From an uncultured Deinococcales bacterium (GTDB lineage: Bacteria > Deinococcota > Deinococci > Deinococcales > JAAFIG01), in contig CAXTKV010000021.1 of NCBI GenBank assembly GCA_964244895.1, positions 1-38,705 of the forward strand: a stretch of 38,705 bases of DNA, given 5' to 3'. The notes under the pieces are model-generated. The model worked only from the letters and a program-made list of their open reading frames with translations, searched no databases and was not told the DNA's origin. Numbering within the stretch: position 1 is the first letter of the stretch; every line of letters starts with the position of its first letter. Below, piece by piece: positions 1 to 38,705 of the stretch. The position numbers and the translations under genes were made by a program.

Positions 1-1
1 C

Positions 2-160
2 GACCTGCCCGTCAACCCGTTGTACTGGGACGGTTTCTTGTCTATCGGTTGCTGGCCGTGCACGCGCGCCGTGCGTCCCGGCGAGGACGCCCGCGCCGGG
101 CGCTGGGCCGGTCAGGGCAAACAGGAATGCGGCCTCTGGCAGGGCGAGAAAGCGATCTGA
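2..160 (+). CDS. cysH: PAPS/APS reductase, 3' end (partial)
   Basis: Frame 2 reads [52 protein letters not shown], containing the SIGCxPCT, RxGRW and KxECGL motifs. It lies directly upstream of sat. Confidence 0.92.
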
Positions 161-288
161 GCGCGTGCCGATCGAGCCCACACAGCGCGCGACCGTCACG
201 GTTCACGAGGATGTCGGGCGAAGCTCGAGCCAATCTCGAATCGCGAGCGCTTGACCTTCACTTTCACCTTCATTGCTACGTTCCAAGG

Positions 289-346
289 AAAGACCGTCCA
301 GAACGCCTCTTTTCAATCTCGAGAAACCCCGTCCTGGACGGTCTTT
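289..346. repeat. Palindromic repeat family copy (paired inverted arms, CTCGAG in spacer)
   Basis: AAAGACCGTCCAGAACG ... CGTCCTGGACGGTCTTT. Confidence 0.85.
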
Positions 347-365
347 ATAAAAGGGAGAACCCAGA

Positions 366-1520
366 ATGAGCCAGACCGAAAGCCTGTCCACGCCGCACGG
401 CGGCGCGCTGATCAACCGGCTGACCAAAGCCGACCCGAATACCTTCGCGCACCTGCCGAAGCTCGAGCTCTCTGACCGCAACCTGGCCGACCTGGAACTG
501 ATCGCCACGGGCGTGTACTCGCCGCTGACGGGCTTTTTGGGGCAGGCCGATTATGAAAGCGTGGTCGAACGGATGCGCCTGGCGGACGGCACCCCGTGGA
601 GCGTCCCGATCACGCTGGGCGTGTCCCCCGACGACGCGCCGCGCTACCAGGGCGAGGTCGCGCTGACCCACGGCGGGCAGATTGTCGGCACATTGAGCGT
701 GACCGAGCACTACGCGCCCGACCGGCAACGCGAGGCGCTCGAGGTCTACCGCACCGCGGACGCCGCCCACCCCGGCGTGGCGGCGCTCTACGCGCAGGGT
801 GCCATCAACCTGGCCGGGCCGGTGACGCTGTTTCAAGTCTCGCGCGGCGAATTCCCCAACCACCACCTGACGCCCGCCGAAACCCGCGAGGCCTTCAAGG
901 CGCGCGGCTGGCGCACGGTCGTGGCCTTCCAGACGCGCAACCCGATCCACCGCGCCCACGAATACCTGCACAAGGTCGCCCTGGAGACGATCGACGGCCT
1001 GTTTTTGAACCCGCTCGTGGGCAGCACCAAATCCGACGACGTGCCCGCCGCCACGCGGATGCGCGCCTACGAGGTGCTGCTCGAAAACTACTATCCGGCC
1101 TCGCGCGTGCTGCTGGGTTCTTATCCCGCCGCGATGCGCTACGCTGGCCCGCGCGAGGCGATCCTGCACGCGATCTCTCGCAAGAATTACGGTTGCACGC
1201 ACTTCATCGTCGGGCGCGATCACGCGGGCGTGGGCAATTACTACGGAACCTACGACGCGCAGCAAATTTTTGACGCGTACACGCCCGAAGAACTCGGCAT
1301 CGAGATCATCAAGTTCGAGCACACCTTCCACTGCAAAACCTGCGGTTCGATCGTCTCCAGCCGCACTTGCCCGCACGACTCGAGCCACCACCTGGTGCTG
1401 TCCGGCACGAAGGTTCGTGAACTGCTGTCCAGGGGCGATCACCTGCCCGCCGAATTCACCCGACCGGAAGTCGCCGAAGTGCTGCGCGAGGCGTACCGGG
1501 CCGCGCTCATACCGGTCTGA
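366..1520 (+). CDS. sat: Sulfate adenylyltransferase (ATP sulfurylase)
   Basis: [25 protein letters not shown] and VGRDHAG motifs; Zn site CKTC...CPH; SD AAGGGAG. Confidence 0.97.
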
Positions 1521-1532
1521 AGGGCAGGAATC

Positions 1533-1874
1533 GTGTTGATCGAAGCCGACAAAACCCAACAACCTGCCCTCGAGGGCAGCGACACGAGCGCACCCGCGAT
1601 GGAATCTGCGCTGGCTCGGGTCTACAACCTCGGTCTGGGCGTCGGCGCGGGCGTGTTCGTGATCGGCCTGCTGTTGAGCGCGTTCGGTCTGGTCGCGCCG
1701 TGGGTTTTCTGGGTGGGCATCGGCGCGCTGACCCTGGTTCCCGGCGTGGCCGCCGCGCAATCCGCCCTGAACGCCAGGCGCGCGGGTGACGCGGAAATTG
1801 TTCGTTCGATCCTGCTGACCGCCGCCGCACTCCTCTCGGCGGTCGTGCTGGGTTTGATCCTCTCGAGGCGCTGA
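1533..1874 (+). CDS. Small membrane protein (DUF1634-like, tentative)
   Basis: 113 aa, three hydrophobic segments, inside the sulfur operon. Confidence 0.6.
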   Translation: MLIEADKTQQPALEGSDTSAPAMESALARVYNLGLGVGAGVFVIGLLLSAFGLVAPWVFWVGIGALTLVPGVAAAQSALNARRAGDAEIVRSILLTAAALLSAVVLGLILSRR

Positions 1875-1926
1875 TTCGCGATTTGTCCCTCGGGCACAAG
1901 GCTCGAGTTTGAAAGGAAGGAACGAC

Positions 1927-2382
1927 ATGACCACCGCTGTCCAAACCCCCGCCATCAGAACCCTCGACCCGAACGCGCTGCGCTTCAACCAGATCTGCAT
2001 CGTCGGCGGCATCGCGCTGGCCGCTCTTTTTGGGCAGTGGTGGATCGTCGCGGCCATCGGAGCCGTGATGGTCGCCGGAACCTGGAACTCGAGCCTGGCG
2101 GTTTTCAAACGCGTCTACGCCAGCATCGTCCGGCCCGCACTGAAGATTCCCGCCCATCCCATCGAGGATGACCCACGGGCGCACAACTTCGCGCAGGGTG
2201 TCGGCGGTGCGTTCCTGACCCTCGCCACGCTGGCTTTCGTGCTTCACGCGCCGATCCTGGGCTGGGTGCTGTCCGCCATCGTGGTCGCGCTGGCGCTGCT
2301 GAACCTGACCACCGGCGTGTGCGTGGGCTGCTTCATGTACTTTCAGTTGCGTTTGCTGCAACACCGTCTGCGCCGCGCCTGA
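1927..2382 (+). CDS. DUF4395 family membrane protein
   Basis: [23 protein letters not shown] and C-terminal [12 protein letters not shown] at 1927 after SD AAGGAAGG. Confidence 0.8.
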
Positions 2383-2477
2383 AGGTTAGGCTCGAGGGCG
2401 CAAGCCTCACCCCTTCGGCCATTCATCCCAAGCCATCTTTCATGCCGTCCGAAACGGTGTTCTCAAGGAGGAATCCC

Positions 2478-3332
2478 ATGCCATACGCCAACCCCGAAGT
2501 TCTGGTCAGCACCGACTGGGTGCTCGAGCACCACAAGGACGCCAACATCCGCCTGGTCGAAGTCAACGAGGACATTTTGCTGTACGAGCAGGGCCACATC
2601 CCCGGCGCGGTCAAGGTGGACTGGGGCACGGACTTGCAGCGCCAGGACATCCGCGATTTCATCGACGAGAAGGCTTTCGCGGAACTCGCGGCATCCTTGG
2701 GCATCAGCAACGACACGACCGTGATCTTCTACGGCGATAAGAACAACTGGTGGGCGGCCTACGCCTTCTGGTTCTTCAAGTACAACGGTCACAAGGACGC
2801 CCGGTTGATCAACGGTGGTCGCGCCAAGTGGGCGGCAGAAAATAAGCCCCTGGTGACGGAAGTGCCCTCGCACGCCCGAGGCGCGTACCACGTGCCCTAC
2901 CGCGACGCCAGCATCCGCGCCTTCAGCGGCGAAGTCCTGAAGCACCTGCTGGAAGTCAACGCCGGGCGCGGCGCGCTGGTGGACGTGCGCAGCCCGGATG
3001 AATACTCCGGCAAGGTCACGCACATGCCCAACTACCCGCAAGAGGGCGCGCTGCGCGGCGGCCACATCCCCGGCGCGCAGAGCATCCCGTGGGCGCAGGC
3101 CGCCAACGAGGACGGCACCTTCAAGAGCTTCGAGGAGTTGAAAGCGCTCTACGAGGGCAAGGGCGTCACGCCCGACAAGGACATCGTGGCCTACTGCCGC
3201 ATCGCGGAGCGCTCCAGCCACAGCTGGTTCGTGCTGAAGTACCTGCTGGGCTACGAGCGCGTGCGCAACTACGACGGTTCCTGGACGGAATGGGGCAACC
3301 TGGTCGGCGCGCCCATCGAGAAAAGCGTCTAA
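2478..3332 (+). CDS. Thiosulfate sulfurtransferase (tandem rhodanese, SseA/CysA2-like)
   Basis: LVSTDW, GHIPGA twice, active-site [20 protein letters not shown] 2478 after AAGGAGG. Confidence 0.95.
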
Positions 3333-3350
3333 GCGAGGTCTCTGGTGAGA

Positions 3351-3395
3351 ACACCGTCCCAGACGAGAATTGTGAAACATCGTCTGGGACGGTGT
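3351..3395. repeat. Palindromic repeat family copy (perfect 16-bp inverted arms)
   Basis: ACACCGTCCCAGACGA ... TCGTCTGGGACGGTGT. Confidence 0.88.
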
Positions 3396-3538
3396 CCTTT
3401 GAGTACCCTCCGACGTGTTCGCCCTCGGGTAAAGACGATGGCTCGAGCCTCAGATCATGTATTCGCACGAGAATGCCCGGACATCTCGAGATCACCGCTT
3501 TCCGGCTCGAGATCGCCTTCTGATCCCCTCATCCCGCG

Positions 3539-4432
3539 ATGAATCGCGTGCGAATCGCCACGCGCGGCAGCCGACTGGCGCTCTGGCAGGCGAACTGGGT
3601 CGCGGCCAGACTCGAGGCGTTCGGAATCGGCGCGGAACTCGTCACGATCCAGACGCAGGGCGACCGCGAATCTGGCGTATTCCGCGAGATGAAGGGACAG
3701 GGCTTCTTCACCAAAGCTGTCCAGGACGCGGTCACGGATGGCCGTGCGGATATCGCGGTGCATTCCCTGAAGGACTTGCCGAGCGCGGTCGCGCCCGGTC
3801 TGGTGCTGGCCGCGATTCCCGCGCGCGAAGATCCCAGGGACGCGCTGATCGTGCGTTTGGAAGCCGTGGACGCTCGCGCCCCCAGTCTGCCCGTCAGGTT
3901 GGGCTCGAGCGTCGGCACGAGCGCCGCGCGGCGTCGGGCGCAACTCGAGCAACTGCGCCCCGACCTGGTGCGCCTCGAATTGCGCGGCAACGTCCCGACC
4001 CGCGTGGAAAAGCTGCGGCGCGGCGATTACGACGCGGTTGTGCTGGCGCAGGCGGGCTTGCTCAGGTTGGGACTCGAGCTGCAAGACCTGGGCGTCTTCG
4101 TACTCGAGCCGGGAGCCTTCGTGCCCGCGCCCGGACAGGGTGCGCTGGCCGTCGAATGCCGCGCCGCCGACTCGCCGTTGCTGGCATCGCTGGCGCGCAT
4201 TGACGACCCCGAAGCCCGCGCGATGATCGAAGCCGAACGCGGCCTGATGGCCGGATTGCGCGGCGGTTGCCAGCTCGCGCTCGGGGCGCACGCCACCCGG
4301 ACGGCGGCGGGGCTCGAGCTGATCGCCTGGTACGGCGGTCGGCTGTATCGCGCGGAAACCTCGAGCCCGTCGGCGGTCGCGGATTCCGTCCTCGCGCAGA
4401 TTCGCGTCGATCACCCGGAAGCGGTCTCGTGA
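3539..4432 (+). CDS. hemC: Hydroxymethylbilane synthase
   Basis: RIATRGSRLALWQA, DIAVHSLKD, GTSAARRRAQL, LRGNVPTRVEKL, PAPGQGAL and the cofactor Cys in GGCQ. Confidence 0.96.
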   Translation: MNRVRIATRGSRLALWQANWVAARLEAFGIGAELVTIQTQGDRESGVFREMKGQGFFTKAVQDAVTDGRADIAVHSLKDLPSAVAPGLVLAAIPAREDPRDALIVRLEAVDARAPSLPVRLGSSVGTSAARRRAQLEQLRPDLVRLELRGNVPTRVEKLRRGDYDAVVLAQAGLLRLGLELQDLGVFVLEPGAFVPAPGQGALAVECRAADSPLLASLARIDDPEARAMIEAERGLMAGLRGGCQLALGAHATRTAAGLELIAWYGGRLYRAETSSPSAVADSVLAQIRVDHPEAVS

Positions 4433-4470
4433 GGATTGCGCCATGAGGGTTGCGCCGTGAGGGTCGCGCT
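4429..4470 (+). repeat. 3 x 14-bp tandem repeat at the hemC/hemD junction
   Basis: GTGAGGATTGCGCC ATGAGGGTTGCGCC GTGAGGGTCGCGCT. Confidence 0.85.
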
Positions 4471-5140
4471 AACCCATTCAAAGGGTCGGTTGGTCGGGCT
4501 CGAGGAATCGCTGCGCGCGAACGGCTTCGAGGTCGTTCACCACCCACTGATTGCCCTCGAACCCATCCGGGACGCGGATATGTCAACCCTGCTCGAGTGC
4601 CCGTGGTGGCTCGTGACCAGCGCCTCGAGCGCGGAAGCGCTCCGTCAGATCGGCGCGTCGTTCTCTGGGCGCAGGATCGGGAGCGTGGGTGAGGCGACCG
4701 CGCAAGCCTTGCGGTGGGCGGGCGCGACGGTCGATCTGGTCGGCTCGGGGACGGTGCAGCAACTGGGGACGCTTTTTCTGGAACGCGTCAACATCGGCCC
4801 CGTCGGCCTTCCGGTCGGTGATCGGGCGTTGCCCACGCTGCGAACCATGCTCGAGGGTGCCGGGCTCGAGGTGCGTCAGGTCGAGGTCTACCGCAACCGC
4901 GTCCTGGGCTGGCCCGAGCGCGCACCGACGCCAGAGATCATCGTGCTGGCCAGCCCTTCGGCGGTTTCCGCGCTGCCTGAGTCGGTCGCACGCCGAGCGC
5001 GATTGGTGGCGCTCGGGGAAACCACCGCCGAACGCGCCCAATCGCTCGGGCTACAATGCCTGACCGCGAGCCAGCCGACCGTCACGGCGACCCTCGAGAC
5101 CATCCTCGGGGTCAGGCTCGAGATCGAAAGGAAGCCCTGA
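4457..5140 (+). CDS. hemD: Uroporphyrinogen-III synthase
   Basis: VALTHS, HPLIALEP, VTSASSA, SVGEATAQAL, VEVYRN, LASPSAV, ALGETTA; follows hemC; GTG 4457 chosen as start. Confidence 0.88.
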   Translation: MRVALTHSKGRLVGLEESLRANGFEVVHHPLIALEPIRDADMSTLLECPWWLVTSASSAEALRQIGASFSGRRIGSVGEATAQALRWAGATVDLVGSGTVQQLGTLFLERVNIGPVGLPVGDRALPTLRTMLEGAGLEVRQVEVYRNRVLGWPERAPTPEIIVLASPSAVSALPESVARRARLVALGETTAERAQSLGLQCLTASQPTVTATLETILGVRLEIERKP

Positions 5141-5286
5141 TGTCCGATCCCCACGCGCTCGAGAACGGTTGTGCGGCTCAGAAACACCGTCTGGCACGGT
5201 ATTCTCTATTCGCGTGCTGGACGGTGTTCCTTGAAGCGCACCGACCGCTCGAGATCCCGCTACCCACCCGGAAACCCCGCCCGTGA
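5140..5286 (+). CDS. Putative 48-aa bridge ORF spanning a palindromic repeat
   Basis: ATG overlaps the hemD stop (TGATG) with SD AAAGGAAG; its TGA overlaps the GTG of the next gene (GTGA). Confidence 0.4.
   Translation: MSDPHALENGCAAQKHRLARYSLFACWTVFLEAHRPLEIPLPTRKPRP
5181..5230. repeat. Palindromic repeat family copy
   Basis: GAAACACCGTCTGGCACGGTATTCTC ... CGTGCTGGACGGTGTTCC. Confidence 0.8.
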
Positions 5287-6023
5287 GCGCGACCTACTAC
5301 CCGGCGATGCTGCACCTTCAGAACCGCCGCGTGCTGTTCATCGGCGGCGGCTGGGAGACGGAACTCAAGGTGCGCGGTCTGCTGGACGCGGGCGCGATCA
5401 TCACCGTCCTTTCCGCGCACGAACACGCGGGGCTCGAGGAACTGGCAACCGATGGCCGCATCGTCTGGCGCAGGCGCGCTTTTCAACCGGGCGACACGGC
5501 GGGCTTCTGGCTGGTGATGTCGCACCCGGTGGATAAGGCCGACAACGCCGCGGTGTACGCCGAAGCGGAAGCCAACGGGATTCTGTGCAACTGCGTGGAC
5601 GACCCCGAACGCTGCTCGTTCATCCTGCCCAGCGTGCTGCGGCGCGGCGATCTAGTAATCGGCGTCTCGACCAGCGGCACGGCTCCGGCCCTGGGCGTGC
5701 GGATCAAGCAGCGTCTGGCGCAGGAATTCGGGCCGGAATACGCGGCCTTCCTGCGCCTGCTGCGCGAGTTGCGCCCCGGCATCACCGCCGGGTTCCTGGA
5801 TTTCGAGACGCGCAAAGAGCTCTGGTACGCGCTGATCGATTCATCGGCGCTCGAGCTGATGCGCCGTGACCAACCCGATGCGGCCCGCGCGGAACTCGAG
5901 CGCGCGATCTCGGCCCGTCGCGCGGCCTGCGGGCTCGAGCGTTGCGCCGCGTGTACGGACAAAGCCTGCGCCGCGCACCTCGGGCTGGCGTCGCCCGAAA
6001 CGCCGACCGGGGTTTCATCGTGA
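5283..6023 (+). CDS. Precorrin-2 dehydrogenase/sirohydrochlorin ferrochelatase (CysG N-terminal/Met8p-like)
   Basis: YYPAMLHLQNRRVLFIGGG, CNCVDDPERCSFILPS, GVSTSGTAPAL. Confidence 0.9.
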   Translation: MSATYYPAMLHLQNRRVLFIGGGWETELKVRGLLDAGAIITVLSAHEHAGLEELATDGRIVWRRRAFQPGDTAGFWLVMSHPVDKADNAAVYAEAEANGILCNCVDDPERCSFILPSVLRRGDLVIGVSTSGTAPALGVRIKQRLAQEFGPEYAAFLRLLRELRPGITAGFLDFETRKELWYALIDSSALELMRRDQPDAARAELERAISARRAACGLERCAACTDKACAAHLGLASPETPTGVSS

Positions 6024-6784
6024 GCGCGCCCGGTCAGGTCTGGATCGTCGGCGCTGGCCCCGGCGATCCAGACCTGCTGACCGTCAAGGCCGCGCGGGTG
6101 CTCGAGTCTGCGGACGTGGTGCTCTACGACCGGCTGGTCGGCGCGGGCGTGCTGGAACTGATCCCGCCAACCGCAGAGCGCGTCTACGTCGGTAAGGGCC
6201 ACGGCGATCAGGACAGCGTTCAACCCGAAATCATGACGCAACTCGAGCACCATGCGCGCTCGGGCAAACGCACCGTGCGCCTCAAGGGCGGCGACCCGTT
6301 CGTCTTCGGGCGCGGCGCGGAGGAATGGGCGTACCTGAGCGCGCGCGGCGTGCAAGTCCAGGTCGTGCCCGGCATCAGTTCCAGCCTGGCGGTGCCATCG
6401 CTGGCCGGGATTCCGTTGACCTTTCGCGCCGTGGCTCGAGCCTTCGCGGTCGTGACCGGGCACCGCGCCATCGACCCGGACGCGGGTGCGCCGCCCGACT
6501 GGGCCGATTGCGCCCGCGTGGACACGCTGGTCGTGCTGATGGGCGTCGGTGAGCGCGCCAGCATCGCCAGCGCGTTGATCGCGGCGGGCCGCGACCCGGA
6601 TGAACCCTGTGCCTTCATCGAGCGCGGCACGACCCCGCACGAGCGCGTGATCGTCTCGAGCCTGGGACTCGTCAGCGACGGCCTGGTGGACGTGGAAGCC
6701 CCCGCCGTCTGGGTCATCGGTCGCGTGGTCGGCCTGCGCGAGACGTTGATCCCACCGGAACACCGTCCGGAACGCGAATCATGA
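6020..6784 (+). CDS. cobA: Uroporphyrinogen-III C-methyltransferase
   Basis: VWIVGAGPGDPDLLT, VVLYDRLV, VRLKGGDPFVFGRGAEE, VPGISS; GTG 6020 overlaps the upstream stop. Confidence 0.95.
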   Translation: MSAPGQVWIVGAGPGDPDLLTVKAARVLESADVVLYDRLVGAGVLELIPPTAERVYVGKGHGDQDSVQPEIMTQLEHHARSGKRTVRLKGGDPFVFGRGAEEWAYLSARGVQVQVVPGISSSLAVPSLAGIPLTFRAVARAFAVVTGHRAIDPDAGAPPDWADCARVDTLVVLMGVGERASIASALIAAGRDPDEPCAFIERGTTPHERVIVSSLGLVSDGLVDVEAPAVWVIGRVVGLRETLIPPEHRPERES

Positions 6785-6806
6785 ATGTCGTCCAGTACGG
6801 TGTTCT
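6758..6806. repeat. Palindromic repeat family copy overlapping the cobA 3' end
   Basis: GAACACCGTCCGGAACG ... CGTCCAGTACGGTGTTC. Confidence 0.8.
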
Positions 6807-7063
6807 CGAGCTTTTCCCTCCCTGCGAAGTAGGAGAGGACAGCGCGGTGCGATGTTCAGTGGCATCGGCAGCTTTATCGCCGATGACCGAGGGGTCGCCC
6901 CACCTCGAGCCCCGAAGCCACGAATCCTCGGGAACCCCGCCCCAGCCGCAGCGTGCGCCCTTCGTCGCCTCGAGCACTCCGCGCGCCCAGACCTCGAGCG
7001 ATGATTCACCCAGAGTCCCAGCCACGCTCTGAGCGGTAATCTCGAGCGTACAGAAGGAGCCGC

Positions 7064-8752
7064 ATGACTGCCCCCACCAAAAAATCCAAGGTCGAACTCG
7101 TCAAGGAACAGAGCCGGTATCTGCGCGGCCCGCTGGACACCGAACTGGGCAACGCGCAGGATCACTTCGGTGACGACGGCGGCGTGATCCTGAAGTTTCA
7201 CGGCATCTATCAACAGGACGACCGCGACATCCGAAAGGCGCGCAAGTCGCAGGGGCTCGGGCCGGATTACTCGTTCATGATTCGCGTGGCGATTCCGGGC
7301 GGGATGCTCTCGCCGGATCAGTACCTGGAACTGGACGCGCTCTCGGACAAACTGGCCAACACCACCATGCGCATCACGACGCGCCAGGCGATCCAGTATC
7401 ACGGCGTGCGCAAGGGCGGCCTGAAGCCGTTGATCGGTACGCTGAACGATCATTTGCTGACGACCCTTTCCGCGTGCGGTGACGTGGTCAGGAACGTGGT
7501 CGCCTGCCCTGCGCCGTTCGTCAGTCGTCAGCGCGCGGAAATCATGCGGTACGCGCTGGACATTTCCAACCGCCTCAAGCCGAAGGCCAGGGCGTACTAC
7601 GAACTCTGGCTGGATGGCGAGAAGGCCGCCAGTGCCGAACAGGAGGAACCCCTGTACGGCGAAACCTACTTGCCCCGCAAGTTCAAGATCGGGTTCGCCT
7701 ACCCCGGCGATAACTGCATCGATGCGTACACGCAGGATGTCGGCATCGTGCCCGTGATGAAGGGCGACCATCTCGAGGCCTTCACGCTGATCGTCGGCGG
7801 CGGCCTGGGTCAGAGCCACGGCGCGAAGGACACGCACCCCAGGCTGGGCGACCCGATGACGACCATACAACCGGATCAGCTGTTCGAGGTGGTGGAGGCC
7901 ATCGTCAAGGTGCAGCGCGATTTTGGTCGGCGCGACGACCGCAAGTTCAGCCGCATGAAATACCTGGTCGAAGCCTGGGGGATTCAGGCCTTCAAGAAAA
8001 AAGTCGAGGAGTACGTCGGTTACGCCCTGCCCACCGCCCAGCGGCTCGAGTGGGCGTCCGGCGACGATCACCTGGGCTGGTTCGAGCAGGGCGACGGCAA
8101 GCTTTTCCTGGGCCTCTTCATCGAGAACGGGCGCGTCAAGGACGATCTCCGCGCGGGCTTGAGGGCAGTGGTCGAACGCTTCCGCCCGGACGTGCGCCTG
8201 ACGCCGCAGCAGAACATCCTGCTGGTCAACATCGACCCCGCCGACAAGCTCGCGCTCGAGGGCGTGCTGACGGATCACGGCATCGCGCTGCCCGAGACGA
8301 TCCCGCTGGTGGTGCGCCACGCCATGGCCTGCCCCGCGCTGCCGACCTGCGGGCTGGCCGTGACCGAGGCCGAGCGCGTCATGCCGGACGTGATCCGCGA
8401 GATCGGCGCGGTGTTGACGGAACTGGGGCTGGATCAGGGCTTGGTGCCGCACGTGCGCATGACGGGCTGCCCGAACGGGTGCGCCCGCCCGTACAGCGCG
8501 GAAGTCGGGTTGGTCGGGCGCAGCCTGAACAGTTACACGATGTACCTGGGCGGCAGTCCCGTCGGGACCCGCCTGGCGAGCGAGTACCTGGACAACGTGC
8601 CCCGCGAACAGGTCGCGGCGCGCCTGCGGCCCGTGCTGGAACACTACCGGGATGCGCGGCGCGCAGAGGAGAGCTTCGGGGATTTCTGCGAGCGTGTGAG
8701 TCTCGAGACATTGCGCTCGCGCTTCGCGGGAGAAAATCAGTCCACCATCTGA
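7064..8752 (+). CDS. cysI: Assimilatory sulfite reductase, siroheme/[4Fe-4S] hemoprotein
   Basis: LKFHGIYQQDDRD, TTRQAIQYHG, ACGDVVRNV, YLPRKFKI, CPALPTC...TGCPNGC; SD AGAAGGAG. Confidence 0.95.
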   Translation: MTAPTKKSKVELVKEQSRYLRGPLDTELGNAQDHFGDDGGVILKFHGIYQQDDRDIRKARKSQGLGPDYSFMIRVAIPGGMLSPDQYLELDALSDKLANTTMRITTRQAIQYHGVRKGGLKPLIGTLNDHLLTTLSACGDVVRNVVACPAPFVSRQRAEIMRYALDISNRLKPKARAYYELWLDGEKAASAEQEEPLYGETYLPRKFKIGFAYPGDNCIDAYTQDVGIVPVMKGDHLEAFTLIVGGGLGQSHGAKDTHPRLGDPMTTIQPDQLFEVVEAIVKVQRDFGRRDDRKFSRMKYLVEAWGIQAFKKKVEEYVGYALPTAQRLEWASGDDHLGWFEQGDGKLFLGLFIENGRVKDDLRAGLRAVVERFRPDVRLTPQQNILLVNIDPADKLALEGVLTDHGIALPETIPLVVRHAMACPALPTCGLAVTEAERVMPDVIREIGAVLTELGLDQGLVPHVRMTGCPNGCARPYSAEVGLVGRSLNSYTMYLGGSPVGTRLASEYLDNVPREQVAARLRPVLEHYRDARRAEESFGDFCERVSLETLRSRFAGENQSTI

Positions 8753-8813
8753 AGGACGTTTTCTCGAGATTCCGCGAGCGACCAAAAAAATATTCCAAGC
8801 CGAGGAACCCACA

Positions 8814-9428
8814 GTGAGCGCCAAATCGAAATCCAGATCGTCCAAGTCTCGAAAACGCGGTCGCGCCATCGAACCGGCCCGGCCCAAACCGTCCCTGCCC
8901 GTCGTGCCGTTGGCGATCGCGGCCATCGTGCTGATCGCCGCGATCGTGATCGTGCCCAGTTTTTTCCGGGGCACACTGACGAAAATTGATGGCGTCGAAA
9001 CCTTCACGAACCTGGCCCGCGATCACGTCACCGGATCGGTTTCGTATCCGCAGACCCCGCCCGTCGGCGGAAAGCACAGTTCCGTCTGGCAGAACTGCGG
9101 CATTTACGACCAGCCCGTGCCACTCGAGACCGCCGTGCATTCAATGGAGCACGGCGCAGTCTGGATCGCGTACCGCCCCGACCTGGACGACAAGGACGTG
9201 CAGACGCTGCGCAACCTGGTCAAGGGCCGCCCGTACACGCTGCTCGCGCCGTACCAGTACGGGGCGCTGGATCACCCGGTCGTGGCGGTCGCGTGGGGTT
9301 TGCGTCTGCAACTCGAGAAAGCCGACGATCCGCGTCTGGCGCAGTTCGTCAACGCCTACGCCAACGGTTCGCAAGCCCCCGAACCCGGCGCGGCCTGCGT
9401 CGGCGGTACGGGTCGCCCGGTGGACTAA
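8814..9428 (+). CDS. DUF3105 domain membrane-anchored protein
   Basis: N-terminal TM; PPVGGKH, WQNCGIY, VHSMEHGAVWIAY, APEPGAAC. Confidence 0.85.
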   Translation: MSAKSKSRSSKSRKRGRAIEPARPKPSLPVVPLAIAAIVLIAAIVIVPSFFRGTLTKIDGVETFTNLARDHVTGSVSYPQTPPVGGKHSSVWQNCGIYDQPVPLETAVHSMEHGAVWIAYRPDLDDKDVQTLRNLVKGRPYTLLAPYQYGALDHPVVAVAWGLRLQLEKADDPRLAQFVNAYANGSQAPEPGAACVGGTGRPVD

Positions 9429-9491
9429 AGAAACACCGTCCCAGACGGTGTTTCTCGGGATTCAAGATCATGCGTCCTGGACGGTGTTCTT
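9429..9491. repeat. Palindromic repeat family copy between convergent genes (possible terminator)
   Basis: AGAAACACCGTC-CCA-GACGGTGTTTCT hairpin plus GCGTCCTGGACGGTGTTCTT. Confidence 0.88.
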
Positions 9492-9503
9492 GAGCAGAAA
9501 TTT

Positions 9504-10256
9504 TCAGAACAACGCCGCCTGAGCCTCTTTCTTGGGTACCTCCGGCAGCGCGCTCAACTCCACGAACTCGAGCCCGGATTTTTCAAGCACACTGCGGGCA
9601 GGTTTGCTGATGCTGGGTGCGGCCAGGATGCCGCGCACCTCGCCGGGAACCTGATCGCGCACGGCGCTGACGTAACGCTCGAGCTGATGCACGGCTTCCT
9701 GTGTGGCCTTGCCGCGTTTGACTTCGACCACGACGTAGCGCCCCTGTTCGTCCATGGCGTACAGGTCGATGCCGCCCACGCCGACCAGCAACTCGCGCTC
9801 CAGAACCCGCAATCCGGTTTCGATCGCGTTCGGGTTTTCGGCCAGGCGCGTGTGCATCTGGGCTTCGGAACCGTGCAACTGGAAAACCTTCTCGTCGCGG
9901 AGTTCCAACGCCATCACCAGGGAGGTTTTTCTGAAGGTGATCTGCACCAGTTCGTCCGGTTTGAAGCGTTCCGCCATCAGCATCACGCGGTCGTCCTCGT
10001 CGCGGGTGACGCGCAGATCGTCCGTGCGCGGTTGCCAGTTGATCGGTTTGACGCCGCGCGCGCCGTGAACTTGCAGGCTGCCGTCCGACTTGATGATCAC
10101 GATGTAATCTCCGGCTTCGGTCAGGCTGGCGGCCCGTCCGACGTAGACGATCTCGCATTCGGCGGCGATCTGCACGAGCTTTTTCGCGTGCAGGTGCGCG
10201 CGCAGGAAGTCTTCCAGGTCGCGCAAACCGGGTTGCTCGAGGACGACGGGGTTCAC
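9504..10256 (-). CDS. nucS: Endonuclease NucS/EndoMS
   Basis: CEIVYVGRA, IIKSDGSLQVH, KPINWQP, SEAQM, GIDLYA...VVVEVKR...AVHQLERY, RGILAAPSI; TAGCCT-N6-GTG leaderless promoter. Confidence 0.92.
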   Translation of the reverse strand: MNPVVLEQPGLRDLEDFLRAHLHAKKLVQIAAECEIVYVGRAASLTEAGDYIVIIKSDGSLQVHGARGVKPINWQPRTDDLRVTRDEDDRVMLMAERFKPDELVQITFRKTSLVMALELRDEKVFQLHGSEAQMHTRLAENPNAIETGLRVLERELLVGVGGIDLYAMDEQGRYVVVEVKRGKATQEAVHQLERYVSAVRDQVPGEVRGILAAPSISKPARSVLEKSGLEFVELSALPEVPKKEAQAALF

Positions 10257-10338
10257 GCCCTCAGGCTACCGCGCGCTGCAGCGGGACTCAATCGGGCGCT
10301 CGAGCAGGTTCAGGCTCGAGCGGTGACGGAGCGTGCCC

Positions 10339-10399
10339 AAGAAAACACCGTCCAGCACGCCGTTTTTTGATGCTCAGGAATCGTGCGCTGGACGGTCTT
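10339..10399. repeat. Palindromic repeat family copy
   Basis: AAGAAAACACCGTCCAGCACGC ... GCGCTGGACGGTCTT. Confidence 0.78.
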
Positions 10400-10754
10400 A
10401 TTTTTTGGTCGGGCTGAGAATCATGATTTCGTCGATGAATTCCTCGAGCATGGTCGGCATCCTGACCGGGTTGAGCATCAGGTCGAGCGCCGCGAACACG
10501 TCGGGATCGCAGTCGGCCACGAAACGGTAGCGGTGTGATCCGTCCGATTTGCGCAGTGAAGCGAGCTTGCGGACTTCCAACGGGAAGTCCACCACGATCG
10601 TCAGCGTGCCGTGCCCGCGCGCGATGCGCTCGTTGTTTTGCAGCATGAATTCGCCGTGCACCTCGCCCTTCAGGGGATCGAGCGAGGTGATTTGACCATC
10701 CACCACCCAGTAAGTGACGGTGTCGGCGCGAATTGAAGAACCGTTCAACCTCAT
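10398..10754 (-). CDS. Hypothetical protein (start uncertain, ORF open to 10826)
   Basis: Protein-like composition; no motif recognised. Confidence 0.55.
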   Translation of the reverse strand: MRLNGSSIRADTVTYWVVDGQITSLDPLKGEVHGEFMLQNNERIARGHGTLTIVVDFPLEVRKLASLRKSDGSHRYRFVADCDPDVFAALDLMLNPVRMPTMLEEFIDEIMILSPTKK

Positions 10755-10901
10755 CGGCACAAGAGTCTCACTGTTTATGCGTCCTGTCCGGTCAAATCCG
10801 ACACGAGAAGACTTTACAAGACGCACTTTTTGGGCTGGTCGGGTCGCATTCGATTCGATTGGCGGGTCGCATTCGATTTGTCTGCACGGTAGACTCGGTG
10901 C

Positions 10902-11480
10902 ATGAAATTCGATTCAGCCACCAAAGCCGAACTGGAGGCGGGCGTCAGCCAATCCCGGCTGGCGCAACTCGCGGAACTTTCGGCCTCTACGCTGCGCGGT
11001 TACGAAAAAGAGGGTCTGATCCCGACCCGAAGCCTGGGCGGCAAGAAACTCTACGACCAGAGCGCCCTGGCCGCGCTCGAGACGATCAAGGCTTTGCGCG
11101 CCGAGGGTTTGAGCCTCGGTGAGATCTTTGAGCGCCTGAAAACCCCGGACTCGAGCCCGATTGTTGACGCCGCGTCCGCGACCGACGCGCCCGTTCTCGC
11201 CCAGACTGAGGCCGAATTGCGCGCCCAGATCGAGGGTCTGCGCGCCCAGTTGCAGGCTGAACGCGCCAAGATCGAGCAGCTTTCAAACCAGGTCGAGACG
11301 CGCGTGGTCAGGCGGCGCAACGAACTGGTGCTGACCAAAAAAGAACTCGAGGAACTCGAGCGAATGCGCGAATCGAACGTCAAACGCGCCGTGGCCGTCA
11401 CCCGCCGCGCCACCGCGTTGCGCTACAGCGCGACCCGTCCGGGCGTGATTTTATTCGACCCCAAAAAACCCCGAAAGTAA
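10902..11480 (+). CDS. MerR-family HTH protein with C-terminal coiled coil
   Basis: LAELSASTLRGYEKEGLIP...LYD...IKALRAEGLSLGEI; TAGACT-N6-ATG leaderless promoter. Confidence 0.85.
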   Translation: MKFDSATKAELEAGVSQSRLAQLAELSASTLRGYEKEGLIPTRSLGGKKLYDQSALAALETIKALRAEGLSLGEIFERLKTPDSSPIVDAASATDAPVLAQTEAELRAQIEGLRAQLQAERAKIEQLSNQVETRVVRRRNELVLTKKELEELERMRESNVKRAVAVTRRATALRYSATRPGVILFDPKKPRK

Positions 11481-11493
11481 CGCGTGCGCGCCC

Positions 11494-11523
11494 AAGAATA
11501 CCGTTCAGAACGGTTTTCTTTTC
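11494..11523. terminator. Repeat-family hairpin between convergent genes, probable terminator
   Basis: AAGAATACCGTTC-A-GAACGGTTTTCTT followed by T-rich run. Confidence 0.6.
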
Positions 11524-11547
11524 ATTCCCAGAAGGCCGCGCGAGACG

Positions 11548-11895
11548 CTAGTTCAGATCGCGTTCGCCGTAGTACGGGCAAGCTCGAGAAACGCGGCTCG
11601 AACCGGGACAGCGCACGTTGCGGGCGCGAAGGGCGCGCACCTGGGCGTCGTTGAGCGCGTCACCGCAGGCCGGGCAGATGGTGCTCTGGCTCTGGCGCGG
11701 CGCGACATCCACCACGCGCGGGTCGCGGTTGGCGCGCGTGGGTCGGGCCGGATCGAACCCCGAACGGCGCGCCGTTTCGACCAGTTCGCGCGCCTGACGG
11801 TAGGCGCGCCTGACGGGCCGGGTGAAGCCGCGCAGCCAGTACGCCAGCCCCGCCAGCACCAGCACCCCGAGAACGATCTGAAAGGCGATACCCAC
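11548..11895 (-). CDS. Small membrane-anchored protein with putative Zn-binding Cys motif
   Basis: N-terminal TM; CPAC...CPG...CPY; TAGAAT-N6-GTG leaderless promoter. Confidence 0.75.
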   Translation of the reverse strand: MGIAFQIVLGVLVLAGLAYWLRGFTRPVRRAYRQARELVETARRSGFDPARPTRANRDPRVVDVAPRQSQSTICPACGDALNDAQVRALRARNVRCPGSSRVSRACPYYGERDLN

Positions 11896-12096
11896 GTTTC
11901 GATTCTACGCTCGGTCTGCGATCAATCCCGTGCGCGATCTGACGTTTGATTCCGGGGGACTCCACCGGGGTTCTATCGTGCGAGAAAGAGCCGTACCGCA
12001 AGGTGAATGCGTGACCGATACCGAAGTCTCGGATCAAAGATGATCTGTGTGTCAGGTGGGATTCCACGCGGACGAGCGTCCTATACTGGGCGCTCT

Positions 12097-12154
12097 GAAC
12101 CGCGTACACGCCGAGTACACGAACCGCGTACACGCCGGGTACACGAACCACGAA
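12097..12154 (+). repeat. 2.4 x 24-bp tandem repeat in the pepF leader
   Basis: GAACCGCGTACACGCCG(A/G)GTACAC twice plus a partial copy, just after TATACT (12082-12087). Confidence 0.85.
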
Positions 12155-12178
12155 AGCCCCGCATCTCAAGGAGCCCGA

Positions 12179-13990
12179 ATGACCGCGATCACGGAACGAC
12201 TGCCACACTGGGACACGAAAAGCCTTTATCCATCGCTCGACTCGCCCGAGTTCGCGGCGGCGATGGAGGACGTGCTGAACCGCATTTCTGGCCTCGAGCA
12301 ACTTTTCGAGCGCCACGGTGTTCAGGGTCAGCCTTCCGCAAGCGCGGACTCGAGCGCGTTCGAGATCGTCCTGAACGACTGGAACGCGCTGATGGACAGC
12401 ATGCGAACCGTGCGTTCCTACATCGCGTGTTTCACCAGCACGGACGCGCGCAACGACGCGGCGCAGGCCAGACTGTCCGAATTGCAGATGGCGGGCGTGC
12501 GCACGGGCAAGCTCGGAACCAGGTTCGAGGCGTGGCTGGGATCGCTCGAGCTGGACGGGTTGTTGCAGACTTCAAAACTGGCCCGAGATCACCGCTACGC
12601 CCTCGAAAAAGCGAACTTCGGCGCGAGACACCAGATGAGCCCCGCAGAGGAAGACCTGGCCTCGAGCCTGTCCACCACGGGCTCGAGCGCCTGGAGCAAG
12701 CTGCATGGCAACCTCACCGCGCGCTTGATGGTCAAGGTCGCGCTGCCGGACGGCGACCGAACCATGCCGATGAGCGCCGTGCGCGGCCTGTCCCGCAACG
12801 CCGACCCTGGCGTGCGCGAGGCCGCCTACCGCGCGGAACTCGCGGCCTGGGAAACCGCCGCCGTGCCTCTGGCCGCCGCCATGAACGCCATCAAGGGTGA
12901 GGTCAACGTGCTGAGCGAACGCCGGGGTCACCCGGACGCGCTCAGCACCAGTTTGTTCATCAACAACATCGACGCGGACACGCTCGCGGCCATGCAAGCT
13001 GCCTGCGCCAAGTCGTTTCCAGATTTCCGGCGGTACTTCCGCGCCAAAGGCAAGCTCCTGGGGCGCGAGAATGGTCTGAAGTTTTTTGACCTCTTCGCGC
13101 CCGTCGGGCAGACCTCCAAGAGCTGGTCGTACCCGGAAGCCACCGCATTCATCGTCGAGCAATTCGGCACGTTTTCGGGCCGTCTTTCCGGCTACGCCGC
13201 GCGCGCCTTCAGGGAAAACTGGATCGACGCCGAACCTCGAGACGGCAAGCGCGACGGCGCGTTCTGCATGGGTGTGCGCGCCGACGAATCGCGGATCATG
13301 ATGAATTTCGAGCCGAGCCTGGACAGCGTCAGCACGCTCGCGCACGAGTTGGGCCACGGCTACCACAACCTGAACCTGGTCAACCGCACGCCGACGCAAC
13401 GCGCCACGCCGATGACCCTGGCGGAAACCGCCAGCATCTTCTGCGAGACGATCATCATGAACGCCGCGCTGGAACGCGCCGAGGGCGCTGAAAAATTGGC
13501 CATCCTGGAGAACGATATTCAGGGTCAGGCGCAGGTCGTGGTGGACATCCATTCGCGGTTTTTGTTCGAGTCGCGCATCTTTGAAGCCCGCAAGCGCCGC
13601 GAATTGAGCGTCAACGAACTGAACGAACTGATGTTGGGCGCGCAGCGCGAGACCTACGGAACCTTCCCGGACGGTGGCCTGGACGCGGACGCGCTGCACC
13701 CGTACATGTGGGCCGTCAAGGGCCACTACTATTCCGGCGGGCTGTCTTATTACAACTACCCGTACACCTTCGGCTTGCTGTTCGGGCTGGGGTTGTACGC
13801 GGTTCACAAGCGCGACCCGGAAGCCTTCAAGGCCAACTACGACGACCTGCTCTCGAGCACCGGGCTGGACGATGCGGCCACGCTGGCGCGGCGCTTCGGC
13901 ATCGAGATTCGAGACGAGGCGTTCTGGGCGTCCAGCCTGGACGTGATCCGCGCCCGGATCGACGAATTCGAGCGATTGACGAGCGCGTAG
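12179..13990 (+). CDS. pepF: M3B oligoendopeptidase F
   Basis: HWDTKSLYPS, WIDAEPRDGKRDGAFC, TLAHELGHGYH, TLAETASIFCE, YYNYPYTFG; ATG 12179 after AAGGAG. Confidence 0.92.
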   Translation: MTAITERLPHWDTKSLYPSLDSPEFAAAMEDVLNRISGLEQLFERHGVQGQPSASADSSAFEIVLNDWNALMDSMRTVRSYIACFTSTDARNDAAQARLSELQMAGVRTGKLGTRFEAWLGSLELDGLLQTSKLARDHRYALEKANFGARHQMSPAEEDLASSLSTTGSSAWSKLHGNLTARLMVKVALPDGDRTMPMSAVRGLSRNADPGVREAAYRAELAAWETAAVPLAAAMNAIKGEVNVLSERRGHPDALSTSLFINNIDADTLAAMQAACAKSFPDFRRYFRAKGKLLGRENGLKFFDLFAPVGQTSKSWSYPEATAFIVEQFGTFSGRLSGYAARAFRENWIDAEPRDGKRDGAFCMGVRADESRIMMNFEPSLDSVSTLAHELGHGYHNLNLVNRTPTQRATPMTLAETASIFCETIIMNAALERAEGAEKLAILENDIQGQAQVVVDIHSRFLFESRIFEARKRRELSVNELNELMLGAQRETYGTFPDGGLDADALHPYMWAVKGHYYSGGLSYYNYPYTFGLLFGLGLYAVHKRDPEAFKANYDDLLSSTGLDDAATLARRFGIEIRDEAFWASSLDVIRARIDEFERLTSA

Positions 13991-13999
13991 CTTTTTAGG

Positions 14000-14055
14000 A
14001 ACACCGTCCTGGACGCTGAATTCTGAGGCTCGAGACATGCGTCCAGGACGGTGTT
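14000..14055. repeat. Palindromic repeat family copy (perfect 17-bp inverted arms)
   Basis: AACACCGTCCTGGACGC ... GCGTCCAGGACGGTGTT with CTCGAG in spacer. Confidence 0.9.
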
Positions 14056-14146
14056 ATCGCGGCGGTTCCCTTGGTTAGCGCAGTCGGGAACTCGAGTCTG
14101 TACCTTTCGTCAGGATCATCCCGGAGATGCCCTAGAATCGAGTGGA

Positions 14147-14575
14147 ATGCGACCCCAACCCACCCGTAGAACATCCGTCTCGCCCGCGATCTGGGCTTCG
14201 CTCGGCGCGCTGGTGCTGGTCGTGGTGGGCGCGTGGTGGTTCAGCACTCGAGATACTGCCGTACCCACCAACGGTTTCGACAGCATCGCGCACCATTACG
14301 CCGATCAACTCTTGAGCTTCCAGATCGCGCTGGTCGATAACGCCCAACACTACGAACCCACGCTCGAGGGCCTGCGAACCGGAACCCTGCGGTTGCGCGG
14401 TTCTGGAGCCTGGCCCACCGCACCGGACGGTCTGACGGTGCTCGAGCGCCCGTCCAAGCACACCTTTTGCTTCGCCGTGCGCCACAAAGACGGCGCGCAC
14501 TGGTACGTGATCTACGACGATGTGGGTACGGGCCGCGAGATGCCGGATTCCAAGGAACCCGCCGATTGCCCGTGA
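14147..14575 (+). CDS. Hypothetical membrane-anchored protein
   Basis: N-terminal TM (IWASLGALVLVVVGAWW), two Cys; TAGAAT upstream of ATG 14147. Confidence 0.6.
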   Translation: MRPQPTRRTSVSPAIWASLGALVLVVVGAWWFSTRDTAVPTNGFDSIAHHYADQLLSFQIALVDNAQHYEPTLEGLRTGTLRLRGSGAWPTAPDGLTVLERPSKHTFCFAVRHKDGAHWYVIYDDVGTGREMPDSKEPADCP

Positions 14576-14617
14576 CGGCGGGGCGCCCCGAATTTGCTGA
14601 AGGCCCGTTTCTCGAGT

Positions 14618-15073
14618 TCAGCCGTTGAGCGACGCAATGATGGCGATGATCGCGCCGATCTCCCAGAGTGCGCTGAACACCAGCAGCCACACCCCGATGG
14701 TTTGCGTGTGCTTCCTGAGATAGACCTCGGTCGGTTTGTCCGGGTTGTACCAGGCGATCACGTCGTCGGGAATCTCTGCGAGCTTTTGTTCGGCGACGGA
14801 ATGTTTATAAGGCGAGTACGCGAACGAGATCTTGTTGCCCACCAACTCGGTGCCATCGACGGTGTAGCGGTAGCGAACGCGCGGCACGTAACCGCCGCCG
14901 CTGCCGAACAGCCCGGTGACGGTACTGCTGGTGTAATCTCGCACGACCTCGCGCTCGATGATTTTTCCGGGTGCGCTCCGAAAGTGGCGCATGCGGCGCG
15001 CCAAAGAGACGTAACTCCAGCCGGCGACGGTGAACCCGATGCCGAGCAACAGGGCAAACAGTCCGACGAGCAT
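14618..15073 (-). CDS. DUF3592 family membrane protein
   Basis: TM - G-x-I...YVPRVRYRYTVDG...WYNPDKP - TM; TATACT-N7-ATG. Confidence 0.8.
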   Translation of the reverse strand: MLVGLFALLLGIGFTVAGWSYVSLARRMRHFRSAPGKIIEREVVRDYTSSTVTGLFGSGGGYVPRVRYRYTVDGTELVGNKISFAYSPYKHSVAEQKLAEIPDDVIAWYNPDKPTEVYLRKHTQTIGVWLLVFSALWEIGAIIAIIASLNG

Positions 15074-15237
15074 GGCCTGGAGTATACGGTGGCGGCTCGA
15101 GCGGGTCGTTTCTTTCTCGAGAAGACCGTGTCAGACGTTGTTACCGCGCCGAAAGCACAAAATAAAGCGTCCTGGACGAATTTTTCGTCGCTCCAAAAAC
15201 GATCTGGAGCCCGATTCCGGTTTCTGGGGCGCGTTTT

Positions 15238-16419
15238 TTAAGGCGCGTCCGGTTTGAAATCCTTGCCCACGCGAATGGTTAAATCCGCGCCCAGCACGCC
15301 CTCGCCGCTGACCAGCGCCTCGCCCAGACCCAGGGCGGTGCTGACCAGTTTGGCTTCCTCAGCCGATGCTGACAGGATCTGCGTTTTGCTCGGATCGCCG
15401 CCCGTGGCGTCGGAAATCCAGACGTTGCGGAACCCCTGCGCACGCAATTTGGCCTGAGCCGCGCGCGCCAGGCCGCGAATGCCGGTCGTGTTGACGACGG
15501 CGATGGACAGCTCGCGCACGTTCCGTACCGGCGATTGCACCGCGCCGCGCAGGTGGCTGGCGGCCATCTGTTCCACGTTGGCGCGGTCGGGAATCCAGTA
15601 CGAGACGCCGCCCAGGTAGCCGAAATCGCCCGGCAGCAACAGCGTGTCCGTGCGCGGTCGGGTCATCAAAAAACCGAAGGCCGCGCCGGATTCGCGGCGG
15701 CTCAGGTTGGTGCGGGTGTTCTTCTCGATCACCTGGGCGACCTGCGGTAATCGCGCCCAGGCGGCGGGTTGGCGCAGTTTTTCCAGCAGCGCACGGTAGA
15801 AGGCCTGCTGGCGTTGCACGCGCCCGATATCGCCCAGGTTGTCGTAACGAAAGCGCAGGTAGCCTTCGGCCTGCTGGCCGTTCAGCACCTGAAGGCCGGG
15901 TTTCAGATCGATCTTGAGCTTGGCGGCGTTGTCGGTGTACTCCATGCGTTGCGGCACGTAGACTTCCACCCCGCCGAGCGCGTCCACCAGTTCCTTGGTG
16001 CCGTCAATGGAGACCAGCAAGTACCCGTCGAGCTTGATGCCCAGGAGCCCTTCGACCGCGCGTACGCTGGCGTCTGGGCCGTCCAGGATGGCGGCGTTGA
16101 TCTTGGCGTTGGCGGTGTACTCGGGTCGGACTTTGGTGTCGCGCGGGACGTTCAACAGTTTCAACGCTTTTTGTTGCGGGTTGAGTTGCACCACGATCAT
16201 CGTGTCCGTCAAACCCCTGGTGAAATCGTCGTCGGTCGCGGCGCGCGTGTGGTAGCCCTTGTAGGCGTGCCCGACGCCCGCCACCAGGATCGTCACGGGT
16301 TCTTTTGGTGAAACCGGGAAGGCCGCGAAGCGCGACAGGATCGGCAAGGCGGGCGCCAGCCAGACGATCAGCGCACCCAGGCCCAGCACCAGCAGCACTC
16401 CGATGACTTTCTTCAGCAT
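15238..16419 (-). CDS. LytR-CpsA-Psr (LCP) family protein with LytR_C domain
   Basis: GLTDTMIV, NVPRDT, KINAA, LVDALGGVEV, YLRFRYDNLGDIGRVQRQQ, C-terminal VVNTTGIRGLA...LTIRVGKDF. Confidence 0.92.
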   Translation of the reverse strand: MLKKVIGVLLVLGLGALIVWLAPALPILSRFAAFPVSPKEPVTILVAGVGHAYKGYHTRAATDDDFTRGLTDTMIVVQLNPQQKALKLLNVPRDTKVRPEYTANAKINAAILDGPDASVRAVEGLLGIKLDGYLLVSIDGTKELVDALGGVEVYVPQRMEYTDNAAKLKIDLKPGLQVLNGQQAEGYLRFRYDNLGDIGRVQRQQAFYRALLEKLRQPAAWARLPQVAQVIEKNTRTNLSRRESGAAFGFLMTRPRTDTLLLPGDFGYLGGVSYWIPDRANVEQMAASHLRGAVQSPVRNVRELSIAVVNTTGIRGLARAAQAKLRAQGFRNVWISDATGGDPSKTQILSASAEEAKLVSTALGLGEALVSGEGVLGADLTIRVGKDFKPDAP

Positions 16420-16599
16420 TCGCCCTCGAGAACGCGCTTTTCGCGCGGTTGCCGTGAGTTTAGCGCAGGTCGGATGAGACGAGCGTGATGATCGGGCCCG
16501 GCGCGTGCGGTGATTGTTCCCGTCGCGAGGCTTTACGGATTCCACGGCGCGAGCCTTCTCGGCAAACCAACCTCCCAGATGCCTCAGGTTGACCAACAA

Positions 16600-16664
16600 G
16601 AGAAAACACCGTCCAGGACGGTGTTTTCTCGAGGTTCAGGATTTGCGTGTAGGACGGTGTTCTT
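16600..16664. repeat. Palindromic repeat family copy (31-bp palindrome plus third arm)
   Basis: GAGAAAACACCGTCC-A-GGACGGTGTTTTCTC ... GCGTGTAGGACGGTGTTCTT. Confidence 0.9.
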
Positions 16665-16679
16665 GCTTATGGCCCGCTT

Positions 16680-17621
16680 CTAAAACGAGCGGTCTCGAAT
16701 ATGCCCGAGTGAAACGCGGTTCGAGCTGCGGGTGTTGTAGCGCCAGCGCTTTTGCCATGTCGCCGATGTCTTTCCCGTCACCAGCGCTGCGCCGAGCAGA
16801 ATCACGCCGCAGGACAAGACTTTTTCGAGGGTGATCGCTTCGTGCAGCAGAAGGGCGCCCCAGGCGACACCAAAAACCGGAACCAGCAACCCGACGACCG
16901 ATGTGCGCGACGCGCCCAACGTCACCACGAGCGGCAGGAACAGCAGGTAGGCCAGCGCCGTGCAGGCCAGCGCCAACGCCAGCAGGCATGCGATCACGAT
17001 CGTGTCCGGTGCCGAACGGATCGGGTTCCACGGTGCGAGCGGCGCGAGGCTGAGGCTCGAGGTCAGGAGCGCTCCGGTCACCATCCCGATGGGTGGTGCG
17101 CCCTGGAGTTTTGCTTTGGTGATGTTCGCGGCCAGCCCGTAAGAGAACGCGGCCAGGAGCAGGGCCAGCACCGAGAGAACCGTGTTCAACCCAGGTTCGA
17201 GCGGACTCCAGCCCACCAGCAACGCGACGCCCAGAATGCCGAGCGCGAGGCCAGCAAAACGCCGCAGGGTGAACGCGTCACCGAACCAGAGCGCCGCGAT
17301 CAGCACCGTCCAGAACGAAACGGTCGCGTTCAGAATGGCCGACATCGAAGCGCTCAACGTCAGTTCCGCGAACGAGATCAGCACGAATGGGAGGCCGCTG
17401 TTGAGCAAACCCACCAGCGCGATCCAGCCTCCAAAGCGCGACCACTCGAGCCGTCGGCGTGCGACCAGCGCGTACGCGAGTAGCATCCCGCCACCGATGG
17501 TCACGCGCAGGAAAGCCGTCATGACCGGACCAAGCACGGGTGAAGTCACGCGCATGAAGATGAAACTGAATCCCCACAGGGCTGCGACCAAGAGCAACTG
17601 GAGTGCGTGAATGGGTTTCAT
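16680..17621 (-). CDS. DMT/EamA family transporter
   Basis: About 10 TMs; ALWGFSFIFMR, NSGLPFVLISFAE, SAILNAT, PVFGVAWGALLLHE. Confidence 0.9.
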   Translation of the reverse strand: MKPIHALQLLLVAALWGFSFIFMRVTSPVLGPVMTAFLRVTIGGGMLLAYALVARRRLEWSRFGGWIALVGLLNSGLPFVLISFAELTLSASMSAILNATVSFWTVLIAALWFGDAFTLRRFAGLALGILGVALLVGWSPLEPGLNTVLSVLALLLAAFSYGLAANITKAKLQGAPPIGMVTGALLTSSLSLAPLAPWNPIRSAPDTIVIACLLALALACTALAYLLFLPLVVTLGASRTSVVGLLVPVFGVAWGALLLHEAITLEKVLSCGVILLGAALVTGKTSATWQKRWRYNTRSSNRVSLGHIRDRSF

Positions 17622-17638
17622 GGTCAATCCTTTCTGGC

Positions 17639-18061
17639 TCACATCCGAAAGGCGATCTGCATTCGGTTCCAGGCGTTGACCGCGATCACGGCGTAGGCCA
17701 GGTCCACCAGTTCCTCCTCTGAGAATTGCGCTCGAGCTTGGGCGTAGACCTCGTCTGGAACCTGCGAACTGGCCACCTGGGTCAGCGCTTCGGCCCACTC
17801 GAGCGCCGCCCGTTCGCGCTGGCTGAAAACCTTCGCCAGACGCCAGGCGCTCAGGAGATGGAGTTTCTCGTGGGTGTGTCCCGCCTCGATCCCGTCTTTG
17901 CTGTGCATCGCGATGCAGTACGTGCAACCATTGATCTGCGAGGCCCGAAGTTTGACCAGCTCGAGCAGGGGTTTCTCGAGGCTGTTCGCGTTAGCGTAAG
18001 CGTCCAGCGCGTTGAGGGCGGCGTAGCCGTCGGCTGCGAATTTGTAAGCGTTCGAGCGCAC
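17639..18061 (-). CDS. Carboxymuconolactone decarboxylase/AhpD-like protein
   Basis: LELVKLRASQINGCTYCIAMH, FSQRERAALEWAE, NAWNR; SD GGAGG. Confidence 0.9.
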   Translation of the reverse strand: MRSNAYKFAADGYAALNALDAYANANSLEKPLLELVKLRASQINGCTYCIAMHSKDGIEAGHTHEKLHLLSAWRLAKVFSQRERAALEWAEALTQVASSQVPDEVYAQARAQFSEEELVDLAYAVIAVNAWNRMQIAFRM

Positions 18062-18139
18062 GATGAATTCCTCCGGAGTTCATTGTGGGCCGATATTGGC
18101 TTATCAGGAAGAGCCAAGATCTGCTAGTTTGGATGAGCC

Positions 18140-19606
18140 ATGATTGATCCCAAGAGCAAGATGGAACTCGATCTGGACGTGTCGGGTTCCGCGCCAATCT
18201 ATCGTCAGATTTACAGCAGCATCGCTCAGGCGGTGTTGGATGGGCGGCTCGCTTCAGGAACGCGCCTCCCTTCGGCCCGAAGCCTTGCAGCTCAACTTTC
18301 GGTAGCTCGAGGAACGGTCGAGATGGCCTACCACCTCTTGGCGGGCGAGGGCTACATTCTGGCCCGTGGTGCGGCGGGGACACGGGTTCGTGCGGGTCTC
18401 AAACGGGCATTGCTCCAGGCTGGCGCCGAGGCTCGATTCAATCGGGAGAACCTACAACTCGAGCATTCGGATACCTTCACCCCGTCGGGAGTGTTCCAGA
18501 TGGGTATTCCGGCGCTCGATTCGTTTCCGCAATCGATCTGGTCGCGCCTTTTATCCCAACAGGCGCGAAAAACGAATCCAACAGACCTGGCGTACCCGCA
18601 CCCGGCGGGTCTCGAGATGTTGCGGGTTCAGGTCGCGGGCTACTTGGCCGTGGCTCGAGGCATCGCCTGCGCGCCAGACGACATCTTGATCACGAACGGT
18701 TATCAGGGCGCACTGGGTTTGATCGCCCATCGCCTGCTTCACCCTGAGGATCGGGTCTGGATGGAAGACCCCGGCTACCCGGATAGTCGGGATGCCATGC
18801 GGCTCGCGGGGGTGAAGGTGATCGGGATGGCGGTAGATCGAAACGGACTCGACGTGCAGCGAGCAATCTCGAGAAACCGTCCTGCGCGGATCGTCATGGT
18901 CACGCCGACACACCACTATCCGACGGGGGTGACGCTCTCGCTCTCGAGACGGATCGAACTGTTGAAGTGGGCTACAGAACATGATGCGTGGATCGTCGAG
19001 GACGATTACGACAGCGAATTCCGGTATCAGGGAAAGCCCGTTCCGGCGCTCAAAAGCCTGGATCGCCACGACTGCGTCGTGTATGCGGGGACGTTCAGTA
19101 AGGTGCTCTCTCCGAGCCTTCGGGTGGGGTATCTGGTGGTTCCGCCGAAGCTCAAACAAGGCCTATGGGAGACCGCCGCGCTTCTCGCGCCACCGCCTCC
19201 CGTGATTGTGCAGGCCACCATCGCAGCCTTTCTCGAGGAGGGTCATTTCGGTCGTCACATCCGACGAATGCGGGCACGGTACGCCGAACGACGAACCGCA
19301 CTCATCCGGGCGTTAGGGCAGGTGAGTTTTGGCCTCAGTATTGAACTTCAACCCGGCGGAATGCACCTGCTGGGGCGGCTACCCAGGGGCACGGACGATG
19401 TTGGCCTCGTTGCGCATTTGAAACTTCAGGGTTTTCGTCCGACCTCGCTCTCCGGTTGCGGGGTCGAAGCCCCTTACAAACCTGGGTTGTTGCTGGGATT
19501 CACCAATGTGGATTCCCGCGATGCATCGGAAGTCGCACGACGTTTGGCAGATGCGGTAAAGGGTTTCTTGGGTGCTAGAATCTCGCGTTCAGGACGGTCT
19601 TCTTAA
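18140..19606 (+). CDS. MocR/GabR-family GntR regulator with PLP domain
   Basis: PIYRQIY...RLPSARSLAAQLSVARGTV, EDPGY, WIVEDDYDSEFRY, GTFSKVLSPSLRVGY; divergent from the CMD/EamA genes. Confidence 0.93.
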   Translation: MIDPKSKMELDLDVSGSAPIYRQIYSSIAQAVLDGRLASGTRLPSARSLAAQLSVARGTVEMAYHLLAGEGYILARGAAGTRVRAGLKRALLQAGAEARFNRENLQLEHSDTFTPSGVFQMGIPALDSFPQSIWSRLLSQQARKTNPTDLAYPHPAGLEMLRVQVAGYLAVARGIACAPDDILITNGYQGALGLIAHRLLHPEDRVWMEDPGYPDSRDAMRLAGVKVIGMAVDRNGLDVQRAISRNRPARIVMVTPTHHYPTGVTLSLSRRIELLKWATEHDAWIVEDDYDSEFRYQGKPVPALKSLDRHDCVVYAGTFSKVLSPSLRVGYLVVPPKLKQGLWETAALLAPPPPVIVQATIAAFLEEGHFGRHIRRMRARYAERRTALIRALGQVSFGLSIELQPGGMHLLGRLPRGTDDVGLVAHLKLQGFRPTSLSGCGVEAPYKPGLLLGFTNVDSRDASEVARRLADAVKGFLGARISRSGRSS

Positions 19607-19691
19607 TGTTTTCGCGTCTGAAATCATCGCGGTTGACGCGCAACGCTCACTGATCGCTCGAGCCTCTTTCCCGATTTCGGGGGTACTCCAA

Positions 19692-20033
19692 TCAGTGCAG
19701 AACCTCGATCAGGAACCCGCCCGGAGATTGAAAATAGAACGTCCAAGAGCCGTGAAACGTCTTTGGCGGGTTCACGTCGAAGCCGTCGTCCTTCAGGCGC
19801 TGATGGATTTCGTCGACGCGCTCCCGGTTGTGCTGGGTGAAACCGATGTGGAAGGTTTCCGGGTAGCTGACATCAGCGCCTTGCAGCAGGGTGATGACCA
19901 TGTCGTCATCATCAGACATCAGTGCGATGGTGGGATTGGCTTTGCCGCGCGTCTGGAGCCCGAAGTATTTTTCCAGGAACGCGCTGGTCTTTAATACGTC
20001 GCTGACGGTCAGGTTGAGGTGGTTCAGTTTCAT
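19692..20033 (-). CDS. VOC/glyoxalase family protein
   Basis: MKLNHLNLTVSDV, FHIGF, FYFQSPGGFLIEV. Confidence 0.88.
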   Translation of the reverse strand: MKLNHLNLTVSDVLKTSAFLEKYFGLQTRGKANPTIALMSDDDDMVITLLQGADVSYPETFHIGFTQHNRERVDEIHQRLKDDGFDVNPPKTFHGSWTFYFQSPGGFLIEVLH

Positions 20034-20094
20034 AGGGTTCCCTTTCGTCGTACTTTCGTCATAAGAGTCGCTGGCGGTGAGTCTTCTCTCAACC

Positions 20095-20562
20095 TCAAAA
20101 ACCTCCTTCAAAGTCGTCGCTCGGTTGCTCGAGAACTGCTTTGAGGGCTTGCAGTGCCGAGAGGGTCGCTTGCAGATCCTTCAATCTGGAATGCTGGCCG
20201 ACGACGTTCGCCCAACTTGTCTGTTGCGTCCGGATGTACTCGAGCGCCGTCGTTCCTTTCGGGGTGATGCTGACGAGCTTGGCGCGGCGGTGGTGCGGGT
20301 TCTCGAGGTACTCGACGAAGCCGTCCTTTTCGAGCGCGTCGGCGGTTTGTTGCACGCTCTGGCGGGTCAGGCCCCAGATGCGGGCGATGTTGGCGACGGG
20401 TTCCGGGCCGTGCTCGACGATGCCCAGAATTTGCCATCGGGCGCTGCTGAGGCCGACGGGGGCGGTCAGTCGGTTGCCCGCCTCGAGCAGCAAGTTGTTG
20501 AGCAAGAAGATCTCGCGCGTGAGTTCAATAAAAGCGTCACCGTTGGAAGTCAGTTCCGACAT
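20095..20562 (-). CDS. MarR family transcriptional regulator
   Basis: GLSSARWQILG, VANIARIWGLTRQSVQ, NPHHRRAKLVSITPKG. Confidence 0.9.
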   Translation of the reverse strand: MSELTSNGDAFIELTREIFLLNNLLLEAGNRLTAPVGLSSARWQILGIVEHGPEPVANIARIWGLTRQSVQQTADALEKDGFVEYLENPHHRRAKLVSITPKGTTALEYIRTQQTSWANVVGQHSRLKDLQATLSALQALKAVLEQPSDDFEGGF

Positions 20563-20578
20563 GCAACAGATTGTCATG

Positions 20579-20596
20579 TTGACAGGTAATTGTCAA
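20579..20596. promoter_or_regulatory. Putative MarR operator overlapping its own -35
   Basis: TTGACA-GGTAAT-TGTCAA palindrome just upstream of the marR start. Confidence 0.65.
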
Positions 20597-20630
20597 ATAG
20601 GCTGATGGCGTACTCGAGACAGATCCTCAG

Positions 20631-20689
20631 GAGACCGTCCTGGACACACTTCTCGAGCAACCGAGGTTCGTGTGCTGGACGGTGGTCTC
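20631..20689. repeat. Palindromic repeat family copy
   Basis: GAGACCGTCCTGGACAC ... GTGTGCTGGACGGTGGTCTC. Confidence 0.75.
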
Positions 20690-20743
20690 GATTCGCCAAC
20701 AGGCTTCGCCATTTCGCCTAAAACAGAATCTGCCCCGAACGGT

Positions 20744-20749
20744 TAGAAT
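20744..20749 (+). promoter_or_regulatory. -10 element of a leaderless polA transcript
   Basis: TAGAAT, 6 nt, ATG 20756; no SD. Confidence 0.65.
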
Positions 20750-20755
20750 TGAACC

Positions 20756-23527
20756 ATGAGCCAGCCGAATCTTTTCGAGCCCGACGACCAGCCGGACTCG
20801 GGCGAACCGAACTCGACCCCGGCGCAGACGGCCTCGACCGCAGCGGCCACCAACGAGCCCGAGGAAACCGTCGAGGACGAACGCGGCATCCCACCGGCCT
20901 CCGAGACCGTCGAATTCATTCACCGCGCCCCGAAATCGGATGGCGTCATGCCCAAACGCGTGGTGCTGATCGACGGTCACGCCCTGGCCTACCGTTCGTA
21001 CTTCGCGCTCTCTCGAGGGCCGACGACGATGATGACATCGAAGGGCGAACCGACCCAGGCCATATTTGGCTTCATGAAAACGCTGATGAAATTGCTGCGC
21101 GACGGCGGGGATTCGAGCAAGAAGAAGATTCCCGCCATGGCGCTTTCGGATGCCAGGGATCACGCCGTGATCGTGGTCTTCGACCCACCCGTCAAAACCT
21201 TTCGCCACGAAGCCTTCGCGGATTACAAGGCGGGCCGCGCCCAGACGCCGGACGACCTGCCGGAGCAGATCAGAAAGATCAAGCGCCTGGTGGATTTGAT
21301 GGGTCTGGTGCGGCTCGAGGTCGGCGGGTTCGAGGCCGACGACGTGATCGGCACGCTCGCCCGGCGCGCCGAGGAAGCGGGAGCGGAGGTGCGCATCCTG
21401 ACCAGCGACCGCGACGCGTACCAGTTGCTTTCGGATCGGGTGCGCGTGATCGGCAGCGATAACGCGGAAATCGCGCCCGCCGATGTCAAGGCCAAGTACG
21501 GTGTGACGGTCGAGCAATGGGTCGATTACCGCTCCTTGACCGGGGATTCCAGCGACAACATTCCGGGAGCGAAAGGGATCGGGCCGAAGGGCGCGCAGAA
21601 GCTGCTGGAAACCTACGGCAGTTTGCAGTACATCCTGGATCACCTCGACGAGATCAAGCCCGAAAAGGACGCCCAAAAAATTCGGGACAGCTATGAAAAC
21701 GTGATCTTCAGCAAGGAACTTTCCAGGATCGTGACGCACGTCGACCTGGACGTGGATTTCACCACCGCCAAGGTTCACGAACCCGATGTCGAGGCGCTCA
21801 AGGCCCTGCTGCGCGAACTCGAGTTCAACAGTTTCGTCAGGGAACTCGGGCTGGAATCGGGCAGCGACCCCCTGACGCCAGCCAGACCCGTCCTCCAGAT
21901 CGAGCGCGCAGACTGGATCAATCCCGACGCGAACGCGATCTACGGTTTCGTGCTTTCAGAAGACAACCCGGTCGGGGCTCAAATCACGGGATTGGCCTAC
22001 GCCGACCCGCGCGCGAACTGGAGCGTTCGGGAATCGCCCGCCCCAAGCTTGGAATCTATCGGTGAAAACACCGTGCTGCACGGTGCGGATGCCAAAGCGC
22101 TGGCGGTGCACGCGATTTCTTGGGGCATGAAGGTAGAGCCCGGCGACGACCCGATCTTGATGGCGTACTGCCTCGATCCCAACACGGCGGAACCCGCGCG
22201 AGCCGCCCAGCGTTACCTCGAGACGGACTGGCCCAAGGACGCCGCGGGCCGCGCCAGCGTGGGCGCGAGACTGTTGCAGGAACTGCCGAAGCTGATGGCT
22301 CCAGAAATCAGGTCGCTCTACGACGATCTCGAGAAACCCACGGCGGTCGTGCTCGCCAAAATAGAGGCGCACGGCATCCTGATCGACGCGCCGTTCTTCA
22401 AGGGATTGTCGGACGCGATGGGCGCGCGAATCCAGGCGCTCGAGCATGAGGTCTGGGGGCTGGCGGGCGAGGAATTCAACCTGAACAGCCGCGACAAGCT
22501 CGAGGCATTGTTGTACGACAAACTCCAGCTCGCGTCCGGCAAGAAAACGAAACTGACCGGCAAGCGTTCGACCGCGGTCAGCGAACTGGAAAAGTTGCGC
22601 GACGAGCACCCGATCATCCCGAAAATCCTCGAGTACCGCGAGATCGCCAAGTTGCGCGGCACGTACCTCGATCCGTTGCCGATGCTGGTCAACCCCAGAA
22701 CGGGACGTTTGCACACGACCTTCTCGCAGACGGTCGCGGCCACGGGCCGGTTGTCCAGCATCAACCCGAACCTGCAGAACATTCCGGTGCGCACCGAGAT
22801 GGGGCGCGAGATCCGCAAGGGCTTCATCGCCGCGCCGGGTTGCAAGCTCCTGAGCGCCGATTACAGCCAGATCGAATTGCGGATTCTGGCGCACATCACC
22901 GAAGAACCCGCGCTGATCGAGGGCTTCAAGAACGATGAGGACATTCACCGCCGCACCGCCGCCACGATCCTGAACATCCCCCTGGAATCCGTCACCAGCG
23001 ACCAGCGCCGGGGCGCGAAGACCATCAATTACGGCGTGCTGTACGGCATGAGCGCCCACCGGCTGGCCAACGACATGGGCATGCCCTATGAAGATGCCAA
23101 GGGCTTCATCGAGCGTTACTTCGGCGCGTATCCGGGCATCACGAAATACCTGGAAGACACCAAGGAATTCTGCCGCAAGAACGGCTACGTGCAGGACTTG
23201 TTCGGGCGGCGACGGTACATGCCTGAAATCAACGCCAAAGCCTTCCCCGTCCGCGAGGCCGCCGAGCGCGCCGCGATCAACATGCCGATCCAGGGAACCT
23301 CTGCGGGCATCATCAAGCGCGCCATGATCGACCTCGATCCGTTGCTGGGGCCATCCGGTGCGCGGTTGCTGTTGCAGGTTCACGACGAACTGGTGGTCGA
23401 ATGCCCGCATGATCACGTCGAAGCGGTCAGCAAGATCCTGTGCGCCACGATGGAGAACGCCTTCCCGCTGAGGGTTCCCTTGGGCGTCGAGGTCGGCGCT
23501 GGCGCGACCTGGTACGACGCGCACTGA
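20756..23527 (+). CDS. polA: DNA polymerase I (Taq-type, degenerate 3'-5' exonuclease)
   Basis: VLIDGHALAYRSY, YKAGR, FEADDVIG, GDSSDNIPG, ATGRLSSINPNLQNIP, ADYSQIELR, AKTINYG, QVHDEL. Confidence 0.97.
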   Translation: MSQPNLFEPDDQPDSGEPNSTPAQTASTAAATNEPEETVEDERGIPPASETVEFIHRAPKSDGVMPKRVVLIDGHALAYRSYFALSRGPTTMMTSKGEPTQAIFGFMKTLMKLLRDGGDSSKKKIPAMALSDARDHAVIVVFDPPVKTFRHEAFADYKAGRAQTPDDLPEQIRKIKRLVDLMGLVRLEVGGFEADDVIGTLARRAEEAGAEVRILTSDRDAYQLLSDRVRVIGSDNAEIAPADVKAKYGVTVEQWVDYRSLTGDSSDNIPGAKGIGPKGAQKLLETYGSLQYILDHLDEIKPEKDAQKIRDSYENVIFSKELSRIVTHVDLDVDFTTAKVHEPDVEALKALLRELEFNSFVRELGLESGSDPLTPARPVLQIERADWINPDANAIYGFVLSEDNPVGAQITGLAYADPRANWSVRESPAPSLESIGENTVLHGADAKALAVHAISWGMKVEPGDDPILMAYCLDPNTAEPARAAQRYLETDWPKDAAGRASVGARLLQELPKLMAPEIRSLYDDLEKPTAVVLAKIEAHGILIDAPFFKGLSDAMGARIQALEHEVWGLAGEEFNLNSRDKLEALLYDKLQLASGKKTKLTGKRSTAVSELEKLRDEHPIIPKILEYREIAKLRGTYLDPLPMLVNPRTGRLHTTFSQTVAATGRLSSINPNLQNIPVRTEMGREIRKGFIAAPGCKLLSADYSQIELRILAHITEEPALIEGFKNDEDIHRRTAATILNIPLESVTSDQRRGAKTINYGVLYGMSAHRLANDMGMPYEDAKGFIERYFGAYPGITKYLEDTKEFCRKNGYVQDLFGRRRYMPEINAKAFPVREAAERAAINMPIQGTSAGIIKRAMIDLDPLLGPSGARLLLQVHDELVVECPHDHVEAVSKILCATMENAFPLRVPLGVEVGAGATWYDAH

Positions 23528-23536
23528 GAATCGCCG

Positions 23537-23585
23537 AAAGACCGTCCTGGACGCACGGCGAAATGTGCGTCCAGGACGGTGTTTT
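23537..23585. repeat. Palindromic repeat family copy after polA (perfect 16-bp arms)
   Basis: ACCGTCCTGGACGCAC ... GTGCGTCCAGGACGGT. Confidence 0.9.
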
Positions 23586-23745
23586 CATTTATTTAGAGCC
23601 TTCGGGGTGCGCCGACCCGAGCGGCGAATCCCGCCAGCAGGTGGCGGGTACTCGAGTCACGTCACGAAGGCCAAGCGTTGGGACGCTCAGCAACAAAAAG
23701 AGCGGGTAAGAAAGGCGTGATATTTCATTATTTATCCTTACCCTC

Positions 23746-25554
23746 ATGATTCAAGCCCGGTCTCGAGACCTTCGCCACAATTCCGTCCCCGCATGGCGAG
23801 CGCTCAGTCTCGCCATCAGCGCCGCAGCCCTGATGGCCTGCAATCAGATGCCCGCCGCCAACCTGGGCGCGGCTGGCGAAAGCGGCAAGTTCACCGTGAC
23901 CGTTCAGGTCAGCGCCAGCGATACGACCGCGAACCTGGAACAGAAGTACGGCGGCAGCATGCTGTCCTGGCACCCTGAGGCCGGATTCGCCATCCTGGGT
24001 GTCAATGCCCGACCACCCAGCAACGATCCCGCCGTCAAAGGCGTCGATGAAAGCCTCGGGACGCTCAAAGCGCCCGTGGTCGCCACCACCAACAGGGTTC
24101 CGCTGACGCCCCAGGGCAACGCGGCCAACGCCGAGAACGTCTGGATGGGCGGTTGGACGGCTTGGTCCGGCGGCTGGACAGCCTGGTCCGGCGGTTGGAC
24201 GGCCTGGTCCGGTGGCTCGAGCGTCCCGTCTTTGCCCGCGCAGAACAACGTGGCGTTTTCGCAGATTCGCTTGCCGCAGGCCCAAGCCATCAGCCGCAAC
24301 TTCGGCGCGGGCGTCAAGGTCGCAGTGATCGATACCGGCATCGACACGGCGCACCCGGTCTTCGCGGGTCGCCTCGCCCCCGCCGCAGAGTGGAAAGACT
24401 ACGTCGACAACGATGCCAACCCGCAGGAAGTCGGCACGACCTCCGACCGGGCTTACGGTCACGGCACGGGCGTGGCGGGCATCGTCTTGCAGGTCGCACC
24501 GAAAGCCACGATCCTGCCGTTGCGCGTGCTGGACAAGAACGGTTCCGGCGACCTGGACAAGGTCGTGCTGGCCATCGACTGGGCCATCGCCAAGGGCGCG
24601 CAGGTCATCAACCTCTCGCTCGGTTCCGCCCAGAACCAGACATCGTTGATTACCGAACTCCAATACGCCGCCAGCAAGAAGGTTTACGTCGTCGCCTCGG
24701 CGGGCAACGACGGCATGAAGGACGGCATCACCTACCCCGCCGCCACGACCTACTGGGATGGCGTGAAGGGTTTCGTTTTCGGCATCGGCAGCGTCAACTC
24801 GACGGACATCCTCTCGAGCTTCACCAATTACGGCGGTAGCCTCTTCGGGGTGATCCCCGGCGAATCGATCTTCAGCGCCTTTCCGGGCAACAAGGCGGCG
24901 GCCTTCACCGGAACCTCTTTCGCTGCACCGATCCTGAGCGGTGCCCTGGCGCTCGGCCTGAAGGAGCTGCCCGCCGGGGTGGACGCTGGGGCGTTCAGCA
25001 AGTACCTGATGGATGGCTTCCGCAACGGCAACATCTACGACGAAAACGTGAGCGCGCGCGGCACGGACGGCATCGGTAACGGTCGGTTGGACATTGAAGC
25101 GCTGATTCGCAACTTCCCCAACTGGACGCCAAAAGTTGCATACAGCGCGACCAACGCTGTTATCAACGGCGCGTTTGCCAGCGGCACCACGGGCTGGAAC
25201 TGGTGGGGTGTCCCCAGTCTGATGGCGGATGGTGGCAACACGGTGGTCAAGCTCAACCCCGGCGATGGCATCTACCAGATCATCACCGGCCTGAAACCCA
25301 ACACCAGCTACACCCTCAGCGCCTGGATGCGCGGCACCAACGCCGCGCAGGGCATGGCGCTCAGCGTCAGCAGTTTTGGCGGCACGGTTTCCAGCTTGAC
25401 CATCACACCGACCGGCACGACTTACGCGCCGCGCTACCTGACCTTCACGACCGGCCCAACCACGACCAGCATCGCTTTCGACGTGTCTAACTGGGTCGGC
25501 AACACCCAGACGGTCTACGCCTACAACGTCAGCTTGCGTCAGGCCGGGTACTGA
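23746..25554 (+). CDS. S8 subtilase lipoprotein with C-terminal CBM4/9-like domain
   Basis: Lipobox LMAC; catalytic VAVIDTG, HGTGVAG, ASAGN and GTSFAAP; C-terminal INGAFASG..GW...GLKPNTSYTLSAWMR; TATCCT-N7-ATG. Confidence 0.9.
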   Translation: MIQARSRDLRHNSVPAWRALSLAISAAALMACNQMPAANLGAAGESGKFTVTVQVSASDTTANLEQKYGGSMLSWHPEAGFAILGVNARPPSNDPAVKGVDESLGTLKAPVVATTNRVPLTPQGNAANAENVWMGGWTAWSGGWTAWSGGWTAWSGGSSVPSLPAQNNVAFSQIRLPQAQAISRNFGAGVKVAVIDTGIDTAHPVFAGRLAPAAEWKDYVDNDANPQEVGTTSDRAYGHGTGVAGIVLQVAPKATILPLRVLDKNGSGDLDKVVLAIDWAIAKGAQVINLSLGSAQNQTSLITELQYAASKKVYVVASAGNDGMKDGITYPAATTYWDGVKGFVFGIGSVNSTDILSSFTNYGGSLFGVIPGESIFSAFPGNKAAAFTGTSFAAPILSGALALGLKELPAGVDAGAFSKYLMDGFRNGNIYDENVSARGTDGIGNGRLDIEALIRNFPNWTPKVAYSATNAVINGAFASGTTGWNWWGVPSLMADGGNTVVKLNPGDGIYQIITGLKPNTSYTLSAWMRGTNAAQGMALSVSSFGGTVSSLTITPTGTTYAPRYLTFTTGPTTTSIAFDVSNWVGNTQTVYAYNVSLRQAGY

Positions 25555-25570
25555 ATTTCAGACAACACTG

Positions 25571-25649
25571 TTCTTGCTCGAAAGACAGCACCTATCGGGC
25601 TACTCGCGCTTCTTGCTCGAAAGACAGCACCTATCGGGCTACTCGCGCT
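25571..25649 (+). repeat. 2 x 39-bp perfect tandem duplication
   Basis: TTCTTGCTCGAAAGACAGCACCTATCGGGCTACTCGCGC twice. Confidence 0.92.
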
Positions 25650-25674
25650 CCAGCACGCAAATTCCTTCGTCTCG

Positions 25675-25699
25675 AGAACACCGTCCAGGACGGTGTTCT
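25675..25699. repeat. Palindromic repeat family copy
   Basis: AGAACACCGTCC-A-GGACGGTGTTCT. Confidence 0.9.
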
Positions 25700-25834
25700 T
25701 TGTTGGATCGCACCTGGAAAGCGGGAAGGGATCGATCCCGTCGTCGCTCCGACTCGAGCGCCAGCGGAGGGCGCGAAAACGCGCCGCTTGAACTGGCGTT
25801 CAGGCATCTGGTGCTATCCTCCTGGCTAACCTTT

Positions 25835-27160
25835 ATGACTCAACGCAAATTCTTCGGTACGGACGGCGTGCGATCAATCGCGGGAGAATTCCCGTTGACA
25901 GCGGACTGGACGCTCGATCTGGGGCGGGCGGCGGCGGAAGTCTTCAAATCGCAATCCCGCAAGCCGACCGTGGTGATCGGGCGCGACACGCGCAAGAGCG
26001 GCGACATGCTCGAGGCGGCGCTGGCGGCGGGATTGACGGCGCGCGGCGTCAACGTGATCCACGTCGGCGTGATTCCGACGCCGGGCGTGAGCTACTTGAC
26101 GCGCCAGCTTTCCGCCACGGCGGGCGTGGTGATTTCCGCGTCCCACAACCCCTTCGAGGACAACGGCATCAAGTTCTTCGGCGGCAACGGCGAGAAGCTT
26201 TCCGACACCCTCGAACTCGAGATCGAATCGAAGATCGGCGCGGCCCTCGAGCCCGTCACGGGCGTCAACGTCGGCACGGTCACGGATTACCGCGAGGCGG
26301 AACGCCAGTACTCGGATTTCCTGAACGAGCACGCGCCAGACCTGACGGGCTTGCGGATCGCGCTCGATTGCGCCAACGGTGCGACCTTCAAAATGGCGCC
26401 GCGCGTCTTTCAGCGCGCCGGGGCGGACGTGTTCGCGGTGTACACCACCCCGGATGGCAAGAACATCAACTGGCAGTGCGGCAGCACCCACCCCGAACAC
26501 CTGCAACGCCTGGTGCGCGAGGGCAGCTACGACCTGGGCGTGGCCTTCGACGGCGACGGCGACCGCGCCATTTTGGTCGATCACACCGGAGAACTGGTGC
26601 ACGGCGACCACATGCTCTACATCACGGCCCTGCACCGCAAGGAAAGCACCGTCGTGGCCACGCTGATGTCCAACATGGGCCTGGAAGTCAAGCTGCGCGA
26701 GCACGGCATCAGCTTGGAGCGCACCGCCGTCGGCGACCGCTACGTCCACGAACGCCTGCTCGAACGCGGCCTGACCCTCGGTGGCGAGCAATCTGGCCAC
26801 CTGCTGTTCCTGGACGCCGCACCGACTGGCGATGGCATCCTGACGGCCCTCGAAACTCTTAAAGCCATGCGTGCCAGCGACAAGAACCTTCAGGATTGGC
26901 GTCTCGAGATGCCGATGTTCCCGCAGACCCTGCTGAACGTTCGCGTGACCGACAAGCACGGCATCAGCCAGCATGCGGACGTTGCGGCAGCCGTGGCCGT
27001 GGCCGAGCGCGCCCTCGACGGGCGAGGCCGCGTCAACCTGCGCCCCAGCGGCACCGAGCCCCTGGTGCGCGTGATGGTCGAAGGCCCCTCCGAAGCCGAG
27101 ATCAAAGAACTCGCTCAGGCGGTCGCGGACGTGATCAGACGCGTCGGGGGAGAGGCGTGA
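25835..27160 (+). CDS. glmM: Phosphoglucosamine mutase
   Basis: RKFFGTDGVR, GRDTRKSG, VISASHNP, AFDGDGDR, VGDRYV, GGEQSGH, RPSGTEPLVRVMVE. Confidence 0.97.
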   Translation: MTQRKFFGTDGVRSIAGEFPLTADWTLDLGRAAAEVFKSQSRKPTVVIGRDTRKSGDMLEAALAAGLTARGVNVIHVGVIPTPGVSYLTRQLSATAGVVISASHNPFEDNGIKFFGGNGEKLSDTLELEIESKIGAALEPVTGVNVGTVTDYREAERQYSDFLNEHAPDLTGLRIALDCANGATFKMAPRVFQRAGADVFAVYTTPDGKNINWQCGSTHPEHLQRLVREGSYDLGVAFDGDGDRAILVDHTGELVHGDHMLYITALHRKESTVVATLMSNMGLEVKLREHGISLERTAVGDRYVHERLLERGLTLGGEQSGHLLFLDAAPTGDGILTALETLKAMRASDKNLQDWRLEMPMFPQTLLNVRVTDKHGISQHADVAAAVAVAERALDGRGRVNLRPSGTEPLVRVMVEGPSEAEIKELAQAVADVIRRVGGEA

Positions 27161-27294
27161 GGGCCACGGGCCGCAGGTCACAGGTCACGAGTCAGACCCG
27201 AGCGCACCGTTCTGAACGCGTCCTCGAGATCGCGTCCGGAACGGTGTTCTCGAGTTTTCCCCTTTTACCTTTGCCCTTTCCCCTCTCTCCATGA
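27157..27294 (+). CDS. Putative 45-aa bridge ORF spanning a palindromic repeat
   Basis: GTG overlaps the glmM stop (GTGA); its TGA overlaps the rbfA ATG (ATGA); rbfA has no SD. Confidence 0.4.
   Translation: MRATGRRSQVTSQTRAHRSERVLEIASGTVFSSFPLLPLPFPLSP
27205..27251. repeat. Palindromic repeat family copy
   Basis: CACCGTTCTGAACGCG ... CGCGTCCGGAACGGTG with CTCGAG in spacer. Confidence 0.8.
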
Positions 27295-27590
27295 GCCAGC
27301 GCACCGCGCAGGTCGAAGCCAGCATCGGGCGCGCGCTTTCCGGCGCGATCCACGAATTGCACGATCCCAGATTGCCGATCATCGTGACCGTCGAACGCGT
27401 CAGGATCAGCCCGGACTTGCTGCACGCGAAAGTGTTTATTTCCAGCATCGGGGACACCGTGCAGGCTGTGGCTGCGCTCGATCACGCCAAGGGTTACCTG
27501 CAACGCCAGATCGCGGGCGAACTGAAGCTCAAGCGCACGCCCCTGCTCGAGTTTCACCCGGTCGGCGACGACCCGATGGGGATATTGTGA
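27291..27590 (+). CDS. rbfA: Ribosome-binding factor A
   Basis: LHDPRL, VTVERVRISPDLLHAKVFIS, LDHAKGYLQRQIA..LKLKRTPLLEF. Confidence 0.92.
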   Translation: MSQRTAQVEASIGRALSGAIHELHDPRLPIIVTVERVRISPDLLHAKVFISSIGDTVQAVAALDHAKGYLQRQIAGELKLKRTPLLEFHPVGDDPMGIL

Positions 27591-27723
27591 CGGTCGTTCC
27601 CGGCACATCTATAACCGTGACGGTCGTTCCCGGCACATCTATAACCGTGACGGTCGTTCCCGGCCCATCGAGGACACTGTGACGGTCGTTCCCGGCACAT
27701 TGGGGACACTGTGATGGTCGTTC
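27587..27723 (+). repeat. Tandem array (30,30,32,32 bp plus a partial unit) at the rbfA/thioesterase junction
   Basis: Each unit begins GTGA(C/T)GGTCGTTC. Confidence 0.92.
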
Positions 27724-28121
27724 GCCAATCCCAGATTCGGTTTCGCGTGCGTTACGCGGAGACGGATGCGATGGGCATCGCGCACCACAGCAATTACGTG
27801 ATCTGGTTCGAGATGGGCCGGGTCGCGTTCATGGATGACCTGGGCGTGCCGTACCGAGAGGTCGAGAAGCGCGGCGTGCTGCTGGTCGTGACCAACGTCA
27901 GCCTGAAGTACCGTCGGCCCGCCGTGTTCGACGACGAGATCGTGCTGACGACGCGATTGGGTGCGCTCAAATCCCGGTTGGTGCGTTTCGAGTACGCGGT
28001 CGAACGCGCCTCCGATTCCGCTCTCTTGGCCGAAGGGTTCACCGAGCACATCGCGACCGATCTGGAAAAGCGCACCGTGCCGATCCCGCAGTACCTGCGC
28101 GAGGCCCTCGAGGCAGAGTAA
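27711..28121 (+). CDS. YbgC/FadM-family acyl-CoA thioesterase (4HBT hotdog fold)
   Basis: RVRYAETDAMGIAHHSNYVIWFEMGR, YRRPAVFDD. Confidence 0.92.
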   Translation: MMVVRQSQIRFRVRYAETDAMGIAHHSNYVIWFEMGRVAFMDDLGVPYREVEKRGVLLVVTNVSLKYRRPAVFDDEIVLTTRLGALKSRLVRFEYAVERASDSALLAEGFTEHIATDLEKRTVPIPQYLREALEAE

Positions 28122-28489
28122 GTCGTCCCACACGCATTCTCGAGGCCGCGTACTCGACGGCGTTCTCAGGATGAGCCATGGCTCAAGATCGCTTCGGGGT
28201 CGTTCCAGGCGGCCATCTCGAGGGCGCAGCGCGTTTCGGGTCGGCGCATACCGACTTCCGGCAGCCAAAGGTGCTACACTCATGCTCGTTAGGCCCGGTC
28301 TGGGCTGCCCGAACGCCACTCGAGATCGCCCCATCCGCGCGAAGCGATCCGAGGAACAACCAAAACGGCGTGCAGTCCGACTCGAGGCGTGAACACCCCC
28401 GAGCGTGATCTTGTCATTAGCCCTGAGCCCACAAGACAATCCACGCGAACGCGACGCACGAAACCCGGTGCGCGCGGTTTGGAGTTTGA

Positions 28490-29770
28490 ATGGATGAAGT
28501 CGAACACACCTACGAGCTGTACCAGAAGCACATCAACCCGAAACTCGCCAGCTTGCTGCGCCTGACGGGCCTGGATGTTCTGGAAGATCATGCCGAGGGC
28601 TGCTACATCTTCGATTCGGCGGGCAAGCGCTACCTGGATTTTCTGGGTTTGTACGGCGCGATGGGTGTGGGCCACCGCCACCCTTACGTGATCGAGGCGG
28701 TTAAACGGCAACTGGACAGAATGCCGATGCCCGCCAAGGTCATGATGACCAGGGGTTACGCGGAACTCGGGGAGCGCCTGGCGGGGCTCGTACCGGGAAA
28801 CATTCAGTATTTGTTCCTGGGCAACTCGGGCGCGGAAGCGGTCGAGGGCGCGATCAAGATTGCTCGAGCCGCGACCGGCAAGAAGAAGATCATCAGCGCC
28901 AAGAACGGCTTTCACGGCAAGACGATGGGTGCGCTCAGCCTGACCCCGAAAGCGGGCTATCAGGATCCGTTCCGACCCCTGATGCCGGGCGTGGCGCACG
29001 TGCCTTTCGGGGACGCGGATGCGCTGGCTCGAGAGATCGACGACGACACCGCCGCCGTAATCCTGGAGCCGATCCAGGGCGAGGGCGGTATCAACCTGCC
29101 GCCGGTCGGGTATTTCAAGGCCGTGCGCGAGATGACGAAGGCCAAAGGTGTGGTGCTGATCGCGGACGAGATCCAGTCCGGTATGGGTCGCACCGGCAAG
29201 TTCTTGGCCATCGAGCACGAGGGCGTGGAACCGGACATGGTGACGCTCGCCAAAAGTTTGGGTGGCGGCGTGATGCCGATCGGGGCGTTCATGGCGACGC
29301 CGGAACTCTGGACGCCGTTCGACGTGGATCCGAAGGTTCATTCCAGCACTTTCGGTGGCAACCCGCTGGCCTGCGCGGCGGCGCTCGCCACGCTGGACGT
29401 GATCGAACAAGAAGGTTTGCTGGAAAACGCGCGCGTGCAGGGCGATTACCTGATGAAGGAACTCGAGGGTATCCGCGCGGCCTACCCGTATTTCTTGAAA
29501 GAAGTGCGCGGCAAGGGTTTGATGATCGGCGTGGAGTTCCTGGATTCCGACGTGGGCGCGCTCTTCATCGGCGAGATGAGCGCCCGAGGCGTGCTGACCG
29601 CGTTCGGGCTGAACCAACAAGAAATGATGCGCCTAGAGCCGCCGTTGACCGTCACGCGCGATCAGGTCGACGAATGCCTGACGGCCTTCAGCGAATCCCT
29701 CGGGGCGGTGCGCGCGGAACTCGAGCAGTACGGCTTGCTCGAGGAACTGCTGGCGCAGGCTTCCGATTAG
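28490..29770 (+). CDS. Class III PLP aminotransferase (putrescine/acetylornithine type)
   Basis: NSGAEAVEGA, FHGKT, EPIQGEGG, LIADEIQSGMGRTG, LAKSLGGG, HSSTFGGNPLAC. Confidence 0.93.
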   Translation: MDEVEHTYELYQKHINPKLASLLRLTGLDVLEDHAEGCYIFDSAGKRYLDFLGLYGAMGVGHRHPYVIEAVKRQLDRMPMPAKVMMTRGYAELGERLAGLVPGNIQYLFLGNSGAEAVEGAIKIARAATGKKKIISAKNGFHGKTMGALSLTPKAGYQDPFRPLMPGVAHVPFGDADALAREIDDDTAAVILEPIQGEGGINLPPVGYFKAVREMTKAKGVVLIADEIQSGMGRTGKFLAIEHEGVEPDMVTLAKSLGGGVMPIGAFMATPELWTPFDVDPKVHSSTFGGNPLACAAALATLDVIEQEGLLENARVQGDYLMKELEGIRAAYPYFLKEVRGKGLMIGVEFLDSDVGALFIGEMSARGVLTAFGLNQQEMMRLEPPLTVTRDQVDECLTAFSESLGAVRAELEQYGLLEELLAQASD

Positions 29771-29848
29771 TGCGTCTACACGTCCATGACGTGCGAGACC
29801 TAAGTTAGACAGACACAAGGAGTTTTTATCGTTCCAGATGACACCGCG

Positions 29849-32800
29849 ATGCCCAAGAAGGCGTCCGAACCGAAGACCGCCGAGGCCAAGAGCCGACGGC
29901 GCAACAAGAAACCCCCGACCCAGACGCCACTTCCGCTTGCCGCAGAGCAAGCGCGCAAGCGCGGGCGTCCAAAAAAGACCGTCGCGGACGCGGCACAGAA
30001 AACACCGTCCCAGACGGTGTCCCCGAAGCAAATCAAACCAACCTCGAGCCAGCCGAGCGCCGAGACTCGAGGGCGTAAAGCGAAGAACACCGTCCAGCAC
30101 GTGAAACAAGAAGCACCGCCCGCGACGGTGCCCGCGAGCGCTGCACCCTCAAGCGCTGCACCGTCTCGAGAAGCGCGGGGTGCGGGCGTCGGCAGGAAAC
30201 GCGCCCGCAAGCAGGGTGCGACCGAGGACGCGGCGGTCGTGACCCTGCTGGGTGACATCCACCAGCCCACGGACATGCTCGAGACCGCCATCCAGCAGGA
30301 CGTGGAACCCGAAACCGACGAACGCGCCAAGCCCGAAACGGGTAGCGCGAACGGTTCAGCCGTGCGCGTGCGCCGCGCCAACCGCGAGAACATCTTCGAG
30401 GCGCAAGTCAAACCGCTCGATCCGATTGAAGCGCTCCTGGAATTCTTTCGCGCCAACCCGAAGCCGCAGCAGGCGCGGGATTTGCTGAAGCTCCTGCCCA
30501 GCATCGACGTGGAGCGCCTGGGCGGTCGCAAGGGCCTGGAAAGCACGCTGGATCGGCTGGTGCGCGAGGGCCAACTGGCGCAACCCAAGCGTCACACCTA
30601 TGCGCTGCCCAAGGAAACCGCCGTGGTCGTCGGGCGCTTCGATGCGCGCGGCTACCGCTTCGGATTCGTCGTGCCGGAGACGCCCGGCTTGCCCGACCTG
30701 TTCGTCGGGCCGGAAGGCATGTTCTACGCCTGGCACAACGACCGCGTGGTGGCGCGGGTCGAACGCAAGAAGGGTGAAGACACGCCGCGCGGCAAGATCA
30801 TCCGCATCCTGGAGCGCAAACGCGAGAGCATCGTCGGCACGCTGGAATTCTCGAAGGGCTACGCGATCCTGCGACCCGACGAGACGCGCCTGCCGCGCAC
30901 GGTGCTGATGCCGACAGGCACAGAAAACCTGCGCGCGGGCGCGCGCGTGGCCGTCAAACTGTTCTGGCCGGAATTGACCGGTGAGGACGAACCCTACGGC
31001 GAGATCACCGAAGTCCTGGGTTTCGAGGATTCCCCGGAGGTCGAAACCCGCGCCGTGATCGCCAAGTTCGAGCTGCACGACGCGTTCCCGCCGGAAGTCG
31101 TGGCGGAGGCCGAACGCATCCCGCTCGAGATTCCCGAATCCGCGCTGGAAGGCCGCAGCGACCTGCGCGCCAAACGGATCTTCACCATCGACGGCAAGGA
31201 CGCCAAGGATTTCGACGACGCGATTCACATCGAACCCCTCCAGAACGGTCATTTCCTGGTCGGGGTTCACGTCGCGGATGTCTCGCATTACGTGATTGAA
31301 GGCGGCGCGCTCGATGTCGAAGCCAGGGCTCGAGCCACCAGCGTCTACCTGCCCGGCAAGGTGCTGCCGATGCTGCCCGAGCGCCTTTCAAACGGCGTCT
31401 GTTCGCTCGTGCCCGGCGAGGACAGGCTGGCGCTGTCGGTGCTGGTGGAACTGAGCGCGGATGGCGACGTGGAGAATTACGCCATCGTCAACAGCGTGAT
31501 TCACTCCAAGGCGCGACTGACCTACGACGAGGTTCAGGCGTTTAGTGAGGCCAAATCCGCCATGCCCGACCACGCGCGCGATCTCGAGGGCGATCTGCAC
31601 CTGCTCTTGAAGCTCACGACCCGCATGCGCGAAAAGCGCTTCCGCGAGGGCAGCCTGGATTTCCGCCTCAAAGAAGTCAAGGTCGACATCGAACCGGACG
31701 GCTCGTTGACGCTGATTCCCGTGCGCGAGGAAACCGCGCGAGGATTGATCGAAGACCTGATGCTGACGGCCAACAAACTGGTCGCCAACCACCTGCACAG
31801 CCGCGAGATTCCCGCGCTCTACCGCATCCACGAGGAACCCTCGCCGCAGCGCTTTCTTGAGGTCGTGGCGAACCTCGCGAAGCTGTCCATCACCGTGCCG
31901 GGCGGCAAACCCACACCGCAGGCGTACCAGGAGATCCTGGCGAACGTGCGCGGCACGCCCCTCGAAAGCCCCGTCAACACGCTCTTGCTGCGCTCCATGC
32001 GGCAGGCCAAATATTCGTCTGAAAACAAGGGCCACTTCGGCCTGGCATTTTCCGATTACCTGCACTTCACCAGCCCGATCCGGCGCTACCCAGACCTGAT
32101 CGTTCACCGCGTGCTGAAAGCCTTCATCGCCCGCAAGATGGGCGCCAAACGCCGCGAGGTGCTGGCCGCGACGCTCCCCGAATTGGGCGATCACACCTCC
32201 AACCGCGAGCGCAACGCCTCCGATGCGGAACGCGACCTGACGAAGTACTACCAGGCGCGCTGGGCGCAGGCGCGCGTCGGGCAGGTGTTCAAGGCGCACG
32301 TCTCGAGCATCACGGCCTTCGGGATGTTCGTGATGCTGGACAATGGCGTCGAAGGGCTGATCGGACTGAGCGCCCTGAATGACGACCATTACACGCTGGT
32401 CGAGGATGGAACGGTCTTGCGCGGACGCGCGGGCCGACAGTACAAGCTGGGCACGCCGATTCGCGTGCAAATCGCGGGCGCGAACCCGGTCGCCCGGCAG
32501 ATCGATTTTGTGAAGGAGTTCGATATGAACGGTAAAAACAGCGGCAAGCGCCCCCAGCAGGGGCGCGGCCCGAAACAGAGCAGTCCCCAACCCCAGCAAC
32601 GCGCTGGAACCGCCAAAAGCACGGACGCCAGACGCGTGGTCGTGCTCTCGGGACGCCCCAAGCCGGAACACGCCCGGCCCGTCAAGGTCACGGCCCGCAA
32701 GTTGTACTTCGGCGAGTGGACGCGCGCCCACATGGGCGAAGAACCCGCTGACGCCCGCAATCAGGCTCAGCAGCGCCCGTCTGAGCGCCCACAAGCCCCG

Positions 32801-33142
32801 CAGAACCCGCAGCGCGGTTCTCAGCCGCACAGAGGCCAGCAGGCTTCTCGAGCCCCTCAGCAGGGGGATTCAGCGCAGCGCGGACCGCAAGTGCGTCCCG
32901 AAGTCATCAAGCCGCTCGTGCCGTCCGCCACCGAAGTCAACGCGAACCGCGCCGCCAAAGGCCCAGCCGAAGGTCGCCCCGGTCAGGGTCGCGTGCGATT
33001 CGCCCCGAACGGTGCGCAACCCGCCCAGGCCGTGAACGCGACCGCCAGCACCACGCCAGCCGTCGAAGGACAGGCGCAGGGCGGTGGCTCCGGTCGGCGC
33101 AGGCGCAGGCGCAGGCGTCCAAACGGTGCGAAAGCCGAATAA
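29849..33142 (+). CDS. rnr: Ribonuclease R with long low-complexity N- and C-terminal extensions
   Basis: FGFVVP, FTIDGKDAKDFDDA, VHVADVSHYV, TSVYLP, HFTSPIRRYPDL, S1 domain. Confidence 0.95.
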   Translation: MPKKASEPKTAEAKSRRRNKKPPTQTPLPLAAEQARKRGRPKKTVADAAQKTPSQTVSPKQIKPTSSQPSAETRGRKAKNTVQHVKQEAPPATVPASAAPSSAAPSREARGAGVGRKRARKQGATEDAAVVTLLGDIHQPTDMLETAIQQDVEPETDERAKPETGSANGSAVRVRRANRENIFEAQVKPLDPIEALLEFFRANPKPQQARDLLKLLPSIDVERLGGRKGLESTLDRLVREGQLAQPKRHTYALPKETAVVVGRFDARGYRFGFVVPETPGLPDLFVGPEGMFYAWHNDRVVARVERKKGEDTPRGKIIRILERKRESIVGTLEFSKGYAILRPDETRLPRTVLMPTGTENLRAGARVAVKLFWPELTGEDEPYGEITEVLGFEDSPEVETRAVIAKFELHDAFPPEVVAEAERIPLEIPESALEGRSDLRAKRIFTIDGKDAKDFDDAIHIEPLQNGHFLVGVHVADVSHYVIEGGALDVEARARATSVYLPGKVLPMLPERLSNGVCSLVPGEDRLALSVLVELSADGDVENYAIVNSVIHSKARLTYDEVQAFSEAKSAMPDHARDLEGDLHLLLKLTTRMREKRFREGSLDFRLKEVKVDIEPDGSLTLIPVREETARGLIEDLMLTANKLVANHLHSREIPALYRIHEEPSPQRFLEVVANLAKLSITVPGGKPTPQAYQEILANVRGTPLESPVNTLLLRSMRQAKYSSENKGHFGLAFSDYLHFTSPIRRYPDLIVHRVLKAFIARKMGAKRREVLAATLPELGDHTSNRERNASDAERDLTKYYQARWAQARVGQVFKAHVSSITAFGMFVMLDNGVEGLIGLSALNDDHYTLVEDGTVLRGRAGRQYKLGTPIRVQIAGANPVARQIDFVKEFDMNGKNSGKRPQQGRGPKQSSPQPQQRAGTAKSTDARRVVVLSGRPKPEHARPVKVTARKLYFGEWTRAHMGEEPADARNQAQQRPSERPQAPQNPQRGSQPHRGQQASRAPQQGDSAQRGPQVRPEVIKPLVPSATEVNANRAAKGPAEGRPGQGRVRFAPNGAQPAQAVNATASTTPAVEGQAQGGGSGRRRRRRRRPNGAKAE

Positions 33143-33146
33143 CCTC

Positions 33147-33203
33147 AAAAAGACCGTCCAGGACGGTCTTTTTTGTTTCTCGAGATTCGCGTGCTGGACG
33201 GTG
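33147..33203. terminator. Repeat-family palindrome with A/T tails, probable bidirectional terminator
   Basis: AAAAAGACCGTCC-A-GGACGGTCTTTTTT right after the rnr stop, plus third arm GCGTGCTGGACGGTG. Confidence 0.75.
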
Positions 33204-33233
33204 CTCCCAAAAGCGCATTCTTAAGAAATGCGT

Positions 33234-33386
33234 TCAGAACCGCAGGATCGGTGCGCACGACCCGCCCGCCGCGACGCATTCGGCGCGCAAGAACTCGAAC
33301 GCCACCCACAGCGCCAGGCAAGCCAGCACGGGCACGAGCGGGTGAAGCCCGAGCTTCCTGCGTCCAGGGCGTGAGCGGCGCGGCAC
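33234..33386 (-). CDS. Small membrane protein (about 50 aa)
   Basis: MPRRSRPGRRKLGLHPLVPVLACLALWVAFEFLRAECVAAGGSCAPILRF; TGCTACACC-N6-GTG upstream. Confidence 0.5.
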   Translation of the reverse strand: MPRRSRPGRRKLGLHPLVPVLACLALWVAFEFLRAECVAAGGSCAPILRF

Positions 33387-33619
33387 GCCGTTGGTGTAGC
33401 ACGGCGGCGAGCACCGGAACCTGACACCCGATTCGGGCTGATCGGGTAATCGGTTTAGGTATCCCCTCGAGCATCCAGATAAGGCGTCTGGGACGCTATT
33501 CCAGAATCTCGTCTCACGATGTGACGATTCACCCATTGATGAGGACGGTGAGGTCTTACAATCGCAACGTTTGAAGCGGGGCATCTGTCCCGAAACCGAA
33601 ATTGACATTGGGGGCAAAC

Positions 33620-33865
33620 GTGGACACTTCATCCGATACGTCACGGCACACCATCGTGGAATTACGGCTCGCGCACCTGCGGGCCGCCGTCGCCGCGCAA
33701 CGCGGCTGGTATCACGTCGCGGTGCAGAACCACCTGTACTGCATGGATCAGGTCAGCCTGGGCGGGGACGCCAAGGCCACCGCTTTTTTCGCATCCCAGC
33801 TCGCCCAGTCCTACCGCGCGATGGGTTTAGTGGAAAAAGCCAGCCAGTTCGAGGTGCTGCGTTAA
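33620..33865 (+). CDS. Hypothetical helical (TPR-like) protein
   Basis: 81 aa from GTG 33620; AAQRGWYHVAV...YRAMGLVEKA. Confidence 0.65.
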   Translation: MDTSSDTSRHTIVELRLAHLRAAVAAQRGWYHVAVQNHLYCMDQVSLGGDAKATAFFASQLAQSYRAMGLVEKASQFEVLR

Positions 33866-33869
33866 AGGG

Positions 33870-33970
33870 CACCGTCCAGCACGGTCGTTTGAACATGCGT
33901 GCTGAACGGTGTCCTCTAGCCTGATCGAACTCGAGTACGGCTCGAATCTTCGAGAATACCGTCCAGTGCG
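33870..33970. repeat. Palindromic repeat family copies
   Basis: CACCGTCCAGCACGGT ... GCGTGCTGAACGGTGTCC; further arm GAATACCGTCCAGTGCG. Confidence 0.75.
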
Positions 33971-34043
33971 AGCCTCGAGAGATCACCTGGGATCACCCAG
34001 GCGCGGGCTGACAGCCTCGCCGCGCGTTGGTACACTCGTCCGC

Positions 34044-35501
34044 ATGAGGGCACTCGAGACTGCCAGGCGCATCAAAAACCGAGAGGTCAGCGCCGAGGAG
34101 GTCGTCAAACACGCATTGCAAGGCGCGCATGACGACACGAACAACATCTTTATTTCCGTGACGGACGGCGCGCTCGAGCAGGCGCGGGCGCTGGACGCGA
34201 AAATTGCGCGCGGTGAAACCGTCGGGCCGCTGGCGGGCGTGCCGGTCGCCATGAAGGACAACCTGTGCGTGGTGGGCACGCGCACCACGGCGGGGTCGAG
34301 GGCGCTCGAGCATTTCGTCTCGCCGTACACGGGCACGGCGGCGCAGCACCTGCTGGACGCGGGCGCGATCCTGATCGGCAAGGCCAACCTGGACGAGTTC
34401 GGCATGGGCAGCAGCGGCGAGAACAGCGCGTTCGGCCCGACCCGCAACCCACTCGATGCTTCGCGCGTTCCGGGCGGCTCGAGTTCCGGCCCTGCGGCGG
34501 CGGTCGCCGCAAACATCGTGCCGGTTTCTCTGGGTACTGACACGGGCGGTTCGATCCGCCTGCCCGCCGCGTTCTGCGGCGTCTACGGCATGAAACCCAC
34601 CTACGGGCGCGTCTCGAGATACGGGGTCGTGGCGCTCGCCTCGAGCCTCGATCAGGTCGGGCCGTTCGCGGGATCCGCCGCTGACATGGCCGCCGTGCTG
34701 GACGCGATCTGCGTCCACGATCCGATGGATTCGACATCCCTGAAAGTGGAACCCCGATTCACGGCGGCGCTCGAGCAGGACATCAGGGGCTTGCGCGTCG
34801 GACTGGTGCGCGAGGCGCTCGGGGATGGCAACGCACCGAGCGTGCTGGGTGCAATCGAAGCCGTCAAGCGCGAACTCGAGGGATTGGGCGCAACGCTGCA
34901 TGAAGTCTCCTTGCCCTCGCTCGAGATCGCGCTGGCGGCCTACTACCTGGTGATGGCCTCCGAGGCATCGTCCAACCTGGCGCGCTACGACGGCATGGTC
35001 TTCTCGAACCGCTTCGGGCTGAGCGGCGATCTGAACGACGTGATGTCCAAAGCCAGAGGAATGTCTTTTGGGCCGGAAGTCAAACGCCGCATCCTGATGG
35101 GCACCTACGCGCTCTCATCCGGCTACTACGACGCGTACTACTCGAAATCCTTGAAGGCCAGAGCGCTGATCTCGAGGCAATTTTCGAGCGCCTTCGAGAA
35201 CGTGGACGTGCTGCTCTTGCCGACCGCACCCAGCGCCGCCTTCAGGATCGGCGAGAAAACCGACGATCCCGTCTCGATGTACCTGACGGACGTGGACACC
35301 GTCACCGTCAACCTGGCGGGCTTGCCGGGCATCAGCCTGCCGTTCGGCTTCGAGGACGCGCATGGCGCCTACAGCAGCACGGCGGGTTTGCCCGTCGGTG
35401 TGCAGTTCATCGCGCCCGCGCTGGCGGACGAACGTCTGATCTCGTTGGCGGATGCGCTCGAGCGGGTCACGAATGGTGGATTCTTACGAAAGGCATCGTA
35501 G
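34044..35501 (+). CDS. gatA: Glu/Asp-tRNA amidotransferase subunit A
   Basis: GVPVAMKDN, GKANLDEFGMGSS, PGGSSSG, GTDTGGSIR, EASSNLARYDG, EVKRRILMGTYALSSGYYDAYY, MYLTD; TACACT-N7-ATG 34044. Confidence 0.96.
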   Translation: MRALETARRIKNREVSAEEVVKHALQGAHDDTNNIFISVTDGALEQARALDAKIARGETVGPLAGVPVAMKDNLCVVGTRTTAGSRALEHFVSPYTGTAAQHLLDAGAILIGKANLDEFGMGSSGENSAFGPTRNPLDASRVPGGSSSGPAAAVAANIVPVSLGTDTGGSIRLPAAFCGVYGMKPTYGRVSRYGVVALASSLDQVGPFAGSAADMAAVLDAICVHDPMDSTSLKVEPRFTAALEQDIRGLRVGLVREALGDGNAPSVLGAIEAVKRELEGLGATLHEVSLPSLEIALAAYYLVMASEASSNLARYDGMVFSNRFGLSGDLNDVMSKARGMSFGPEVKRRILMGTYALSSGYYDAYYSKSLKARALISRQFSSAFENVDVLLLPTAPSAAFRIGEKTDDPVSMYLTDVDTVTVNLAGLPGISLPFGFEDAHGAYSSTAGLPVGVQFIAPALADERLISLADALERVTNGGFLRKAS

Positions 35502-35631
35502 AATCATCGTCAGCGATGACGTTTTTGATGCGCCCCCCAAACCCGGAACGTGAATTCAGACGTGCTGGGCGGATCGTTTGCCGACTCATCACTCGCACGC
35601 CAGACATCTCGAAGACCCGCACCGAATCAGG

Positions 35632-35690
35632 AAGACCGTCCAGGACGGTCTTTTACGAAACACAAGAACACCGTCTGGTACGGTGTTCTT
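35632..35690. repeat. Two adjacent palindromic repeat family hairpins
   Basis: AAGACCGTCC-A-GGACGGTCTT and AAGAACACCGT-CTGGT-ACGGTGTTCTT. Confidence 0.88.
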
Positions 35691-35691
35691 C

Positions 35692-36630
35692 GTGAAGCGC
35701 ACGATCTACCCGGCGATCTCCAGGCTGGCGCACCGCGTTCTGAACGAACGCGAGGAACCCGTCGCACTCGAGGAACTGGCTCGCGCCATCGGTTTCCAGG
35801 GCGAGGCGCGCGCCCTGCCCAGGCTGCTCGATGGGCGTTTCAAGCAGGTTGGCACCAACCTGAGCCTGTGGGCCTGGGAACGCGATTTCCCCGCGCTGGG
35901 CGAAACCATCGTCGTGATCGACCTGGAAGCCACCGGTGGCCACCTGGAACGCGACGAACTGATCGACATCGGCGCGGTCAAACTGGGGCCGGAAGGCTAC
36001 GCCGAATTCGGCGCGCTGAACGACCCCAAACGCCCGATCCCGCCGTTCATCACCAAACTGACTGGCATCAGCCAACTGATGGTCAAGAACGCGCCACCGC
36101 TCGACGCCAGCCTGGAAAAACTCGCGCAATTCATCGAGGGTGCGACCATCGTGATTCAGGACGCGCATTTCGATGTCGCGTTTCTCGAGCCCAGATTTGC
36201 TAGATTGGGCTTCAAGTTGAACAACCCGCTGGTGGACACGATCAACCTCGCCAAACGAACGCTGCCAGGACGGCGTCGGCGCGGGCTCGACTCGCTCGCC
36301 GCGACGTATGGGGTTACAATCGAATCGCGCCACCGCGCGCTCGGCGATGCCAGAGCGACGCTGCACGTCACGCGAGAGCTGTACCACGCGCTGACCGCCG
36401 GAACACCCACCCGACTCAGCACGCTCCACGATCAGGTTACGCGCTTCCAACACGATCAGATTGCGCATCTCCAAGACGATCTGATGGCGCGCCCCAACAC
36501 CGACCAGACCCCTCGCACGCGAGGTTCGCGCGCTGAACAGCGACATCAACCCATGCATCCAACCGAACCGACCGACGACCCGCGCCTCGAGAGAGGTTCC
36601 AACACCAGCCAACCGGAGATTCCCGTATGA
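35692..36630 (+). CDS. DEDDh 3'-5' exonuclease (DnaQ/epsilon-like)
   Basis: VIDLEATG, IPPFITKLTGI, HFDVAFL, VDTINLA, HRALGDA; GTG 35692 chosen (ORF open from 35578). Confidence 0.88.
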   Translation: MKRTIYPAISRLAHRVLNEREEPVALEELARAIGFQGEARALPRLLDGRFKQVGTNLSLWAWERDFPALGETIVVIDLEATGGHLERDELIDIGAVKLGPEGYAEFGALNDPKRPIPPFITKLTGISQLMVKNAPPLDASLEKLAQFIEGATIVIQDAHFDVAFLEPRFARLGFKLNNPLVDTINLAKRTLPGRRRRGLDSLAATYGVTIESRHRALGDARATLHVTRELYHALTAGTPTRLSTLHDQVTRFQHDQIAHLQDDLMARPNTDQTPRTRGSRAEQRHQPMHPTEPTDDPRLERGSNTSQPEIPV

Positions 36631-38015
36631 GCCTCGAGAACATCGCGGGGCGCTACCGGTACATCCTGACCCGACCGTGCCTCGATTCCGGTTCGATCGC
36701 GGTGCTCAAATACCTCGAACGCGTCGTGCCGACCACCGGTTCCGTCGTGTTCGTCGGCGACGGCGGTGAGGAAATCACGCTGACCGCCGACCCGAAACAG
36801 CGCCGCCTGTACGGACTGGCCGACTACTACGCCAAGCACCGACTTCAGGTCAACGATGCGCTCTTGATCACCGTGCTGGCCGACCGACGCTTCGCGCTCG
36901 AGCGCGTGGTGCGCGTGCGCGACCCGAAAGCCGAACAAAAGCCGCGCCCCGCACCCCCGCCCAAACCCGAACGCATCATCCTCGAAGAAAGCCCGTACAT
37001 CCGCGAGGTGCGCACGCGCGAGATCAGCGTCTCGCCGTACCCCAAGGGCCTGATGTACCCGCAAGAACCCAAGGATGCCGAAAAGGCCGATGCCAGCGCC
37101 GCCCCCGACGCGCGCAAGGCCAAACCTGCCGAGGAAGCCCGCAGCACCCTGAAAAACCTGATCGCCCGCGACCGCGACCAGCGCGCCGCCGACGCGCCGC
37201 GCCGCGAACCCGTCCAGCCGACCATCGAACCCGCGCCACCGATCGTTCTCGAACGCGCCAGCGCAAGTATGGCCAGCGCAGCCAGCTCCGGCACGACCCT
37301 GGAGCGCACCCGCGCCGCCTTCATCGCGCTCGGCTACGCGGTGGACGTGATCGGCGAAGGCTTGATGCTCGAGGCCAAGCTCGGGCGGCGCGCGCACCGC
37401 ATCGCGCTGGCCGTGACCGAAGACCCCGATGAAGCCCGCACCATCATCGAGGCCGGACGCGGACAGGCCGCCAAATACCTGGCTGTGGCCGCCGATTCCA
37501 CCGCCCTGGAAGCCTTCCGGCAGCACCCGGACTTCGAGCACATCGCGCGCGCGGATCTGGCGACCATCGAAGCGCTCGCTGCGCTGACCAGGCTCTCGCC
37601 GGTCGGCCCGCTGGAACTCGAGGGTTACTGGAACGCCGGACGGCTGGACGCGGACGCCCTCGAATCCCTCGAGGCCGGTGTCAACACCAGCGTCGGTGCG
37701 CGGGGTGCGTTCTCGTTCGTGACGCTGTCCCTGGCGCGCTTCACCGCCCCCGGCATCGTCAACGCGCAGGACGTGATGGCCAGCATCGAAAGCGCTGGGA
37801 TCGGTTCCGGCATCGTGCTCGAGACGCTCGAATCCCTCTCCAAAGCGCCCTTCATGCTGCTCTCGCCCCTCGGCGGCGGTGAATACTACATGCGCCGCCC
37901 CGTCAGCGCCGCCCTGGAAGGCCTGTCCGAGTACGCGGGCGGTCTGCGCTCGAGGTTGCACGTCACGGCCAAAGTTGCCGCTCGGGCTGACAGCGCCGTC
38001 ACCGAAGCCAAGTAA
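36627..38015 (+). CDS. Hypothetical protein (two globular regions with a Pro/Ala/Glu linker)
   Basis: 462-aa ORF with typical codon usage, ATGA-coupled to the exonuclease. Confidence 0.8.
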   Translation: MSLENIAGRYRYILTRPCLDSGSIAVLKYLERVVPTTGSVVFVGDGGEEITLTADPKQRRLYGLADYYAKHRLQVNDALLITVLADRRFALERVVRVRDPKAEQKPRPAPPPKPERIILEESPYIREVRTREISVSPYPKGLMYPQEPKDAEKADASAAPDARKAKPAEEARSTLKNLIARDRDQRAADAPRREPVQPTIEPAPPIVLERASASMASAASSGTTLERTRAAFIALGYAVDVIGEGLMLEAKLGRRAHRIALAVTEDPDEARTIIEAGRGQAAKYLAVAADSTALEAFRQHPDFEHIARADLATIEALAALTRLSPVGPLELEGYWNAGRLDADALESLEAGVNTSVGARGAFSFVTLSLARFTAPGIVNAQDVMASIESAGIGSGIVLETLESLSKAPFMLLSPLGGGEYYMRRPVSAALEGLSEYAGGLRSRLHVTAKVAARADSAVTEAK

Positions 38016-38029
38016 AATGGCGTCTTCTC

Positions 38030-38082
38030 GAGAACACCGTTCCAGACAGCGTTCTTTTTCTTGCGTCTGAGACGGTGTTCTC
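38030..38082. repeat. Palindromic repeat family copy at the border of the low-GC segment
   Basis: GAGAACACCGTTCCAGAC ... GTCTGAGACGGTGTTCTC. Confidence 0.82.
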
Positions 38083-38096
38083 GTCTGTATCGTGCG

Positions 38097-38555
38097 ATGT
38101 ACAATCTGACTGTTGATGGGGCGCACACGTTCTTCGTGGGTGATGGGCAATGGTTGGTACACAATTGCCCCGACGAAGAAGACTTCGAAAAACTGTTCGA
38201 ATCTGGTGCCTACGACCCACCAGCAAGACTTGAACCATCTATACGGCCTGAAATAACTGGAAATGCTGCGACAGATTGGCAAAATATCATGGAAACTGCT
38301 CGAAATGGGGAGATTCTCGCAGATGCAGAGGGGCATTTTGTTTAGCGCTCCGCTCAACGATACGGTGGCCTTTCTCTAACGCAGCTAAATGAGGCTATTG
38401 CAGGTGCAAGAGGGGCAGCGTATCAGGCCAGCCAGGGAGCCATACGAGAGGGCTATCTTGTCAACGTAAATGTAAATGGTAACATAGTTCCTCTAAAGAT
38501 CATTTATCAAAACGGATATTACGTCATAAAGACCGTTCTTTCATCAGGTAGGTAG
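38097..38555 (+). pseudogene. Orphan polymorphic-toxin C-terminal cassette (HINT C-terminus plus toxin) with internal TAG
   Basis: MYNLTVDGAHTFFVGDGQWLVHNC is a pretoxin-HINT C-terminus. The frame continues 69 codons past TAG 38343-38345 to TAG 38553-38555. GC is low. Confidence 0.8.
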
Positions 38556-38648
38556 CCTGGATCGGATATTAATATCCAGACCAAGAGCGAAAGCCAAACG
38601 AGAGTCTACAAAACTTTTTTTGTAGACTCTTTGGGAAGGAAGATCAAG

Positions 38649-38705
38649 GTGAACGTTCTAAACGTTCCTGTGACTGTAGTTACAGACTTTGATGATGACA
38701 GAATT
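38649..38705 (+). CDS. Possible cognate immunity gene, 5' end (partial)
   Basis: GTG after GGAAGGA; reads VNVLNVPVTVVTDFDDDRI to the window end; located directly after the toxin. Confidence 0.35.
   Translation, partial: MNVLNVPVTVVTDFDDDRI

Follow-up and report, generated by a model that had tools for sequence, protein, structure and literature searches.

The window, by which we mean the whole 38,705-nt stretch of DNA analysed here, includes genes for a sulfate adenylyltransferase, a rhodanese-like protein and a MarR-like protein, together with nucS, polA and an RNase R match, and in a PWM scan it carries 27 loci made up of 44 palindromic arms, three of the loci lying inside called genes (Table 1). 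The first-pass annotation had listed 22 of these loci, and an arm was present at all 22 coordinates. It had also described the half-sites ACCGT and ACGGT as both fixed; the outer half is indeed fixed, whereas the inner half is mostly ACGC, and the strict form ACCGT-N5-ACGGT occurs only 11 times in the window. The shorter ACCGT-N5-ACG is found 49 times on the two strands, as against 1.85 on average and never more than 8 in 200 shuffles, and Rfam models gave no matches within the window. In the locus at 25563..25698, two 39-nt hairpin units in tandem (25571-25648) split the conserved core of the left arm, and the right arm is a perfect 23-bp palindrome (25676-25698). The pair adjoining nucS falls within a piece that aligned to a relative's contig from sequencing run X1.

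Table 1 Arm loci in the window; distances are between arm centres
Positions	Strand	Feature	Basis
289..346	.	Arm pair, 35 bp, upstream of sulfate adenylyltransferase	
2440..2462	-	Single arm before rhodanese-like gene	
3349..3397	.	Arm pair, 26 bp	
5182..5229	.	Arm pair, 25 bp	
6758..6805	.	Arm pair, 25 bp, overlaps end of called upstream gene	
9431..9489	.	Arm pair, 36 bp, convergent gap adjoining nucS	
10343..10400	.	Arm pair, 35 bp	
11496..11518	.	Single symmetric arm	
13999..14056	.	Arm pair, 35 bp	
15121..15184	.	Arm pair, 41 bp (minor class)	
16604..16662	.	Arm pair, 36 bp	
17301..17323	+	Weak in-gene match, 14.7 bits, may be chance	
19580..19602	-	Single arm	
20630..20687	.	Arm pair, 35 bp, divergent gap between MarR-like gene and polA	
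20863..20885	+	Weak match in 5' part of polA, 14.5 bits, may be chance	
22066..22088	+	Strong single arm in polA, 26.3 bits; colinear with relatives' PolA, no insertion	
23537..23584	.	Arm pair, 25 bp, directly 3' of polA stop	
25563..25698	.	35-bp pair, left arm interrupted	
27202..27249	.	Arm 27227-27249 with weaker partner 25 bp leftward	Partner read from sequence
28118..28165	.	Degenerate pair, 25 bp, at stop codon	Partner read from sequence
29974..30022	.	Arm pair, 26 bp, upstream of RNase R match	
30085..30133	.	Arm with weaker partner 26 bp rightward; absent from first list	Partner read from sequence
33149..33206	.	Arm pair, 35 bp, directly 3' of RNase R stop	
33479..33501	-	Weak single arm; absent from first list	
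33867..33976	.	25-bp pair with third arm 62 bp farther	
35631..35688	.	Two symmetric arms, 35 bp	
38032..38080	.	Arm pair, 26 bp	

Arm sequence, pair spacing and genomic distribution

Across the source genome, the PWM scan found about 4,650 arms (4,648 scored) in 2,832 loci. The arm consensus is GAACACCGTCCWGGACGGTGTTC, with arms starting RRAACACCGT, and 1,272 of the 4,648 arms scored on both strands. Conservation reaches 90-98% at the core bases as against 42-58% at the centre base, even where the partner arm had been called on four bases only. The strict form ACCGT-N5-ACGGT is present in 554 copies, compared with 2-22 for each other gap length from 0 to 11. Copies at 0-4 mismatches number 86, 225, 477, 760 and 948, with no dominant master sequence, and whole elements are nearly always unique (752/753, 120/120, 506/506 and 184/184). 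None of 363 other genomes of the phylum contained the strict paired pattern, nor did viral contigs; a looser pair pattern gave at least two loci, unrelated ones, among the matches listed for other genomes. No analogous repeat of comparable density was seen in 13-400-kb samples of the genomes of eight relatives, and what we take to be the small repeats of D. radiodurans gave zero counts in comparison with the arm family. The literature searched, mostly papers from outside the subscription journals, yielded no description of the motif.

Head-to-head doublets are the prevailing layout. The arms of a pair had been described as lying anywhere from 8 to 30 nt apart; instead, in 1,569 of the 1,722 loci with two arms, the arm centres stand 25, 26, 35 or 36 bp from each other, with minor classes at 30/31 and 41 bp. 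Among 513 apparently single arms, weak partners numbered 99, 18, 27, 6 and 13 at 25, 26, 35, 36 and 41 bp, and no other distance from 18 to 49 bp had more than 5. The frequent CTCGAG in spacers tracks a lineage-wide excess of that hexamer, which occurs 4.3 times per kb in this genome and 4.6-7.5 times per kb in samples of eight relatives that lack the repeat. Paired arms were also said to share their central variant through local copying, which stands for the 25-bp class only (284 pairs vs 136.5 expected, n=753), where the co-variation persists in divergent gaps (20 vs 10.1 expected), and hardly for the 35/36 class (75 vs 58.4 expected, n=690). Similarity between spacers hardly predicts similarity between arms. 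In all four classes, spacers paired no better than chimeras did (in the 25 class, -6.63 vs -7.28 kcal/mol), and mirror positions inside one arm showed no co-variation, which together point to a read-out of sequence rather than of hairpins.

The arms are spread at 0.9 per kb, with a mean distance between loci of 1,534 bp (CV 0.65), and about 90% of the loci are intergenic, 280 of the 2,832 lying within called genes. Exactly one locus is present in 74-77% of gaps of 150-300 bp and more than one in 2-6%, as against a Poisson expectation of about 20%. Loci crowd stop codons, the peaks falling between -2 and +8, and the median distance to the nearer stop is 9 bp where gaps are convergent and 28 bp where they are tandem. 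Pairs of the 25-bp class make up 190 of 458 convergent loci vs 62 of 349 divergent loci. Orientation relative to transcription shows no bias in the 25 class (218/215) and a weak one in the other classes. In a comparison that covered 2.0 of the 5.1 Mb of the genome G006, matched genes amounted to 7 of 239 on element-poor contigs vs 654 of 3,194 on element-rich contigs. There was no excess of loci at contig ends (94 vs 89), and the multi-arm loci yielded no candidate regulator.

Signs of insertion and retention in place

Several comparisons indicate that DNA was gained together with an element. In CopA, a 25-bp pair coincides with 17 extra residues (51 bp) relative to six of six homologs, and two further in-gene pairs lie in linkers 17-23 residues longer. 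Of 72 junctions that are tight in G006, 26 exceed their G006 counterparts by 50 bp or more in this genome, and 19 of these carry an element; the reverse comparison gave 9 of 56 (p=0.016). Element edges 9-17 showed no excess of 2-5-bp target-site duplications, which old copies could have lost, and 29 intervals between lone inward-facing arms, inspected by eye, held no recognised transposase gene, one integrase-like gene aside.

Other sites appear to have remained where they are, or to have formed without a change in length. The arm was kept in place at five of five orthologous loci of relatives, a sample in which four loci had been found via the motif itself. In these five comparisons no whole locus was present in one genome and absent from the other, and one pair was matched by a single arm. 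Metagenome matches numbered 11, of which five resembled the source lineage and six did not; one of the five (L075) had no alignable ortholog. At the four alignable loci, all at 77-84% identity, the arm occupied the same position, with 54 of 56 core bases identical vs 26 of 56 flank and inner bases. Spacings across these ortholog pairs were 26/25, 25/25 and 36/35. Both arms of the pair at 13999 were kept in one run X1 contig (depth 5.9), in which four spacer indels with a net gain of 1 bp give a spacing of 36 bp and leave the spacing class unchanged.

Within genes, head-to-head pairs numbered 11, 6, 6 and 5 at 25, 26, 30 and 36 bp and at most 2 at other distances. The pairs in PheT, PurD and NuoG showed no net indel relative to G006. 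Strong in-gene single arms with a covering homolog were colinear with it in 31 of 33 cases, among strong in-gene matches of which 10-30% are expected by chance. Of the genes compared for in-gene sites, one had no homolog in five relatives, and another aligned too poorly for a judgement.

Readings of the repeat family

The first-pass annotation had offered three readings, namely a REPIN- or BIME-like element, a dimeric nucleoid-protein site and a DNA-uptake-type sequence. An ordinary REPIN-type non-autonomous element, in which an inverted pair of imperfect palindromes is copied in the form of a single-stranded hairpin by a RAYT or another HUH enzyme now lost or missing from the assembly, appears rather doubtful. 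It captures the layout and part of the history: doublets prevail, loci crowd stop codons, and the DNA gain at tight junctions, the CopA insertion and the co-variation in the 25-bp class all fit insertion of a unit. Like the REPINs of Pseudomonas fluorescens SBW25 (PMC3116915, PMC3337134), the elements are extragenic, and their spacer length is better conserved than spacer sequence; SBW25 REPINs likewise have discrete spacings (34-36, 41-43, 51-53 and 69-72; PMC3337134) and unique spacers, so spacing alone is no proof of protein geometry. The tag, the cognate RAYT, the spacer hairpin and the master sequence that this reading predicts were looked for and not found. The arms lack a terminal GTAG or CGTC tag, as the first-pass annotation had observed for GTAG. 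It had suggested looking for a RAYT gene flanked by arms; the sole RAYT found (C12) has GTAG repeats beside and inside it and no arms in its flanking gaps. C12 goes with a separate GTAG family, in which 75 of 100 inner stems are paired vs 19.9 when shuffled, as expected of REP, and which counts 19, 10, 9, 8 and 7 copies at 0-4 mismatches. C12 was found by tblastn with relatives' proteins and by profile searches, a PF01797 search having missed it; profile searches gave no IS200-type matches in the genome itself, though divergent HUH genes can escape detection, and a transposase could be absent from the assembly (G000), which is only 91% complete in 328 contigs. The spacers do not pair, unlike REPIN spacers, which are described as hairpins with compensatory changes (PMC3116915). 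There are about 2,800 loci here vs hundreds in SBW25, although REPIN populations are reported to shrink once the RAYT is lost (10.1101/2021.07.10.451892), and unlike SBW25 REPINs some pairs are colinear with orthologous coding sequence. The missing duplication signal also counts against insertion by this route, with the proviso that old copies would have lost it. By text description, the GTAG and CGTC REP superfamilies (PMC3733652) share with the arm family palindromes near gene 3' ends, dimers and some spacers that keep their length while their sequence differs, and CGTC families are likewise described as having no dedicated transposase; they differ from it in that the arms have no unpaired terminal tag, CGTC lies within the paired core and half of the divergent gaps are occupied. 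The main text of that paper does not mention Deinococcus.

A DNA uptake sequence of the Neisseria DUS or Haemophilus USS kind, built up through biased uptake and recombination, is improbable, even though density, evenness and depletion in accessory DNA fit that suggestion. Known uptake sequences occur at 0.80-0.89 per kb (PMC2817400) with a spacing of about 1,500 nt and as inverted pairs (PMC2397512), close to the values found here; in-gene sites without indels are a further likeness, and the genome has a competence-domain gene. The intergenic location does not fit, in that known uptake sequences lie in called genes at 34.5-65% (PMC2817400), and their 9-12-bp asymmetric core is unlike a 23-bp palindrome. 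Tripeptides were little enriched relative to G006 orthologs (NTV 43/47, TPS 51/52, KTV 67/54, DGV 126/95; ratios 0.9-1.3), and net insertions misfit an origin via substitution alone. The strict pair geometry would also be unexplained because one DUS suffices for uptake (PMC2397512), and since true single arms have no second AT-rich segment beside them, a USS-type overlap does not account for the spacing. An RNA-level element, with 3'-end hairpins that stop transcription or protect mRNA, is very improbable: it would suit the proximity to stops, the convergent bias of 25-bp pairs and the better folding of whole 25-bp elements than of chimeras, but 352 of 660 divergent gaps are occupied, downstream T-runs show no bias (50 vs 60 of 520; 43 vs 41 of 413), the 35/36 class has no pairing signal, and a hairpin needs neither one fixed sequence nor fixed loop lengths. 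An expanded DdrO operator (RDRM) comes into question because arm and RDRM consensus are both palindromes of 17 bp, with five bases at the centre and CG in matching places (PMC8533742), and a box before a uvrC-like gene has the CCGTCCAGG core in common with the arm; with outer bases AC or AG rather than TT, and thousands of sites here vs tens, it is extremely unlikely. Canonical TT..AA boxes are still present ahead of polA and of other repair genes, with 42 matches genome-wide. These genes, polA excepted, are presumably what their N-terminal sequences suggest, and a probably DdrO-like gene adjoins a Peptidase_M78 gene.

We favour, of the three readings first offered, the dimeric protein site, as a putative one; it fits best the position-specific conservation, the fixed spacing with free spacer sequence, the retention in orthologs and the pairs colinear with coding sequence. 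Specifically, we propose, at a probability of about 0.5, an old, partly insertion-seeded REP-like family that is now maintained as double sites in helical phase for a putative DNA-binding protein. The palindrome pairs are likely kept as double-stranded docking sites for a putative sequence-specific protein and are probably not actively jumping DNA. Each arm would bind a dimer reading AACACCGT and ACG, and contact between two dimers would be limited to centre distances of 25/26 or 35/36 bp, which differ by one helical turn; such contact would fix spacer length and leave spacer sequence to drift. Many copies were probably seeded by insertion in the manner of REPs or MITEs, and some sites may have arisen in place via substitution. 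No candidate for the binding protein was found, and HU/IHF counts are unremarkable (3 here vs 1-3 in 18 relatives).

The bound protein might organise the chromosome or manage topology at gene ends, the least supported step in this proposal, which leans on the analogy of E. coli. There, gyrase, IHF and Pol I bind to REP/BIME elements, whose linkers are conserved sequences; the arm family resembles BIMEs in placing at gene ends repeats that likely serve as protein platforms, and differs from them in spacers that are length-fixed and free in sequence. More tentatively, a putative protein could read some 2,800 double sites in helical phase, with one in each gene gap, as a chromosome-wide address system, its preference for the sites being so strong that new pairs are built even within conserved coding sequence. 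Such a system, if true, would represent either a new nucleoid organiser that is sequence-specific or an independent DNA-uptake signal, the third of its kind, in a phylum for which we know of neither. The genome combines a normal RAYT-linked GTAG family with a roughly 30-fold larger ACCGT family under different rules, namely fixed helical spacing, an unpaired spacer, one locus per gap and cross-species retention, and bears on the question of what role REP-like repeats play for their host and how they persist without visible movement. The family could be either a repeat co-opted by a host protein or a new signal for uptake or the nucleoid.

Size, range and placement of the ACCGT family

The ACCGT family is a real, lineage-specific and very large repeat family. 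The first-pass annotation had placed a REP-like palindrome at about 22 loci in the intergenic gaps of the window, and we confirmed an arm (one palindrome copy) at 22/22 of them; the motif occurs there 49 times, as compared with 1.85 times expected. Enrichment extends beyond the window: in the genome assembly of which it is contig C21 (G000; 5.12 Mb, 328 contigs, 62.7% G+C, 91% complete), a PWM scan at 14 bits gave 5,920 strand hits, versus 30 in the reversed genome, and these reduce to 4,648 arms at 2,832 loci. The complete consensus is a 23-bp palindrome with 46 exact copies. Although ACCGT and ACGGT had both been described as fixed, conservation holds for the outer half, whereas the inner half mostly ends in ACGC.

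G000 is the sole representative of its genus among the 19 genomes of its family. One exact 16-mer present in 775 copies in G000 is found 0–1 times in 60 relatives, and the paired pattern, which occurs 364 times in G000, is found in 0/363 other genomes of the phylum; it does occur in unplaced relatives represented by five metagenome contigs and by sequencing run X1. Similar perfect inverted arms on two AT-rich metagenome contigs unrelated to G000 (L067 and L072), each a single case, are probably independent hairpins.

The window carries the core genes sat, hemC, sulfite reductase, nucS, polA, rnr and gatA. Genome-wide genes (4,623 genes, 81% coding) were called with our own dicodon model, so that gene starts are approximate. 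Loci occupy 489/644 convergent, 1,421/2,991 tandem and 352/660 divergent gaps, crowd directly after stop codons and avoid starts, and show no T-run bias. Sufficiently long gaps hold one locus and rarely two, loci <80 bp apart having been merged in this count, with the result that fewer doubles are counted in short gaps. Contigs poor in elements are accessory as judged by gene content.

Coordinates of arms and of other features in and around the family
Sequence	Position	Feature	Remark
Window	9490–9503	~870 additional bases in a relative's contig (run X1)	directly after an arm pair, before nucS
Window	13999	arm pair
Window	20712–20728	RDRM-type box	44 bp before polA
Window	22066	arm in polA	among the colinear in-gene singles
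Window	24141–24220	21-nt tandem repeats	within a subtilisin-like gene
Window	25571–25648	two tandem 39-nt hairpin units	interrupt the conserved core of an arm
Window	27587–27732	four to five direct repeats of 30–32 nt	downstream of rbfA
C12 (G000)	40664–41187	RAYT	recovered by tblastn
L067	986–1025	perfect inverted arms
L072	2528–2575	perfect inverted arms

Pair geometry and conservation

Among 1,722 two-arm loci, the distances between arm centers are concentrated at 25 (757), 26 (120), 35 (508) and 36 bp (184); smaller classes lie at 30/31, 34 and 41, and approximately one helical turn separates the major classes. A plain regular expression reproduces the spacing peaks of the PWM, and sub-threshold partner arms follow the same rule as called pairs. 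Spacers are AT-rich and nearly every one is unique, their nearest-neighbor distances being about those of a second-order position model; similarity between spacers was not accompanied by clear similarity between their arms. Mirror positions inside an arm do not co-vary. The proposal that paired arms share their central five bases was borne out in the 25 class, where sharing reaches twice expectation and recurs in most contexts, divergent gaps among them; pairs of the 35/36 class do not bear it out. Sharing in the 25 class may reflect either DNA-level homogenization over a short loop or unit copying that has left a trace.

Comparison of empty with filled sites, as had been suggested, yielded filled sites only: relatives carry an arm at the orthologous place in 4/4 alignable loci (77–84% nucleotide identity), a small sample obtained through the motif itself. 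Three are pairs, with spacings of 26/25, 25/25 and 36/35, and the fourth is a pair in one genome and a single arm in the other. Identical bases number 54/56 in the core, 25/35 in the center and 26/56 in the flank and inner positions. In one run X1 contig (depth 5.9) the 13999 pair is kept despite four indels (net +1). A GTAG-type repeat adjoins one orthologous pair in the relative and is absent there in G000.

Two signals in the history of the family

Two signals bear on the origin of the family, one of in-place origin and one of insertion. For the first, at 20 bits, 88 matches fall within 2,538 genes, versus 6–23 in codon-preserving controls. A covering homolog was available for 33 of the 87 strong in-gene singles, and 31 of these are colinear. 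When compared with G006, a relative's genome, PheT, PurD and NuoG have no net indel at their pairs; NuoG exceeds its counterparts in two other relatives by 2–3 residues. For insertion, CopA has, by contrast with 6/6 homologs, 17 additional residues spanning a 25-bp pair; MurF has 3–8 additional residues, and two further linkers with in-gene pairs have 17 and 23. Of 72 junctions tight in G006, 26 are longer in G000, 19 with an element, as compared with 9/56 in the reverse direction; the added DNA (62–365 bp) mostly exceeds one element. No target duplication signal survives at the arms.

Genome-wide, 40/147 starts of a small mobile hairpin come after an arm fragment, and many others come after the element itself. 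This hairpin inserted into arm cores, and the arms are therefore older than those insertions. Other small repeat families adjoin arms in intergenic DNA, which also holds a word family of ~20 copies ending GAGGATTGAAAC that resembles a CRISPR repeat.

Relation to known systems

REPINs, RAYT-mobilized REP doublets, are the nearest in layout, and the earlier suggestion of a REPIN/BIME-like element is favored by that layout and by the insertion signals, but not by RAYT linkage, spacer folding or a master word. A Pfam (PF01797) search found Y1 transposases in 16/18 relatives and none in G000, where it missed the one RAYT that tblastn recovered, on contig C12. The expectation that arms would flank a RAYT failed: a GTAG repeat lies just upstream of this gene and another inside its reading frame, and its gaps contain no arm. 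In the GTAG family (~100–165 pattern matches) stems are paired, composites recur and there is a master word; the ACCGT family lacks all three. Spacing is weaker as sole proof because REPINs of Pseudomonas fluorescens SBW25 likewise have spacings in discrete classes and spacers that are unique (PMC3337134). SBW25 spacers fold with compensatory changes (PMC3116915), whereas ACCGT-family spacers pair no better than chimeras. REPIN populations are described as decaying without RAYT (10.1101/2021.07.10.451892); REP families that are untagged and REP families that lack a transposase have been described (PMC3733652). Uptake sequences resemble the ACCGT family in density and in how evenly they are spread, with a much larger share of them in coding DNA (PMC2817400 and PMC2397512). 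The consulted portion of PMC12306157, which gives automated REP counts for three Deinococcota, contained no such motif.

CTCGAG occurs at 4.3 per kb in G000 and 4.6–7.5 per kb in samples of eight relatives (L026–L065, 46–60% G+C); other palindromic hexamers are mostly avoided. We take this abundance to resemble HIP1-type excess; our literature search found no description of CTCGAG excess.

The DdrO/IrrE-like genes of G000 are among the grounds for its Deinococcota label. The repeat is not the displaced DdrO operator, because canonical RDRM-type boxes are still present ahead of repair genes, many of the 42 genome-wide matches lying there.

On comparison with these systems, we file the ACCGT family as one that appears to work like a REP/BIME platform and keep it apart from the RAYT-linked REPIN family. 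We put at roughly one in two (about 0.5) the probability that it is an old family, seeded in part by insertion, that is now maintained by putative sequence-specific, spacing-dependent protein binding.

Follow-up and report, generated by a model that had tools for sequence, protein, structure and literature searches.

DNA inserted between genes whose stop and start codons overlap in relatives is spanned by short open reading frames far above chance in the genome studied here, and we consider it probable (roughly 65%) that this results from selection against inserts that break translational coupling, with the ribosome being handed on through the insert from the upstream to the downstream gene. 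This reading starts from what is seen: the bridging frames, how far they exceed chance, how they cluster at ancestrally coupled junctions, and three sources of inserted DNA; from the sequence we infer that the bridges are translated, that ribosomes are handed over and that selection is the cause. A ribosome finishing the upstream gene would restart at an overlapped ATG or GTG, translate the insert into a disposable peptide and then restart on the downstream gene, and an insert that broke this termination-reinitiation would be removed by selection. The sequence of the bridge peptide is likely irrelevant. Gaps of about 20 nt nearly abolish coupling in the experiments covered by the available part of the source (PMC10666635), which would make an unbridged insert costly.

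The window, the whole stretch of DNA that was analysed, comprises positions 1..38,705 of contig CAXTKV010000021.1 (assembly GCA_964244895.1) from an uncultured Deinococcales bacterium, whose genome (labelled G000; 63% GC) is 91% complete in 328 contigs. Genes were called with our own dicodon caller (4413 genes, 2583 co-directional junctions), and the starts are those of the caller rather than of a curated annotation. The window has 25 co-directional junctions, six of them gapped with an overlapped start, and four of these six are bridged. All the bridge ORFs that a preliminary description had placed at these four junctions, (a) to (d), were found with the positions and overlaps given below, and Pfam/NCBIfam matches identify the flanking genes as hemC, hemD, cysG-N, glmM, rbfA and a YbgC/FadM thioesterase. 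Genes and bridges lie on the + strand.

The gaps at junctions (a) and (d) consist of local tandem duplications. At (a), hemC (3539..4432; Pfam Porphobil_deam) is followed by two bridges of five codons each: a1 (4429..4446), whose GTG lies at -4 on the hemC stop, and a2 (4443..4460, from ATG 4443), which ends at -4 on GTG 4457 of hemD (4457..5140; Pfam HEM4), a start that agrees with relatives. The junction and the 5' end of hemD form a 14-nt tandem duplication (+ strand, 2.9 copies, 4430..4469, TRF). An in-frame TTG at 4436, 3 nt past the hemC stop, is an alternative entry into hemD. At (d), the junction between rbfA (27291..27590; Pfam RBFA) and the thioesterase (27711..28121; TIGR00051; start GTG 27711 at -4 or ATG 27714 at -1) is duplicated in tandem (27587..27710, + strand, TRF), with units of 30, 30, 32 and 32 nt that each begin with GTGA, and is read by bridges d1 (27587..27682, 31 codons) and d2 (27679..27714, 11 codons). 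Neither duplication holds a hairpin (z about -0.15).

Junctions (b) and (c) hold dispersed palindromes. Bridge b (5140..5286; ATG, 48 codons, coding score -16), at -1 on hemD and -4 on the gene for a precorrin-2 dehydrogenase-type CysG N-terminal domain (cysG-N, 5283..6023; Pfam/NCBIfam), runs through a palindrome core at 5183..5229, recognized by fold and BLAST; this region folds at -62.7 kcal/mol (z -4.4) and has 357 BLAST matches in the genome. Bridge c (27157..27294; GTG, 45 codons, coding score -8) overlaps both glmM (25835..27160; TIGR01455 above cut-off) and rbfA by -4, and contains a palindrome at 27199..27254 (fold, BLAST) that folds at -57.1 kcal/mol (z -4.25), with 107 BLAST matches. 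By resemblance we take these palindromes to be REP/REPIN-like; matches to their half-core number 3078 between genes vs 294 inside called genes. The repeat DNA that the preliminary description saw at all four junctions is of the dispersed kind at (b) and (c), but locally duplicated at (a) and (d).

Genome-wide, the three-frame test took junctions whose upstream stop overlaps an ATG or GTG and whose gap measures 5-400 nt, and compared single ORFs in the coupled frame with those in the +1 control frame. Bridges were found at 154 of 441 junctions in the coupled frame vs 52 of 441 in the control frame (p 6.5e-13), an approximately three-fold excess over chance that bears out the preliminary description, with the qualification that it occurs only with an overlapped start: gapped junctions without one show no excess (123/1371 coupled vs 144/1371 control). 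REP-containing gaps alone are bridged in 85/236 cases vs 23/236. The bridge ends peak sharply at exactly -4 (100 vs 35 of 427). Under the strict rule, which places the stop of the bridge ORF at -4/-1 on the next start, 265 of the 441 overlapped starts are dead ends. Among the bridged pairs are nuoB-C-D-H, mraY-murD, accD-accA, pdhA-pdhB and ABC permeases.

That the bridges are ORFs arising by chance at 63% GC, small genes that the caller overlooked or artefacts of start calling is barely credible as a general explanation and is largely refuted genome-wide. In line with the preliminary caveat that short ORFs arise by chance, the control frame is filled in about 12% of cases (52/441), and about one third of the bridges may for this reason be accidental; single bridges such as (b) cannot be told from chance. 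In addition, rbfA and the thioesterase are separated in two relatives (L012/L019) by a real gene of about 99 aa that mimics a bridge. Against chance and artefact, however, the excess is limited to the combination of overlapped start and coupled frame, persists when entry is restricted to independently called starts (70 vs 18 and 47 vs 20) and recurs with homology-fixed starts in relatives, while a positive coding score is seen in only 11 of 176 bridges (maximum 2.5).

The lengths of the inserts are constrained as well. Gaps with RTGA at both ends fall into length classes modulo 3 of 128/52/31 (n=211; the third class is depleted by construction), and control gaps into 214/213/201 (n=628). In-phase RTGA-RTGA gaps are stop-free in 100 of 128 cases, against 61 expected from dinucleotide shuffles and 85/214 among control gaps; since the control phases, too, are to some degree more open than their shuffled versions (33 vs 21 of 52; 90 vs 63 of 201), the shuffles exaggerate the stop rate. 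Among 31 junction duplications at RTGA stops, which include one assembly-gap artefact and a few loose matches, the unit length creates a relay in 15, stays in frame in 13 and breaks the coupling in three (p 0.0024), and control duplications gave 9/12/18 and 8/10/7 for the same classes.

These figures bear on whether the bridges are merely a by-product of the way DNA arrives, the RTGA target or the junction being duplicated and the repeats being poor in stops by chance or through shaping of the element itself (as proposed for MIRU), with no filter acting at each junction. A junction duplication of 3n or 3n+2 automatically yields an extension or a relay, a flank-duplication signature is present at 17/152 bridges, more than at random pairs, and heptamer arms (see below) lack stops on their sense strand, and sense-type arrays start no more than about 25 nt from a stop codon. 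Such mechanics nevertheless predict equal phases, yet the 3n+1 class is depleted (3/31 duplications; 52 vs 128 gaps). The inserts have no fixed length or sequence, bridged ones being mutually unrelated mosaics of 7-381 nt, and the same purine opens both RTGA motifs in only 93/152 bridges (about 81 expected). The AT-rich inserts L014, L016 and L018 have three to six stops in each other frame, and their bridge frame is free of stops. At accD-accA the downstream gene starts with ATGG, ATGC or GTGG, so that RTGA duplication is impossible there, yet 10/10 inserts read through. Target-site duplication of RTGA, tried as a full account of the bridges, is weakly supported by the numbers above, and a by-product origin in general seems to us quite unlikely.

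Comparison with relatives shows the bridges to be concentrated where coupling is ancestral. Junctions (a), (c) and (d) are direct -4 overlaps in relatives, as expected in the preliminary description (hemC-hemD in six g4 relatives and others), but (b) is not: hemD and cysG-N are non-adjacent in all relatives' loci examined, which gives no support to this pair as an ancestral one that was later invaded. Among junctions directly coupled in relatives 12/19 are bridged, vs 7/60 others (Fisher p 2.4e-5). At glmM-rbfA, relatives carry several unrelated inserts of 13-334 nt that likewise form exact bridges. Wherever a relative's insert has an overlapped start (20 cases), an ORF spans it and ends between -16 and +4 nt from the following start (5/20 and 2/20 in the control frames; 3.2 in shuffles), a tolerance chosen after accD-accA had been seen and at junctions chosen as bridged in the host, and they hold 3 stop codons in the bridge frame vs 36 and 24 in the others. 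These inserts are partly homologous (L308/L309, L016/L018, possibly the g5 accD set); 10/20 are bridged under the strict rule, and at accD-accA the bridge ends off -4/-1 in nine relatives. The family test of 22 inserts left out L002 (N gap), L012/L019, pheS-pheT, L038 (in-frame extension), L288/L290 (longer overlap), the relatives' nuoC-nuoD (direct or with short SD-led gaps) and genomes outside the family, where L024 and L029 are bridged and L025 and L026 are not.

Indels that keep the frame, another expectation of the preliminary description, were found in a close relative on one contig (depth 5, 79 replaced letters): 12 nt are missing at (c) and 62 nt, one unit of 30 plus one of 32, at (d), with the phase kept both times. 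The G007/G009 pair taken singly is weak (P of staying open 0.29). Applied to random stretches from other genomes, the three-frame test gave counts for four relatives (G004 excluded) that lean the same way, but it is underpowered, with no significant result (6:2, 4:1, 4:1, 3:0), and one no-overlap control is likewise skewed (13:6).

Initiation signals suggest how a separated gene may otherwise survive. With an anti-SD matching the host's own 16S tail, neither cysG-N (-3.5 kcal/mol) nor rbfA (+1.9 kcal/mol) shows SD pairing, in agreement with the earlier remark that both lack a clear SD, whereas the starts of bridges b and c reach -9.8 and -8.8 kcal/mol. A lack of SD is nevertheless ruled out as a hallmark of bridged genes, since an SD-like motif precedes 48% of them vs 47% of directly coupled genes. 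Ahead of the bridge start itself such a motif is present in 30% of cases, vs 47% at direct junctions, 14% at dead ends and 7% at convergent controls. A -10-like TANNNT, which marks leaderless promoters in the host's phylum according to the part of the source at hand (PMC12340547), precedes the downstream gene at 7/176 bridged, 1.2% of direct and 49/265 unbridged junctions and at 23% of the 1371 without overlap (p 3.4e-6). An SD or a -10 promoter of its own would be the alternative survival route for a separated gene. The statement that inserts persist only if they form a relay proved too strong: 7/19 junctions coupled in relatives are unbridged under the strict rule, and in two relatives an unbridged glmM-rbfA insert has an SD ahead of rbfA.

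Bridges might also be translated and selected for the sake of ribosomes on the insert, which would melt a strong hairpin that otherwise masks the downstream start, or prevent premature termination and decay, with de novo initiation downstream and no hand-over. The strong folds of (b) and (c) would fit such a role, as would the many bridges that end 0-14 nt off the next start (accD-accA in nine relatives; 42 vs 12 genome-wide) and the SD at about half of the bridged genes, and a short ORF over integron attC hairpins is described as relieving a barrier of this kind in the available part of PMC8876359. We regard this as unlikely, however, because the excess peaks at exactly -4, the hairpin-free junctions (a) and (d) follow the same frame rule, and rbfA and cysG-N offer no SD for a de novo start.

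The preliminary description further proposed de novo micro-peptides and a tunable, hairpin-dependent control step; taken further, the bridges would encode functional micro-peptides or act as attenuator-like elements that tune the downstream gene. If translated, the bridges would indeed supply more than 100 new peptides (median 36 aa), and hairpins lie within many of them. Still, bridges b, c and d1 have no Pfam match and the window no Rfam match, coding scores are at or below zero in 165/176 bridges, substitutions between two homologous inserts are spread evenly over codon positions (13/9/11), and the sequences of different species at one junction are unrelated, with neither a conserved peptide nor a conserved RNA structure. 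The proposal found no support, and we find a function of this kind very doubtful.

The three sources of inserts are tandem duplication of the junction (a, d), dispersed REP-like hairpins (b, c) and heptamer arms (c), which are stop-poor in every frame. Heptamer arrays lie at both ends of junction (c), directly past a stop codon: a left arm (27174..27188) and a pyrimidine-rich right arm (27256..27284, 4.1 copies), both on the + strand with a 7-nt period (TRF). The left arm resembles those of four-helix-bundle cassettes, arms like the right one lie 3' of four-helix-bundle genes in L229-L231, and the pair resembles the arms of L141 and L229-L233. No four-helix-bundle gene lies between the arms of (c), the sole PF05635 match in the host genome being on contig C80, and the junction is at most a gene-less remnant of a PF05635 heptamer cassette. 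The four-helix-bundle cassette of G015 has arms that match the ones found at glmM-rbfA in the L016/L018 inserts. Between pheS and pheT of the host lies a four-helix-bundle gene that is entered via a 20-codon bridge. pheS-pheT is ruled out as an ancestral -4 pair, since pheT has an SD in the cases seen and other genes often lie at the junction, and two TTG-started mini-ORFs 3' of the four-helix-bundle gene may thus be incidental. Nor are these cassettes always bridged; judged by eye, L229, L230, L231 and L233 have copies that depend on SDs. A search for DUF559 gave a single weak match.

Tests of why stop/start overlaps are retained, and of the weight of coupling in nature, have mostly relied on a small number of reporter pairs. 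Many independent inserts into coupled junctions amount to a natural experiment on coupling, and that the surviving ones are in phase and stop-free despite unrelated sequences points to selection on the hand-over itself. Our reading would widen the MIRU idea from a single mycobacterial element to any inserted DNA, provides about a hundred junctions for testing within a single genome and predicts a hidden class of disposable micro-proteins missed by annotation. Rather unlikely in its full extent is a broader picture in which coupling acts as a genome-wide sieve that renders inserts 'translation-transparent', about a hundred obligatorily translated, sequence-free relay cistrons build up in repeat-rich genomes as a standing source of de novo genes and of hairpin-gated control over complex subunits, and the arms of four-helix-bundle cassettes may have evolved stop-free for this niche.

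Beyond MIRU and integrons, a search of open-access papers yielded no general description of bridging ORFs, and none of heptamer-armed cassettes in operons. The layout of the bridges corresponds to the bicistronic design of synthetic biology. REP/REPIN elements likewise occur as abundant intergenic palindromic copies; a profile search of the host genome (91% complete, 328 contigs) gave no match to the RAYT (Y1 transposase) family PF01797. Mycobacterial interspersed repetitive units (MIRU) were reportedly described by Supply et al. in 1997.

The papers compared from here on were available in part, and the likenesses and differences hold for those parts. MIRU are non-palindromic units of 40-100 bp at about 41 loci, with tandem copies oriented with transcription and a short ORF in -4 coupling with the neighbouring gene, for which a minimal effect on expression was proposed (PMC12548453; PMC5056196). 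The -4 overlap of a short ORF with a flanking gene recurs here; (a) and (d) are direct tandem repeats free of palindromes, whereas (b) and (c) hold strong hairpins. Unlike MIRU, the bridges are mosaics that differ from locus to locus, 7-381 nt long and pieced together from at least three sources, palindromes included; the ORF is no fixed part of an element, as no homologous dispersed unit of 40-100 bp supplies it together with its ends; and about 100 bridges beyond chance occur in one genome, with independent inserts recurring at one junction across the family. Short ORFs in integrons (over attC hairpins, and ORF-11 of attI1) supply ribosomes to a downstream gene whose own initiation region is poor, the peptide sequence being of minor importance (PMC8876359). 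A short ORF through a palindromic repeat, with a peptide of little matter, is common to both systems, but theirs belong to site-specific recombination and ours to housekeeping operons without an integron. Intervening sequences of 23S rRNA that carry an ORF (S23p/four-helix bundle, PF05635, TIGR02436) have heptamer tandem repeats before it and inverted terminal repeats (PMC4990558); the heptamers and the gene at pheS-pheT recall them, but the cassettes here sit in mRNA operon junctions, and (c) consists of arms and a hairpin with no gene. Finally, termination-reinitiation at -4/-1 overlaps is enriched in subunit operons, frequently with an SD before the restart codon (PMC6728339; PMC10666635). 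The same geometry is present at both ends of each bridge, again in subunit operons and with frequent SDs, but the middle cistron here is no gene: it arises as a side effect of insertion and is not conserved.

The six short ORFs that the preliminary description placed at four gene junctions all lie where it put them: two at hemC-hemD (junction a; starts at 4429 and 4443), one at hemD-cysG-N (b; 5140-5286), one at glmM-rbfA (c; 27157-27294) and two at rbfA-thioesterase (d; 27587-27682 and 27679-27714). Profile matches bear out the identities of the flanking genes, and cysG-N and rbfA indeed have no Shine-Dalgarno (SD) sequence, whereas bridge b and bridge c each carry one before the start; by a bridge we mean a short ORF running from an overlapped upstream stop to the downstream start. 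The repeats said to fill these junctions are of two kinds: a dispersed hairpin lies within b (folding z -4.4; 357 BLAST hits in the genome) and c (z -4.25; 107 hits; flanked on both sides by arms of 7-nt period), whereas a and d are local duplications of the junction. Junction a consists of about three copies of a 14-nt unit, each opening with RTGA (ATGA or GTGA), and since 14 is 3n+2 the start of each copy runs into the TGA of the next; an in-frame TTG at 4436 is a second possible entry into hemD. The duplication at d is of the same kind, with units of 30, 30, 32 and 32 nt, the 30-nt units extending the frame and the 32-nt units ending and restarting it.

The source genome, G000 (5.12 Mb, 328 contigs, 62.7% GC), in which the window forms contig C21, belongs to an uncultured family of Deinococcales, as judged from its Taq-type polA (profile search of its genes) and from the nearest named glmM loci, those of ‘Deinococcales bacterium’ MAGs (74-75% identity); it is the sole member of its genus among 19 family genomes. 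Its commonest hexamer, CTCGAG (21,883 copies genome-wide), is also the top hexamer in relatives G003, G004 and G006, at a density of 4-6 per kb in family members as against 0.09 and 2.2 per kb in two genomes from other families, an abundance reminiscent of cyanobacterial HIP1. At 366-8752 of the window, hemC-hemD is grouped with genes for sulfate assimilation and siroheme (ATP sulfurylase, rhodanese, cysG-N, methylase, sulfite reductase), an adjacency absent from the relatives’ loci looked at. A GntR-aminotransferase (MocR-type) gene at 18140-19606, with odd codon usage and a near-zero score in the genome’s coding model, was possibly acquired. Protein-coding ORFs contain or begin with in-frame tandem repeats at 12097-12149, 24148-24217 and 36427-36508 (periods 24, 21 and 24 nt), and upstream of glmM a perfect 39-nt tandem duplication (25571-25649) adjoins a REP-like hairpin; copies of its unit turn up in intergenic inserts elsewhere, among them inserts on contigs C10 and C243.

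Genome-wide, bridges exceed chance. Genes were called with a purpose-trained dicodon caller giving no overlap bonus (4413 genes; 2583 co-directional junctions classed, 401 of them direct -4/-1 overlaps). The count of doubly overlapping ORFs proposed in the preliminary description came out above its control frame: where an ATG or GTG overlaps the upstream stop, 154 of 441 gaps of 5-400 nt are spanned by one coupled-frame ORF terminating at the downstream start, against 52 in the +1 frame (p = 6.5e-13). Chance would nonetheless account for roughly a third of the bridges, and gaps without an overlapped start show no excess (123 versus 144 in the +1 frame, of 1371). With chains of ORFs allowed, 176 junctions are bridged. 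The excess persists when entry is forced to equal the called start (70 versus 18; 47 versus 20), and repeat-containing gaps alone give 85 versus 23 of 236. It has two components, phase (128/52/31 of 211 versus 214/213/201 of 628 in controls, the third class being depleted by construction) and freedom from stops (100 of 128, versus 61 from shuffles; 85 of 214 in controls). Shuffling makes stops look somewhat too frequent, as control phases are likewise more open than their shuffled versions. The bridges are not genes missed by the caller: only 11 of the 176 have a coding score above zero. When a tandem duplication takes in an RTGA stop, its unit length is seldom the one that would break coupling (3/31, p = 0.0024), and controls show no such avoidance.

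Among 18 family members, glmM and rbfA overlap directly at -4 in six and at -8 in three; six more carry inserts (13, 54, 136, 151, 151 and 334 nt), every one of which is an exact -4/-4 bridge; two have an unbridged insert with a TAA stop and an SD ahead of rbfA, and one has an assembly gap. At rbfA-thioesterase and hemC-hemD most relatives overlap directly, so the claim that coupled junctions were invaded stands for a, c and d; hemD and cysG-N are adjacent in no relative’s locus examined, so b is a pair specific to this lineage and less certain than the other three junctions. On one contig of a closer relative (run X1), c is 12 nt and d 62 nt shorter with phase kept at both, in a comparison that does not display replaced letters. 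In both genomes of genus g3 (L012, L019), an inserted gene of some 99 aa separates rbfA from the thioesterase gene; in G002 it overlaps each neighbor at -4. Across 142 source-genome junctions with an orthologous pair in 1.6 Mb of five other genomes, gaps of at least 20 nt are bridged in 12/19 cases where the relative overlaps directly, 2/9 where it is merely close and 7/60 where it is gapped (first versus last, p = 2.4e-5); random stretches of four genomes point in the same direction without significance.

The inserted DNA has three sources: junction duplications, the REP-like hairpin and heptamer arms. The hairpin occurs in 102/176 bridges and in an equal share of unbridged gaps. The genome’s only four-helix-bundle gene (PF05635/TIGR02436; 119 aa; contig C80, 4258-4719, L141) lies within heptamer arrays at the pheS-pheT junction and is entered through a 20-codon -4/-4 bridge; behind it, two mini-ORFs that start with TTG terminate at the pheT ATG. 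Such genes occur in 5/18 relatives, each behind the stop of another gene in an operon-like setting; G015 has a broken copy, also at pheS-pheT, a junction occupied in most family members by other genes or inserted DNA. In G007 and G009, the glmM-rbfA inserts match the arms of this G015 copy, and heptamer repeats before this ORF type are reported for the Coxiella 23S intervening sequence (PMC4990558), so junction c is probably the remnant of such a cassette, lacking the gene and enclosing a hairpin.

Overlaps of -4/-1 couple translation (PMC6728339), and separating the genes by some 20 nt removes nearly all coupling (PMC10666635). An insert at a coupled junction would starve the downstream gene; rescue would come where the original start, which still overlaps the stop, begins a frame ending on the downstream start, and other outcomes would be purged unless the gene has or gains an SD or its own promoter. 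The TANNNT box, the leaderless promoter just before the start in this phylum (PMC12340547), precedes 1.2% of directly coupled genes, 7/176 bridged, 49/265 dead-end and 23% of no-overlap genes; rare at bridged and at direct junctions, it makes bridged genes look operon-internal. That bridged genes are generally SD-poor was not upheld (SD-like motif in 48% versus 47% at direct junctions), which fits the SD use in reinitiation reported in PMC6728339; before bridge starts the motif reaches 30%, less than at direct junctions (47%) and more than in controls (7-14%).

Searches at nuo, mraY, accD, truA and cysG-N supplied further family inserts, for a total of 22 in relatives (excluding L002, L012/L019, nuoC-nuoD, pheS-pheT, L038, L288/L290 and genomes outside the family). 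An overlapped start heads 20/22, and all 20 read through to -16..+4 nt of the next start, versus 5 and 2 in control frames and 3.2 in shuffles, though this interval was set once accD-accA had been inspected, the junctions were selected by their state in the source genome and some inserts are homologous; 10/20 end in an exact -4/-1 overlap. Over these inserts the bridge frame holds 3 stop codons and the other two frames 36 and 24. At accD-accA (L305-L321), ten members carry 33-335 nt of inserted DNA, many with heptamer arms; in 10/10 the frame opened by an ATG that overlaps the accD stop continues to 14 nt or less from the accA start, and seven other members have TAA and a 2-nt gap. Were bridges a pure by-product of insertion mechanics, three things would be left unaccounted for: the phase bias, the accD-accA cases, which have no RTGA at the downstream end, and the AT-rich inserts, whose stops are confined to frames other than the bridge frame. 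The main rival invokes the same selection for another reason, namely that translating ribosomes melt the hairpin or prevent polarity. We favor selection for a termination-reinitiation relay as the best explanation. The peptide itself is likely disposable, since bridges in different species have unrelated sequences, and two homologous inserts differ by 33 substitutions spread evenly over codon positions (13/9/11).

The main texts of the open-access literature yielded no general genome-wide account of bridging ORFs. On the sequence evidence, bridging is real and statistically strong, and would be a variant of known MIRU- or attC-type behavior. The bridges would work like MIRU, as summarised in PMC12548453, and like the short ORFs of integron attC sites (PMC8876359). 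They are nevertheless not a MIRU, as their inserts share no common unit and half of them, those at b and c, are palindromic.
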